Source of the DNA: Mytilus trossulus
Taxonomy: Eukaryota
Direction: 5' to 3'
Length of the DNA stretch: 64,000 nt
Assembly (NCBI RefSeq): GCF_036588685.1
Contig: NC_086377.1
Coordinates: 45,694,001-45,758,000 of the forward strand
This document shows, one piece after another, positions 1 through 64,000 of this stretch. The first letter of the stretch is position 1. Every line of letters begins with the position of its first letter. Under the pieces are notes generated by a model. That model worked only from the letters and a program-made list of their open reading frames with translations. It searched no databases and was not told the origin of the DNA. The position numbers were made by a program, and so were the translations under genes.

Positions 1-109
1 TCAGCTACAAAAGGCCCTGATAAGACAGTGTAAAACAAGGTTATATATGACAACAAACATAAACATTAAGTTAATGTTACAAATTCAACTTTTTGTCATT
101 ACTTTGACT

Positions 110-460
110 TTAGTGGGAAAAACAAGACATAGCGATCCTACATTCTGTTGGTGGCGGCGGCGGCCACAAATATTCACTCTGTGGTTAAAGTTTTTGAAAT
201 TTTGATAACTTTCTTGAACTATACTGGATTTCTATTAAACTTGGACCGAAGCTTATTTATGTTCATAAGATAGTATCAAGAAGTAAATTTTGTAAAAATA
301 AAATTCCATTTTTTCCGAATTTACTTATAAATGGACTTATTTTTTTTCTACCAGGAAACATTACATTCACTCTGTGGTTAAAGTTTTTAAAATTTTAATA
401 ACTTTCTTAAACTATCCTGGAAATGTACCAAACTTGGACAGAAGCTTGTTTACTTTTCTG
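110..460. repeat. Helentron/HINE-like repeat fragment with ~190-bp internal tandem unit
   Basis: (ggc)n microsatellite followed by two diverged copies of cactctgtggttaaagttttt...aaacttggac.gaagctt at ~175 and ~367; family assignment is inference. Confidence 0.4.
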
Positions 461-921
461 CATATTTTGATCATGTTTACATCAGAGTATCAAGTGAAAT
501 GTGGCTTGATTAAATGCAATATCAATAGATTTATTAAATTTGTTGTTTTTCTTTAAAGTTTAAAAAAAAATAAGATATGAGATTCCTTGTATTGAATTTT
601 TTGTATGCATTGAGGTAAGAAAAACAATAAATTTAATAAATAAAAATGGAAATACATGTACATATGTAGGCAGGTCAATAAATGCTATAAATGACATTGC
701 TCTTTTAACAAACATTCTTTAAACAAAACAAAAAATGTTTGTCCCCAAATTTCTGTTTGTATGTATTGTTTTAAGACAATCTGTTAAAAAATATCCTAAG
801 CAGAAAAGAAAACAGTGCATTGTGAGCTTCTTGTTAGTGAAGGTCAATTAGCAATTAGATTGAAAATCAATATGCATTATTTTATATTTTAACCTGGGTT
901 TAAATCATTTCTATTTTACAG

Positions 922-1042
922 GTTGTCAGAGCACATTACATAAAGAATGCAGCCCTGTTTACAACATATGTGAATCACAATCAGGGATTCCTAAACGCCA
1001 ACCAAAGAGCGCTGTCAATAAGGAAACCATATCCATATAACG
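922..1042 (+). CDS. fasciclin (FAS1) domain protein, internal exon (gene starts upstream of window)
   Basis: ttttacag|GTT...AACG|gtatgt; reads VVRAHYIKNAALFTTYVNHNQGFLNANQRALSIRKPYPYN; phase joins next exon. Confidence 0.8.
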
Positions 1043-1729
1043 GTATGTAACATATAAGACTATAAAGCTTATCAGAAATAAAGGTTGTAACTGGTCATGG
1101 TGTTAACAGGCTAATGTAATACATGTCCAATGAATAGTTGTTTTATTTACAACCATACTACAGCTCCTTAACATATATTAACTCATTATAACATTTCCTT
1201 TACTTTGATTGTTTATGTTTGTATTGGAATATAAACAAAAGATTTGTTCATACTTTTGAAAAATGAAGTTAGACATGATATCTTCAAAAATATAATGAAA
1301 AGTTTAACATGTTGTGTAATATTTAGATATTTTGTATGAAATAAAACCCAGATTAATAAAAGTTCAATGTATTGTTTGATACAGTTTAATAAGGTTGCTT
1401 TTATAAAATGCTCTCAATAAATAAAAAATAATGTAAATAATACGAAGGAAAAATTTTCATAATATTATTTAATCAGAGTTATCTACCCTTATACGGAGAA
1501 AAAAATAAAATACTGTTTTTCTTAAGAAATATTTGATCAGAATCAATGATATAGAGGTACACAATAAAATGTTGGCATTTGAAGTTAGATAGTTTACTTC
1601 ATTTATATGGTTAGAATTTATAATCTGTTCCTTTTTAGGTTAAAACATGTTGCCTGAATCAATTTTCTTTTTCGCAATGGTTGTCTGTCATATGTAAATT
1701 CTATGTAAGTTTTACTTCATCTCTTTCAG

Positions 1730-1868
1730 TTTATGTCAACAGTGGTGGAGTCACGTCAGCGATTACATTGGGAAATATAACCGTCAACAATGGAGTCATC
1801 CATGTGTGTGATCGCTTGCTGGGTTTCATCTATAACACAGTACGACAGCAGATATCAGAAGACTCACC
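1730..1868 (+). CDS. FAS1 domain protein exon (H2 motif)
   Basis: ctttcag|...|gtaggt; VYVNSGGVTSAITLGNITVNNGVIHVCDRLL contains the FAS1 H2 motif NGVIHxxDxxL. Confidence 0.9.
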
Positions 1869-2353
1869 GTAGGTTTTGAATATTTTCTACTGAAAAAATC
1901 TACATTGTTTGTGTTAAGTACTTTTTGAGGATATCATGTTTTTTTAATAAACTATGAATTGAAATGAGTGCTCAAAACAGTGCAGTTTATATTGGCTTTT
2001 ATGCAGAATTTCTAAAAACCTTCAAAAATAGGTACTGTAACAAGGGAAGTTAACCAAACCACAGTATTTCGTGCATATTCACACAATGTATTTGTTTTTA
2101 GTTTAAACATTTTTTCGCGCCAACAGCAGGGCCAAAAAAAAGCAAAAGACAAACAACAAAAAACAAAGCACTTCACTCAAAACTTAATTTTGATGAATAA
2201 GAACCCTCAACTCAAACATAAGGTTAACTTTGATGCTCCCAAAGTGTAAGCAGCTCCTGCTCCACATGTGGCACCTGCAGTGTTGTGAACTAGGAATTTT
2301 AACTCTTTAACAAAATACAAAATTTCTATAAGCTCTTATGCTGAATTGGCTAA

Positions 2354-2539
2354 GGGCTATTCCAGAAAAAAATGTATGTGGGGCTGGAAGGCAGTTTTTG
2401 TCAGCACCCGTCACTCGGACAAATGTAATTGAGAATTATAGTGCATTAATTGTAGTGTGAAAAGTTGCTCTGATACCAATCACCCATGTATAATTAATTC
2501 CAACCCCACCCAAGTACATTTTATTTTCTGGAATAGCCC
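2354..2539. mobile_element. PIF/Harbinger-type (Tourist-like) MITE
   Basis: TIR gggctattccagaaaa / ttttctggaatagccc, flanked by TAA on both sides. Confidence 0.75.
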
Positions 2540-2624
2540 TAAAACCACAAAAACACAATTTTTCCTCAATTAACAAAAATCCCTCAGTATGTACTATTTT
2601 CTATCTTTTGGTTTCTATTTATAG

Positions 2625-2784
2625 ATTATTTGACCAGTTAATTAACAGAGCTTCAGAAGAGATAAGGAATACCCTTACTACACAGACTGGAGTTAATGTA
2701 TTTGCTCCTACAGCAGAGGCCTTTGAAAAAATCAAGAGAGTTCCCTGGGTGTCACTTAACTTTGATACAAAGCTGATTGACAAG
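2625..2784 (+). CDS. FAS1 domain protein exon (H1 motif)
   Basis: tttatag|...AAG|gtaggt; VNVFAPTAEAFEK matches FAS1 H1 (TxFAPTxxAF); phases consistent. Confidence 0.9.
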
Positions 2785-2932
2785 GTAGGTTAGGAGGTAA
2801 AACAAGAGAGTTCCCTGGGCGTCGCTTAACTTTAATACAAAGCTGATTGACAAGGTAGGTAAGGTAAAATCAAGAGAGTTCCCTGGGCGTCGCTTAACTT
2901 TAATACAAAGCTGATTGACAAGGTAGGTTAGG
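2727..2932 (+). repeat. three tandem copies (~68-72 bp) of the exon 3' end plus splice donor
   Basis: aagagagttccctgggyg...tgattgacaag|gtaggt occurs three times. Confidence 0.9.
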
Positions 2933-3077
2933 TATATACATTGTATAAGAAGATGTGGTATGAGTGCCAATCAGACATTTCTCCATTCAAGTCACAATTA
3001 TAGGAGGTCCAGGTACAGCCTTAAACACAGTCATGGCCCACTCTGAACAGCAAGCTATAAATGATCCCAAACCAAAA

Positions 3078-3287
3078 TACTGTAAATTCTGAAATTATTG
3101 CATGCATTTATTATTGCAAATTTGTCATTTTTTACATAATTGCGATTTTAATTTTTATGATTGTGAGAAAAATCCTGTTTAATTTGTACAAAATATTTCA
3201 AAATACAAGTTTAAATTATTGTGTTTACAACTCTGTCACATTTTTCGCAATAATAAAAACCTCGCATTAATTTCTTAAATTACAGTA
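3078..3287. mobile_element. Tc1/mariner-type MITE
   Basis: termini tactgtaaatt / aattacagta with terminal TA. Confidence 0.5.
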
Positions 3288-3514
3288 GTGTAAAACAATT
3301 CAAACATGAAAACGAATGTTCTAATCTATATAAAAACAAAACATTTATGAATCAACAACCAACAATCAACAACCATTGAACAACATGCTTCTGACTTCAT
3401 AGGATATAGGCATAAAAATGCAAATGGTTTAAAAATGTTAACAGGCACAAATTAGCCTTCACCCTTACCTGAGACAGTTTATCGGTAATTCATATATTTT
3501 CCCTTTGATCTTAC

Positions 3515-3814
3515 TGCCTAATATTTTCGAGTATCTATGTACTGGCTGTATCACTGAAAATATTAGGCAATACATAGTGTGACGTCATAATTACCTATAA
3601 ACATAGTGGACGTCATAGTTACCGATAAACATAGTGGACGTCATAATTACCGATAAACATAGTGGACGTCATAATAACCGATAAACAGAATAATAGGTAG
3701 TTTCGTTTTTGATACTGACTATATCATGTGGAATATCTAAACTGGCCCTAACGGGCTCGTCTAGATATTCCACATGATATAGTCTGTATCAAAAACGAAA
3801 CTACCTATTATTCT
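3515..3814. repeat. palindrome-rich element: 14-bp IR, four ~28-bp tandem units, and ~53-bp-arm hairpin
   Basis: tgcctaatattttc/gaaaatattaggca; acatagtggacgtcataattaccgataa x4; long inverted repeat 3687-3814. Confidence 0.8.
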
Positions 3815-3920
3815 ATATATATCATTACAACATAAAAAGACACACTATAAAATATAAGATCAGATTTCTCTTGTCCCAGGGTAAACTTTGTATACAGGTT
3901 TCAATGTATTGTTTTGGAGG

Positions 3921-4168
3921 TTAAGGTGGTACCCAACACCTTAACTAAAATTAATTTGGCTCGTTTAATTTTCTTTAAAAATAGAAAAAAATTTAAAAAA
4001 ACTTGAACCAACCGATTAATCAGAAAAATTACACTGGTTATATAGCAGTTTGACAAACACTTATTTTGATCATTGAGAAGCGTAATATTCCCTTAATAAT
4101 ACAATGTCATTTAAACATTCTGCTGATTTTATAGAGTTATCTCCCTGTAGTGTTAGGTACCACCTTAA
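3921..4168. mobile_element. TTAA-flanked MITE (Kolobok-like)
   Basis: TTAA-ggtggtacccaacac ... gtgttaggtaccacc-TTAA; second copy at 13537-13813. Confidence 0.8.
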
Positions 4169-4195
4169 TTTATATTTTTATCATATCTGTTTTAG

Positions 4196-4337
4196 GTGTT
4201 GAAGCTCCACATTTTACAGCCAGGTCAACAGGTACAGGTGTCAAACATGGTTGGAGAATACGAAAGTAGACAGTTCAGAACTAGTCTATATATAGAAGGA
4301 ACAAATCCAAAGATAACTATTTATAGACAGAGGAATG
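4196..4337 (+). CDS. FAS1 domain protein exon
   Basis: ttttag|GTG...AATG|gtaggt; VLKLHILQPG resembles the FAS1 central L..H motif; phase 0 in, phase 1 out. Confidence 0.85.
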
Positions 4338-4641
4338 GTAGGTTTAACACAATTGTGACATATTATTACTTTTTAAGGTGAGGGAAATAATGTCTGAAAT
4401 TTCAAGGTAATTTTTAAGAGTTTAAAACAATACCTCTAGATTTTGAAGATCTAATAGTTTCTTTTAATATCCACAAACTCTTTCATCAGGAGTCAATGTT
4501 ATTTTTTTTTAAATATTCATCAAAAAGAATATTTGAAACGTTTGTCATGAATATCAGTGTAAAATTATAGAAAATTTAAACTACAAAATATTCATCTTCA
4601 ACACATATACATTTTTCACCTTTTGACCCTGTCTTTTTCAG

Positions 4642-4789
4642 AAACGTGGGTTCAAGGTGACACAGTGATAGCCAAGGTTACACAGGCTGATATAGAGTGT
4701 ACCAATGGCAGGATACAGTTCATAGATACAATAATGGGTGTACCTTACCTTGACCTGGCTAACCTTATATGTAGTGATCTCTGGTTGTT
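4642..4789 (+). CDS. FAS1 domain protein exon (H2 motif)
   Basis: tttttcag|...|gtaagt; ETWVQGDTVIAKVTQADIECTNGRIQFIDTIMGVP is a FAS1 H2 variant. Confidence 0.9.
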
Positions 4790-5477
4790 GTAAGTAATTA
4801 AATTGAATAGATTGATGAATTAAGATTAAACAGATTTTGCATTTTGAGGATGATTATAGCACCAACAACAAAATTGTAATGAGAACAGATGTTTCAAGTG
4901 TAGTCTGCACATTACGTGTTTATTGAATATTAAAATAAGGAGATGAGGTATGATTGCCAATGAGACTACTACCAAAGTTCAAATAAAGTAGATGTTAGCA
5001 ATTATAGGTATCCATATAAAGACTTATACATAACATAATACGTATAGATATACAAGTCTTCAATAACAAAGAGGAATCAATACAATTATGTTATACCTTA
5101 AATTATATAGCAATTATTTGATTGGCTAATAGGAAATCATGTTTCATAGTTTTATTTCGATGTTTTTCGGATATCAATTTTTGTGGATTCAATAGAAAAG
5201 GTAAACCACAATTTTAAATGTTTAATAAGGTACATATTTTCTTTAGGCTTCTATTCACAATTTGGGCAAAATCACGAAATCACAGATTTATGAAAATACA
5301 ATTTATCCTCAATCAACAGAAATTGGAATCCACGAAAAATATTTGAATTGGAAGTCTTTTTTGTTTGACAGAATCAAATCAAAAATAATTCTCTTTACAT
5401 CATCTTCTTTTTAGCACTCACTGAGTTATTTTGTTAGCTTGTAGTATGGTGATATGCTGTATATTTGTCTTATTTAG

Positions 5478-5790
5478 GAGGACATATGATTACATGAGAG
5501 CCCTTGGTATGAAAAACTACTTGACTGATAGAAGATTCTATAGTCAGAAGTGTACATTTGAGTCACAAGGTTATCCACCAAATTATGGTATCAACAATTA
5601 TTTCAACAAAGTGGGACTGGCAACCATTCCACCGTGGACACAGGATCCACCTTGGGACATGGGCTACTGTGGAACAGCAACGACACCATGTCAACTGACA
5701 TTCTTTGCTCCAAACTCCACAGCTATAGATTATTTCTCAAATACAAACTATGGTGAAAAGATCATGAAAAATGCTTATGCTTTTCAAAGG
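5478..5790 (+). CDS. FAS1 domain protein exon (insert + H1 motif)
   Basis: tatttag|G AGG ACA...CAAAGG|gtatgg; contains LTFFAPNSTAI (H1). Confidence 0.85.
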
Positions 5791-8193
5791 GTATGGTTGA
5801 AATTTGTTTACAACTTTACTGTCAATTTAGAAAAATTAGGCATTGGTTTATTAGTGGGAATCTCTCCAATGTATGGTAATTTGATGTAAAAGATTGTCTG
5901 TAGAAAAACTTTAAAACAAGTTGCTTTCTTTAAAAAAAGAAAAGCAATACATGAACCTAAGACCGCTGACTGCCGGGTCATCAATGATCGTTGCTGAATT
6001 TGTGTTTACTTTTGAATTGAAATAATTGAATGTGAATAGAAGAAGCCAGTTGAAAGTTTATATTTACAGCTTCTATTTGAATAGTTATTTTAAAGCTCGA
6101 CTATTTTATTTATAATGTTCATAATTTTCCCGATTATAACCCTTTGACAAATCCTAATTTCTACTAACCAGATGACTTATGCAAATTTCACAAACCTATC
6201 GCAATATAAATTTATGCACTCAGTTTGTTTTATAATCTGGAATTGTGGATGCATTCATTTTATCTATCATATCTTTATATTTTGTTTCTTATTGAATGCC
6301 TATAAAATTCTCAACTCGTATTCGAAGCTGTCTTTACTCATGGCAGAAATTGTATGCGGTGAAACCTGTGGCATGCAATTGACTGGGACCTCGTATGAAG
6401 AGACTTATTTTGGTCTCATAAAACATCTCAAGGATTTCCTAACTTTTCTTAAATCAATTTAAACATTCTACAGGGAAACTCAGTTTTGCCGAAGAATTTC
6501 TTCATTCAGAAGTTTATGAATACACTTTCAAAATAACCAATTTGTATAAAAAGTTACGTAGATATAAAAAAGTACCAGAATTAAAATGATGTATGCCAGA
6601 CACGAGTTAAGTCTACAAAAAAACATCATTGACGATCGAATGAAAAAAGTTAAAAGGCTAAATATATTAAAAAGTTCAGAAATCTATTCTTAGCTTTTTG
6701 TAAAGGTCAAAGTTTATAATAGGACAGTAACTCAAAAAAGAAACAAAAGAGAAACAACTCGAGATCAGAATACCATTAGTAATGATGACCGTGCTTGAAA
6801 GTCACATGTAAAACTCTTTCTGCCGTGTCCTGAATTTAAATAACAAAAACGAAAATAAGTTTTCACGAGTGAATTGAATGGTATTGCATGCAAATAATCT
6901 TTTAGCGCACGAAATAGTAAATAGAAAGCATCTCACTGATACTCAGGAAAAGAATACGCATTTGTGTCATCACATATTTTCGAATTCGAATGTCAAACGG
7001 CCTACATTAAATGTTTCGACTCCGGATTCATTGACATTTTATCCGGATTTTTTTTAGAACGCAAACCGATAGTGTGCTTTTGAAATGTGATCTATAATGT
7101 GAATGAATACGTGTAGGATAGTTGGTCAACACAATGAATACAAATTTTAGAACCGTTCCATAGTACAAATATGTAGATGCTAAAAGGTTAAACTATTAAA
7201 ACATACGAACAAAAATTGAATTAAAATTTTATAATAAACTAACATTCCTGTTAGTATTTTTTCAAATTCTTTTGAATGTATATAATATCTATGAACACGA
7301 ACGTCAAGTATTTACGGATGGACATTTTATTTATCGATTTTTTAAATTCTTACATTCCACTATGTGAATATATTACTATACAAAATATAAGCAAAGACTT
7401 CTAAATCCATACTTAAACAGTATAAAATAATCAACATTATGGTTGTAATTAAATTTTGTTGTGATTATTGTAAACTATTTTTACGGTTGTTGTGAGCTGC
7501 AAGGATTTAAAATCATGCTTTATGAATTGAAAACACACAAGTATTTTATTCACGACCGTTTAAAATAAAAAAAATAATAAATTTATCTTACTTTCCGTTT
7601 AGTGGATATATTACAATACAAAAATATAGATAATAAATAAAAAACCTAAAAACTAAAATGGTATGTAATAATTAACGTAGAAATATAATGATTATTGTTT
7701 ATAATCAATTTTTTTGTAGGATGTAAGAATCTATTTAAATTCAATTTTTTTGTTTCCTTTACAAATGAATATTCAAAAATGCCAAAGCAGAGTATCTCGT
7801 CATATATAAAATACTTCATTTCTTAATTGCAGCTGTGAAAATATTCTGATTTCAATCATTGTTAGTTTCTAAAAGAAAACATAAATACAGTATGTAATTT
7901 GTATATATATTTCTTTGATACTGATTGAATTAAATACTTTTGATAAGAATATTATCTTTCTGTTTTCCGATCTAATATTAATATTTTAACCAGAATGTTC
8001 TCTCCTGTAAGGCTTTGATGAAATACACAGTGATTCCCGTGGTTAAATCTTCAAACATAATTAGTTTACATGTTATCAAGACAACAGACAATACAACGTT
8101 GTAATTGACCCAGATACAAACGGTGTACAGTGGTCGTTTTAAAACAAATATAATTGCGTCGTCAAGGGCCATCAAATGACCATATCAAAGACG

Positions 8194-8817
8194 TAACGTA
8201 AGGGTACCCAAATTGCACCGAGTACCCAAATTGCACCTATTTAGAAAAAAATAGCAATAAAAATCTTACAAGATTTCCTAGAGACTAAACAAGTTGTATT
8301 TTTTTATGATTTGATACTATGCCCGTCTTTCAACATAGGTAAACATATTTAGTTATACACAAAACGTTCACAGTATTTATCAACAGATGGACTGTTTACT
8401 GAAAAAAACAAAATGTATGAAAACGTCACCATGCGACTTCATCAAAACGTCATCTTTTTAAAATTGGCAAATACAATATATTATAAGTATCCATTTCGTA
8501 AAATATGAATAGTAAGCATGGAAAAATATCCAATTGTTCAAAATATTTGAAAAAATTAAACAAAAGCTCGGTTATTAGACTTTTGATGATGTAAATTTAA
8601 GCATGGATGCAATTACAGAATCATGGATAGTTTGGAGGTTGATTCAAACCCATTTTTTATTGACTCAATATGGACTAAAAATTAAATTGGTGTACCTATA
8701 TGACAAAGAAGGATAGGGCTACAAAATAAACACAGTATGGACATTTTTTTCCTGATCATAAAAAAACGTAGGTGAAAAAACTGTCAAAATAGGTGCAATT
8801 TGGGTACCGTCACGTTA
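8194..8817. mobile_element. non-autonomous TIR element (MITE)
   Basis: TIR taacgtaagggtacccaaattgcacc / ggtgcaatttgggtaccgtcacgtta with a duplicated subterminal gtacccaaattgcacc. Confidence 0.7.
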
Positions 8818-9136
8818 GATAACAACCTGTATAAATTACCGATAACTTTCGAGACGTTCCGAGAATTTTATTCTGACTTCCGGCCGAGAGATATCGAGTG
8901 GCCCATAGACACATCCAAAACTCACCAATATATAAGCATGAACCCCCAAAAAAAAGAATAAAAATATTTGAAGCTACCCAGTAATCTTCAAGTTTTCTGC
9001 TGGTTTCTCTATCAAAGTATGATTTTTTCAAGGTGCAGGGATATAGGTTAGTGAGCTTCACTTGCAGTATTTATACTAGTTTTAAAAAAAATAAAAGGAG
9101 AAAATAAATGATTAACCACACCTCTATATTCAAAGT

Positions 9137-9395
9137 GGAGGCTTTGTGGCCATTACTTGGTCCAAGTAGTTCTACAACTGATATCACTAGCCAATTGATA
9201 CTGGGTTTGTGAGTTTGAACCCCGCTTGTGTGGGTGCATTGACTCTCAATATTAATTGACTAGGATTGTCAGTTTTTCTATCGATGGTCTCTGGTTTTCT
9301 CCTGGCACTCCTGCTTCTTCCACCCATAAAAAGTGACCGCCACATAATAGACAAAATGAGGGGCTTACAGTGGCATTAAAACAACAATCAATCAA
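9137..9395 (+). mobile_element. degenerate tRNA-derived SINE, V-domain-like
   Basis: A/B-box-like head (gtggcc...ttggt; gagtttgaacccc), ggttttctcctggcactcctgcttcttccacc core, (caat)n tail. Confidence 0.55.
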
Positions 9396-9432
9396 TATGT
9401 ATTTCTATAAAGATTGTATCTTTTTTTTTTAG

Positions 9433-9550
9433 ATATTAACAAGACTGATGTTTCGACAAAAGATAGAATTAGAGACGCTAGCAAATACCAACTATAATTA
9501 CTATAATATACATGGTGAATCAATTCGTATCTCAAAATCTAATGATAGAT
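9433..9550 (+). CDS. FAS1 domain protein exon
   Basis: poly-T ag|ATA TTA ACA...AGAT|gtaagt; ILTRLMFRQKIELETLANTNYNYYNIHGESIRISKSNDR; phase 0 in, phase 1 out fits neighbours. Confidence 0.8.
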
Positions 9551-9635
9551 GTAAGTAGAAAGTATAGATAAGGGCCTGGATGGGGTCCCATCATTTCTGA
9601 ATTTAATGTTATTTTCAATAATGATTTCCCCATTA

Positions 9636-11352
9636 GGCCACTTTTTTTTTATTAGTTGGTTTACGGATCCGCCGACCCTGTTTTTCACGATTTTGAAATA
9701 AAAATAAAAACGATTTTGAAGATTTTTTTTAATTCCACCGACCTTTTTCTGTTTGAAGAAGTACAAATAAAAATAAAAACATGATTAAAAAAGATCGGTT
9801 TTTCTCTTCCAGTCGGAATACCCTCTGAGTGAATTCGGAAATCCTGTGCGTTTCCCTGTTCAGTCAACGTTTCATGATGATCTAATGTGGTGAAAAGGAA
9901 CCAGTTGAAAGGCGGTTCCCTGTTCAGTCAAGGTTTCATCGTGATTTAATGCGGTGAAAAGGAACCAGTTGAAAATGGAGGCAACTTCCAAGCAAGGACC
10001 GAAGCTCATAAACTCGGCAATCAATGTTACTTACACCCAGGACTTCGGGAAAGTTCGGAGAGCCAACAACCTTGCTTCAGAAGTTGAAATGGAGGACCAG
10101 ATACCATTTTAATATTGTTGCCTTGGAGATTTTCGGTGTAAATCTAACGGTTGAACAAAATAAACATCGCAGTCATGAATAATAAAAATGAAAATTATTT
10201 TTGAGATGGTTTGGGAAGTTTGGTTTAAAAGGTCGAACAACCGCTAACTTGAAACCCTGTTTTAGACAGTCAGGGAGGTTGATGGCGGGTAAACTTTGGT
10301 TCAAGTGTTGATCAGAAAGTCTGAAACCTGTCGAAAGGGGTTGTTTTAGTTTCTTGAGGATTGAGCTCCATTTGTCATTACATATATGAGGTATTAGTCC
10401 AAATAATTATGACGTCTGGCAAGGCTTTCTGGCATCCAAGATTTGTTACAAATAGCCTTGCCAGACGTCACTTAAGTGAAGAATCTTTTAACTTGCTGCC
10501 AGGGATGGGTGTCCTATAAAATTGGCCTTATTATAAAAATACCTAAATACCATCCCACCGTACCCATTAAGATTTAATGGAACAGAGATGGGATATGGTG
10601 AACAAGATCCCAACACAAAATCAGAACATGTATTACTGTAATAGAATGCCTGACAATTAAAATCACTTCGACATTTATAAAAAGGGACAATCACAGAACA
10701 CTTCGAGATGTAAGCTAATACTTTATTAATAGCAGTGTAAAATAACATAAAAAGCCTAAGAAGGACATGTTTTCATGTACCACATATGAAGGCATATGAC
10801 ATGCAGAGCGCATATGGTATTTCCTCAATAAGATTGTATTTTGTTATGAGGAATTTTGTCACTCCCTGATCTAAATTTGATAAATAAATACACAGAACAA
10901 AGAGAAATGCAATTGGTAAAGACACTTCCCTTTCATCAGGGACATGCTTTCATCAATCTACATTGACATTGGACTCCTTGTAACACTTTAAATTTAAATT
11001 AAAACAGCAAGAATCATGATACCAAATTACGAAACGATCTGCATACATGTTTAGTACAAAATGCATAACTCTATCATATCTATCTATCTATCTTCCCGTC
11101 AAGGAGTGGACTCATTTTTGAGTGTATATACTCCAGCGATTATATTACTATTATATAGAGTAATGTCATTGTTTGTTTCTCTCCATTTTTGGTTAAAAAA
11201 AACAGTATTAATTCCAATTTTTATTTTTATTTATTTTTCGACCTCCTACCCTAAATTTTTTCATTGTTTTTATTTTTATTTTTTTTTTCGACCTCCTACC
11301 CTTCCTTTTTTAAGAAGAATCCCATAAACCAACTAATAAAAAAAAAGTGGCC
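9636..11352. mobile_element. 1.7-kb non-autonomous PIF/Harbinger-like DNA transposon in intron
   Basis: TIR ggccac(t)nattagttggttta / taaaccaactaat(a)ngtggcc; TTA on both sides; subterminal cgacc motifs; no transposase ORF. Confidence 0.75.
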
Positions 11353-11756
11353 TTACTCTGTAAACTTTTAGTTAGTAGGCACACCATTTTTCTCAAATCT
11401 TTATTTTGTTGCCTATTTATTTATTTCTTTTAATTTGGGTTATTTCTGTGTGGATATCTGATTTCCCCCCTCTCTCAGAAAATTTACTAAAATGGAATTT
11501 TATGTATCCTTTTGTATAGCTCTGCTACATGTTGCTAAGTAAACTCAATTGTGTGACAGTATAATTTACATTTTATGAAAGCTAAGCTAGAAATACATTA
11601 AAGTTATTTTCCAAGTTTACACCATAGCTGTGCATATTATGACCATAAAAAATCCTATTACAAAAGTCCCTCCCAGAATACTATTAACTATGATATAGAA
11701 TTCTGAATTCTGAAAATTCGGAAATTTTGTTAGTAATATTGCTTTATATTTTTCAG

Positions 11757-11965
11757 TTGTTACCCTGTATTACCAGGCAGCAGCAGCTAGAGTGATCCAC
11801 ATGGACAACGGTGCTACTAATGGCATCGTCCATATTATAGACACTATACTGTATGTACCAGACGACCTCAGTCTACTGTCCTCTGGGGCTACCCATGTTT
11901 ACTACAGTCCAATTATGTTACTTGTTCTACTGTTTTTATGGACGACATTCCATTTCAGAAGATAG
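11757..11965 (+). CDS. FAS1 domain protein terminal coding exon with predicted GPI-anchor signal
   Basis: tttcag|; ARVIHMDNGATNGIVHIIDTILYVP (H2), then SSG and hydrophobic tail YYSPIMLLVLLFLWTTFHFRR, stop TAG at 11963-11965. Confidence 0.9.
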
Positions 11966-11980
11966 TTGTATTTGATGCTG

Positions 11981-13070
11981 GGACTACAGTCCAATACTGT
12001 CTTTAGTTGTACTTTTTATGGACTACAGTCCATTAATGTCTTTAGTTGTACTGTTTAAGGACTACAGTCCATTACTGTCTTTAGTTGTACTGTTTTTATG
12101 GACTACAGTCCATTAATGTCTTTATTTGTACTGTTTAAGGACTACAGTCCATTACTGTCTTTAGTTGTACTGTTTTTATGGACTACAGTCCATTAATGTC
12201 TTTATTTGTACTGTTTAAGGACTACAGTCCATTACTGTCTTTAGTTGTACTGTTTTTATGGGCTACAGTCCATTAATGTCTTTAGTTGTACTGTTTAAGG
12301 ACTACAGTCCATTAATGTCTTTAGTTGTACTGTTTAAGGACTACAGTCCATTACTGTCTTTAGTTGTACTGTTTTTATGGGCTACAGTCCATTAATGTCT
12401 TTAGTTGTACTGTTTAAGGACTACAGTCCATTAATGTCTTTAGTTGTACTGTTTAAGGACTACAGTCCATTAATGTCTTTAGTTGTACTGTTTAAGGACT
12501 ACAGTCCAATACTGTCTTTAGTTGTACTTTTTATGGACTACAGTCCATTAATGTCTTTAGTTGTACTGTTTAAGGACTACAGTCAATTACTGTCTTTAGT
12601 TGTACTGTTTTTATGGGCTACATTCCATTAATGTCTTTAGTTGTACTGTTTAAGGACTACAGTCCATTACTGTCTTTAGTTGTACTGTTTAAGGACTACA
12701 GTCCATTACTGTCTTTAGTTGTACTGTTTTTATGGGCTACATTCCATTACTGTCTTTAGTTGTACTGTTTTTATGGGCTACATTCCATTAATGTCTTTAG
12801 TTGTACTGTTTTTATGGGCTACATTCCATTACTGTCTTTAGTTGTGCTGTTTAAGGACTACAGTCCATTACTGTCTTTAGTTGTACTGTTTTTATGGGCT
12901 ACATTCCATTACTGTCTTTAGTTGTGCTGTTTAAGGACTACAGTCCATTACTGTCTTTAGTTGTACTGTTTTTATGGGCTACATTCAATTACTGTCTTTA
13001 GTTGTACTGTTTTTATGGGCTACATTCCATTACTGTCTTTAGTTGTACTGTTTTTATGGGCTACATTCCA
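11981..13070 (+). repeat. 39-41-bp minisatellite (~27 units) immediately after the stop codon
   Basis: unit ggactacagtccatta(a/c)tgtctttagttgtactgttt(aa/ttat). Confidence 0.95.
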
Positions 13071-13536
13071 CTCCTGAAGATAGATGTACTTTTTGTGTGG
13101 ACTATAAGCCATTCCAGTTGCTAGTTTAAATTTTTGTGTGGACTAAAGTCCAATCCTTTCGATAAATGTATTTTGTTTGTGGATATTCATTTTGTTAGGC
13201 TTACAGAGAACTCATCATATTAGATGATCTACTTTTGTGAACAAAAGTCTGTTCTTGTGGTTTTTTATATTGACTTGAAACCATTCCGCTAAAACTTTAC
13301 TGTTTAATTAAGATTTTTTGCAATATATTATTGTGAAAATTGTGATATAATAGGTGTGTGGCAAAAATAACTTGCATTTTATACCGCAGTTCTTAAATTT
13401 GCATTAAGTAATTCTGCACTTGTAATTGCTTGCAAATATTTCTGAATTTACACAACTAGTTAATATTTACATGCAGTTGTTATTAGATAAAAGCTGTGTT
13501 GAATACAACCATAATACACTGTTTAAAACTAAGAAG

Positions 13537-13813
13537 TTAAGGTGGTACCCAACACTTTCACTAAAATTAATTTGGCTCGTTTAATATTCATAAAATTTTT
13601 ACAAAGTATTTACTTTGACCCTTTGACAAAAATATTAAAATTTAAAAAAAGTTGAACCAAGCATTTCATCAGGAAAATTACACTGGTTATATAACAGTTT
13701 GACATTAATTTTGATCATTGAGAAGCTTAATATTCCCTTAAAAACACAATGTCATTAAAACGTTTAGGTGATTTTACAGAGTTATCTCCTTGTAGTGTTA
13801 GGTACCACCTTAA
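13537..13813. mobile_element. TTAA-flanked MITE (Kolobok-like), same family as 3921-4168
   Basis: same TIRs and internal sequence, TTAA on both sides. Confidence 0.8.
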
Positions 13814-14690
13814 ATGTGCAATACATCACTCTAATCATGTTTATGTTGTCTTCCTCAGAGCTTTGTATATTAAATTGTTACAAAAATATATGATACCAAA
13901 GTGTACATATTGAAGTTGAGCCATATTCTGTGTATAAATACTTTAATATCTTTATTTCATGTAAATATGTAGGATCAAGCAGGATTTGTCTATAAAATTT
14001 ACTTGTTGTAAATGGTTTTGAAGGGAAAATATTTGCTGTGGTAGTACATCTTAATGATAATATGTCGGGGGAAATGGATTTTATTGATAATTGTTTGGCT
14101 TTTTAATGGATGTGAAAATATTCATAAAATAATTTTTGAAATTAATTATATATTCTAGATTTTTTGGTCTGATATTTAGACTTGTAGTACAATAATTGAT
14201 TACAAATTTTTTAACCAAATGACTCATGTAAAATTTGAAAGTTTTATGACTATTCACATGCAGTGTGCCATATCAAAACTGTGATTGTTAATGTTTATAT
14301 GATGATTTTCATGTTGGCTTATTTCATGATTCAACTTGTTTTACTGTTTGAAATATTTTTGTTGAAAGTCAATTTTTGTTTTTTGAACTAAAGCAGTACA
14401 AATAAGTTGCGTCTCCATTTTGGTAATGCATTTATTTTTTTCCATTGCTTGTTATGATGGTTATAGTGAGCAATTTAAAATTGTGTTTTTGAATTGATTG
14501 GTTCAAAGTAGAAAAATCCATACCATTTTCAAATATTTGCATGAAAAGCATTAAAAACAACTTAAAATTAAGTCTGGACATTAAGCCATTAAAGAAATTA
14601 TTATTTATATACAAAACATAATATACATTGATACTTGTTTGTAAATATAAATGTAAATATTGTGTACATAAGATTACTGGAATATATACA

Positions 14691-15569
14691 TGTTCCAGAC
14701 CGTATGAGTATTTGGACCGTACGCGTACGGGACTGATTTTAAGTAGATCAAGTTCCTTAGAAACGAATGTATATTACAGGTCAACATAACTGAAATCTCG
14801 AATTAATATAAAATCTGAAATAGTAATTGGAATAAAAACATAATATTTTAATTATTCAAAAAAGTCGCGTTAATTTAATCTGTTAATCTCATGTATTTAG
14901 CATGTCAGAAATACATGTACACGAAATTGAATATTGCTCACTAAATTGAAGTTATAAGTTTATTTAGAAGTAAACCAAATGTGGGAAGAAAAGTTTTTAG
15001 AATATTTAGAAACTTTACTGGAAAAACTGTCAAACCAGCTGTTCACTTGTGAAAAAACTGAGAGAATTAGAAGTGTTTTGATAAATGGGAAAAGTGATTC
15101 AACGAGATTCCGACAATATGTTAAGGAGAAGCAATTCGCCTTGATCAACTGAACATTGGAGTACAGACGGAATTTCCTTGCATGCCGCAGCAAAACAAGC
15201 CAGTTTTTCTCTTGCAAGTAAGAGATGCAAATGTAAAGGAACATGCCTGACAAAGACATGCAAATGTAAGAAATCAGACGTTCCTTGTGGCAGCAAGTGT
15301 CACCCGGGCTGAGAGTGCCAAAACAGGATTTCGATAGACAATTAATTTCTGAACTATTCAATTCAATTAAATGTTCACTTGTTTACTTTATTTATCTAAT
15401 TGTAATTAATTATTAAATGTTAATTTGTAAAACTCAATAAAAGTTTGTTGATAATGTTTGTCTAAAATATACCCATACAGTCTAAATACCTGTATGGTCC
15501 AGCTCGTACTAGCCCGTATGAGTATACTCGTACGGTCCGACCGTTCAAATACTCGTACGGTCTGGAACA
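14691..15569 (+). mobile_element. internally deleted Ginger2-like DNA transposon
   Basis: TGTT...AACA termini, TIR tgttccagaccgta.gagtattt, 4-bp TSD TACA; residual coding ends MWEEKFLEYL... and CKCKGTCLTKTCKCKKSDVPCGSKCH. Confidence 0.7.
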
Positions 15570-16049
15570 TACATATAATTTTGTTTATTGATTGAGAAGA
15601 TTTTTAAAACACACAAACACTCTGTTAATTTTTTTAGGGATTAAATATTTTTTTTGTATGTAAATCCCCTTTCTGATAAGATTTTATCTTAGAACCAAAT
15701 GAAGATTCAGGGTGAGCACATTTATTGCACAGCTCCCTTAAAAAACACTGTACTTTAATTCTAAGGAAAATTACAACCAATTTTGTTATGTCACAATATG
15801 GTCTTCTTAATCCTTATTCCCAAGAGCTAATTCCATCAACATCAAAGCCTGGGTCTGTGTTTGTAAAAGAAAATGTTTTAAATACAAATCAGTATTTTTC
15901 ATTATGGCATTATCTTTACTTTCTACTCATGTCTGTTATATTTGCACCTGAAGCTAAGCATGTAATCAGTAATATTGTACAATTTATCGCCACAATACTT
16001 TTTTAGTGTTAGTTACATACATTTTAGAGATAAGTCCATAATGTATAGA

Positions 16050-16270
16050 TTTTCGGTCTTTATTTTCTGACATGGTTTAAGTTTTTGGTTGAGGTAGTTT
16101 TTGATGAAGTTAAAGTCTAATCAACTTGAAAATAATCACACACATTCCTTATGATTAGAATCTAATTTTAATGCCAAATTAGAGATTTTCCCCCAATTTC
16201 ACAATCCGCTAAACATGGAAAATGATAGTATGGATGGGGCATCATTGTACTATGGACACATTCTTGTTTT
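16050..16270. repeat. interspersed repeat; related inverted copy at ~18140-18350
   Basis: tttttggttgaggtagtttttgatgaagtt...aatcaacttgaaa is the reverse complement of tttcaagttgatt...aacttcatcaaaaactaccttgaccaaaaa. Confidence 0.6.
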
Positions 16271-19200
16271 TAACTTATTTTCCATGCATTCCTTGCTATT
16301 CGCTCAATATGTATGCCAGCTGATACTTTTTAATCATTCCTAAAATGAATTTATTCTATTTTATACTTGTAAATATTAAAATTGTATATACATTTTATAT
16401 AGAATAGTCAATGGTGTTTTTAATTCTATTTATAATTTATGTTTTAATGAAATGTGATATTTAATATCACGAACTATTTGTACTAACTATATATATGTTT
16501 TCATTTCTGTAGTCATGGATACACACAAATAACTTTTAATTAATTTCATTGTATTAAAAGGCTTTGATTATGTATACTATAATTAGAAGTATTCATTTAA
16601 AAAAGGAACGAGGGTCTGGATAGGGGTCTGTTATTCTGTAAACATTTAATTTTCATCCCTTTTTTCTCTAATCTTCAAAAAATTAGACCACACATTTCTC
16701 TAATCTTCATTTTATTTGCCCATTATTCTCTTATCTTCAGTTTTTAAGGGTTTTATTCTTTAATCATTTAATCCCATCCAAACCCTACAGTATAAGACTG
16801 CATCAATCCATTAATCCATTAATAAATTTATTAGGTCTGAGGAAATGTTCTATTTTTGTGAATACTAATAATGTCATAGTTATAACAAATAGTTTTAAAG
16901 CAATTTTTTTATTCTAAGCAAACACTTTGAAAAATATACTATTACCAAGGCAATAAAATGAATATTCATTAACTTTTTTTTAAGGTTTCCTTGATTGACA
17001 TGAGAAAAGACAAAATACCCATAATAGTGAAATGAAATATATGTCATTTTTTATATTTAATTCTATGCTATACATATGTATATATATATAAGATATTGTC
17101 ATTTTTTTTATACACTTAATTTTTGACTCTTTAATTTTACTTTTTAAGATGTCTTTATATTATCAAGAGAAAATAAATGAATAAATATCTAATTCAGTTT
17201 TTTATTTCTATTGACAAGATGAGCTGGAGTTATTTCCCTTTGATTGCACATATGACAAAATATCTCTAAAAATACAAACTAGAACACATGCAAAAAAGTC
17301 ATGCATATATATATTGGAAACGGAGCTTATTGGTATACCCGTTTTAAGTTTTATTCATCATTCTCTTGGATTACTCTCTTATACTGCACACCAAATAATT
17401 TTCATGAGCAATTTATTTTTTTCATGTTTTTTCGAGAGTAGAAAAAAATTTGTGTATATAAATTGTTGTGAATAAGTTAAACTTGGATTTTTCCTTACTT
17501 AACTAAATCAGATAAATTTGAGAATTGGGAAATTAAGTCGCTGCGAAATGGATAAGAAAGGGCCAAACGCAAAATAAAGTATCCGTGAAAATAAGTTGGT
17601 TTACAGTAGGTTAATTATAAGACACAATTAATGCATTTTAAATTCTACAGTTGACTCTCGTTATCTCCATATCAGCCAGACCAGTCAAATATTTCGAGAT
17701 ACACGTAGTTGGACTCAAAAGAAAACTGGAATTTTGTCTAAATCTGTATTAAACGGATGAATATGGGAAGCAGATAGATATTCTGGTCTCAGATGGATGT
17801 ACATTGTATAGTCTGTAAATTTAGAAATTATTGCATGCAAACTTTTGCAGGAATAAACAGATCGGTCTATAAGATATTAGAATGTGAGCTATTGTTTAGA
17901 TACTCGCCCATTCTAATTATTCGCATTAAAAAGGACTTTTTTTCTGAATTTCAGTACTACGCTCTCAGTATATACACGTTTGTTCAATAAATTGCATTTT
18001 GACAAACTGAGAAGCTTAATTTTTCTCTACTTAAAGTATTTGATTAAAACAGCTGGTGCACATGTAGGTGTTATATACCGTTAAATATTATATTTCAGTT
18101 AAACAAAGTTCTGATGAAGAAAAGATTCACAATTTCCTACGTTAAACAAGAATGAAATTGGGGTGAAAACTCTTACTTGGCATTAAGATAAGAAAGCTAG
18201 ATCATATCATATAGGAACATGTGTACTAACGGTTTCAAGTTGATTGGACTTCAACTTCATCAAAAACTACCTTGACCAAAAACTTTAACCTTTTAACTCT
18301 AACAGACGTACAGACCAGAAAACATAATGCTACTATCGTGGGTGGGGCATAAAAATCAAAAAGTGAGAACAAGGGACTCTTGATGTTTACAGAATTTATA
18401 TGATTGTACATGTATATGCATGCGACAGTGGCAAATCCAGGGGGTGTTTTGGGTTAGGATCCCCCTTTTTTATTTTGTTTCTCATTTATGCTTAGCTATG
18501 TGGACATATGTTTTTGGAACCCGCTTTTTTATTTGACTTGCATGTCTCAGAAATCCCCACTTTGAAATGTAATAATAAAAAATTCTAATGATATGCTCTA
18601 GTGGTCGAATGGTATATTTATACAGCCTGTAACAGATTTTTTTTCTCATATATTCAATTTCAATGTGGATGCATGAAGATGGAAAATAACAATTTGCTTA
18701 GAAATTATACCAAAACAAATAATTGAATTTATAATAATTAATCATACATTATTATTTATTTAGTCAGATTATGTTAAAGAGAAACAGCTTGTGTCAACAG
18801 TTCTTTGAAGGATTTTTGGATTTAAAAACAAATTGTTTACATTACTTATATACAAGATGAAATGTGTCAGTGTAATCCTTAAGATCACTTAAAAAGTTTC
18901 AAATTTAGTGTTTTTTTAAATTTCTGTTCAAAGTTATAAAATATAATTCTGAATTTGTTAATTATAATTTAAATCATTGAAATTCCCCTTAATATTTAAG
19001 ATTTTTAAATTCAAAAAATGTTATTATTTTTTTCTTCTTCTTAATTTTGAATTAAGTGTTACATGGACCATAACAATGTGTACTACATTATTGATCAACC
19101 AATTATGAAACAGTTGGTTAATACTTAATATAGATTTAGGCAGAGAAGCAATCAATCTCTCATATGTTGTTAATATAAGCAATATTTACTGACATGCTGA

Positions 19201-19899
19201 TAAAAACTGTATAAATTGGTAAGGAAATAAGAAAATCACAATACAATTACGCCTGAGGGTCTCGATTCTCTCGAAGTGATTTACAGAGTAAAGAATAATG
19301 AGCAAAATGTATGAAGTATAGAGAAAAAGACTTAAAAAATTAAAGAATGCATAATTGAAGGACCACTATTTAAACCCTCATAAGAGGATCACAATACACC
19401 ATGTTTCAAAATTTTAAAAATGTACAAGGTACAACTTTATATTAACTAAAATGTTGAACAGAAAAGTGAGTGAGACTATTTGTAGTCATATTCCATTCCC
19501 TTTTTTCAGGACAATAGTAACTGTTAAATAAACATATAATCTTATGACAAAACATATAAAATTAACAGGTCTGCCACGTTTAAATAATTAGAGGTCAAAG
19601 TTTCATTTTCTTTAAAGACAAAATACAACTAATACATCATTGTCACTTACAACCTGAATTTTATGACAATTGATACGATATTGTAAACCCATTAAAGATT
19701 CATAAACCCGTTATTACAACATTTGATACACAATTATTCATGTTCTATGTACAGACTTTGTCTTTGCCTGAGGACATACATGTAATATATCTTTGACAAG
19801 TGAAGTTTTGCTTATATTAGTTATTCTTCTAAAAGCAGATTATTTCTGATATAATATTTAAGACTTTTGGTAATCATATACAGATTTGAATGAAAAAAA

Positions 19900-20340
19900 T
19901 AAGGGCCGAAAGAGACCAGAGGGATAGTCAAACTCATAGATTGAAAATAAACTGACAACACCATGACTAAAAATGAAAAAAAGACAAATAGAAAAATAAT
20001 GGTACTCATGACACAACATAGAAAATTAAAGACTAAGCAACACGAACCCTTCCAAAAATATGGGGTTGATTTCATGTGCTTCGGAATGGTTCGCATATCC
20101 TGCTCCACATGTGGCACCCGTCGTGCTGCTTATGTAATAACACATCCGGTAAATAGTCTTAATTCGGTAGGTCACATTCGTGAAAAGGAAGTGTATTGTA
20201 GTTACGACATATGATAAAGAACATATCCGATACCATCTGTGAAACGGTTATTTAACTCGTGATGGCGTCCGTAAAATTTACGGAGGGATGATTTCAACTT
20301 CACCACTTGGAATTCTTGGTTTAATAGCTTCCTTGTGACA
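19900..20340. repeat. interspersed repeat of a type abundant in bivalves; partial copies at ~2160-2290 and ~21320-21352
   Basis: shared tcctgctccacatgtggcacc and accagaggga.agtca motifs between the copies. Confidence 0.5.
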
Positions 20341-20450
20341 ACTTCGTCACTAGATCGATTGTTATAAAAAAAAAAGATTTTAGATTTACTAGTAAATTGT
20401 GTTTCTATATGTTTAAATTTTTATTACGGTTATTGTAGATTTCGTTCTCC

Positions 20451-20587
20451 GTGGCGGATCCAGAATGTTTTGTAAGGGATGCCAATCATGCTTCAGTGAT
20501 TCTCTATATACTCAACGAAATGTTGCCCCAAAAAGGGCGGGAGGGGAGGGGGGTCGAGCACCCCCCCCCCCCCTCCCGGATCCGCCT
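20451..20587. mobile_element. short MITE with ggcggatcc TIR
   Basis: ggcggatcc ... ggatccgcc enclosing G/C tracts. Confidence 0.5.
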
Positions 20588-23010
20588 ATGGTCTTCATTC
20601 TTTCAAAGTAGAGATACCTGAAATCAGACTGTAAAATAGATAATCGCTGGAAAATACCAGTTCAATAATTTTGTGATAACTTTGGGGTGCTTTTTTACTA
20701 CTGACTACTATAAGATTTGAACTATGTAACAGTTACTTCAAAAGGGTCCGTTCCTCCCTATAGAAAGCGTTCACCGGATTTACCTTAGTTTGCATAATGG
20801 AAAGAGGACCTGTCGGATTCACCCACTGTTGGTTAATTTGGCACAGAGCATCAGATTCACTCGCGGTTTGCCTAGTTGAAAAGAGGGTACCAGATGTGTG
20901 CCACCAGATGTGTGCCATGTTGGAATGAGTGCACGGATTCACCTGAGGGTTGTCGATTGGAAGGGGAGCACATAATTAACACGAGGATTGCCGATCGGAT
21001 AAAAGACAATTGATTCACCACCTGTATGCCGAGTTGGAAATAGGACATCAGATTCTCCCGTTGTTTGCCGAGTTAAAAAGAGGTCACCGGATTAACCCGA
21101 GTATTGTCAATTGGTGTGGCAAATGCTGAATACCTTGCAGGCAATTTCTATAATCTGTCGTTGATTACGATCTTAATAACGAGCTATGGACTACTATACA
21201 AATCCTTGATGGATTAATGCAACTCGGACTGTTGTACTCCTTAATCCTAACATTCATAATGTATCGTGATCCTTTAACATGGGGCAGGCATAATACAGAC
21301 AAACAAATAAACAGCTAAAAAGGAGGGACGGAAGATACCAGAGGGACAGTCACGACTAATATGTTCTATTACAAAATCACATACACCACAGTATACATTA
21401 AATGATTTTGATGTTATTATATGCACTTGCCCTCGGATAAAATGCTATATGCATTAATCTATCGAATGTCACTGATGTTAGAAATAAAATACACCAAATA
21501 TATTATTCAGAATTGTCATTGTTCATAATTATGCACGCCGAACTTTCATGAAGACACTAGTTCTACTCCTTACTTACATGTCTCAGGTTCCGTCTTCTCG
21601 GCTTTATAGTTGTATTTAGTCCTGGTCGGATCAATTGACAGGATCTCTTGGGCTCCAAATTGATGTACAACAATAAAAATATGCTACAGGTTAGAGTCGA
21701 ACGCACCTTTCACGAGTGTTGTCGGGCTTTTGACTCATACAGTATAGGATAACTAGAGGCGGATATAATACAATACTTACAAAACAAAAAGATCCCTGTT
21801 TCAAGCCCCCGTGTGTTTTCATGCTCTTGAACTTTATATCATGATTTTGACTTTTTAAACTGTTGATGAGAAAAATATGAAAAATTCTATCCCCCCTCCC
21901 GCATTTCCACTTACATACATAAAAAAAACGTGATGTTTTTACTTGAATTAAAAATCAAACTGGAAGGAAAAGAGCAGGGTAATAATTCATAGAACAGACA
22001 AGGTGCAGTGATCAATATTTTAGGTATATTTTTGAACACAGAGAGATAAACCCTGGCACCCATTTGCCAAATAAAAATTTCTTTTTCCTATATGTGCCTT
22101 CCGGAACTTTATGTTTTGAATTGTAGTTTCACTTTACGTATTCGGTATTTATTCTAATTTAAGCTCCACGTGGTAAAAATCACGTGATACAGGAATATAG
22201 TATCTTGGAGTTAGACTACTTCTTTCTTTTCGGGCGGGGACTCCAAGCATACAACATGTATGTGTATAAAGGCAGTGGAGATTTTCTGATTAAACGAAGA
22301 AAGTTGCTGGTCCGGTACACGAGTAGATCAGTTAGAAAGCAAGGTTTTAATTCTAATTATATTGGAAAGCTTAATTCGAGCCATGAGTTTTAATTTTTTG
22401 TGATTGGAGGAGACAAATGTAAAAAGTCACGAAAAAGATATGCAGGATTCGACATACTCCTCAGAGCGAATTCATTGCAATTGTTTCTCGCAACGTTCGT
22501 ATGTTATCTTGCAGTTTGCATCTGTCGCTGATGATTATGTCTTTACATGAGACTGACTGACTGAATGAGATGGGTTACCATCACACCTGCAAAAGAATGT
22601 ACTTTAGCAAATAATGACTCTATGTTTAAGAGTCATGTTGATGTTTTATGCATTTCTTGTCATTTAGTCAGTTGTTATGACATTATCCCCTCGGGATATA
22701 AGTTAGATACGATAACGTAATTCCCTGTGTTTGCCACTCTCTACGATTCCACTCAATTGCTAAAAATGGTCGCACCGGAGCCTTTCACTCCTGGCACACG
22801 TATAAAGCGCGTTCTCAACAATTTATTTGTATCTTATTCAAGATTGACCTCTACGTAAAGAGAGGAGACGCGTTACATTTGAAATTATGTCATCAAATGA
22901 ATTTGTTTTTACAGCAATGCCCACTATATATACGTGGATGATATGATTATGTGTCGCGAATTCCACTGTCCTCTTATCAATTGAAAACCTTGAATGAGGC
23001 AAAAAAGAAA

Positions 23011-23081
23011 TGCATCGGCCGGGAATCGAACCCGGGCCGCCCGCGTGGCAGGCGAGCATTCTACCACTGAACCACCGATGC
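23011..23081 (-). tRNA. trnG-GCC: tRNA-Gly(GCC)
   Basis: GCATCGGTGGTTCAGTGGTAGAATGCTCGCCTGCCACGCGGGCGGCCCGGGTTCGATTCCCGGCCGATGCA; full cloverleaf, followed by TTTCTTTTTT terminator. Confidence 0.97.
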
Positions 23082-23740
23082 TTATGACTACCTCATGTTA
23101 AACTTGATCATATAAGGACACATGTTACCTGATATGTATGGTATAAATGCATGTTAATATGATACTGAAATTGTCGGTAGAAACCCGGCACAAATAAATG
23201 TGAAAAGAGGAAATCGGCGATAATGTAGATCCCATTTGTTCAGCTGCAGCATAATCTCAGCTCGAGGTTGAAATATAGTGACCAGAAAAACGCTGTATAA
23301 TTTGAAACTTAGATATATATATAAGCTTAAACCCGCGTAGTTAAAACAAAAAAATAATCGTGATCTTAAAGGGGGAGGGATAAGTAACCTCAAGTCTTTC
23401 AAAGAAGACCTAATCGCAAAACGAAAAGTTCTGTAATTTGACACAATTTCTGTTGTGGTTTCCATGACAGACAACTTGAACTCGGTAAAGTCGACATATG
23501 GTACATGCTAATTTTCATACTCCATATGTAATTATAAGCTAAATGCATAACTTTGCCCTTTACCAATTGTACGTTTCTGCATCTAATATTTACCGACTGG
23601 TATAGTTTTGTGAGCTTTGAATACTCTCCTTTCATGCTGTCAGCTGAATCACAGTTATCATATGTTGACACAATCATAAATGTATTAGGCTCGGTAAGGA
23701 CTCTTTTATATATAGCTTAAATTAAGCAAGTTATACTAAG

Positions 23741-23812
23741 TCCGATGTGGTCTAGTGGTTAGGATTTCTGGTTTTCACCCAGACGGCCCGGGTTCGATTC
23801 CCGGCATCGGAG
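23741..23812 (+). tRNA. trnE-TTC: tRNA-Glu(TTC)
   Basis: TCCGATG/CATCGGA acceptor stem, anticodon arm TCTGG-TT TTC AC-CCAGA, GGTTCGATTCC T loop, T6 terminator downstream. Confidence 0.97.
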
Positions 23813-24435
23813 CTTTAATTTTTTGTGATTGGAGGAGACAAATGTAAAAAGTCACGAAAAAGATATGCAGGATTCGACATACTCCTCAGAGCGAATTCAT
23901 TGCAATTGTTTCTCGCAACGTTCGTATGTTATCTTGCAGTTTGCATCTGTCGCTGATGATTATGTCTTTACATGAGACTGACTGACTGAATGAGATGGGT
24001 TACCATCACACCTGCAAAAGAATGTACTTTAGCAAATAATGACTCTATGTTTAAGAGTCATGTTGATGTTTTATGCATTTCTTGTCATTTAGTCAGTTGT
24101 TATGACATTATCCCCTCGGGATATAAGTTAGATACGATAACGTAATTCCCTGTGTTTGCCACTCTCTACGATTCCACTCAATTGCTAAAAATGGTCGCAC
24201 CGGAGCCTTTCACTCCTGGCACACGTATAAAGCGCGTTCTCAACAATTTATTTGTATCTTATTCAAGATTGACCTCTACGTAAAGAGAGGAGACGCGTTA
24301 CATTTGAAATTATGTCATCAAATGAATTTGTTTTTACAGCAATGCCCACTATATATACGTGGATGATATGATTATGTGTCGCGAATTCCACTGTCCTCTT
24401 ATCAATTGAAAACCTTGAATGAGGCAAAAAAGAAA

Positions 24436-24506
24436 TGCATCGGCCGGGAATCGAACCCGGGCCGCCCGCGTGGCAGGCGAGCATTCTACCACTGAACCAC
24501 CGATGC
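24436..24506 (-). tRNA. trnG-GCC: tRNA-Gly(GCC)
   Basis: identical array copy. Confidence 0.97.
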
Positions 24507-25165
24507 TTATGACTACCTCATGTTAAACTTGATCATATAAGGACACATGTTACCTGATATGTATGGTATAAATGCATGTTAATATGATACTGAAATTGTC
24601 GGTAGAAACCCGGCACAAATAAATGTGAAAAGAGGAAATCGGCGATAATGTAGATCCCATTTGTTCAGCTGCAGCATAATCTCAGCTCGAGGTTGAAATA
24701 TAGTGACCAGAAAAACGCTGTATAATTTGAAACTTAGATATATATATAAGCTTAAACCCGCGTAGTTAAAACAAAAAAATAATCGTGATCTTAAAGGGGG
24801 AGGGATAAGTAACCTCAAGTCTTTCAAAGAAGACCTAATCGCAAAACGAAAAGTTCTGTAATTTGACACAATTTCTGTTGTGGTTTCCATGACAGACAAC
24901 TTGAACTCGGTAAAGTCGACATATGGTACATGCTAATTTTCATACTCCATATGTAATTATAAGCTAAATGCATAACTTTGCCCTTTACCAATTGTACGTT
25001 TCTGCATCTAATATTTACCGACTGGTATAGTTTTGTGAGCTTTGAATACTCTCCTTTCATGCTGTCAGCTGAATCACAGTTATCATATGTTGACACAATC
25101 ATAAATGTATTAGGCTCGGTAAGGACTCTTTTATATATAGCTTAAATTAAGCAAGTTATACTAAG

Positions 25166-25237
25166 TCCGATGTGGTCTAGTGGTTAGGATTTCTGGTTTT
25201 CACCCAGACGGCCCGGGTTCGATTCCCGGCATCGGAG
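25166..25237 (+). tRNA. trnE-TTC: tRNA-Glu(TTC)
   Basis: identical array copy. Confidence 0.97.
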
Positions 25238-25860
25238 CTTTAATTTTTTGTGATTGGAGGAGACAAATGTAAAAAGTCACGAAAAAGATATGCAGGATTC
25301 GACATACTCCTCAGAGCGAATTCATTGCAATTGTTTCTCGCAACGTTCGTATGTTATCTTGCAGTTTGCATCTGTCGCTGATGATTATGTCTTTACATGA
25401 GACTGACTGACTGAATGAGATGGGTTACCATCACACCTGCAAAAGAATGTACTTTAGCAAATAATGACTCTATGTTTAAGAGTCATGTTGATGTTTTATG
25501 CATTTCTTGTCATTTAGTCAGTTGTTATGACATTATCCCCTCGGGATATAAGTTAGATACGATAACGTAATTCCCTGTGTTTGCCACTCTCTACGATTCC
25601 ACTCAATTGCTAAAAATGGTCGCACCGGAGCCTTTCACTCCTGGCACACGTATAAAGCGCGTTCTCAACAATTTATTTGTATCTTATTCAAGATTGACCT
25701 CTACGTAAAGAGAGGAGACGCGTTACATTTGAAATTATGTCATCAAATGAATTTGTTTTTACAGCAATGCCCACTATATATACGTGGATGATATGATTAT
25801 GTGTCGCGAATTCCACTGTCCTCTTATCAATTGAAAACCTTGAATGAGGCAAAAAAGAAA

Positions 25861-25931
25861 TGCATCGGCCGGGAATCGAACCCGGGCCGCCCGCGTGGCA
25901 GGCGAGCATTCTACCACTGAACCACCGATGC
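25861..25931 (-). tRNA. trnG-GCC: tRNA-Gly(GCC)
   Basis: identical array copy. Confidence 0.97.
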
Positions 25932-26590
25932 TTATGACTACCTCATGTTAAACTTGATCATATAAGGACACATGTTACCTGATATGTATGGTATAAATGC
26001 ATGTTAATATGATACTGAAATTGTCGGTAGAAACCCGGCACAAATAAATGTGAAAAGAGGAAATCGGCGATAATGTAGATCCCATTTGTTCAGCTGCAGC
26101 ATAATCTCAGCTCGAGGTTGAAATATAGTGACCAGAAAAACGCTGTATAATTTGAAACTTAGATATATATATAAGCTTAAACCCGCGTAGTTAAAACAAA
26201 AAAATAATCGTGATCTTAAAGGGGGAGGGATAAGTAACCTCAAGTCTTTCAAAGAAGACCTAATCGCAAAACGAAAAGTTCTGTAATTTGACACAATTTC
26301 TGTTGTGGTTTCCATGACAGACAACTTGAACTCGGTAAAGTCGACATATGGTACATGCTAATTTTCATACTCCATATGTAATTATAAGCTAAATGCATAA
26401 CTTTGCCCTTTACCAATTGTACGTTTCTGCATCTAATATTTACCGACTGGTATAGTTTTGTGAGCTTTGAATACTCTCCTTTCATGCTGTCAGCTGAATC
26501 ACAGTTATCATATGTTGACACAATCATAAATGTATTAGGCTCGGTAAGGACTCTTTTATATATAGCTTAAATTAAGCAAGTTATACTAAG

Positions 26591-26662
26591 TCCGATGTGG
26601 TCTAGTGGTTAGGATTTCTGGTTTTCACCCAGACGGCCCGGGTTCGATTCCCGGCATCGGAG
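26591..26662 (+). tRNA. trnE-TTC: tRNA-Glu(TTC)
   Basis: identical array copy. Confidence 0.97.
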
Positions 26663-27285
26663 CTTTAATTTTTTGTGATTGGAGGAGACAAATGTAAAAA
26701 GTCACGAAAAAGATATGCAGGATTCGACATACTCCTCAGAGCGAATTCATTGCAATTGTTTCTCGCAACGTTCGTATGTTATCTTGCAGTTTGCATCTGT
26801 CGCTGATGATTATGTCTTTACATGAGACTGACTGACTGAATGAGATGGGTTACCATCACACCTGCAAAAGAATGTACTTTAGCAAATAATGACTCTATGT
26901 TTAAGAGTCATGTTGATGTTTTATGCATTTCTTGTCATTTAGTCAGTTGTTATGACATTATCCCCTCGGGATATAAGTTAGATACGATAACGTAATTCCC
27001 TGTGTTTGCCACTCTCTACGATTCCACTCAATTGCTAAAAATGGTCGCACCGGAGCCTTTCACTCCTGGCACACGTATAAAGCGCGTTCTCAACAATTTA
27101 TTTGTATCTTATTCAAGATTGACCTCTACGTAAAGAGAGGAGACGCGTTACATTTGAAATTATGTCATCAAATGAATTTGTTTTTACAGCAATGCCCACT
27201 ATATATACGTGGATGATATGATTATGTGTCGCGAATTCCACTGTCCTCTTATCAATTGAAAACCTTGAATGAGGCAAAAAAGAAA

Positions 27286-27356
27286 TGCATCGGCCGGGAA
27301 TCGAACCCGGGCCGCCCGCGTGGCAGGCGAGCATTCTACCACTGAACCACCGATGC
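27286..27356 (-). tRNA. trnG-GCC: tRNA-Gly(GCC)
   Basis: identical array copy. Confidence 0.97.
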
Positions 27357-28015
27357 TTATGACTACCTCATGTTAAACTTGATCATATAAGGACACATGT
27401 TACCTGATATGTATGGTATAAATGCATGTTAATATGATACTGAAATTGTCGGTAGAAACCCGGCACAAATAAATGTGAAAAGAGGAAATCGGCGATAATG
27501 TAGATCCCATTTGTTCAGCTGCAGCATAATCTCAGCTCGAGGTTGAAATATAGTGACCAGAAAAACGCTGTATAATTTGAAACTTAGATATATATATAAG
27601 CTTAAACCCGCGTAGTTAAAACAAAAAAATAATCGTGATCTTAAAGGGGGAGGGATAAGTAACCTCAAGTCTTTCAAAGAAGACCTAATCGCAAAACGAA
27701 AAGTTCTGTAATTTGACACAATTTCTGTTGTGGTTTCCATGACAGACAACTTGAACTCGGTAAAGTCGACATATGGTACATGCTAATTTTCATACTCCAT
27801 ATGTAATTATAAGCTAAATGCATAACTTTGCCCTTTACCAATTGTACGTTTCTGCATCTAATATTTACCGACTGGTATAGTTTTGTGAGCTTTGAATACT
27901 CTCCTTTCATGCTGTCAGCTGAATCACAGTTATCATATGTTGACACAATCATAAATGTATTAGGCTCGGTAAGGACTCTTTTATATATAGCTTAAATTAA
28001 GCAAGTTATACTAAG

Positions 28016-28087
28016 TCCGATGTGGTCTAGTGGTTAGGATTTCTGGTTTTCACCCAGACGGCCCGGGTTCGATTCCCGGCATCGGAG
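28016..28087 (+). tRNA. trnE-TTC: tRNA-Glu(TTC)
   Basis: identical array copy. Confidence 0.97.
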
Positions 28088-28710
28088 CTTTAATTTTTTG
28101 TGATTGGAGGAGACAAATGTAAAAAGTCACGAAAAAGATATGCAGGATTCGACATACTCCTCAGAGCGAATTCATTGCAATTGTTTCTCGCAACGTTCGT
28201 ATGTTATCTTGCAGTTTGCATCTGTCGCTGATGATTATGTCTTTACATGAGACTGACTGACTGAATGAGATGGGTTACCATCACACCTGCAAAAGAATGT
28301 ACTTTAGCAAATAATGACTCTATGTTTAAGAGTCATGTTGATGTTTTATGCATTTCTTGTCATTTAGTCAGTTGTTATGACATTATCCCCTCGGGATATA
28401 AGTTAGATACGATAACGTAATTCCCTGTGTTTGCCACTCTCTACGATTCCACTCAATTGCTAAAAATGGTCGCACCGGAGCCTTTCACTCCTGGCACACG
28501 TATAAAGCGCGTTCTCAACAATTTATTTGTATCTTATTCAAGATTGACCTCTACGTAAAGAGAGGAGACGCGTTACATTTGAAATTATGTCATCAAATGA
28601 ATTTGTTTTTACAGCAATGCCCACTATATATACGTGGATGATATGATTATGTGTCGCGAATTCCACTGTCCTCTTATCAATTGAAAACCTTGAATGAGGC
28701 AAAAAAGAAA

Positions 28711-28781
28711 TGCATCGGCCGGGAATCGAACCCGGGCCGCCCGCGTGGCAGGCGAGCATTCTACCACTGAACCACCAATGC
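28711..28781 (-). tRNA. trnG-GCC: tRNA-Gly(GCC), C5T variant
   Basis: array copy with g>a at 28777 (U5-G68 wobble in acceptor stem). Confidence 0.95.
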
Positions 28782-29440
28782 TTATGACTACCTCATGTTA
28801 AACTTGATCATATAAGGACACATGTTACCTGATATGTATGGTATAAATGCATGTTAATATGATACTGAAATTGTCGGTAGAAACCCGGCACAAATAAATG
28901 TGAAAAGAGGAAATCGGCGATAATGTAGATCCCATTTGTTCAGCTGCAGCATAATCTCAGCTCGAGGTTGAAATATAGTGACCAGAAAAACGCTGTATAA
29001 TTTGAAACTTAGATATATATATAAGCTTAAACCCGCGTAGTTAAAACAAAAAAATAATCGTGATCTTAAAGGGGGAGGGATAAGTAACCTCAAGTCTTTC
29101 AAAGAAGACCTAATCGCAAAACGAAAAGTTCTGTAATTTGACACAATTTCTGTTGTGGTTTCCATGACAGACAACTTGAACTCGGTAAAGTCGACATATG
29201 GTACATGCTAATTTTCATACTCCATATGTAATTATAAGCTAAATGCATAACTTTGCCCTTTACCAATTGTACGTTTCTGCATCTAATATTTACCGACTGG
29301 TATAGTTTTGTGAGCTTTGAATACTCTCCTTTCATGCTGTCAGCTGAATCACAGTTATCATATGTTGACACAATCATAAATGTATTAGGCTCGGTAAGGA
29401 CTCTTTTATATATAGCTTAAATTAAGCAAGTTATACTAAG

Positions 29441-29512
29441 TCCGATGTGGTCTAGTGGTTAGGATTTCTGGTTTTCACCCAGACGGCCCGGGTTCGATTC
29501 CCGGCATCGGAG
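29441..29512 (+). tRNA. trnE-TTC: tRNA-Glu(TTC)
   Basis: identical array copy. Confidence 0.97.
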
Positions 29513-30135
29513 CTTTAATTTTTTGTGATTGGAGGAGACAAATGTAAAAAGTCACGAAAAAGATATGCAGGATTCGACATACTCCTCAGAGCGAATTCAT
29601 TGCAATTGTTTCTCGCAACGTTCGTATGTTATCTTGCAGTTTGCATCTGTCGCTGATGATTATGTCTTTACATGAGACTGACTGACTGAATGAGATGGGT
29701 TACCATCACACCTGCAAAAGAATGTACTTTAGCAAATAATGACTCTATGTTTAAGAGTCATGTTGATGTTTTATGCATTTCTTGTCATTTAGTCAGTTGT
29801 TATGACATTATCCCCTCGGGATATAAGTTAGATACGATAACGTAATTCCCTGTGTTTGCCACTCTCTACGATTCCACTCAATTGCTAAAAATGGTCGCAC
29901 CGGAGCCTTTCACTCCTGGCACACGTATAAAGCGCGTTCTCAACAATTTATTTGTATCTTATTCAAGATTGACCTCTACGTAAAGAGAGGAGACGCGTTA
30001 CATTTGAAATTATGTCATCAAATGAATTTGTTTTTACAGCAATGCCCACTATATATACGTGGATGATATGATTATGTGTCGCGAATTCCACTGTCCTCTT
30101 ATCAATTGAAAACCTTGAATGAGGCAAAAAAGAAA

Positions 30136-30206
30136 TGCATCGGCCGGGAATCGAACCCGGGCCGCCCGCGTGGCAGGCGAGCATTCTACCACTGAACCAC
30201 CGATGC
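30136..30206 (-). tRNA. trnG-GCC: tRNA-Gly(GCC)
   Basis: identical array copy. Confidence 0.97.
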
Positions 30207-30865
30207 TTATGACTACCTCATGTTAAACTTGATCATATAAGGACACATGTTACCTGATATGTATGGTATAAATGCATGTTAATATGATACTGAAATTGTC
30301 GGTAGAAACCCGGCACAAATAAATGTGAAAAGAGGAAATCGGCGATAATGTAGATCCCATTTGTTCAGCTGCAGCATAATCTCAGCTCGAGGTTGAAATA
30401 TAGTGACCAGAAAAACGCTGTATAATTTGAAACTTAGATATATATATAAGCTTAAACCCGCGTAGTTAAAACAAAAAAATAATCGTGATCTTAAAGGGGG
30501 AGGGATAAGTAACCTCAAGTCTTTCAAAGAAGACCTAATCGCAAAACGAAAAGTTCTGTAATTTGACACAATTTCTGTTGTGGTTTCCATGACAGACAAC
30601 TTGAACTCGGTAAAGTCGACATATGGTACATGCTAATTTTCATACTCCATATGTAATTATAAGCTAAATGCATAACTTTGCCCTTTACCAATTGTACGTT
30701 TCTGCATCTAATATTTACCGACTGGTATAGTTTTGTGAGCTTTGAATACTCTCCTTTCATGCTGTCAGCTGAATCACAGTTATCATATGTTGACACAATC
30801 ATAAATGTATTAGGCTCGGTAAGGACTCTTTTATATATAGCTTAAATTAAGCAAGTTATACTAAG

Positions 30866-30937
30866 TCCGATGTGGTCTAGTGGTTAGGATTTCTGGTTTT
30901 CACCCAGACGGCCCGGGTTCGATTCCCGGCATCGGAG
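30866..30937 (+). tRNA. trnE-TTC: tRNA-Glu(TTC)
   Basis: identical array copy. Confidence 0.97.
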
Positions 30938-31560
30938 CTTTAATTTTTTGTGATTGGAGGAGACAAATGTAAAAAGTCACGAAAAAGATATGCAGGATTC
31001 GACATACTCCTCAGAGCGAATTCATTGCAATTGTTTCTCGCAACGTTCGTATGTTATCTTGCAGTTTGCATCTGTCGCTGATGATTATGTCTTTACATGA
31101 GACTGACTGACTGAATGAGATGGGTTACCATCACACCTGCAAAAGAATGTACTTTAGCAAATAATGACTCTATGTTTAAGAGTCATGTTGATGTTTTATG
31201 CATTTCTTGTCATTTAGTCAGTTGTTATGACATTATCCCCTCGGGATATAAGTTAGATACGATAACGTAATTCCCTGTGTTTGCCACTCTCTACGATTCC
31301 ACTCAATTGCTAAAAATGGTCGCACCGGAGCCTTTCACTCCTGGCACACGTATAAAGCGCGTTCTCAACAATTTATTTGTATCTTATTCAAGATTGACCT
31401 CTACGTAAAGAGAGGAGACGCGTTACATTTGAAATTATGTCATCAAATGAATTTGTTTTTACAGCAATGCCCACTATATATACGTGGATGATATGATTAT
31501 GTGTCGCGAATTCCACTGTCCTCTTATCAATTGAAAACCTTGAATGAGGCAAAAAAGAAA

Positions 31561-31631
31561 TGCATCGGCCGGGAATCGAACCCGGGCCGCCCGCGTGGCA
31601 GGCGAGCATTCTACCACTGAACCACCGATGC
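31561..31631 (-). tRNA. trnG-GCC: tRNA-Gly(GCC)
   Basis: identical array copy. Confidence 0.97.
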
Positions 31632-32290
31632 TTATGACTACCTCATGTTAAACTTGATCATATAAGGACACATGTTACCTGATATGTATGGTATAAATGC
31701 ATGTTAATATGATACTGAAATTGTCGGTAGAAACCCGGCACAAATAAATGTGAAAAGAGGAAATCGGCGATAATGTAGATCCCATTTGTTCAGCTGCAGC
31801 ATAATCTCAGCTCGAGGTTGAAATATAGTGACCAGAAAAACGCTGTATAATTTGAAACTTAGATATATATATAAGCTTAAACCCGCGTAGTTAAAACAAA
31901 AAAATAATCGTGATCTTAAAGGGGGAGGGATAAGTAACCTCAAGTCTTTCAAAGAAGACCTAATCGCAAAACGAAAAGTTCTGTAATTTGACACAATTTC
32001 TGTTGTGGTTTCCATGACAGACAACTTGAACTCGGTAAAGTCGACATATGGTACATGCTAATTTTCATACTCCATATGTAATTATAAGCTAAATGCATAA
32101 CTTTGCCCTTTACCAATTGTACGTTTCTGCATCTAATATTTACCGACTGGTATAGTTTTGTGAGCTTTGAATACTCTCCTTTCATGCTGTCAGCTGAATC
32201 ACAGTTATCATATGTTGACACAATCATAAATGTATTAGGCTCGGTAAGGACTCTTTTATATATAGCTTAAATTAAGCAAGTTATACTAAG

Positions 32291-32362
32291 TCCGATGTGG
32301 TCTAGTGGTTAGGATTTCTGGTTTTCACCCAGACGGCCCGGGTTCGATTCCCGGCATCGGAG
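32291..32362 (+). tRNA. trnE-TTC: tRNA-Glu(TTC)
   Basis: identical array copy. Confidence 0.97.
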
Positions 32363-32985
32363 CTTTAATTTTTTGTGATTGGAGGAGACAAATGTAAAAA
32401 GTCACGAAAAAGATATGCAGGATTCGACATACTCCTCAGAGCGAATTCATTGCAATTGTTTCTCGCAACGTTCGTATGTTATCTTGCAGTTTGCATCTGT
32501 CGCTGATGATTATGTCTTTACATGAGACTGACTGACTGAATGAGATGGGTTACCATCACACCTGCAAAAGAATGTACTTTAGCAAATAATGACTCTATGT
32601 TTAAGAGTCATGTTGATGTTTTATGCATTTCTTGTCATTTAGTCAGTTGTTATGACATTATCCCCTCGGGATATAAGTTAGATACGATAACGTAATTCCC
32701 TGTGTTTGCCACTCTCTACGATTCCACTCAATTGCTAAAAATGGTCGCACCGGAGCCTTTCACTCCTGGCACACGTATAAAGCGCGTTCTCAACAATTTA
32801 TTTGTATCTTATTCAAGATTGACCTCTACGTAAAGAGAGGAGACGCGTTACATTTGAAATTATGTCATCAAATGAATTTGTTTTTACAGCAATGCCCACT
32901 ATATATACGTGGATGATATGATTATGTGTCGCGAATTCCACTGTCCTCTTATCAATTGAAAACCTTGAATGAGGCAAAAAAGAAA

Positions 32986-33056
32986 TGCATCGGCCGGGAA
33001 TCGAACCCGGGCCGCCCGCGTGGCAGGCGAGCATTCTACCACTGAACCACCGATGC
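32986..33056 (-). tRNA. trnG-GCC: tRNA-Gly(GCC)
   Basis: identical array copy. Confidence 0.97.
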
Positions 33057-33715
33057 TTATGACTACCTCATGTTAAACTTGATCATATAAGGACACATGT
33101 TACCTGATATGTATGGTATAAATGCATGTTAATATGATACTGAAATTGTCGGTAGAAACCCGGCACAAATAAATGTGAAAAGAGGAAATCGGCGATAATG
33201 TAGATCCCATTTGTTCAGCTGCAGCATAATCTCAGCTCGAGGTTGAAATATAGTGACCAGAAAAACGCTGTATAATTTGAAACTTAGATATATATATAAG
33301 CTTAAACCCGCGTAGTTAAAACAAAAAAATAATCGTGATCTTAAAGGGGGAGGGATAAGTAACCTCAAGTCTTTCAAAGAAGACCTAATCGCAAAACGAA
33401 AAGTTCTGTAATTTGACACAATTTCTGTTGTGGTTTCCATGACAGACAACTTGAACTCGGTAAAGTCGACATATGGTACATGCTAATTTTCATACTCCAT
33501 ATGTAATTATAAGCTAAATGCATAACTTTGCCCTTTACCAATTGTACGTTTCTGCATCTAATATTTACCGACTGGTATAGTTTTGTGAGCTTTGAATACT
33601 CTCCTTTCATGCTGTCAGCTGAATCACAGTTATCATATGTTGACACAATCATAAATGTATTAGGCTCGGTAAGGACTCTTTTATATATAGCTTAAATTAA
33701 GCAAGTTATACTAAG

Positions 33716-33787
33716 TCCGATGTGGTCTAGTGGTTAGGATTTCTGGTTTTCACCCAGACGGCCCGGGTTCGATTCCCGGCATCGGAG
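33716..33787 (+). tRNA. trnE-TTC: tRNA-Glu(TTC)
   Basis: identical array copy. Confidence 0.97.
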
Positions 33788-34410
33788 CTTTAATTTTTTG
33801 TGATTGGAGGAGACAAATGTAAAAAGTCACGAAAAAGATATGCAGGATTCGACATACTCCTCAGAGCGAATTCATTGCAATTGTTTCTCGCAACGTTCGT
33901 ATGTTATCTTGCAGTTTGCATCTGTCGCTGATGATTATGTCTTTACATGAGACTGACTGACTGAATGAGATGGGTTACCATCACACCTGCAAAAGAATGT
34001 ACTTTAGCAAATAATGACTCTATGTTTAAGAGTCATGTTGATGTTTTATGCATTTCTTGTCATTTAGTCAGTTGTTATGACATTATCCCCTCGGGATATA
34101 AGTTAGATACGATAACGTAATTCCCTGTGTTTGCCACTCTCTACGATTCCACTCAATTGCTAAAAATGGTCGCACCGGAGCCTTTCACTCCTGGCACACG
34201 TATAAAGCGCGTTCTCAACAATTTATTTGTATCTTATTCAAGATTGACCTCTACGTAAAGAGAGGAGACGCGTTACATTTGAAATTATGTCATCAAATGA
34301 ATTTGTTTTTACAGCAATGCCCACTATATATACGTGGATGATATGATTATGTGTCGCGAATTCCACTGTCCTCTTATCAATTGAAAACCTTGAATGAGGC
34401 AAAAAAGAAA

Positions 34411-34481
34411 TGCATCGGCCGGGAATCGAACCCGGGCCGCCCGCGTGGCAGGCGAGCATTCTACCACTGAACCACCGATGC
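34411..34481 (-). tRNA. trnG-GCC: tRNA-Gly(GCC)
   Basis: identical array copy. Confidence 0.97.
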
Positions 34482-35140
34482 TTATGACTACCTCATGTTA
34501 AACTTGATCATATAAGGACACATGTTACCTGATATGTATGGTATAAATGCATGTTAATATGATACTGAAATTGTCGGTAGAAACCCGGCACAAATAAATG
34601 TGAAAAGAGGAAATCGGCGATAATGTAGATCCCATTTGTTCAGCTGCAGCATAATCTCAGCTCGAGGTTGAAATATAGTGACCAGAAAAACGCTGTATAA
34701 TTTGAAACTTAGATATATATATAAGCTTAAACCCGCGTAGTTAAAACAAAAAAATAATCGTGATCTTAAAGGGGGAGGGATAAGTAACCTCAAGTCTTTC
34801 AAAGAAGACCTAATCGCAAAACGAAAAGTTCTGTAATTTGACACAATTTCTGTTGTGGTTTCCATGACAGACAACTTGAACTCGGTAAAGTCGACATATG
34901 GTACATGCTAATTTTCATACTCCATATGTAATTATAAGCTAAATGCATAACTTTGCCCTTTACCAATTGTACGTTTCTGCATCTAATATTTACCGACTGG
35001 TATAGTTTTGTGAGCTTTGAATACTCTCCTTTCATGCTGTCAGCTGAATCACAGTTATCATATGTTGACACAATCATAAATGTATTAGGCTCGGTAAGGA
35101 CTCTTTTATATATAGCTTAAATTAAGCAAGTTATACTAAG

Positions 35141-35212
35141 TCCGATGTGGTCTAGTGGTTAGGATTTCTGGTTTTCACCCAGACGGCCCGGGTTCGATTC
35201 CCGGCATCGGAG
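35141..35212 (+). tRNA. trnE-TTC: tRNA-Glu(TTC)
   Basis: identical array copy. Confidence 0.97.
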
Positions 35213-35835
35213 CTTTAATTTTTTGTGATTGGAGGAGACAAATGTAAAAAGTCACGAAAAAGATATGCAGGATTCGACATACTCCTCAGAGCGAATTCAT
35301 TGCAATTGTTTCTCGCAACGTTCGTATGTTATCTTGCAGTTTGCATCTGTCGCTGATGATTATGTCTTTACATGAGACTGACTGACTGAATGAGATGGGT
35401 TACCATCACACCTGCAAAAGAATGTACTTTAGCAAATAATGACTCTATGTTTAAGAGTCATGTTGATGTTTTATGCATTTCTTGTCATTTAGTCAGTTGT
35501 TATGACATTATCCCCTCGGGATATAAGTTAGATACGATAACGTAATTCCCTGTGTTTGCCACTCTCTACGATTCCACTCAATTGCTAAAAATGGTCGCAC
35601 CGGAGCCTTTCACTCCTGGCACACGTATAAAGCGCGTTCTCAACAATTTATTTGTATCTTATTCAAGATTGACCTCTACGTAAAGAGAGGAGACGCGTTA
35701 CATTTGAAATTATGTCATCAAATGAATTTGTTTTTACAGCAATGCCCACTATATATACGTGGATGATATGATTATGTGTCGCGAATTCCACTGTCCTCTT
35801 ATCAATTGAAAACCTTGAATGAGGCAAAAAAGAAA

Positions 35836-35906
35836 TGCATCGGCCGGGAATCGAACCCGGGCCGCCCGCGTGGCAGGCGAGCATTCTACCACTGAACCAC
35901 CGATGC
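35836..35906 (-). tRNA. trnG-GCC: tRNA-Gly(GCC)
   Basis: identical array copy. Confidence 0.97.
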
Positions 35907-36565
35907 TTATGACTACCTCATGTTAAACTTGATCATATAAGGACACATGTTACCTGATATGTATGGTATAAATGCATGTTAATATGATACTGAAATTGTC
36001 GGTAGAAACCCGGCACAAATAAATGTGAAAAGAGGAAATCGGCGATAATGTAGATCCCATTTGTTCAGCTGCAGCATAATCTCAGCTCGAGGTTGAAATA
36101 TAGTGACCAGAAAAACGCTGTATAATTTGAAACTTAGATATATATATAAGCTTAAACCCGCGTAGTTAAAACAAAAAAATAATCGTGATCTTAAAGGGGG
36201 AGGGATAAGTAACCTCAAGTCTTTCAAAGAAGACCTAATCGCAAAACGAAAAGTTCTGTAATTTGACACAATTTCTGTTGTGGTTTCCATGACAGACAAC
36301 TTGAACTCGGTAAAGTCGACATATGGTACATGCTAATTTTCATACTCCATATGTAATTATAAGCTAAATGCATAACTTTGCCCTTTACCAATTGTACGTT
36401 TCTGCATCTAATATTTACCGACTGGTATAGTTTTGTGAGCTTTGAATACTCTCCTTTCATGCTGTCAGCTGAATCACAGTTATCATATGTTGACACAATC
36501 ATAAATGTATTAGGCTCGGTAAGGACTCTTTTATATATAGCTTAAATTAAGCAAGTTATACTAAG

Positions 36566-36637
36566 TCCGATGTGGTCTAGTGGTTAGGATTTCTGGTTTT
36601 CACCCAGACGGCCCGGGTTCGATTCCCGGCATCGGAG
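36566..36637 (+). tRNA. trnE-TTC: tRNA-Glu(TTC)
   Basis: identical array copy. Confidence 0.97.
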
Positions 36638-37260
36638 CTTTAATTTTTTGTGATTGGAGGAGACAAATGTAAAAAGTCACGAAAAAGATATGCAGGATTC
36701 GACATACTCCTCAGAGCGAATTCATTGCAATTGTTTCTCGCAACGTTCGTATGTTATCTTGCAGTTTGCATCTGTCGCTGATGATTATGTCTTTACATGA
36801 GACTGACTGACTGAATGAGATGGGTTACCATCACACCTGCAAAAGAATGTACTTTAGCAAATAATGACTCTATGTTTAAGAGTCATGTTGATGTTTTATG
36901 CATTTCTTGTCATTTAGTCAGTTGTTATGACATTATCCCCTCGGGATATAAGTTAGATACGATAACGTAATTCCCTGTGTTTGCCACTCTCTACGATTCC
37001 ACTCAATTGCTAAAAATGGTCGCACCGGAGCCTTTCACTCCTGGCACACGTATAAAGCGCGTTCTCAACAATTTATTTGTATCTTATTCAAGATTGACCT
37101 CTACGTAAAGAGAGGAGACGCGTTACATTTGAAATTATGTCATCAAATGAATTTGTTTTTACAGCAATGCCCACTATATATACGTGGATGATATGATTAT
37201 GTGTCGCGAATTCCACTGTCCTCTTATCAATTGAAAACCTTGAATGAGGCAAAAAAGAAA

Positions 37261-37331
37261 TGCATCGGCCGGGAATCGAACCCGGGCCGCCCGCGTGGCA
37301 GGCGAGCATTCTACCACTGAACCACCGATGC
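37261..37331 (-). tRNA. trnG-GCC: tRNA-Gly(GCC)
   Basis: identical array copy. Confidence 0.97.
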
Positions 37332-37990
37332 TTATGACTACCTCATGTTAAACTTGATCATATAAGGACACATGTTACCTGATATGTATGGTATAAATGC
37401 ATGTTAATATGATACTGAAATTGTCGGTAGAAACCCGGCACAAATAAATGTGAAAAGAGGAAATCGGCGATAATGTAGATCCCATTTGTTCAGCTGCAGC
37501 ATAATCTCAGCTCGAGGTTGAAATATAGTGACCAGAAAAACGCTGTATAATTTGAAACTTAGATATATATATAAGCTTAAACCCGCGTAGTTAAAACAAA
37601 AAAATAATCGTGATCTTAAAGGGGGAGGGATAAGTAACCTCAAGTCTTTCAAAGAAGACCTAATCGCAAAACGAAAAGTTCTGTAATTTGACACAATTTC
37701 TGTTGTGGTTTCCATGACAGACAACTTGAACTCGGTAAAGTCGACATATGGTACATGCTAATTTTCATACTCCATATGTAATTATAAGCTAAATGCATAA
37801 CTTTGCCCTTTACCAATTGTACGTTTCTGCATCTAATATTTACCGACTGGTATAGTTTTGTGAGCTTTGAATACTCTCCTTTCATGCTGTCAGCTGAATC
37901 ACAGTTATCATATGTTGACACAATCATAAATGTATTAGGCTCGGTAAGGACTCTTTTATATATAGCTTAAATTAAGCAAGTTATACTAAG

Positions 37991-38062
37991 TCCGATGTGG
38001 TCTAGTGGTTAGGATTTCTGGTTTTCACCCAGACGGCCCGGGTTCGATTCCCGGCATCGGAG
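37991..38062 (+). tRNA. trnE-TTC: tRNA-Glu(TTC)
   Basis: identical array copy. Confidence 0.97.
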
Positions 38063-38690
38063 CTTTAATTTTTTGTGATTGGAGGAGACAAATGTAAAAA
38101 GTCACGAAAAAGATATGCAGGATTCGACATACTCCTCAGAGCGAATTCATTGCAATTGTTTCTCGCAACGTTCGTATGTTATCTTGCAGTTTGCATCTGT
38201 CGCTGATGATTATGTCTTTACATGAGACTGACTGACTGAATGAGATGGGGTTACCATCACACCTGCAAAAGAATGTACTTTAGCAAATAATGACTCTATG
38301 TTTAAGAGTCATGTTGATGTTTTATGCATTTCTTGTCATTAAGTCAGTTGTTATGACATTATCCCCTCGGGATATAAGTTAGATACGATAACGTAATTCC
38401 CTGTGTTTGCCACTCTCTACGATTCCACTCAATTGCTAAAAATGGTCGCACCGGAGCCTTTCACTCCTGGCACACGTATAAAGCGCGTTCTCAACAATTT
38501 ATTTGTATCTTATTCAAGATTGACCTCTACGTAAAGAGAGGAGACGGCGTTTACATTTGAAATTATGTCATCAAATGAATTTGTTTTTACAGCAATGCCC
38601 ACTATATAATACGTGATGATATGATTATGTGTCGCGAATTCCCACTGTCCTCTTATCAATTGAAAAACCTTGAATGAGGCAAAAAAGAAA

Positions 38691-38761
38691 TGCATCGGCC
38701 GGGAATCGAACCCGGGCCGCCCGCGTGGCAGGCGAGCATTCTACCACTGAACCACCGATGC
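38691..38761 (-). tRNA. trnG-GCC: tRNA-Gly(GCC)
   Basis: identical gene in an indel-rich unit. Confidence 0.95.
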
Positions 38762-39423
38762 TTATGACTACCTCTCATGTTAAACTTGATCATATAAGGA
38801 CACAATGTTACCTGATATGTATGGTATAAATGCATGTTAATATGATACTGAAATTGTCGTTAGAAACCCGGCACAAATAAATGTGAAAAGAGGAAATCGG
38901 CGATAATGTAGATCCCATTTGTTCAGCTGCAGCATAATCTCAGCTCGAGGTTGAAATATAGTGACCAGAAAAACGCTGTATAATTTGAAACTTAGATATA
39001 ATATATAAGCTTAAACCCGCGTAGTTAAAACAAAAAAATAATCGTGATCTTAAAGGGGGAGGGATAAGTAACCTCAAGTCTTTCAAAGAAGACCTAATCG
39101 CAAAACGAAAAGTTCTGTAATTTTGACACAATTTTCTGTTGTGGTTTCCATGACAGACAACTTGAACTCGGTAAAGTCGACATATGGTACATGCTAATTT
39201 TCATACTCATATGTAATTATAAGCTAAATGCATAACTTTGCCCTTTACCAATTGTACGTTTCTGCACATCTAATATTTACCGACTGGTATAGTTTTGTGA
39301 GCTTTGAATACTCTCCTTTCATGCTGTCAGCTGAATCACAGTTATCTGACTACCAATCATAAATGTATTAGGCTCGGTAAGGACTCTTTTATATATAGCT
39401 TAAATTAAGCAAGTTATACTAAG

Positions 39424-39496
39424 TCCGATGTGGTCTAGTGGTTAGGATTTCTGGTTTTCCACCCAGACGGCCCGGGTTCGATTCCCGGCATCGGAG
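39424..39496 (+). tRNA. trnE-TTC: tRNA-Glu(TTC) with an extra C in the anticodon loop (probable sequencing error)
   Basis: ggttttccaccc versus consensus ggttttcaccc; lies in the error-rich contig end. Confidence 0.75.
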
Positions 39497-40121
39497 CTTT
39501 AATTTTTTGTGATTGGAGGAGACAAATGTAAAAAGTCACGAAAAAGATATGCAGGATTCGACATACTCTCAGAGGCGAATTCATTGCAATTGTTTCTCGC
39601 AACGTTCGTATGTTATCTTGCAGTTTGCATCTGTCGCTGATGATTATGTCTTTACATGAGACTGACTGACTGAATGAGATGGGTTACCATCACACCTGCA
39701 AAAGAATGTACTTTAGCAAATAATGACTCTATGTTTAAGAGTCATGTTGATGTTTTATGCATTTCTTGTCATTTAGTCAGTTGTTATGACATTATCCCCT
39801 CGGGATATAAGTTAGATACGATAACGTAATTCCCCTGTGTTTGCCACTCTCTACGATTCCACTCAATTGCTAAAAATGGTCGCACCGGAGCCTTTCACTC
39901 CTGGCACACGTATAAAGCGCGTTCTCAACAATTTATTTGTATCTTATTCAAGATTGACCTCTACGTAAAGAGAGGAGACGCGTTACATTTGAAATTATGT
40001 CATCAAATGAATTTGTTTTTTACAGCAATGCCCACTATATATACGTGGATGATATGATTATGTGTCGCGAATTCCACTGTCCTCTTATCAATTGAAAACC
40101 TTGAATGAGGCAAAAAAGAAA

Positions 40122-40192
40122 TGCATCGGCCGGGAATCGAACCCGGGCCGCCCGCGTGGCAGGCGAGCATTCTACCACTGAACCACCGATGC
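40122..40192 (-). tRNA. trnG-GCC: tRNA-Gly(GCC)
   Basis: identical gene in an indel-rich unit. Confidence 0.95.
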
Positions 40193-40856
40193 TTATGACT
40201 ACCTCATGTTAAACTTGATCATATAAGGACACATGTTACCTGATATGTATGGTATAAATGCATGTTAATATGATACTGAAATTGTCGGTAGAAACCCGGC
40301 CACAAATAAATGTGAAAAGAGGAAATCGGCGATAATGTAGATCCCATTTGTTCAGCTGCAGCATAATCTCAGCTCGAGGTTGAAATATAGTGACCAGAAA
40401 AACGCTGTATATTTTGAAACTTAGATATATATTATAAGCTTAAAACCCGCGTAGTTAAAACAAAAAAATAATCGTGATCTTAAAAGGGGGAGGGATAAGT
40501 AACCTCAAGTCTTTCAAAGAAGACCTATCGCAAAACGAAAAGTTCTGTAATTTGACACAATTTCTGTGTGGTTTCCATGACAGACAACTTGAACTCGGTA
40601 AAGTCGACATATGGTACATGCTAATTTTCATACTCCATATGTAATTATAAGCTAAATGCATAACTTTGCCCTTTACCAATTGTACGTTCTCTGCATCTAA
40701 TATTTACCGACTGGTATAGTTTTGTGAGCTTTGAATACTCTCCTTTCATGCTGTCAGCTGAATCACAGTTATCATATGTTGACACAATCATAAATGTATT
40801 AGGCTCGTAAGGACTGCTTATATATAGCTTAAATTAAGCAAGTTATACTAAGTCCG

Positions 40857-40956
40857 NNNNNNNNNNNNNNNNNNNNNNNNNNNNNNNNNNNNNNNNNNNN
40901 NNNNNNNNNNNNNNNNNNNNNNNNNNNNNNNNNNNNNNNNNNNNNNNNNNNNNNNN
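40857..40956. other. assembly gap (100 N)
   Basis: run of exactly 100 N, typical of a gap of unknown size. Confidence 1.
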
Positions 40957-41542
40957 GTATCGACTGTTTGATCACTGTGCTTAAACCATGTTTGTGTCAA
41001 CATATGATAGGTGTGAGTCTGCATCAAAGTAAATCTTTTCAAAGCTAACCCTGTCTACCTTTCTTACACAAACATATAGCAGTAATGTTCTGAAAGTGTA
41101 TTTCGTTCGATCTTAAAAAAATATAGAAATAATGCAATGGTAATGTACATGCAGGTAGTTTGTCGGCAAAATCGCCAACACTAAATACTTTATTACAGTG
41201 GCCGTAATTAATGTTCATTTACCGAAATGGATTAGTCAACCACTCCCCCTTTTTACATCTAGATTTCCATTGTGAAGCGGTTTCAATTAACTGATTACTG
41301 ACGCGAAACCGACGGCATATACACTAAGCATAGCATTTGAATCACGAGATTATGTCGCAGATTGGCAATTGAGTAAGTACCAAATGCACATCGTTTGTCT
41401 CTTGTCAGACATGTTTTTCGTGTTTCTACACGTTGTACCGACAATGTTGAATAATAAACATGCCATCTATCATACATACCATGTAACACGTGGTAATCAT
41501 GTACTGTCCTTATATGATCTAGTTAGACATACTGTGTTATAA

Positions 41543-41613
41543 GCATCGGTGGTTCAGTGGTAGAATGCTCGCCTGCCACGCGGGCGGCCCGGGTTCGATT
41601 CCCGGCCGATGCA
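41543..41613 (+). tRNA. trnG-GCC: tRNA-Gly(GCC)
   Basis: same 71-nt gene as in array 1, followed by TTTCTTTTTT. Confidence 0.97.
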
Positions 41614-41946
41614 TTTCTTTTTTCTTATCTTTGTCACTTTCTAAAGTACCAACTGGCAATGTAGAGTGAGGATAGCACAGTTTTATAGTTTCAATACTTA
41701 ACAATAATGGACAGTTGTTTGAAATTAATTGTGGGGATAGGTTACAACATTCAAACAACTACTACAGTCTTTTTGAAAATTTCCTTTTACAAATGTAGGA
41801 ATATCAAATGATGTAACTATTTCCTATCATGTCAGTTGAAAGTCGGAAAAGTCTAAACTAAATACACTTCTCATCTGTAACTTTTTCTTTCCTCATGACA
41901 TGTATTACAACAACAGTAATGTGATAAAGATGATCAAAAACTAAAG

Positions 41947-42018
41947 CTCCGATGCCGGGAATCGAACCCGGGCCGTCTGGGTGAAAACCAGAAATCCTAA
42001 CCACTAGACCACATCGGA
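41947..42018 (-). tRNA. trnE-TTC: tRNA-Glu(TTC)
   Basis: same 72-nt gene as in array 1, followed by CTTTAGTTTTT. Confidence 0.97.
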
Positions 42019-42643
42019 CTTACTATAACAAGCTTAATTTAAGCTACATATAAGCAGGTATCGACTGTTTGATCACTGTGCTTAAACCATGTTTGTGTCA
42101 ACATATGATAGGTGTGAGTCTGCATCAAAGTAAATCTTTTCAAAGCTAACCCTGTCTACCTTTCTTACACAAACATATAGCAGTAATGTTCTGAAAGTGT
42201 ATTTCGTTCGATCTTAAAAAAATATAGAAATAATGCAATGGTAATGTACATGCAGGTAGTTTGTCGGCAAAATCGCCAACACTAAATACTTTATTACAGT
42301 GGCCGTAATTAATGTTCATTTACCGAAATGGATTAGTCAACCACTCCCCCTTTTTACATCTAGATTTCCATTGTGAAGCGGTTTCAATTAACTGATTACT
42401 GACGCGAAACCGACGGCATATACACTAAGCATAGCATTTGAATCACGAGATTATGTCGCAGATTGGCAATTGAGTAAGTACCAAATGCACATCGTTTGTC
42501 TCTTGTCAGACATGTTTTTCGTGTTTCTACACGTTGTACCGACAATGTTGAATAATAAACATGCCATCTATCATACATACCATGTAACACGTGGTAATCA
42601 TGTACTGTCCTTATATGATCTAGTTAGACATACTGTGTTATAA

Positions 42644-42714
42644 GCATCGGTGGTTCAGTGGTAGAATGCTCGCCTGCCACGCGGGCGGCCCGGGTTCGAT
42701 TCCCGGCCGATGCA
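42644..42714 (+). tRNA. trnG-GCC: tRNA-Gly(GCC)
   Basis: identical array copy. Confidence 0.97.
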
Positions 42715-43047
42715 TTTCTTTTTTCTTATCTTTGTCACTTTCTAAAGTACCAACTGGCAATGTAGAGTGAGGATAGCACAGTTTTATAGTTTCAATACTT
42801 AACAATAATGGACAGTTGTTTGAAATTAATTGTGGGGATAGGTTACAACATTCAAACAACTACTACAGTCTTTTTGAAAATTTCCTTTTACAAATGTAGG
42901 AATATCAAATGATGTAACTATTTCCTATCATGTCAGTTGAAAGTCGGAAAAGTCTAAACTAAATACACTTCTCATCTGTAACTTTTTCTTTCCTCATGAC
43001 ATGTATTACAACAACAGTAATGTGATAAAGATGATCAAAAACTAAAG

Positions 43048-43119
43048 CTCCGATGCCGGGAATCGAACCCGGGCCGTCTGGGTGAAAACCAGAAATCCTA
43101 ACCACTAGACCACATCGGA
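43048..43119 (-). tRNA. trnE-TTC: tRNA-Glu(TTC)
   Basis: identical array copy. Confidence 0.97.
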
Positions 43120-43744
43120 CTTACTATAACAAGCTTAATTTAAGCTACATATAAGCAGGTATCGACTGTTTGATCACTGTGCTTAAACCATGTTTGTGTC
43201 AACATATGATAGGTGTGAGTCTGCATCAAAGTAAATCTTTTCAAAGCTAACCCTGTCTACCTTTCTTACACAAACATATAGCAGTAATGTTCTGAAAGTG
43301 TATTTCGTTCGATCTTAAAAAAATATAGAAATAATGCAATGGTAATGTACATGCAGGTAGTTTGTCGGCAAAATCGCCAACACTAAATACTTTATTACAG
43401 TGGCCGTAATTAATGTTCATTTACCGAAATGGATTAGTCAACCACTCCCCCTTTTTACATCTAGATTTCCATTGTGAAGCGGTTTCAATTAACTGATTAC
43501 TGACGCGAAACCGACGGCATATACACTAAGCATAGCATTTGAATCACGAGATTATGTCGCAGATTGGCAATTGAGTAAGTACCAAATGCACATCGTTTGT
43601 CTCTTGTCAGACATGTTTTTCGTGTTTCTACACGTTGTACCGACAATGTTGAATAATAAACATGCCATCTATCATACATACCATGTAACACGTGGTAATC
43701 ATGTACTGTCCTTATATGATCTAGTTAGACATACTGTGTTATAA

Positions 43745-43815
43745 GCATCGGTGGTTCAGTGGTAGAATGCTCGCCTGCCACGCGGGCGGCCCGGGTTCGA
43801 TTCCCGGCCGATGCA
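43745..43815 (+). tRNA. trnG-GCC: tRNA-Gly(GCC)
   Basis: identical array copy. Confidence 0.97.
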
Positions 43816-44152
43816 TTTCTTTTTTCTTATCTTTGTCACTTTCTAAAGTACCAACTGGCAATGTAGAGTGAGGATAGCACAGTTTTATAGTTTCAATACT
43901 TAACAATAATGGACAGTTGTTTGAAATTAATTGTGGGGATAGGTTACAACATTCAAACAACTACTACAGTCTTTTTGAAAATTTCCTTTTACAAATGTAG
44001 GAATATCAAATGATGTAACTATTTCCTATCATGTCAGTTGAAAGTCGGAAAAGTCTAAACTAAATACACTTCTCATCTGTAACTTTTTCTTTCCTCATGA
44101 CATGAAAATAATACAACAACAGTAATGTGATAAAGATGATCAAAAACTAAAG

Positions 44153-44224
44153 CTCCGATGCCGGGAATCGAACCCGGGCCGTCTGGGTGAAAACCAGAAA
44201 TCCTAACCACTAGACCACATCGGA
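44153..44224 (-). tRNA. trnE-TTC: tRNA-Glu(TTC)
   Basis: identical array copy. Confidence 0.97.
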
Positions 44225-44849
44225 CTTACTATAACAAGCTTAATTTAAGCTACATATAAGCAGGTATCGACTGTTTGATCACTGTGCTTAAACCATGTTT
44301 GTGTCAACATATGATAGGTGTGAGTCTGCATCAAAGTAAATCTTTTCAAAGCTAACCCTGTCTACCTTTCTTACACAAACATATAGCAGTAATGTTCTGA
44401 AAGTGTATTTCGTTCGATCTTAAAAAAATATAGAAATAATGCAATGGTAATGTACATGCAGGTAGTTTGTCGGCAAAATCGCCAACACTAAATACTTTAT
44501 TACAGTGGCCGTAATTAATGTTCATTTACCGAAATGGATTAGTCAACCACTCCCCCTTTTTACATCTAGATTTCCATTGTGAAGCGGTTTCAATTAACTG
44601 ATTACTGACGCGAAACCGACGGCATATACACTAAGCATAGCATTTGAATCACGAGATTATGTCGCAGATTGGCAATTGAGTAAGTACCAAATGCACATCG
44701 TTTGTCTCTTGTCAGACATGTTTTTCGTGTTTCTACACGTTGTACCGACAATGTTGAATAATAAACATGCCATCTATCATACATACCATGTAACACGTGG
44801 TAATCATGTACTGTCCTTATATGATCTAGTTAGACATACTGTGTTATAA

Positions 44850-44920
44850 GCATCGGTGGTTCAGTGGTAGAATGCTCGCCTGCCACGCGGGCGGCCCGGG
44901 TTCGATTCCCGGCCGATGCA
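44850..44920 (+). tRNA. trnG-GCC: tRNA-Gly(GCC)
   Basis: identical array copy. Confidence 0.97.
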
Positions 44921-45257
44921 TTTCTTTTTTCTTATCTTTGTCACTTTCTAAAGTACCAACTGGCAATGTAGAGTGAGGATAGCACAGTTTTATAGTTTCA
45001 ATACTTAACAATAATGGACAGTTGTTTGAAATTAATTGTGGGGATAGGTTACAACATTCAAACAACTACTACAGTCTTTTTGAAAATTTCCTTTTACAAA
45101 TGTAGGAATATCAAATGATGTAACTATTTCCTATCATGTCAGTTGAAAGTCGGAAAAGTCTAAACTAAATACACTTCTCATCTGTAACTTTTTCTTTCCT
45201 CATGACATGAAAATAATACAACAACAGTAATGTGATAAAGATGATCAAAAACTAAAG

Positions 45258-45329
45258 CTCCGATGCCGGGAATCGAACCCGGGCCGTCTGGGTGAAAACC
45301 AGAAATCCTAACCACTAGACCACATCGGA
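45258..45329 (-). tRNA. trnE-TTC: tRNA-Glu(TTC)
   Basis: identical array copy. Confidence 0.97.
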
Positions 45330-45954
45330 CTTACTATAACAAGCTTAATTTAAGCTACATATAAGCAGGTATCGACTGTTTGATCACTGTGCTTAAACCA
45401 TGTTTGTGTCAACATATGATAGGTGTGAGTCTGCATCAAAGTAAATCTTTTCAAAGCTAACCCTGTCTACCTTTCTTACACAAACATATAGCAGTAATGT
45501 TCTGAAAGTGTATTTCGTTCGATCTTAAAAAAATATAGAAATAATGCAATGGTAATGTACATGCAGGTAGTTTGTCGGCAAAATCGCCAACACTAAATAC
45601 TTTATTACAGTGGCCGTAATTAATGTTCATTTACCGAAATGGATTAGTCAACCACTCCCCCTTTTTACATCTAGATTTCCATTGTGAAGCGGTTTCAATT
45701 AACTGATTACTGACGCGAAACCGACGGCATATACACTAAGCATAGCATTTGAATCACGAGATTATGTCGCAGATTGGCAATTGAGTAAGTACCAAATGCA
45801 CATCGTTTGTCTCTTGTCAGACATGTTTTTCGTGTTTCTACACGTTGTACCGACAATGTTGAATAATAAACATGCCATCTATCATACATACCATGTAACA
45901 CGTGGTAATCATGTACTGTCCTTATATGATCTAGTTAGACATACTGTGTTATAA

Positions 45955-46025
45955 GCATCGGTGGTTCAGTGGTAGAATGCTCGCCTGCCACGCGGGCGGC
46001 CCGGGTTCGATTCCCGGCCGATGCA
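45955..46025 (+). tRNA. trnG-GCC: tRNA-Gly(GCC)
   Basis: identical array copy. Confidence 0.97.
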
Positions 46026-46362
46026 TTTCTTTTTTCTTATCTTTGTCACTTTCTAAAGTACCAACTGGCAATGTAGAGTGAGGATAGCACAGTTTTATAG
46101 TTTCAATACTTAACAATAATGGACAGTTGTTTGAAATTAATTGTGGGGATAGGTTACAACATTCAAACAACTACTACAGTCTTTTTGAAAATTTCCTTTT
46201 ACAAATGTAGGAATATCAAATGATGTAACTATTTCCTATCATGTCAGTTGAAAGTCGGAAAAGTCTAAACTAAATACACTTCTCATCTGTAACTTTTTCT
46301 TTCCTCATGACATGAAAATAATACAACAACAGTAATGTGATAAAGATGATCAAAAACTAAAG

Positions 46363-46434
46363 CTCCGATGCCGGGAATCGAACCCGGGCCGTCTGGGTGA
46401 AAACCAGAAATCCTAACCACTAGACCACATCGGA
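46363..46434 (-). tRNA. trnE-TTC: tRNA-Glu(TTC)
   Basis: identical array copy. Confidence 0.97.
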
Positions 46435-47059
46435 CTTACTATAACAAGCTTAATTTAAGCTACATATAAGCAGGTATCGACTGTTTGATCACTGTGCTTA
46501 AACCATGTTTGTGTCAACATATGATAGGTGTGAGTCTGCATCAAAGTAAATCTTTTCAAAGCTAACCCTGTCTACCTTTCTTACACAAACATATAGCAGT
46601 AATGTTCTGAAAGTGTATTTCGTTCGATCTTAAAAAAATATAGAAATAATGCAATGGTAATGTACATGCAGGTAGTTTGTCGGCAAAATCGCCAACACTA
46701 AATACTTTATTACAGTGGCCGTAATTAATGTTCATTTACCGAAATGGATTAGTCAACCACTCCCCCTTTTTACATCTAGATTTCCATTGTGAAGCGGTTT
46801 CAATTAACTGATTACTGACGCGAAACCGACGGCATATACACTAAGCATAGCATTTGAATCACGAGATTATGTCGCAGATTGGCAATTGAGTAAGTACCAA
46901 ATGCACATCGTTTGTCTCTTGTCAGACATGTTTTTCGTGTTTCTACACGTTGTACCGACAATGTTGAATAATAAACATGCCATCTATCATACATACCATG
47001 TAACACGTGGTAATCATGTACTGTCCTTATATGATCTAGTTAGACATACTGTGTTATAA

Positions 47060-47130
47060 GCATCGGTGGTTCAGTGGTAGAATGCTCGCCTGCCACGCGG
47101 GCGGCCCGGGTTCGATTCCCGGCCGATGCA
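47060..47130 (+). tRNA. trnG-GCC: tRNA-Gly(GCC)
   Basis: identical array copy. Confidence 0.97.
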
Positions 47131-47467
47131 TTTCTTTTTTCTTATCTTTGTCACTTTCTAAAGTACCAACTGGCAATGTAGAGTGAGGATAGCACAGTTT
47201 TATAGTTTCAATACTTAACAATAATGGACAGTTGTTTGAAATTAATTGTGGGGATAGGTTACAACATTCAAACAACTACTACAGTCTTTTTGAAAATTTC
47301 CTTTTACAAATGTAGGAATATCAAATGATGTAACTATTTCCTATCATGTCAGTTGAAAGTCGGAAAAGTCTAAACTAAATACACTTCTCATCTGTAACTT
47401 TTTCTTTCCTCATGACATGAAAATAATACAACAACAGTAATGTGATAAAGATGATCAAAAACTAAAG

Positions 47468-47539
47468 CTCCGATGCCGGGAATCGAACCCGGGCCGTCTG
47501 GGTGAAAACCAGAAATCCTAACCACTAGACCACATCGGA
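47468..47539 (-). tRNA. trnE-TTC: tRNA-Glu(TTC)
   Basis: identical array copy. Confidence 0.97.
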
Positions 47540-48164
47540 CTTACTATAACAAGCTTAATTTAAGCTACATATAAGCAGGTATCGACTGTTTGATCACTGT
47601 GCTTAAACCATGTTTGTGTCAACATATGATAGGTGTGAGTCTGCATCAAAGTAAATCTTTTCAAAGCTAACCCTGTCTACCTTTCTTACACAAACATATA
47701 GCAGTAATGTTCTGAAAGTGTATTTCGTTCGATCTTAAAAAAATATAGAAATAATGCAATGGTAATGTACATGCAGGTAGTTTGTCGGCAAAATCGCCAA
47801 CACTAAATACTTTATTACAGTGGCCGTAATTAATGTTCATTTACCGAAATGGATTAGTCAACCACTCCCCCTTTTTACATCTAGATTTCCATTGTGAAGC
47901 GGTTTCAATTAACTGATTACTGACGCGAAACCGACGGCATATACACTAAGCATAGCATTTGAATCACGAGATTATGTCGCAGATTGGCAATTGAGTAAGT
48001 ACCAAATGCACATCGTTTGTCTCTTGTCAGACATGTTTTTCGTGTTTCTACACGTTGTACCGACAATGTTGAATAATAAACATGCCATCTATCATACATA
48101 CCATGTAACACGTGGTAATCATGTACTGTCCTTATATGATCTAGTTAGACATACTGTGTTATAA

Positions 48165-48235
48165 GCATCGGTGGTTCAGTGGTAGAATGCTCGCCTGCCA
48201 CGCGGGCGGCCCGGGTTCGATTCCCGGCCGATGCA
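48165..48235 (+). tRNA. trnG-GCC: tRNA-Gly(GCC)
   Basis: identical array copy. Confidence 0.97.
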
Positions 48236-48572
48236 TTTCTTTTTTCTTATCTTTGTCACTTTCTAAAGTACCAACTGGCAATGTAGAGTGAGGATAGCAC
48301 AGTTTTATAGTTTCAATACTTAACAATAATGGACAGTTGTTTGAAATTAATTGTGGGGATAGGTTACAACATTCAAACAACTACTACAGTCTTTTTGAAA
48401 ATTTCCTTTTACAAATGTAGGAATATCAAATGATGTAACTATTTCCTATCATGTCAGTTGAAAGTCGGAAAAGTCTAAACTAAATACACTTCTCATCTGT
48501 AACTTTTTCTTTCCTCATGACATGAAAATAATACAACAACAGTAATGTGATAAAGATGATCAAAAACTAAAG

Positions 48573-48644
48573 CTCCGATGCCGGGAATCGAACCCGGGCC
48601 GTCTGGGTGAAAACCAGAAATCCTAACCACTAGACCACATCGGA
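48573..48644 (-). tRNA. trnE-TTC: tRNA-Glu(TTC)
   Basis: identical array copy. Confidence 0.97.
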
Positions 48645-49269
48645 CTTACTATAACAAGCTTAATTTAAGCTACATATAAGCAGGTATCGACTGTTTGATC
48701 ACTGTGCTTAAACCATGTTTGTGTCAACATATGATAGGTGTGAGTCTGCATCAAAGTAAATCTTTTCAAAGCTAACCCTGTCTACCTTTCTTACACAAAC
48801 ATATAGCAGTAATGTTCTGAAAGTGTATTTCGTTCGATCTTAAAAAAATATAGAAATAATGCAATGGTAATGTACATGCAGGTAGTTTGTCGGCAAAATC
48901 GCCAACACTAAATACTTTATTACAGTGGCCGTAATTAATGTTCATTAACCGAAATGGATTAGTCAACCACTCCCCCTTTTTACATCTAGATTTCCATTGT
49001 GAAGCGGTTTCAATTAACTGATTACTGACGCGAAACCGACGGCATATACACTAAGCATAGCATTTGAATCACGAGATTATGTCGCAGATTGGCAATTGAG
49101 TAAGTACCAAATGCACATCGTTTGTCTCTTGTCAGACATGTTTTTCGTGTTTCTACACGTTGTACCGACAATGTTGAATAATAAACATGCCATCTATCAT
49201 ACATACCATGTAACACGTGGTAATCATGTACTGTCCTTATATGATCTAGTTAGACATACTGTGTTATAA

Positions 49270-49340
49270 GCATCGGTGGTTCAGTGGTAGAATGCTCGCC
49301 TGCCACGCGGGCGGCCCGGGTTCGATTCCCGGCCGATGCA
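49270..49340 (+). tRNA. trnG-GCC: tRNA-Gly(GCC)
   Basis: identical array copy. Confidence 0.97.
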
Positions 49341-49673
49341 TTTCTTTTTTCTTATCTTTGTCACTTTCTAAAGTACCAACTGGCAATGTAGAGTGAGGAT
49401 AGCACAGTTTTATAGTTTCAATACTTAACAATAATGGACAGTTGTTTGAAATTAATTGTGGGGATAGGTTACAACATTCAAACAACTACTACAGTCTTTT
49501 TGAAAATTTCCTTTTACAAATGTAGGAATATCAAATGATGTAACTATTTCCTATCATGTCAGTTGAAAGTCGGAAAAGTCTAAACTAAATACACTTCTCA
49601 TCTGTAACTTTTTCTTTCCTCATGACATGTATTACAACAACAGTAATGTGATAAAGATGATCAAAAACTAAAG

Positions 49674-49745
49674 CTCCGATGCCGGGAATCGAACCCGGGC
49701 CGTCTGGGTGAAAACCAGAAATCCTAACCACTAGACCACATCGGA
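49674..49745 (-). tRNA. trnE-TTC: tRNA-Glu(TTC)
   Basis: identical array copy. Confidence 0.97.
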
Positions 49746-50370
49746 CTTACTATAACAAGCTTAATTTAAGCTACATATAAGCAGGTATCGACTGTTTGAT
49801 CACTGTGCTTAAACCATGTTTGTGTCAACATATGATAGGTGTGAGTCTGCATCAAAGTAAATCTTTTCAAAGCTAACCCTGTCTACCTTTCTTACACAAA
49901 CATATAGCAGTAATGTTCTGAAAGTGTATTTCGTTCGATCTTAAAAAAATATAGAAATAATGCAATGGTAATGTACATGCAGGTAGTTTGTCGGCAAAAT
50001 CGCCAACACTAAATACTTTATTACAGTGGCCGTAATTAATGTTCATTTACCGAAATGGATTAGTCAACCACTCCCCCTTTTTACATCTAGATTTCCATTG
50101 TGAAGCGGTTTCAATTAACTGATTACTGACGCGAAACCGACGGCATATACACTAAGCATAGCATTTGAATCACGAGATTATGTCGCAGATTGGCAATTGA
50201 GTAAGTACCAAATGCACATCGTTTGTCTCTTGTCAGACATGTTTTTCGTGTTTCTACACGTTGTACCGACAATGTTGAATAATAAACATGCCATCTATCA
50301 TACATACCATGTAACACGTGGTAATCATGTACTGTCCTTATATGATCTAGTTAGACATACTGTGTTATAA

Positions 50371-50441
50371 GCATCGGTGGTTCAGTGGTAGAATGCTCGC
50401 CTGCCACGCGGGCGGCCCGGGTTCGATTCCCGGCCGATGCA
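50371..50441 (+). tRNA. trnG-GCC: tRNA-Gly(GCC)
   Basis: identical array copy. Confidence 0.97.
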
Positions 50442-50774
50442 TTTCTTTTTTCTTATCTTTGTCACTTTCTAAAGTACCAACTGGCAATGTAGAGTGAGGA
50501 TAGCACAGTTTTATAGTTTCAATACTTAACAATAATGGACAGTTGTTTGAAATTAATTGTGGGGATAGGTTACAACATTCAAACAACTACTACAGTCTTT
50601 TTGAAAATTTCCTTTTACAAATGTAGGAATATCAAATGATGTAACTATTTCCTATCATGTCAGTTGAAAGTCGGAAAAGTCTAAACTAAATACACTTCTC
50701 ATCTGTAACTTTTTCTTTCCTCATGACATGTATTACAACAACAGTAATGTGATAAAGATGATCAAAAACTAAAG

Positions 50775-50846
50775 CTCCGATGCCGGGAATCGAACCCGGG
50801 CCGTCTGGGTGAAAACCAGAAATCCTAACCACTAGACCACATCGGA
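50775..50846 (-). tRNA. trnE-TTC: tRNA-Glu(TTC)
   Basis: identical array copy. Confidence 0.97.
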
Positions 50847-51471
50847 CTTACTATAACAAGCTTAATTTAAGCTACATATAAGCAGGTATCGACTGTTTGA
50901 TCACTGTGCTTAAACCATGTTTGTGTCAACATATGATAGGTGTGAGTCTGCATCAAAGTAAATCTTTTCAAAGCTAACCCTGTCTACCTTTCTTACACAA
51001 ACATATAGCAGTAATGTTCTGAAAGTGTATTTCGTTCGATCTTAAAAAAATATAGAAATAATGCAATGGTAATGTACATGCAGGTAGTTTGTCGGCAAAA
51101 TCGCCAACACTAAATACTTTATTACAGTGGCCGTAATTAATGTTCATTTACCGAAATGGATTAGTCAACCACTCCCCCTTTTTACATCTAGATTTCCATT
51201 GTGAAGCGGTTTCAATTAACTGATTACTGACGCGAAACCGACGGCATATACACTAAGCATAGCATTTGAATCACGAGATTATGTCGCAGATTGGCAATTG
51301 AGTAAGTACCAAATGCACATCGTTTGTCTCTTGTCAGACATGTTTTTCGTGTTTCTACACGTTGTACCGACAATGTTGAATAATAAACATGCCATCTATC
51401 ATACATACCATGTAACACGTGGTAATCATGTACTGTCCTTATATGATCTAGTTAGACATACTGTGTTATAA

Positions 51472-51542
51472 GCATCGGTGGTTCAGTGGTAGAATGCTCG
51501 CCTGCCACGCGGGCGGCCCGGGTTCGATTCCCGGCCGATGCA
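51472..51542 (+). tRNA. trnG-GCC: tRNA-Gly(GCC)
   Basis: identical array copy. Confidence 0.97.
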
Positions 51543-51879
51543 TTTCTTTTTTCTTATCTTTGTCACTTTCTAAAGTACCAACTGGCAATGTAGAGTGAGG
51601 ATAGCACAGTTTTATAGTTTCAATACTTAACAATAATGGACAGTTGTTTGAAATTAATTGTGGGGATAGGTTACAACATTCAAACAACTACTACAGTCTT
51701 TTTGAAAATTTCCTTTTACAAATGTAGGAATATCAAATGATGTAACTATTTCCTATCATGTCAGTTGAAAGTCGGAAAAGTCTAAACTAAATACACTTCT
51801 CATCTGTAACTTTTTCTTTCCTCATGACATGAAAATAATACAACAACAGTAATGTGATAAAGATGATCAAAAACTAAAG

Positions 51880-51951
51880 CTCCGATGCCGGGAATCGAAC
51901 CCGGGCCGTCTGGGTGAAAACCAGAAATCCTAACCACTAGACCACATCGGA
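51880..51951 (-). tRNA. trnE-TTC: tRNA-Glu(TTC)
   Basis: identical array copy. Confidence 0.97.
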
Positions 51952-52576
51952 CTTACTATAACAAGCTTAATTTAAGCTACATATAAGCAGGTATCGACTG
52001 TTTGATCACTGTGCTTAAACCATGTTTGTGTCAACATATGATAGGTGTGAGTCTGCATCAAAGTAAATCTTTTCAAAGCTAACCCTGTCTACCTTTCTTA
52101 CACAAACATATAGCAGTAATGTTCTGAAAGTGTATTTCGTTCGATCTTAAAAAAATATAGAAATAATGCAATGGTAATGTACATGCAGGTAGTTTGTCGG
52201 CAAAATCGCCAACACTAAATACTTTATTACAGTGGCCGTAATTAATGTTCATTTACCGAAATGGATTAGTCAACCACTCCCCCTTTTTACATCTAGATTT
52301 CCATTGTGAAGCGGTTTCAATTAACTGATTACTGACGCGAAACCGACGGCATATACACTAAGCATAGCATTTGAATCACGAGATTATGTCGCAGATTGGC
52401 AATTGAGTAAGTACCAAATGCACATCGTTTGTCTCTTGTCAGACATGTTTTTCGTGTTTCTACACGTTGTACCGACAATGTTGAATAATAAACATGCCAT
52501 CTATCATACATACCATGTAACACGTGGTAATCATGTACTGTCCTTATATGATCTAGTTAGACATACTGTGTTATAA

Positions 52577-52647
52577 GCATCGGTGGTTCAGTGGTAGAAT
52601 GCTCGCCTGCCACGCGGGCGGCCCGGGTTCGATTCCCGGCCGATGCA
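52577..52647 (+). tRNA. trnG-GCC: tRNA-Gly(GCC)
   Basis: identical array copy. Confidence 0.97.
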
Positions 52648-52984
52648 TTTCTTTTTTCTTATCTTTGTCACTTTCTAAAGTACCAACTGGCAATGTAGAG
52701 TGAGGATAGCACAGTTTTATAGTTTCAATACTTAACAATAATGGACAGTTGTTTGAAATTAATTGTGGGGATAGGTTACAACATTCAAACAACTACTACA
52801 GTCTTTTTGAAAATTTCCTTTTACAAATGTAGGAATATCAAATGATGTAACTATTTCCTATCATGTCAGTTGAAAGTCGGAAAAGTCTAAACTAAATACA
52901 CTTCTCATCTGTAACTTTTTCTTTCCTCATGACATGAAAATAATACAACAACAGTAATGTGATAAAGATGATCAAAAACTAAAG

Positions 52985-53056
52985 CTCCGATGCCGGGAAT
53001 CGAACCCGGGCCGTCTGGGTGAAAACCAGAAATCCTAACCACTAGACCACATCGGA
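52985..53056 (-). tRNA. trnE-TTC: tRNA-Glu(TTC)
   Basis: identical array copy. Confidence 0.97.
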
Positions 53057-53681
53057 CTTACTATAACAAGCTTAATTTAAGCTACATATAAGCAGGTATC
53101 GACTGTTTGATCACTGTGCTTAAACCATGTTTGTGTCAACATATGATAGGTGTGAGTCTGCATCAAAGTAAATCTTTTCAAAGCTAACCCTGTCTACCTT
53201 TCTTACACAAACATATAGCAGTAATGTTCTGAAAGTGTATTTCGTTCGATCTTAAAAAAATATAGAAATAATGCAATGGTAATGTACATGCAGGTAGTTT
53301 GTCGGCAAAATCGCCAACACTAAATACTTTATTACAGTGGCCGTAATTAATGTTCATTTACCGAAATGGATTAGTCAACCACTCCCCCTTTTTACATCTA
53401 GATTTCCATTGTGAAGCGGTTTCAATTAACTGATTACTGACGCGAAACCGACGGCATATACACTAAGCATAGCATTTGAATCACGAGATTATGTCGCAGA
53501 TTGGCAATTGAGTAAGTACCAAATGCACATCGTTTGTCTCTTGTCAGACATGTTTTTCGTGTTTCTACACGTTGTACCGACAATGTTGAATAATAAACAT
53601 GCCATCTATCATACATACCATGTAACACGTGGTAATCATGTACTGTCCTTATATGATCTAGTTAGACATACTGTGTTATAA

Positions 53682-53752
53682 GCATCGGTGGTTCAGTGGT
53701 AGAATGCTCGCCTGCCACGCGGGCGGCCCGGGTTCGATTCCCGGCCGATGCA
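53682..53752 (+). tRNA. trnG-GCC: tRNA-Gly(GCC)
   Basis: identical array copy. Confidence 0.97.
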
Positions 53753-54085
53753 TTTCTTTTTTCTTATCTTTGTCACTTTCTAAAGTACCAACTGGCAATG
53801 TAGAGTGAGGATAGCACAGTTTTATAGTTTCAATACTTAACAATAATGGACAGTTGTTTGAAATTAATTGTGGGGATAGGTTACAACATTCAAACAACTA
53901 CTACAGTCTTTTTGAAAATTTCCTTTTACAAATGTAGGAATATCAAATGATGTAACTATTTCCTATCATGTCAGTTGAAAGTCGGAAAAGTCTAAACTAA
54001 ATACACTTCTCATCTGTAACTTTTTCTTTCCTCATGACATGTATTACAACAACAGTAATGTGATAAAGATGATCAAAAACTAAAG

Positions 54086-54157
54086 CTCCGATGCCGGGAA
54101 TCGAACCCGGGCCGTCTGGGTGAAAACCAGAAATCCTAACCACTAGACCACATCGGA
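54086..54157 (-). tRNA. trnE-TTC: tRNA-Glu(TTC)
   Basis: identical array copy. Confidence 0.97.
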
Positions 54158-54782
54158 CTTACTATAACAAGCTTAATTTAAGCTACATATAAGCAGGTAT
54201 CGACTGTTTGATCACTGTGCTTAAACCATGTTTGTGTCAACATATGATAGGTGTGAGTCTGCATCAAAGTAAATCTTTTCAAAGCTAACCCTGTCTACCT
54301 TTCTTACACAAACATATAGCAGTAATGTTCTGAAAGTGTATTTCGTTCGATCTTAAAAAAATATAGAAATAATGCAATGGTAATGTACATGCAGGTAGTT
54401 TGTCGGCAAAATCGCCAACACTAAATACTTTATTACAGTGGCCGTAATTAATGTTCATTTACCGAAATGGATTAGTCAACCACTCCCCCTTTTTACATCT
54501 AGATTTCCATTGTGAAGCGGTTTCAATTAACTGATTACTGACGCGAAACCGACGGCATATACACTAAGCATAGCATTTGAATCACGAGATTATGTCGCAG
54601 ATTGGCAATTGAGTAAGTACCAAATGCACATCGTTTGTCTCTTGTCAGACATGTTTTTCGTGTTTCTACACGTTGTACCGACAATGTTGAATAATAAACA
54701 TGCCATCTATCATACATACCATGTAACACGTGGTAATCATGTACTGTCCTTATATGATCTAGTTAGACATACTGTGTTATAA

Positions 54783-54853
54783 GCATCGGTGGTTCAGTGG
54801 TAGAATGCTCGCCTGCCACGCGGGCGGCCCGGGTTCGATTCCCGGCCGATGCA
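54783..54853 (+). tRNA. trnG-GCC: tRNA-Gly(GCC)
   Basis: identical array copy. Confidence 0.97.
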
Positions 54854-55186
54854 TTTCTTTTTTCTTATCTTTGTCACTTTCTAAAGTACCAACTGGCAAT
54901 GTAGAGTGAGGATAGCACAGTTTTATAGTTTCAATACTTAACAATAATGGACAGTTGTTTGAAATTAATTGTGGGGATAGGTTACAACATTCAAACAACT
55001 ACTACAGTCTTTTTGAAAATTTCCTTTTACAAATGTAGGAATATCAAATGATGTAACTATTTCCTATCATGTCAGTTGAAAGTCGGAAAAGTCTAAACTA
55101 AATACACTTCTCATCTGTAACTTTTTCTTTCCTCATGACATGTATTACAACAACAGTAATGTGATAAAGATGATCAAAAACTAAAG

Positions 55187-55258
55187 CTCCGATGCCGGGA
55201 ATCGAACCCGGGCCGTCTGGGTGAAAACCAGAAATCCTAACCACTAGACCACATCGGA
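55187..55258 (-). tRNA. trnE-TTC: tRNA-Glu(TTC)
   Basis: identical array copy. Confidence 0.97.
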
Positions 55259-55883
55259 CTTACTATAACAAGCTTAATTTAAGCTACATATAAGCAGGTA
55301 TCGACTATTTGATCACTGTGCTTAAACCATGTTTGTGTCAACATATGATAGGTGTGAGTCTGCATCAAAGTAAATCTTTTCAAAGCTAACCCTGTCTACC
55401 TTTCTTACACAAACATATAGCAGTAATGTTCTGAAAGTGTATTTCGTTCGATCTTAAAAAAATAAAGAAATAATGCAATGGTAATGTACATGCAGGTAGT
55501 TTGTCGGCAAAATCGCCAACACTAAATACTTTATTACAGTGGCCGTAATTAATGTTCATTTACCGAAATGGATTAGTCAACCACTCCCCCTTTTTACATC
55601 TAGATTTCCATTGTGAAGCGGTTTCAATTAACTGATTACTGACGCGAAACCGACGGCATATACACTAAGCATAGCATTTGAATCACGAGATTATGTCGCA
55701 GATTGGCAATTGAGTAAGTACCAAATGCACATCGTTTGTCTCTTGTCAGACATGTTTTTCGTGTTTCTACACGTTGTACCGACAATGTTGAATAATAAAC
55801 ATGCCATCTATCATACATACCATGTAACACGTGGTAATCATGTACTGTCCTTATATGATCTAGTTAGACATACTGTGTTATAA

Positions 55884-55954
55884 GCATCGGTGGTTCAGTG
55901 GTAGAATGCTCGCCTGCCACGCGGGCGGCCCGGGTTCGATTCCCGGCCGATGCA
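55884..55954 (+). tRNA. trnG-GCC: tRNA-Gly(GCC)
   Basis: identical array copy. Confidence 0.97.
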
Positions 55955-56287
55955 TTTCTTTTTTCTTATCTTTGTCACTTTCTAAAGTACCAACTGGCAA
56001 TGTAGAGTGAGGATAGCACAGTTTTATAGTTTCAATACTTAACAATAATGGACAGTTGTTTGAAATTAATTGTGGGGATAGGTTACAACATTCAAACAAC
56101 TACTACAGTCTTTTTGAAAATTTCCTTTTACAAATGTAGGAATATCAAATGATGTAACTATTTCCTATCATGTCAGTTGAAAGTCGGAAAAGTCTAAACT
56201 AAATACACTTCTCATCTGTAACTTTTTCTTTCCTCATGACATGTATTACAACAACAGTAATGTGATAAAGATGATCAAAAACTAAAG

Positions 56288-56359
56288 CTCCGATGCCGGG
56301 AATCGAACCCGGGCCGTCTGGGTGAAAACCAGAAATCCTAACCACTAGACCACATCGGA
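56288..56359 (-). tRNA. trnE-TTC: tRNA-Glu(TTC)
   Basis: identical array copy. Confidence 0.97.
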
Positions 56360-56984
56360 CTTACTATAACAAGCTTAATTTAAGCTACATATAAGCAGGT
56401 ATCGACTGTTTGATCACTGTGCTTAAACCATGTTTGTGTCAACATATGATAGGTGTGAGTCTGCATCAAAGTAAATCTTTTCAAAGCTAACCCTGTCTAC
56501 CTTTCTTACACAAACATATAGCAGTAATGTTCTGAAAGTGTATTTCGTTCGATCTTAAAAAAATATAGAAATAATGCAATGGTAATGTACATGCAGGTAG
56601 TTTGTCGGCAAAATCGCCAACACTAAATACTTTATTACAGTGGCCGTTATTAATGTTCATTTACCGAAATGGATTAGTCAACCACTCCCCCTTTTTACAT
56701 CTAGATTTCCATTGTGAAGCGGTTTCAATTAACTGATTACTGACGCGAAACCGACGGCATATACACTAAGCATAGCATTTGAATCACGAGATTATGTCGC
56801 AGATTGGCAATTGAGTAAGTACCAAATGCACATCGTTTGTCTCTTGTCAGACATGTTTTTCGTGTTTCTACACGTTGTACCGACAATGTTGAATAATAAA
56901 CATGCCATCTATCATACATACCATGTAACACGTGGTAATCATGTACTGTCCTTATATGATCTAGTTAGACATACTGTGTTATAA

Positions 56985-57055
56985 GCATCGGTGGTTCAGT
57001 GGTAGAATGCTCGCCTGCCACGCGGGCGGCCCGGGTTCGATTCCCGGCCGATGCA
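56985..57055 (+). tRNA. trnG-GCC: tRNA-Gly(GCC)
   Basis: identical array copy. Confidence 0.97.
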
Positions 57056-57388
57056 TTTCTTTTTTCTTATCTTTGTCACTTTCTAAAGTACCAACTGGCA
57101 ATGTAGAGTGAGGATAGCACAGTTTTATAGTTTCAATACTTAACAATAATGGACAGTTGTTTGAAATTAATTGTGGGGATAGGTTACAACATTCAAACAA
57201 CTACTACAGTCTTTTTGAAAATTTCCTTTTACAAATGTAGGAATATCAAATGATGTAACTATTTCCTATCATGTCAGTTGAAAGTCGGAAAAGTCTAAAC
57301 TAAATACACTTCTCATCTGTAACTTTTTCTTTCCTCATGACATGTATTACAACAACAGTAATGTGATAAAGATGATCAAAAACTAAAG

Positions 57389-57460
57389 CTCCGATGCCGG
57401 GAATCGAACCCGGGCCGTCTGGGTGAAAACCAGAAATCCTAACCACTAGACCACATCGGA
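57389..57460 (-). tRNA. trnE-TTC: tRNA-Glu(TTC)
   Basis: identical array copy. Confidence 0.97.
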
Positions 57461-58085
57461 CTTACTATAACAAGCTTAATTTAAGCTACATATAAGCAGG
57501 TATCGACTGTTTGATCACTGTGCTTAAACCATGTTTGTGTCAACATATGATAGGTGTGAGTCTGCATCAAAGTAAATCTTTTCAAAGCTAACCCTGTCTA
57601 CCTTTCTTACACAAACATATAGCAGTAATGTTCTGAAAGTGTATTTCGTTCGATCTTAAAAAAATATAGAAATAATGCAATGGTAATGTACATGCAGGTA
57701 GTTTGTCGGCAAAATCGCCAACACTAAATACTTTATTACAGTGGCCGTAATTAATGTTCATTTACCGAAATGGATTAGTCAACCACTCCCCCTTTTTACA
57801 TCTAGATTTCCATTGTGAAGCGGTTTCAATTAACTGATTACTGACGCGAAACCGACGGCATATACACTAAGCATAGCATTTGAATCACGAGATTATGTCG
57901 CAGATTGGCAATTGAGTAAGTACCAAATGCACATCGTTTGTCTCTTGTCAGACATGTTTTTCGTGTTTCTACACGTTGTACCGACAATGTTGAATAATAA
58001 ACATGCCATCTATCATACATACCATGTAACACGTGGTAATCATGTACTGTCCTTATATGATCTAGTTAGACATACTGTGTTATAA

Positions 58086-58156
58086 GCATCGGTGGTTCAG
58101 TGGTAGAATGCTCGCCTGCCACGCGGGCGGCCCGGGTTCGATTCCCGGCCGATGCA
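58086..58156 (+). tRNA. trnG-GCC: tRNA-Gly(GCC)
   Basis: identical array copy. Confidence 0.97.
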
Positions 58157-58489
58157 TTTCTTTTTTCTTATCTTTGTCACTTTCTAAAGTACCAACTGGC
58201 AATGTAGAGTGAGGATAGCACAGTTTTATAGTTTCAATACTTAACAATAATGGACAGTTGTTTGAAATTAATTGTGGGGATAGGTTACAACATTCAAACA
58301 ACTACTACAGTCTTTTTGAAAATTTCCTTTTACAAATGTAGGAATATCAAATGATGTAACTATTTCCTATCATGTCAGTTGAAAGTCGGAAAAGTCTAAA
58401 CTAAATACACTTCTCATCTGTAACTTTTTCTTTCCTCATGACATGTATTACAACAACAGTAATGTGATAAAGATGATCAAAAACTAAAG

Positions 58490-58561
58490 CTCCGATGCCG
58501 GGAATCGAACCCGGGCCGTCTGGGTGAAAACCAGAAATCCTAACCACTAGACCACATCGGA
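58490..58561 (-). tRNA. trnE-TTC: tRNA-Glu(TTC)
   Basis: identical array copy. Confidence 0.97.
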
Positions 58562-59187
58562 CTTACTATAACAAGCTTAATTTAAGCTACATATAAGCAG
58601 GTATCGACTGTTTGATCACTGTGCTTAAACCATGTTTGTGTCAACATATGATAGGTGTGAGTCTGCATCAAAGTAAATCTTTTCAAAGCTTACCCTGTCT
58701 ACCTTTCTTACACAAACATATAGCAGTAATGTTCTGAAAGTGTATTTCGTTCGATCTTAAAAAAAATAAAGAAATAATGCAATGGTAATGTACATGCAGG
58801 TAGTTTGTCGGCAAAATCGCCAACACTAAATACTTTATTACAGTGGCCGTAATTAATGTTCATTTACCGAAATGGATTAGTCAACCACTCCCCCTTTTTA
58901 CATCTAGATTTCCATTGTGAAGCGGTTTCAATTAACTGATTACTGACGCGAAACCGACGGCATATACACTAAGCATAGCATTTGAATCACGAGATTATGT
59001 CGCAGATTGGCAATTGAGTAAGTACCAAATGCACATCGTTTGTCTCTTGTCAGACATGTTTTTCGTGTTTCTACACGTTGTACCGACAATGTTGAATAAT
59101 AAACATGCCATCTATCATACATACCATGTAACACGTGGTAATCATGTACTGTCCTTATATGATCTAGTTAGACATACTGTGTTATAA

Positions 59188-59258
59188 GCATCGGTGGTTC
59201 AGTGGTAGAATGCTCGCCTGCCACGCGGGCGGCCCGGGTTCGATTCCCGGCCGATGCA
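59188..59258 (+). tRNA. trnG-GCC: tRNA-Gly(GCC)
   Basis: identical array copy. Confidence 0.97.
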
Positions 59259-59591
59259 TTTCTTTTTTCTTATCTTTGTCACTTTCTAAAGTACCAACTG
59301 GCAATGTAGAGTGAGGATAGCACAGTTTTATAGTTTCAATACTTAACAATAATGGACAGTTGTTTGAAATTAATTGTGGGGATAGGTTACAACATTCAAA
59401 CAACTACTACAGTCTTTTTGAAAATTTCCTTTTACAAATGTAGGAATATCAAATGATGTAACTATTTCCTATCATGTCAGTTGAAAGTCAGAAAAGTCTA
59501 AACTAAATACACTTCTCATCTGTAACTTTTTCTTTCCTCATGACATGTATTACAACAACAGTAATGTGATAAAGATGATCAAAAACTAAAG

Positions 59592-59663
59592 CTCCGATGC
59601 CGGGAATCGAACCCGGGCCGTCTGGGTGAAAACCAGAAATCCTAACCACTAGACCACATCGGA
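59592..59663 (-). tRNA. trnE-TTC: tRNA-Glu(TTC)
   Basis: identical array copy. Confidence 0.97.
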
Positions 59664-60288
59664 CTTACTATAACAAGCTTAATTTAAGCTACATATAAGC
59701 AGGTATCGACTGTTTGATCACTGTGCTTAAACCATGTTTGTGTCAACATATGATAGGTGTGAGTCTGCATCAAAGTAAATCTTTTCAATGCTAACCCTGT
59801 CTACCTTTCTTACACAAACATATAGCAGTAATGTTCTGAAAGTGTATTTCGTTCGATCTTAAAAAAATAAAGAAATAATGCAATGGTAATGTACATGCAG
59901 GTAGTTTGTCGGCAAAATCGCCAACACTAAATACTTTATTACAGTGGCCGTAATTAATGTTCATTTACCGAAATGGATTAGTCAACCACTCCCCCTTTTT
60001 ACATCTAGATTTCCATTGTGAAGCGGTTTCAATTAACTGATTACTGACGCGAAACCGACGGCATATACACTAAGCATAGCATTTGAATCACGAGATTATG
60101 TCGCAGATTGGCAATTGAGTAAGTACCAAATGCACATCGTTTGTCTCTTGTCAGACATGTTTTTCGTGTTTCTACACGTTGTACCGACAATGTTGAATAA
60201 TAAACATGCCATCTATCATACATACCATGTAACACGTGGTAATCATGTACTGTCCTTATATGATCTAGTTAGACATACTGTGTTATAA

Positions 60289-60359
60289 GCATCGGTGGTT
60301 CAGTGGTAGAATGCTCGCCTGCCACGCGGGCGGCCCGGGTTCGATTCCCGGCCGATGCA
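60289..60359 (+). tRNA. trnG-GCC: tRNA-Gly(GCC)
   Basis: identical array copy. Confidence 0.97.
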
Positions 60360-60696
60360 TTTCTTTTTTCTTATCTTTGTCACTTTCTAAAGTACCAACT
60401 GGCAATGTAGAGTGAGGATAGCACAGTTTTATAGTTTCAATACTTAACAATAATGGACAGTTGTTTGAAATTAATTGTGGGGATAGGTTACAACATTCAA
60501 ACAACTACTACAGTCTTTTTGAAAATTTCCTTTTACAAATGTAGGAATATCAAATGATGTAACTATTTCCTATCATGTCAGTTGAAAGTCGGAAAAGTCT
60601 AAACTAAATACACTTCTCATCTGTAACTTTTTCTTTCCTCATGACATGAAAATAATACAACAACAGTAATGTGATAAAGATGATCAAAAACTAAAG

Positions 60697-60768
60697 CTCC
60701 GATGCCGGGAATCGAACCCGGGCCGTCTGGGTGAAAACCAGAAATCCTAACCACTAGACCACATCGGA
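60697..60768 (-). tRNA. trnE-TTC: tRNA-Glu(TTC)
   Basis: identical array copy. Confidence 0.97.
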
Positions 60769-61393
60769 CTTACTATAACAAGCTTAATTTAAGCTACATA
60801 TAAGCAGGTATCGACTGTTTGATCACTGTGCTTAAACCATGTTTGTGTCAACATATGATAGGTGTGAGTCTGCATCAAAGTAAATCTTTTCAAAGCTAAC
60901 CCTGTCTACCTTTCTTACACAAACATATAGCAGTAATGTTCTGAAAGTGTATTTCGTTCGATCTTAAAAAAATATAGAAATAATGCAATGGTAATGTACA
61001 TGCAGGTAGTTTGTCGGCAAAATCGCCAACACTAAATACTTTATTACAGTGGCCGTAATTAATGTTCATTTACCGAAATGGATTAGTCAACCACTCCCCC
61101 TTTTTACATCTAGATTTCCATTGTGAAGCGGTTTCAATTAACTGATTACTGACGCGAAACCGACGGCATATACACTAAGCATAGCATTTGAATCACGAGA
61201 TTATGTCGCAGATTGGCAATTGAGTAAGTACCAAATGCACATCGTTTGTCTCTTGTCAGACATGTTTTTCGTGTTTCTACACGTTGTACCGACAATGTTG
61301 AATAATAAACATGCCATCTATCATACATACCATGTAACACGTGGTAATCATGTACTGTCCTTATATGATCTAGTTAGACATACTGTGTTATAA

Positions 61394-61464
61394 GCATCGG
61401 TGGTTCAGTGGTAGAATGCTCGCCTGCCACGCGGGCGGCCCGGGTTCGATTCCCGGCCGATGCA
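61394..61464 (+). tRNA. trnG-GCC: tRNA-Gly(GCC)
   Basis: identical array copy; last one before the retrotransposon. Confidence 0.97.
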
Positions 61465-61474
61465 TTTCTTTTTT
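61465..61474 (+). terminator. Pol III terminator (T-run) after tRNA-Gly; an equivalent run follows every copy
   Basis: TTTCTTTTTT immediately after the discriminator A. Confidence 0.8.
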
Positions 61475-61693
61475 CTTATCTTTGTCACTTTCTAAAGGGA
61501 CTTCCGGTTTGACTTCCATGATGTGCTGACGTGTTTTCATCAGAGAGTGTAATCCAGAAGATATTTAGTGTACCCGCAGGCCATCAAGTTTTGGTGGCCT
61601 GCTATTGTTGAAGTTGCTGTTCCAAGTCAGGTATATTCTGAACTTTTGATTGTTATTTTTGAATTTTGAGTGACTTTAGACTTCCCCTTCGCC

Positions 61694-63097
61694 ATGTCTG
61701 GTGAGAGGGGAGGCCGTCTTTTAAAAGAACTGACATTAATTGTCGATGTTGCAGACAACAAGAAGGTTGGTGCTAATAGTATTATAGAAGAAGCTGAGGT
61801 TTTGTGTGGAGAAGGAAATGTGTTAGCTGTGGTACCCAGAAGTGGTAACTTATATGAAATAACTGTAGCAAATGGTGACGCGGCTGATGAACTCAGTAAT
61901 GGTCCTTTTGTAATTGGTTCAACGAGATATAATTGCAAAGCGATATATTCCAAAGATAGAGTTGTAAGCTTTATGCACTTGCCGGTCTTTATCTCTGATG
62001 ATGTGATTAGGGATAAGTTGGAAGCATATAATGTTGAATTAAAATCCCCGATAAAACAACACATGTATGATGGTACGAGTGTGACCGACGGAACTAGGTA
62101 TGTTGTGGTTAAATTTCCGCCAAATATATCAAGTCTACCGTACACCATGAAGTTTGATTTAGGTAACAATCAACATGAATACATAAGAGTCAAACACGAC
62201 CACCAATCAAAGGTGTGTTCGAATTGCTTGTCACCCAATCATTTGTATCTGAACTGTCCAAACAATAAGTGTTATCAGTGTCAGAGTTTTGGACATATTT
62301 CCAAATATTGTGAAAGCTCCAAATGTATTAAATGTGGATTTTATCCTCGTAGATGTAAGTGCGAGAAGTCAGATAATTGTACTGCCTCTGAAAATCCTGA
62401 AAAAAACGACGAAAAAAAAGACACAGAAACTAAACCAAAACAGCGTGATACCAATGAAAACGAGCATAACGATGAATCCGAACAACCCCTCCAAAAGAAA
62501 AGCCGAGTTGAAAATGACACACCTACAAGTGAAACGTTAGAGAAATCTAAACCCGTTATTGACAATTTAAATGCCGATACCGTTATAACCGTTGAAGTAC
62601 ACAACAATGCAGATACCGTTATAAACGTAGATAAACATAACAATGATGAATCCAATGGTGACGAAATAAATATAATCGAGACTGAGATGTGTGAAACAGA
62701 AAAACCGTGTGAAACAACGACGACCGAGGTTGCTGATGAAGCAGTTGATAATGAACTTGATTTACTTATTGATAATGACAATGTTGTTAATTCTTTTGAT
62801 AATAATGTGCCCAGCCCTGGGGAGATATCTGAAAAGGGGGGTACAGATGTTGTGTGTGGTAAAGAGTCAGAGGACATGGAACACAAAGAGTGTACCATGA
62901 CCTCTGACCCTGATGTATCTATTGACAAATTGAACTCAGAAAATGAGTCTTTGGTTGAAATGTCTGATGAAGAAATGGCTAATGAATTAGTGAAATATGG
63001 TGGTAGAGCCAGACGTAATCGCATTGTTGTTAGGCCAAATATTCCATATGTTAGAAGACATTCTGTCGGTAATAAGTCGAGTCCCAAAAATACTTAA
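61694..63097 (+). CDS. retrotransposon ORF1p (gag-like nucleic-acid-binding protein with CCHC zinc knuckles), 467 aa
   Basis: gccATG start; CSNCLSPNHLYLNC and CYQCQSFGHISKYC (CX2CX4HX4C), a third Cys cluster CIKCGFYPRRCKC, acidic low-complexity C-terminal half. Confidence 0.9.
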   Translation: MSGERGGRLLKELTLIVDVADNKKVGANSIIEEAEVLCGEGNVLAVVPRSGNLYEITVANGDAADELSNGPFVIGSTRYNCKAIYSKDRVVSFMHLPVFISDDVIRDKLEAYNVELKSPIKQHMYDGTSVTDGTRYVVVKFPPNISSLPYTMKFDLGNNQHEYIRVKHDHQSKVCSNCLSPNHLYLNCPNNKCYQCQSFGHISKYCESSKCIKCGFYPRRCKCEKSDNCTASENPEKNDEKKDTETKPKQRDTNENEHNDESEQPLQKKSRVENDTPTSETLEKSKPVIDNLNADTVITVEVHNNADTVINVDKHNNDESNGDEINIIETEMCETEKPCETTTTEVADEAVDNELDLLIDNDNVVNSFDNNVPSPGEISEKGGTDVVCGKESEDMEHKECTMTSDPDVSIDKLNSENESLVEMSDEEMANELVKYGGRARRNRIVVRPNIPYVRRHSVGNKSSPKNT

Positions 63098-63142
63098 TTT
63101 TTCACTTTCAAGGGACAACTTATTTGGTATATTTTTTTCTTG

Positions 63143-64000
63143 ATGGTTCAGTGTGTTTCCATCAATGTTAATGGTTTGTTAGATGTTGCTAAATTTATAA
63201 AGTTGTGTGCAATCTGTTCTGAAAATAGATATGATATTGTAGCTTTACAGGAAACCTTTTGGAACCCTGATTTTATTGTTGAAAACAAAAAACATTGGAA
63301 TGGTGAAATTTTTTTTTCATGTTCAGATACAAAAAGACAAGGAGTAGCATTTCTTGTTAGTCCAAAGTACAAAAATTATGTCACTGAAATCAAAGGTTTT
63401 GATGGTAGATTTATTTATATTCAACTTGAAGTTGATAACAAAATTATCGACATTGTAAATGTATATTGTCCAAATGTCGTCAATGAAAGAGATCTGTTTC
63501 TGAAAAAAGTAAATGATAATATACCAAAGTCGGATGATTTGATATTGCTTGGTGACTTCAATCAATCACTATCCCCATTGGATAGGGTTGGAAAACATTT
63601 TGAAGATAAAGCTTTTAAATCGCTTAATAATTTATTAGATAGCTTTAACATTTATGATGTGTGGCGCGCTCGATTCCCAACCTCACGGGTATTTTCTTGG
63701 AGACGTGTGATCGAGAACAAATTAGTCCAGAGTCGGATCGATTATATTTTCATTTCTAAAATGTTTACATCGTTCGTTAAAAATGTGTATTATAAACACA
63801 CAGCTTTTACGGATCATTCGTTTGTTGTATTAAATATCGATTTTTCTTTAATCGAACGCGGGCCGGGTGTGTGGATTTTCAATAATATGCTCCTGGACGA
63901 CGAAGTGTATGTTGAAAAAATAAACAATTTAATTATAAACGAAAAGAACTGCCGACTTTATAATGAAGCCCCATTAATTTGGATAGATAATTTAAAATAT
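63143..64000 (+). CDS. retrotransposon ORF2p, APE endonuclease domain (partial, open to window end)
   Basis: MVQCVSINVNGL...DIVALQETFW...GVAFL...VNVYCPN...LLGDFNQ...DVWR...SRIDYIF...FTDH...RGPGVWIFNNMLLDD: the complete APE catalytic motif set, no stop in 286 codons. Confidence 0.95.
   Translation, partial: MVQCVSINVNGLLDVAKFIKLCAICSENRYDIVALQETFWNPDFIVENKKHWNGEIFFSCSDTKRQGVAFLVSPKYKNYVTEIKGFDGRFIYIQLEVDNKIIDIVNVYCPNVVNERDLFLKKVNDNIPKSDDLILLGDFNQSLSPLDRVGKHFEDKAFKSLNNLLDSFNIYDVWRARFPTSRVFSWRRVIENKLVQSRIDYIFISKMFTSFVKNVYYKHTAFTDHSFVVLNIDFSLIERGPGVWIFNNMLLDDEVYVEKINNLIINEKNCRLYNEAPLIWIDNLKY

What the first reader, a model, noticed from the sequence alone, without database searches (positions are those of the whole stretch)
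22389..61497. Two separately homogenised tandem arrays of the same Gly(GCC)/Glu(TTC) tRNA pair, inverted relative to each other
Seen: 32 Gly and 30 Glu genes. Both unit types keep the pair head-to-head (659 vs 625 bp apart) and tail-to-tail (623 vs 333/337 bp). The tRNA bodies are identical between arrays, the spacers are largely unalignable, and units within each array are nearly identical. Inference: an old duplication of a two-gene cassette followed by independent concerted evolution, as in 5S rDNA NTS classes. The two classes could be differentially regulated, or could raise tRNA dosage (for example for Gly-rich secreted proteins if this is a mussel; speculative).
Basis: partly seen in the sequence, partly recalled or inferred. 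Interest (0 to 1): 0.7.

Follow-up and report, generated by a model that had tools for sequence, protein, structure and literature searches.

The report
tRNA array hosts tRNA-targeting jumping genes
The two repeat types of this glycine/glutamate tRNA gene cluster are real, but their 'inverted' layout sits on an assembly gap and is likely an artefact; the surprise is a jumping gene at the window's edge which, with two sister families, lands at nearly one spot inside tRNA genes for 15 amino acids, likely by docking on the tRNA transcription machinery.

Summary
Counts, spacings and homogeneity are right. But a 100-N scaffold gap lies exactly between the two arrays. The window is the left end of a 315-kb, 413-gene cluster; all 4 orientation flips fall on gaps, 0 of 202 gap-free intervals flip, and both gap-free long/short junctions are same-oriented. 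The inversion is likely an artefact. Both spacer classes are real and lie in runs of three organism labels. Multi-class tRNA arrays are this genome's norm (Asp 127, Gln 415 copies), so a glycine-specific dosage is unsupported.

Array B does not end at 61497: an intact L1/Tx1-type LINE is inserted in a Gly gene. For it and two sister families, 29 of 29 examined 3' junctions lie in Pol III-type genes (26 tRNA, 1 5S, 2 SINE-like heads), mostly right after the D-loop; a control LINE: 0 of 12. In the papers I read, tRNA-targeting elements land beside the gene or keep to one tRNA type; Repbase and Kojima and Fujiwara 2004 could not be checked. The scan's notes hold no match, only a related TATA-anchored LINE note.

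The parts
22389..40856 (.). Array A: long-family unit, 1425 bp, Gly(GCC) on minus and Glu(TTC) on plus; 13 Gly, 12 Glu; left end of the whole cluster
39424..39497 (+). Glu gene with one extra base in the anticodon loop, in the indel-rich contig end; likely a sequencing error
40857..40956 (.). 100-N scaffold gap that makes the A/B join and the apparent inversion
40957..61497 (.). Array B (first part): short-family unit, 1101/1105 bp, Gly on plus and Glu on minus; 19 Gly, 18 Glu; continues beyond the LINE
61394..61464 (+). Last whole Gly(GCC) gene; it is the target of the LINE, kept whole by the target duplication
61415..61497 (+). Upstream copy of the 83-bp target-site duplication (Gly position 22 to 33 bp past the gene); the second copy follows the LINE's poly(A) at G000:C5:45761305
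61498..64000 (+). 5' part of LINE family T1 (5807 bp, G000:C5:45755498-45761304), same sense as the Gly gene
61670..63097 (+). T1 ORF1, 475 aa stop to stop (first ATG 61694), two CCHC knuckles, no Pfam match
63098..64000 (+). Start of T1 ORF2 (1293 aa in all): AP-type endonuclease, then reverse transcriptase and a weak zf-RVT match beyond the window

Best explanation
The window is the left end of one 315-kb tandem cluster of a Gly(GCC)/Glu(TTC) tRNA gene pair with a long and a short spacer family, likely all facing one way in the real chromosome (the flip is likely a scaffolding artefact), and it is a landing ground for L1/Tx1-type LINEs that insert inside tRNA genes just after the D-loop, likely guided there by the Pol III transcription complex. 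Shown: gene counts, unit families, gaps, junctions, insertion sites and target duplications. Inferred: an old cassette duplication, then unequal crossing-over that homogenises neighbours and makes block-wise variants (A, C, D long; B, E short); the tRNA bodies stay identical by selection and by exchange at the shared genes. Inferred for the LINEs: the element's protein is held near the start of an assembled Pol III gene (TFIIIB/TFIIIC), the endonuclease nicks at a nearby T-A step about 19-22 bases into the gene, the poly(A) tail primes reverse transcription there, and a second cut 12-15 bp or 80-170 bp downstream sets the target duplication; the long kind leaves a whole gene upstream, as at 61394-61497. 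High copy number would make the loss of single genes cheap.
For: Orientation: 4 of 6 gap-holding Gly-to-Gly intervals flip, 0 of 202 gap-free ones (Fisher p 2e-7). Both gap-free long/short junctions (G000:C5 about 45836048-45837188 and 45991891) join same-oriented units, long then short in one sense. Array A reappears, same strand, at 45955624: 5 of 7 units identical and 2 with one difference. An Asp/Ala pair cluster on the same chromosome shows the same picture: 1399- and 1258-bp classes flipped at a 100-N gap. Homogenisation: recombinant junctions inside spacers and at the Gly gene, a 14-15-kb higher-order duplication that copied two LINE insertions. Single locus: 205 of 205 Gly and 198 of 198 Glu exact 5'-end matches, and 209 of 209 Gly matches at up to 2 mismatches, are in this cluster. 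LINEs: families T1, T2, T4 share 42-44% ORF2 identity. Genome-wide searches with their 3' ends gave 29 junctions in 28 loci; 26 are in tRNA genes, 1 in 5S rRNA, 2 in tRNA-like SINE heads read by eye, all in the gene's sense. Without the 4 discovery copies it is 25 of 25. Targets cover 15 amino acids and 18 anticodons; 23 of the 26 tRNA junctions follow the conserved A after the D-loop GG (numbering mine). Control LINE T3, found the same way: 0 of 12 outside copies at a tRNA gene. For docking over pure sequence reading: the 5S hit at about +27 has no tRNA-type A box; the bases between GG and the cut vary; GGTTA/GGTA-like words occur 13-22 times per array unit but only the D-loop one was used.
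Against: No read spans or refutes the gap; a real inversion hidden in it is not excluded. B-like and E-like short units occur together in 3 of 4 runs, so which blocks share a chromosome is open. Likely co-duplicated copies cut the 29 junctions to about 24 events. Exceptions: His at position 9/10 (2 copies, likely one event), Gly 2 bases later (2 events), 5S one event whose 5' flank is not 5S. No target duplication was found by script in 12 of the 20 re-fetched copies (in some the 5' end was not reached or the duplication was short or imperfect). 3 tandem T2 matches and 10 weak partial T4 matches were not fetched. No protein contact, nick or transcript was observed. The Tx1 label rests on domain layout, not on a tree with named elements.
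Confidence: 0.7

Rival explanations
1. The LINE endonuclease reads the A-box/D-loop sequence itself (T8..A14 G15..G18 G19..A21), as Tx1- and R1-clade enzymes read their targets, with no host protein involved.
For: 23 of 26 tRNA junctions follow G-G-(1 to 4 bases)-A; two SINE-like heads are cut at the same motif; PMC4494074 (passages) says target choice of such elements is mainly set by the endonuclease.
Against: 5S, His and Gly sites do not fit one word; the short word is common in unused spacer DNA; D-loop length varies between targets.
Confidence: 0.35
2. The B and C blocks are the second haplotype's copy of the cluster, placed inside the gap of an A array by scaffolding; the true layouts are A-D-E on one chromosome and C-B on the other.
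For: Like-to-like contig ends give left flank-A, A-D-E, E-right flank; the C-B chain has two ends with no partner and no A-C or B-A junction exists in any contig, although all copies of these genes are in this locus. B/E are 97% and C/D 98.7% alike.
Against: B-like and E-like units occur together in X1, X3 and X7, which needs all three to be heterozygous or pooled; junctions can hide in gaps, and several contig ends lie at the shared Glu gene.
Confidence: 0.4
3. One reading: two arrays truly adjacent and inverted at this spot.
For: The scaffold shows it; scaffolding had some signal to place the contig here.
Against: Every flip in this cluster and the one checked in the Asp/Ala cluster is on a gap; none in 202 gap-free intervals; C-type contigs alternate strand three times across gaps.
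Confidence: 0.1
4. The two spacer families are differentially regulated or were amplified to feed glycine-rich secreted proteins.
For: Distal 5' flanks differ and both classes persist in three organism labels.
Against: Proximal flanks are conserved between classes; Gly:Glu is 1:1; other tRNAs have similar copy numbers in similar multi-class arrays; no RNA evidence.
Confidence: 0.12

Closest known systems
Arabidopsis chromosome 1 tRNA array, 27 three-gene units (PMC2886086; abstract and outline seen)
   Same: Multi-gene tRNA unit in tandem; unequal crossing-over; concerted evolution; copy number thought to drift
   Different: Here about 205 two-gene units in divergent pairs, two deeply split spacer families in one cluster, and LINE insertions
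Entamoeba tRNA arrays (PMC2652664; start of abstract in search listing only) and 5S rDNA spacer classes (titles; Mytilus classes recalled, not confirmed by PMC4106214 passages)
   Same: Identical genes, divergent spacers, homogeneous units
   Different: No short tandem repeats in these spacers; both classes share one locus
Dictyostelium TRE5-A, TRE3, NLTR-A/B and yeast Ty3 (PMC5911963 passages; PMC5006619 abstract)
   Same: Hit tRNA genes of many kinds at a set position; TRE5-A is an AP-endonuclease L1-type element, also hits 5S genes and works through TFIIIB/TFIIIC
   Different: Those land upstream or downstream and spare the gene; these land inside it, in its sense, in an animal with a 1.3-Gb genome
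Dewa and other target-specific non-LTR elements of animals: Dewa in the spacer of tRNA-Leu, Mutsu in 5S, Keno in U2 (PMC3706591, PMC4494074 passages); NeSL-1_TV, LIN15_SM, LIN25_SM in tRNA-Pro, -Arg, -Glu (PMC4640811 passages)
   Same: Multi-copy RNA genes as safe targets; Keno is of the Tx1 clade with an AP endonuclease (Dewa and Mutsu as Tx1 clade: recalled)
   Different: Each of those is described with one target type; T2 alone is in 9 tRNA types at 98-100% element identity and T4 in 10
Dada DNA transposons (PMC3706591, PMC8869645 passages)
   Same: Insert inside tRNA genes, often at the A box
   Different: DDE transposase, 6-7-bp duplications, positions 8-13, each family tied to its own tRNA type in the passages read

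Membership tests
Tandem multigene array under concerted evolution | Head-to-tail units more alike within a block than between blocks | tested here: met
   99.7% and 99.9% within A and B; spacer cores unalignable between them
Tandem multigene array under concerted evolution | Traces of unequal exchange (mosaic junctions, block duplications) | tested here: met
   A/D and D/E junctions, 14-15-kb duplication
Tandem multigene array under concerted evolution | Species-specific homogenised variants | tested here: inconclusive
   X2 holds diverged variants of both classes, but B- and E-like units are shared by three labels; contigs only
Inverted array pair | Strand switch read in continuous sequence | tested here: not met
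   0 of 202 gap-free intervals flip; the window's flip is on a 100-N gap
L1/Tx1-type non-LTR retrotransposon | ORF2 with AP endonuclease, reverse transcriptase and C-terminal zinc motif; ORF1 with CCHC knuckles; poly(A) tail; target duplication | tested here: met
   Pfam PF03372, PF00078, weak PF13966 below cut-off; best solved relatives are L1 endonuclease and ORF2p chains; knuckles, tail and duplication
Tx1 clade (as against other L1-group clades) | Placement with named Tx1 elements in an RT tree | not testable with these tools
   No named Tx1 references among the 120 homologs listed; Repbase not held
TRE5/TRE3-type position-specific elements | Insertion at a distance outside the tRNA gene | tested here: not met
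   All 26 tRNA junctions are inside the gene
TRE5/TRE3-type position-specific elements | Many tRNA types and 5S used as targets | tested here: met
   18 anticodon types and one 5S gene
TRE5/TRE3-type position-specific elements | Contact with TFIIIB, dependence on the B box | not testable with these tools
   Needs a bench assay
Dewa | Insertion in the spacer of tRNA-Leu arrays | tested here: not met
   Junctions are in gene bodies; Leu is 1 of 26

The most novel reading that the evidence does not exclude
A clade of animal L1/Tx1-type LINEs, active now, targets Pol III genes as a class: it docks on the assembled Pol III complex and cuts inside the gene about 20 bases after its start, whatever the tRNA type, and can spare the gene by a long target duplication. 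This would be the first tRNA-type-blind, inside-the-gene, host-protein-guided LINE in animals, and the tandem tRNA arrays of mussels are its habitat.
Probability: 0.35. Interest if true: 0.75.

Novelty: new variant of a known kind. Interest (0 to 1): 0.48.

Why it matters
The arrays themselves are ordinary biology plus an assembly artefact, and a warning that strand flips in scaffolded gene arrays need read support. The LINEs matter more: position-specific targeting of Pol III genes is described for amoebae and yeasts, and animal target-specific elements are described as reading one sequence. Intact, near-identical copies (T1 at the Gly gene and at a 5S gene are 99.98% alike) make the question 'sequence or host protein?' directly testable, and an element that aims at redundant multi-copy genes is of interest as a safe-landing gene-insertion tool.

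Tried and rejected
In that call no contig bridged the B/C junction, and run X3 showed the long class at depth about 2 against thousands for the short class; holes and depths of contigs prove nothing, so neither is used as evidence. Word shares of 0.35-0.38 in 10 runs might mean short class only, but the one such run laid (X7) held both classes, so that reading was dropped. The 105- and 117-aa open frames in the A spacer repeat only because the unit repeats; not pursued. Contamination was rejected (both classes in gap-free contigs with each other and with the flanks). Co-duplication as the cause of the LINE pattern was rejected because targets are different tRNA types. Relaxed ARAGORN calls with long introns near control copies were treated as noise; ARAGORN mislabels the intron-bearing Leu-CAA and Tyr-GTA targets, which I read from the anticodon. 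Literature searches that found no description of a type-blind, inside-the-gene LINE; none on a mussel Gly/Glu array. Supplements of PMC4494074, which list targets of Tx1 families, could not be read and may bear on novelty; so may the 14 oyster L1-Tx1 families in Repbase (PMC10294476 passage) and Kojima and Fujiwara 2004 (seen only as a reference).
Full report
Observation. ARAGORN and Rfam both tRNA genes in the window: 32 Gly(GCC) and 30 Glu(TTC), one Glu with an extra base in the anticodon loop. Array A has a 1425-bp unit, array B a 1101/1105-bp unit; mean identity is 99.7% among 12 A units and 99.9% among 18 B units; 31 of 32 Gly and 29 of 30 Glu bodies are identical; A and B align only over genes, short 5' flanks and terminators. 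What was missed: a run of 100 N at 40857-40956 lies exactly between the arrays, and a LINE starts at 61498.

The whole locus. The window is G000:C5:45694001-45758000. I fetched 100 kb to the left and 300 kb to the right. The cluster spans 45717011-46032153 (315 kb) with 209 Gly and 204 Glu calls and six 100-N gaps. Spacers fall into a long family (A 1425, C 1441, D 1470 bp; 95-99% alike) and a short family (B 1101, E 1104 bp; 97% alike). Contigs run: left flank-A | B...B-C | C | C | C | A-D-E | E-right flank. All exact genome-wide matches to the Gly (205) and Glu (198) 5' halves, and all 209 Gly matches at up to 2 mismatches, are in this cluster: in this assembly it is the only source of these two tRNA sequences.

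The inversion. Of 208 Gly-to-Gly intervals, 6 hold a gap and 4 of those flip; 0 of 202 gap-free intervals flip (p 2e-7). The two gap-free long/short junctions join same-oriented units. Array A resumes on the same strand at 45955624, 5 of 7 units identical to the window's and 2 with one difference. An Asp(GTC)/Ala(AGC) pair cluster at C5:18.44-18.54 Mb has 1399- and 1258-bp classes flipped at a 100-N gap too. I put the artefact reading at about 0.9. Whether the B and C blocks are the other haplotype (about 0.4) is open: their chain has no partner ends in the assembly, but B-like and E-like units occur together in 3 of 4 laid runs.

Reality of the classes. 24 runs were listed, 3 holding half or more of the words, RNA rows at most 0.09. 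On a tRNA-free long/short junction, contigs of X1, X2 and X7 (organism labels A, B, D) cover both classes, X1 with a contig matching the A type letter for letter over 254 bases. The best holder may be the source sample, so X2 and X7 carry the weight. Named homologs of the LINE protein are from Mytilus, so the host is likely a mussel. Asp-GTC (127) and Gln (415) 5' ends occur in similar arrays: such arrays are the usual layout here and give no sign of a glycine-specific boost.

The LINE at 61498. It is 5807 bp, with open ORF1 (475 aa, two CCHC knuckles) and ORF2 (1293 aa; AP endonuclease, reverse transcriptase, weak zf-RVT), a poly(A) tail, and an 83-bp target duplication that starts at about position 22 of the Gly gene, so the gene upstream stays whole. 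Two sister families (T2, T4; ORF2 42-44% identical) sit in Glu genes of array B at one and the same base, T2 with a 15-bp duplication; a short T2 relic sits in a Gly gene of the C block.

Targets genome-wide. I searched the genome with each 3' end: T1 5 matches (all fetched), T2 18 (12 fetched as loci; 3 of the other 6 lie within fetched DNA), T4 22 (12 fetched; 11 reach the 3' end, L085 is an internal partial hit and was dropped). The 28 loci give 29 junctions: 26 in tRNA genes, 1 in 5S rRNA, 2 in SINE-like heads with A- and B-box-like words read by eye. tRNA and 5S flanks match intact genes from the fetched loci with 0-2 mismatches in 30 bases; the two SINE-like flanks do not match (12 and 14 mismatches). 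Targets cover 15 amino acids. 23 of 26 tRNA junctions follow the A after the D-loop GG; exceptions are Gly (2 bases later) and His (position 9/10, two copies). Collapsing likely co-duplicated copies leaves about 24 events. Re-fetching 20 copies showed duplications of 12-14 bp in three, 83-150+ bp with a whole gene upstream in three, shorter or offset ones in two, and none found by script in 12. The control family T3, a different LINE with a (CATT)n tail found in the same array, has 0 of 12 outside copies at a tRNA gene (14 loci fetched of 44 matches).

Mechanism. Shown: the sites, the sense, the duplications. Inferred from established L1-type target-primed reverse transcription: a nick opposite a T-A step and priming on the poly(A) tail. 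Inferred, about 0.6 against 0.35: positioning by the Pol III complex rather than by sequence alone, because the 5S, His and Gly sites fit no single word and the short word is common in unused spacer DNA, and because TRE5-A, an AP-endonuclease element, uses TFIIIB/TFIIIC and also hits 5S genes (PMC5911963, passages). An unchecked scan note on a TATA-anchored LINE in this genome (e1-9825666) points the same way but is no evidence.

Comparison and novelty. The array is a new member of a known kind (PMC2886086, abstract and outline). Papers read as passages: PMC4494074, PMC8869645, PMC3706591, PMC10294476, PMC3747384, PMC4106214, PMC4981973, PMC5911963, PMC4640811; abstract and outline: PMC2886086, PMC5006619. 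In them, elements that hit many tRNA types land outside the gene (amoebae, yeasts), and elements that land inside are tied to one type (Dada, LIN, NeSL) or to a spacer (Dewa). Seven searches found no description of the pattern seen here, but Repbase, Kojima and Fujiwara 2004 and the supplements of PMC4494074 were out of reach, so a prior note is quite possible.

Verdict. The finding as written is real in its counts, wrong in its headline inversion, and ordinary in kind (about 0.2 alone). The LINE at its right border lifts the whole to 0.48: a new variant of a known kind, well supported as a pattern, open as to mechanism.

Noticed in passing
G000:C5:18.44-18.54 Mb (L120-L123): Asp(GTC)/Ala(AGC) divergent pair in two unit classes, 1399 and 1258 bp, flipped at a 100-N gap: the same layout as this finding.
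   Followed up: partly
L082:1790-1870 and L084, G000:C2:47.07-47.11 Mb: tRNA-Met(CAT) genes with a 19-base intron-like insert after the anticodon; introns in animal Met tRNA are unusual as far as I recall.
   Followed up: no
G000:C5:45978680-45988076 (L039, L040): 9.4-kb Gypsy-like LTR element with 1.5-kb LTRs 99.9% alike and a 1586-aa frame, in the spacer of a D unit.
   Followed up: partly
G000:C5:45777697-45783188 and 45819196-45824695: LINE T3 with a (CATT)n tail and a 49-bp target duplication in the B spacer, copied with the array; used as control.
   Followed up: yes
G000:C5:45761305-45786348 versus 45801693-45827858: Higher-order duplication within array B that copied the T2 and T3 insertions.
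   Followed up: partly
G000:C5:45.90-45.92 Mb and 45967820-45970664: Four Glu genes with A in place of U33, and two D units whose Glu gene lacks 13 bases near its 5' end; likely non-working copies spread by crossing-over.
   Followed up: no
run X1 on L024:8617-9110: Contigs suggest a unit that is A-type near Glu and C-type near Gly, not seen in the assembly.
   Followed up: no
gaps at G000:C5:45734857, 45903706, 45955524, 46015751: Six of 12 contig ends lie in or within 50 bp of a Glu gene; unexplained.
   Followed up: no
G000:C5:66.90-66.97 Mb and C31: Gln(CTG)/Gln(TTG) arrays, 415 exact 5'-end matches, hit by T1, T2 and T4.
   Followed up: partly
window 11981-13070: Minisatellite of 39-40-bp units, about 27 copies.
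   Followed up: no

Follow-up and report, generated by a model that had tools for sequence, protein, structure and literature searches.

A young LINE of the mussel Mytilus trossulus and its relatives insert at a fixed point within tRNA and 5S rRNA genes

Analysis of a 64,000-nucleotide stretch of the M. trossulus genome (assembly GCF_036588685.1, contig NC_086377.1, positions 45,694,001 to 45,758,000, forward strand; hereafter the window) revealed an intact and very young LINE. Together with its relatives, it inserts at one fixed point inside tRNA and 5S rRNA genes of many kinds, probably by reading the RNA polymerase III (Pol III) machinery rather than a DNA word, which is not known to have been described for an animal element. 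The sequence-only reading had reported an intact-looking L1/Tx1-group retrotransposon in the last of 19 equivalent units of a tRNA-Gly/Glu tandem array, 33 bp downstream of tRNA-Gly and just beyond the Pol III terminator, and this observation is confirmed. In contrast, its interpretation as a young, possibly active family that is specific for this array and uses it as a safe harbour is only partly supported. The element is an intact, young, target-specific L1-group APE LINE for which multicopy Pol III RNA gene arrays serve as harbour, but specificity for this array or its spacer is not supported, and the insertion site is the gene and not the spacer.

All 19 plus-strand tRNA-Gly(GCC) genes of the type-2 array are followed by the identical 33-bp sequence tttcttttttcttatctttgtcactttctaaag. 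Eighteen of them continue with taccaactggcaatg, whereas the 19th, an intact tRNA-Gly(GCC) identified by ARAGORN at 61394-61464 (plus strand), continues with ggacttccggtttgac from position 61498. The type-1 unit has a different flank after tttctttttt, in agreement with the sequence-only reading. At the boundary between window positions 61497 and 61498, the 19th unit gives way to a full-length LINE of 5,810 bp that runs past the window end, so that the window holds only its 5' 2.5 kb (61498-64000, plus strand). The whole element spans the window-equivalent positions 61498-67307 (498-6307 of L031, the sequence of this locus read beyond the window) and ends with ...ttgaatgagaaaaaaa. The array just beyond the window carries further, related insertions in tRNA-Glu.

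The element starts with a 5' UTR (61498-61693) beginning (G)GACTTCCGGTTTGACTTCC; the same terminal motif starts all copies and the related families, preceded by one to three extra bases at several junctions. ORF1 is open from the ATG at 61694 to the stop codon at 63095-63097 (61694-63097, plus strand), encoding 467 residues with two CX2CX4HX4C knuckles (residues 175-188 and 193-206) and a degenerate third one, followed by an acidic low-complexity tail; a Pfam search of ORF1 found no match. ORF2 starts at the ATG at 63143 (plus strand) with the APE endonuclease domain, is open to the window end, and continues in the genome to window-equivalent position 66979, giving 1,278 residues from that ATG. 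In the numbering of the 1,293-codon open frame, Pfam profiles matched an APE domain at residues 21-230 (Exo_endo_phos, E=1.9e-13), a reverse transcriptase (RT) at residues 525-766 (RVT_1, E=1.4e-35) and a C-terminal CCHC/zf-RVT motif at residues 1108-1166 (E=6.3e-5), the last at 24.0 bits, just under the 27.5-bit cut-off. The residues C1148, C1151, H1160 and C1165 of this motif are invariant in an alignment of 13 homologues.

A search against the PDB revealed that ORF2 is collinear with, and most similar to, the L1 ORF2p chains, with E=2e-81 over residues 19-885, compared to R2 proteins at E of about 1e-21 over the RT only. Together with the CCHC knuckles of ORF1, the short poly(A) 3' end and the target-site duplications (TSDs), these features assign the element to the L1 group (L1/Tx1) of non-LTR retrotransposons. 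For the Tx1 clade itself the support is only indirect, in that surveys of bivalve LINEs report Tx1 among 11 bivalve LINE clades and do not list L1 proper (PMC10294476). Target-specific insertion, a further trait of the Tx1 clade, is present here, but the specificity is for a class of genes and not for one sequence.

The sequence-only reading had named a TSD and the flanks of other copies as tests of its proposal, and both were examined. Local alignment of the 5' and 3' flanks revealed an 83-bp TSD, identical at 83 of 83 positions. Its upstream copy (61415-61497, plus strand) comprises tRNA-Gly from about nt 22 to its end, plus 33 bp of 3' flank with the T-run terminator, whereas the downstream copy lies outside the window at window-equivalent positions 67305-67387 (L031:6305-6387). 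The spacer junction is thus only the far end of the TSD, and the poly(A) end, where reverse transcription is primed, lies inside tRNA-Gly at about position 22. The claim that no tRNA gene is damaged is true here only because the TSD is long and rebuilt the 3' two thirds of the tRNA gene upstream of the element; by contrast, relatives with TSDs of 13-33 bp split their target genes. The other four full copies, at 99.98, 98.95, 98.27 and 93.7% identity, sit at the equivalent point of 5S rRNA (in a 790-bp array), tRNA-Gln and two tRNA-like sequences on other chromosomes, and only these five loci carry this 3' UTR. Two copies with 1 mismatch in 5,809 bp lie in unrelated targets on different chromosomes, and three copies have open ORFs, indicating the youth of the element.

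We then read the flanks of the relatives in the same genome. Element B, a 66%-identical relative, sits in tRNA-Glu of the same array, with the cut between nucleotides 21 and 22 (21/22). Among 32 relatives, 28 of 29 resolved 3' junctions read poly(A) followed by a Pol III gene in sense orientation; the count leaves out three unresolved 3' ends (loci L131, L146 and L151), and the truncated C8 and C1b copies of the element were likewise not resolved. Altogether, of 35 resolved 3' junctions of the element and its 44-57%-identical relatives, 34 abut a Pol III gene in sense orientation, covering 18 tRNA isoacceptor types at 21/22 and 5S at 27/28. The one exception sits in non-tRNA DNA with a 19-bp TSD, where an Rfam search found no known RNA. 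Some paired insertions with identical flanks, namely the C3 pair, the C31 pair and the C8 5S pair, may be array duplications rather than independent events. As a negative control, 60 relatives at 27-34% identity have no tRNA nearby. The TSDs range from 3 to about 608 bp, so the gene is restored only sometimes.

Two targets break the position rule. The 5S gene is hit at the same nucleotide at five loci by two families, and tRNA-His is cut at 9/10 six times by three families, against once at 21/22. The TATA-like box of tRNA-His lies 12 bp further upstream than in other tRNA genes. In 7 of 12 targets, including the two informative ones, 5S and tRNA-His, a TATA-like box lies 53-55 bp upstream of the cut (51-53 bp if the ambiguous A's are counted as tail), and in two more it lies at 51 bp. 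That 5S and tRNA-His both keep this distance favours tethering to TFIIIB/Pol III over recognition of a DNA sequence. However, these boxes were called by eye or with a loose matrix in AT-rich DNA, and the rule is not without exceptions: tRNA-Arg (45 bp) and tRNA-Gln-CTG (39 or 61 bp) do not fit, and tRNA-Thr-AGT gives 58 bp. The 5S site and the A-box site share no sequence. In addition, no poly(A) junction was seen in 26 U6 genes, a copy number at which such an absence is uninformative.

Taken together, the sequence data show a full-length, recently transposed L1-group element that belongs to a diversified clade (ORF2 44-100% identical within this genome), whose members integrate into Pol III genes in the gene's own orientation. 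The poly(A) end abuts tRNA position 22, with the nick after about nt 21, in at least 18 isoacceptor types, or 5S rRNA position 28, and the strand that is cut and used as primer is therefore always the template strand of the Pol III gene. The second cut lies 3 to about 608 bp downstream, commonly 13-15 bp; in the window it fell 83 bp downstream, so that a whole tRNA-Gly was rebuilt upstream and the 5' junction landed in the spacer. Beyond this, we infer, from sequence geometry alone, that the site is not read from DNA sequence but measured from the Pol III initiation complex (TFIIIB on the upstream TATA-like box, or the transcription start), at about 53-55 bp from the TATA-like box and roughly +25 from the start. 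In this model, the element RNP is probably tethered to that complex, a contact with TFIIIB, TFIIIC or Pol III that is likewise inferred, and survival would rest on the very high copy number of arrayed tRNA and 5S genes. We hold this explanation as a whole with fairly high, though not full, confidence.

The best surviving alternative, which we consider unlikely but not excluded, is a sequence-specific endonuclease in the usual Tx1/R1 manner, in which the APE or an accessory DNA-binding domain recognizes the conserved D-loop/A-box 3' half (GTGGTNA) and cuts just after it, the 5S and tRNA-His sites being secondary sequence matches. Indeed, most tRNA sites share GGTNA before the cut, so that an A-box-reading endonuclease would explain the majority, and Tx1-clade elements are described as target-sequence-specific through their endonuclease (PMC4494074, PMC3706591). 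However, 5S around 27/28 (gttgaaaaca/ccggtt, with the slash marking the cut) has no likeness to the tRNA site, yet is hit at the same nucleotide by two families. Moreover, in tRNA-His the canonical GGTTA/GTA site is present but used once, against six cuts at gatc/gtatag by three families, and the bases downstream of the cut vary freely. A non-specific L1-like element whose copies survive only in redundant arrays, or copies spread by segmental duplication of arrays, is very unlikely despite the paired insertions mentioned above, for selection cannot produce nucleotide-level precision and a single orientation in 34 of 35 junctions across 18 tRNA types on many chromosomes, each junction having its own poly(A) and TSD. 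A Dewa-like family specific for the spacer of this array, as suggested by the 5' junction and the intact upstream tRNA-Gly, is refuted by the 3' junction inside tRNA-Gly and by the flanks of the other four copies, none of which uses this spacer.

The dictyostelid elements TRE5-A, TRE3 and NLTR-A/B are also L1-group, APE-type LINEs that accept any tRNA gene, and 5S in the case of TRE5-A, regardless of its sequence and in a fixed orientation; their targeting goes through the Pol III machinery, with TRE5-A ORF1p binding TFIIIB (PMC5911963). The mussel clade likewise accepts many unrelated Pol III genes in a fixed orientation, and its shifted tRNA-His site tracks a shifted TATA-like box. However, the dictyostelid elements insert outside the gene, about 48 bp upstream, 2-6 bp upstream, or 40-150 bp downstream, whereas the mussel clade cuts inside the transcribed region (tRNA 21/22, tRNA-His 9/10, 5S 27/28), occurs in an animal and makes TSDs of up to several hundred bp. 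The Tx1-clade LINEs Dewa (spacer of tRNA-Leu arrays), Mutsu (5S rRNA genes) and Keno (U2 snRNA) are animal L1/Tx1-group elements with an APE that live in multicopy small-RNA gene arrays (PMC3706591, PMC4494074). Each of them is described as specific for one sequence, whereas here one family, and even near-identical copies, uses many tRNA types and 5S at a position-defined site. The element differs from Dewa in that its priming junction is inside the gene body and in many tRNA types, a different site logic, and from Mutsu in that 5S is one target among many, with sibling copies of the same families in tRNA genes. The yeast LTR retrotransposons Ty3 and Tj1 also integrate at a precise distance set by TFIIIB/Pol III at tRNA and 5S genes (PMC5911963), but they use an integrase and a site 1-10 bp upstream of the transcription start, not about 25 bp downstream of it. 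Dada DNA transposons insert inside tRNA, 5S and U6 genes, often in or near the A box (nt 8-13) (PMC8869645, PMC3706591), but they have DDE transposases and 6-7 bp TSDs, and each family is specific for one gene through its primary sequence. Our literature searches, which did not cover Repbase Reports and subscription journals, found no description of in-gene tRNA/5S targeting by a LINE.

In a bolder reading, which we rate about as likely as not, an animal LINE clade uses the Pol III pre-initiation complex as a ruler and cuts the template strand about 25 bp downstream of the transcription start, about 53-55 bp from the TATA-like/TFIIIB site. Any type 1 or type 2 Pol III gene would therefore be a target, whatever its sequence, with the cut falling inside the gene. 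This would be the first in-gene, complex-measured integration described for a non-LTR element, and may also be the ancestral logic behind the "sequence-specific" Tx1 relatives Dewa (tRNA) and Mutsu (5S). Targeting of Pol III genes through the transcription machinery is known from yeasts and social amoebae, always beside the gene, and an animal example that cuts inside the gene at a measured distance would show a further convergent solution. It would also give a natural probe of Pol III complex geometry in vivo, as each insertion marks a nucleotide relative to the start site, and would help explain how mussels tolerate many active LINE families, with thousands of arrayed tRNA and 5S genes acting as a sink. 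In addition, it offers a protein-guided, RNA-templated insertion system with a defined genomic address, and warns annotators that split tRNA genes, as well as duplications of 100-600 bp in tRNA and 5S arrays, can be LINE footprints.

In three RNA runs of a sister taxon, only 1, 4 and 15 reads lie on the element, indicating that it is transcribed at most weakly there, with too few reads to define a start site. Homologues at 33-40% identity occur in other molluscs, such as Patella at 37% identity. Moreover, two relatives at 43% identity from another record abut tRNA-Thr, Tyr and Lys.

The window (C5:45694001-45758000, on the contig denoted C5) holds two arrays of tRNA-Gly(GCC)/tRNA-Glu(UUC). The type-1 array has a period of 1425 bp with Gly on the minus and Glu on the plus strand, whereas the type-2 array has a period of 1101-1105 bp with Gly on the plus and Glu on the minus strand, and the two are separated by a run of 100 N at window 40857-40956. 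In one tRNA-Glu copy of the type-1 array (window 39424-39497), ARAGORN assigned a four-base “anticodon” (ttcc), which represents a one-base insertion variant. A tandem repeat of a roughly 39-40-bp unit at window 11981-13070, with about 27 copies and higher-order periods of 80 and 119 bp, is unrelated to the element described here. All 19 plus-strand tRNA-Gly genes of the type-2 array are followed by the same 33 bp ending in cactttctaaag. Eighteen of them continue with taccaactggcaatg, whereas the 19th (61394-61464) continues with ggacttccggtttgac from position 61498. ORF1 (61694-63097, 467 aa) is open and contains two CX2CX4HX4C knuckles, and ORF2 begins at 63143 and remains open to the end of the window. 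The description given by the sequence-only reading, a LINE joined to the spacer of the 19th unit, is correct.

Extension of the sequence beyond the window revealed an element of 5,810 bp, corresponding to window-equivalent 61498-67307 (positions 498-6307 of the extracted stretch L031). ORF2 is an open frame of 1,293 codons, or 1,278 aa from its ATG, with matches to APE (aa 21-230), RT (aa 525-766) and a C-terminal zf-RVT/CCHC motif. It is collinear with the structures of L1 ORF2p (E=2e-81), far better than with R2. The 3' UTR ends in ttgaatgagaaaaaaa. Inspection of the 3' flank, which had been set as a test beforehand, showed that the array does not resume at taccaactgg after the tail. Instead, it resumes inside tRNA-Gly, at (aa)tgctcgcctgccacgcggg, and then runs through the rest of the tRNA and the same 33-bp flank before reaching taccaactgg. 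The 5' and 3' flanks therefore share a perfect duplication of 83 bp. As the poly(A) junction marks the first (bottom-strand) nick in target-primed reverse transcription, this nick is located inside tRNA-Gly, after about nt 21-23, and the spacer junction is the second, distal cut. The upstream tRNA-Gly is intact only because the target-site duplication (TSD) happens to span the rest of the gene and its terminator, and a 5'-truncated fragment of tRNA-Gly is left downstream.

Only five loci in the 1.3-Gb genome carry this 3' UTR, and the other four copies share 99.98, 98.95, 98.27 and 93.7% identity with the window copy. Three copies have an uninterrupted ORF2. The copy on contig C1 is inserted in a 5S rRNA gene within a 790-bp 5S array, with the 3' flank starting at 5S nt 28 and a TSD of 274 bp. 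The second copy on C5 (66.97 Mb) sits in tRNA-Gln(CTG) after nt 21 with a TSD of about 25 bp, whereas the copies on C7 and C22 each sit in a tRNA-like head, at the equivalent point after TGG+3/4 nt, with TSDs of about 33 and 3 bp, respectively. In every case, the element has the orientation of the gene. None of these copies uses the spacer of the tRNA-Gly/Glu array. The interpretation of the sequence-only reading, a young, possibly active family specific for a site in this spacer, is therefore only partly supported, as the family is young and target-specific but the priming site lies within the gene. In addition, a partial copy comprising only the first 1,034 bp of the element was found in L041, an extracted stretch of contig C8 (C8:50086456-50096455). 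It starts 79 bp downstream of a tRNA-His, the rest being replaced by unrelated sequence, and no 3' junction was found.

A protein search with ORF2 revealed many intact relatives of 44-57% identity that cluster at a few loci. One relative, termed B (66% nucleotide identity), lies 3.7 kb beyond the end of the window copy in the same array, on the minus strand (window-equivalent 71043-76931; C5:45765043-45770931). It is inserted in tRNA-Glu(UUC) with its poly(A) between nt 21 and 22 and a 15-bp TSD, and its ORF2 is broken into pieces of 748 and 576 codons. Two more relatives lie in tRNA-Glu units at C5:45787898 and C5:45805623. Moreover, an element stub of about 40 bp, consisting of only the 3' tail plus poly(A), was found between nt 21 and 22 of the next tRNA-Glu (positions 500-560 of the extracted stretch L048; C5:45.787 Mb, minus strand), which represents an extreme 5' truncation at the same site.

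We further analyzed the 3' flanks of 32 relatives, 29 of which could be resolved. Among these, 28 read as family tail, poly(A) and a Pol III gene in sense orientation. The tRNA targets read from position 22 are Thr (TGT, CGT, AGT), Gly(CCC), Glu (TTC, CTC), Gln (TTG, CTG), Arg(CCT), Asp(GTC), Val(CAC), Ile(AAT), Leu(CAA, with intron), Lys(TTT) and Trp(CCA), the isoacceptor identities being read from the anticodon 12 nt after the junction. By contrast, Asn(GTT) starts at G19 and His(GTG) starts at nt 10. One target is tRNA-like, and three are 5S rRNA starting at nt 28/29. Together with the five copies and B, 34 of 35 resolved junctions lie in Pol III genes. The exception (C4:53.48 Mb) has a clean 19-bp TSD in DNA that matches no Rfam family. 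Some neighboring pairs have identical flanks and may be array duplications (on C3, C31 and in the 5S genes of C8); even so, the targets span 18 isoacceptor types on more than ten chromosomes. As a control, 60 metagenome contigs encoding relatives of 27-34% identity have no tRNA gene at all, whereas the two contigs encoding relatives of 43% identity (record JYMV01) abut tRNA-Thr(AGT), tRNA-Tyr (from nt 22) and tRNA-Lys. In one contig, JYMV01051942.1, the 5' flank of the element ends in tRNA-Lys at about nt 38, but the 3' flank starts in tRNA-Tyr at nt 22, indicating that either the assembly joined two copies of the repeat or a rearrangement took place.

The position of the second cut varies greatly. 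The TSDs are 13, 14, 15, 15, 172 and about 608 bp in the B family, about 3, 25, 33, 83 and 274 bp in the family of the window copy, and about 120 bp in a family of 56% identity. The longest, an unusually long direct duplication of about 608 bp that starts at tRNA-His nt 10, flanks a B-family element at tRNA-His (C8:49883351-49883969; extracted stretches L161/L158 and L136). Short TSDs split the tRNA gene, whereas long ones restore it. The clade does not systematically spare its targets, and the redundancy of arrayed genes is the likelier reason that it is tolerated.

Most tRNA sites follow GGTNA, so an endonuclease that reads the A box is a fair first idea. However, three observations argue against it. 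First, 5S rRNA is cut between nt 27 and 28 (gttgaaaaca/ccggtt, the slash marking the cut) by two families at five loci; this sequence has no likeness to the tRNA site, and the A box of 5S lies elsewhere in the gene. Second, in the tRNA-His array, six junctions from three families with different tails are located between nt 9 and 10 (gatc/gtatag), and only one is at the canonical position between nt 21 and 22, although GGTTA/GTA is present there. Third, an upstream TATA-like box of the TATAT, TATAA or TAAATA type starts 53-55 bp before the cut (51-53 bp if the ambiguous A's are counted as tail) in Gly, Glu, Thr-TGT, Asp and Gln-TTG, and also in 5S and His. In His, the box lies 12 bp further upstream than in the other tRNA genes, matching the 12-nt shift of the cut, and the non-tRNA exception has such a box at 51 bp.

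The distance from an upstream, TFIIIB-type landmark is therefore conserved where the position in the gene is not. Whereas the junctions, orientations and duplications are read directly from the sequence, the tethering of the element to TFIIIB or the Pol III initiation complex, with the cut near +25 from a presumed start, is our inference. The boxes were called loosely in AT-rich DNA, and Arg (45 bp), Gln-CTG (39 or 61 bp) and Thr-AGT (58 bp) do not fit. A tandem array of 26 U6 snRNA genes (C10:26478967-26510823; extracted stretches L169-L171), with spacings of 722 and 1161 bp, has no such insertion, which is uninformative at that number. Two units of this array are spaced 5,337 bp apart due to an insert of about 4.2-4.6 kb without a poly(A) end, joined at about nt 16 of U6, which may be a Dada-U6-type DNA transposon. 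In addition, the 9-mer GACTTCCGG, identical to the 5' terminus of the LINE families, stands about 42-50 bp upstream of every 5S gene of the array at C1:26.29 Mb (extracted stretches L002/L033), which may be a coincidence, a shared promoter element or a relic.

In function, the element is closest to the dictyostelid TRE5/TRE3/NLTR elements and to yeast Ty3/Tj1, which accept any Pol III gene through the transcription machinery but integrate beside the gene (PMC5911963). We found no published description of a LINE that cuts inside tRNA and 5S genes at a position-defined site, in searches that did not cover Repbase Reports and subscription papers. In ancestry, it is probably closest, on indirect support only, to the Tx1-clade elements Dewa (spacer of tRNA-Leu), Mutsu (5S) and Keno (U2), which are described as sequence-specific (PMC3706591, PMC4494074). 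A bivalve survey reports Tx1 among the bivalve LINE clades and does not list L1 proper (PMC10294476).

The element is young and plausibly active, although expression is not demonstrated beyond traces, with only 1, 4 and 15 RNA reads in samples of three runs. It is present at a high word share in DNA runs of four organism labels. Moreover, two copies differ by one base in 5,809 bp and lie on different chromosomes in unrelated targets.
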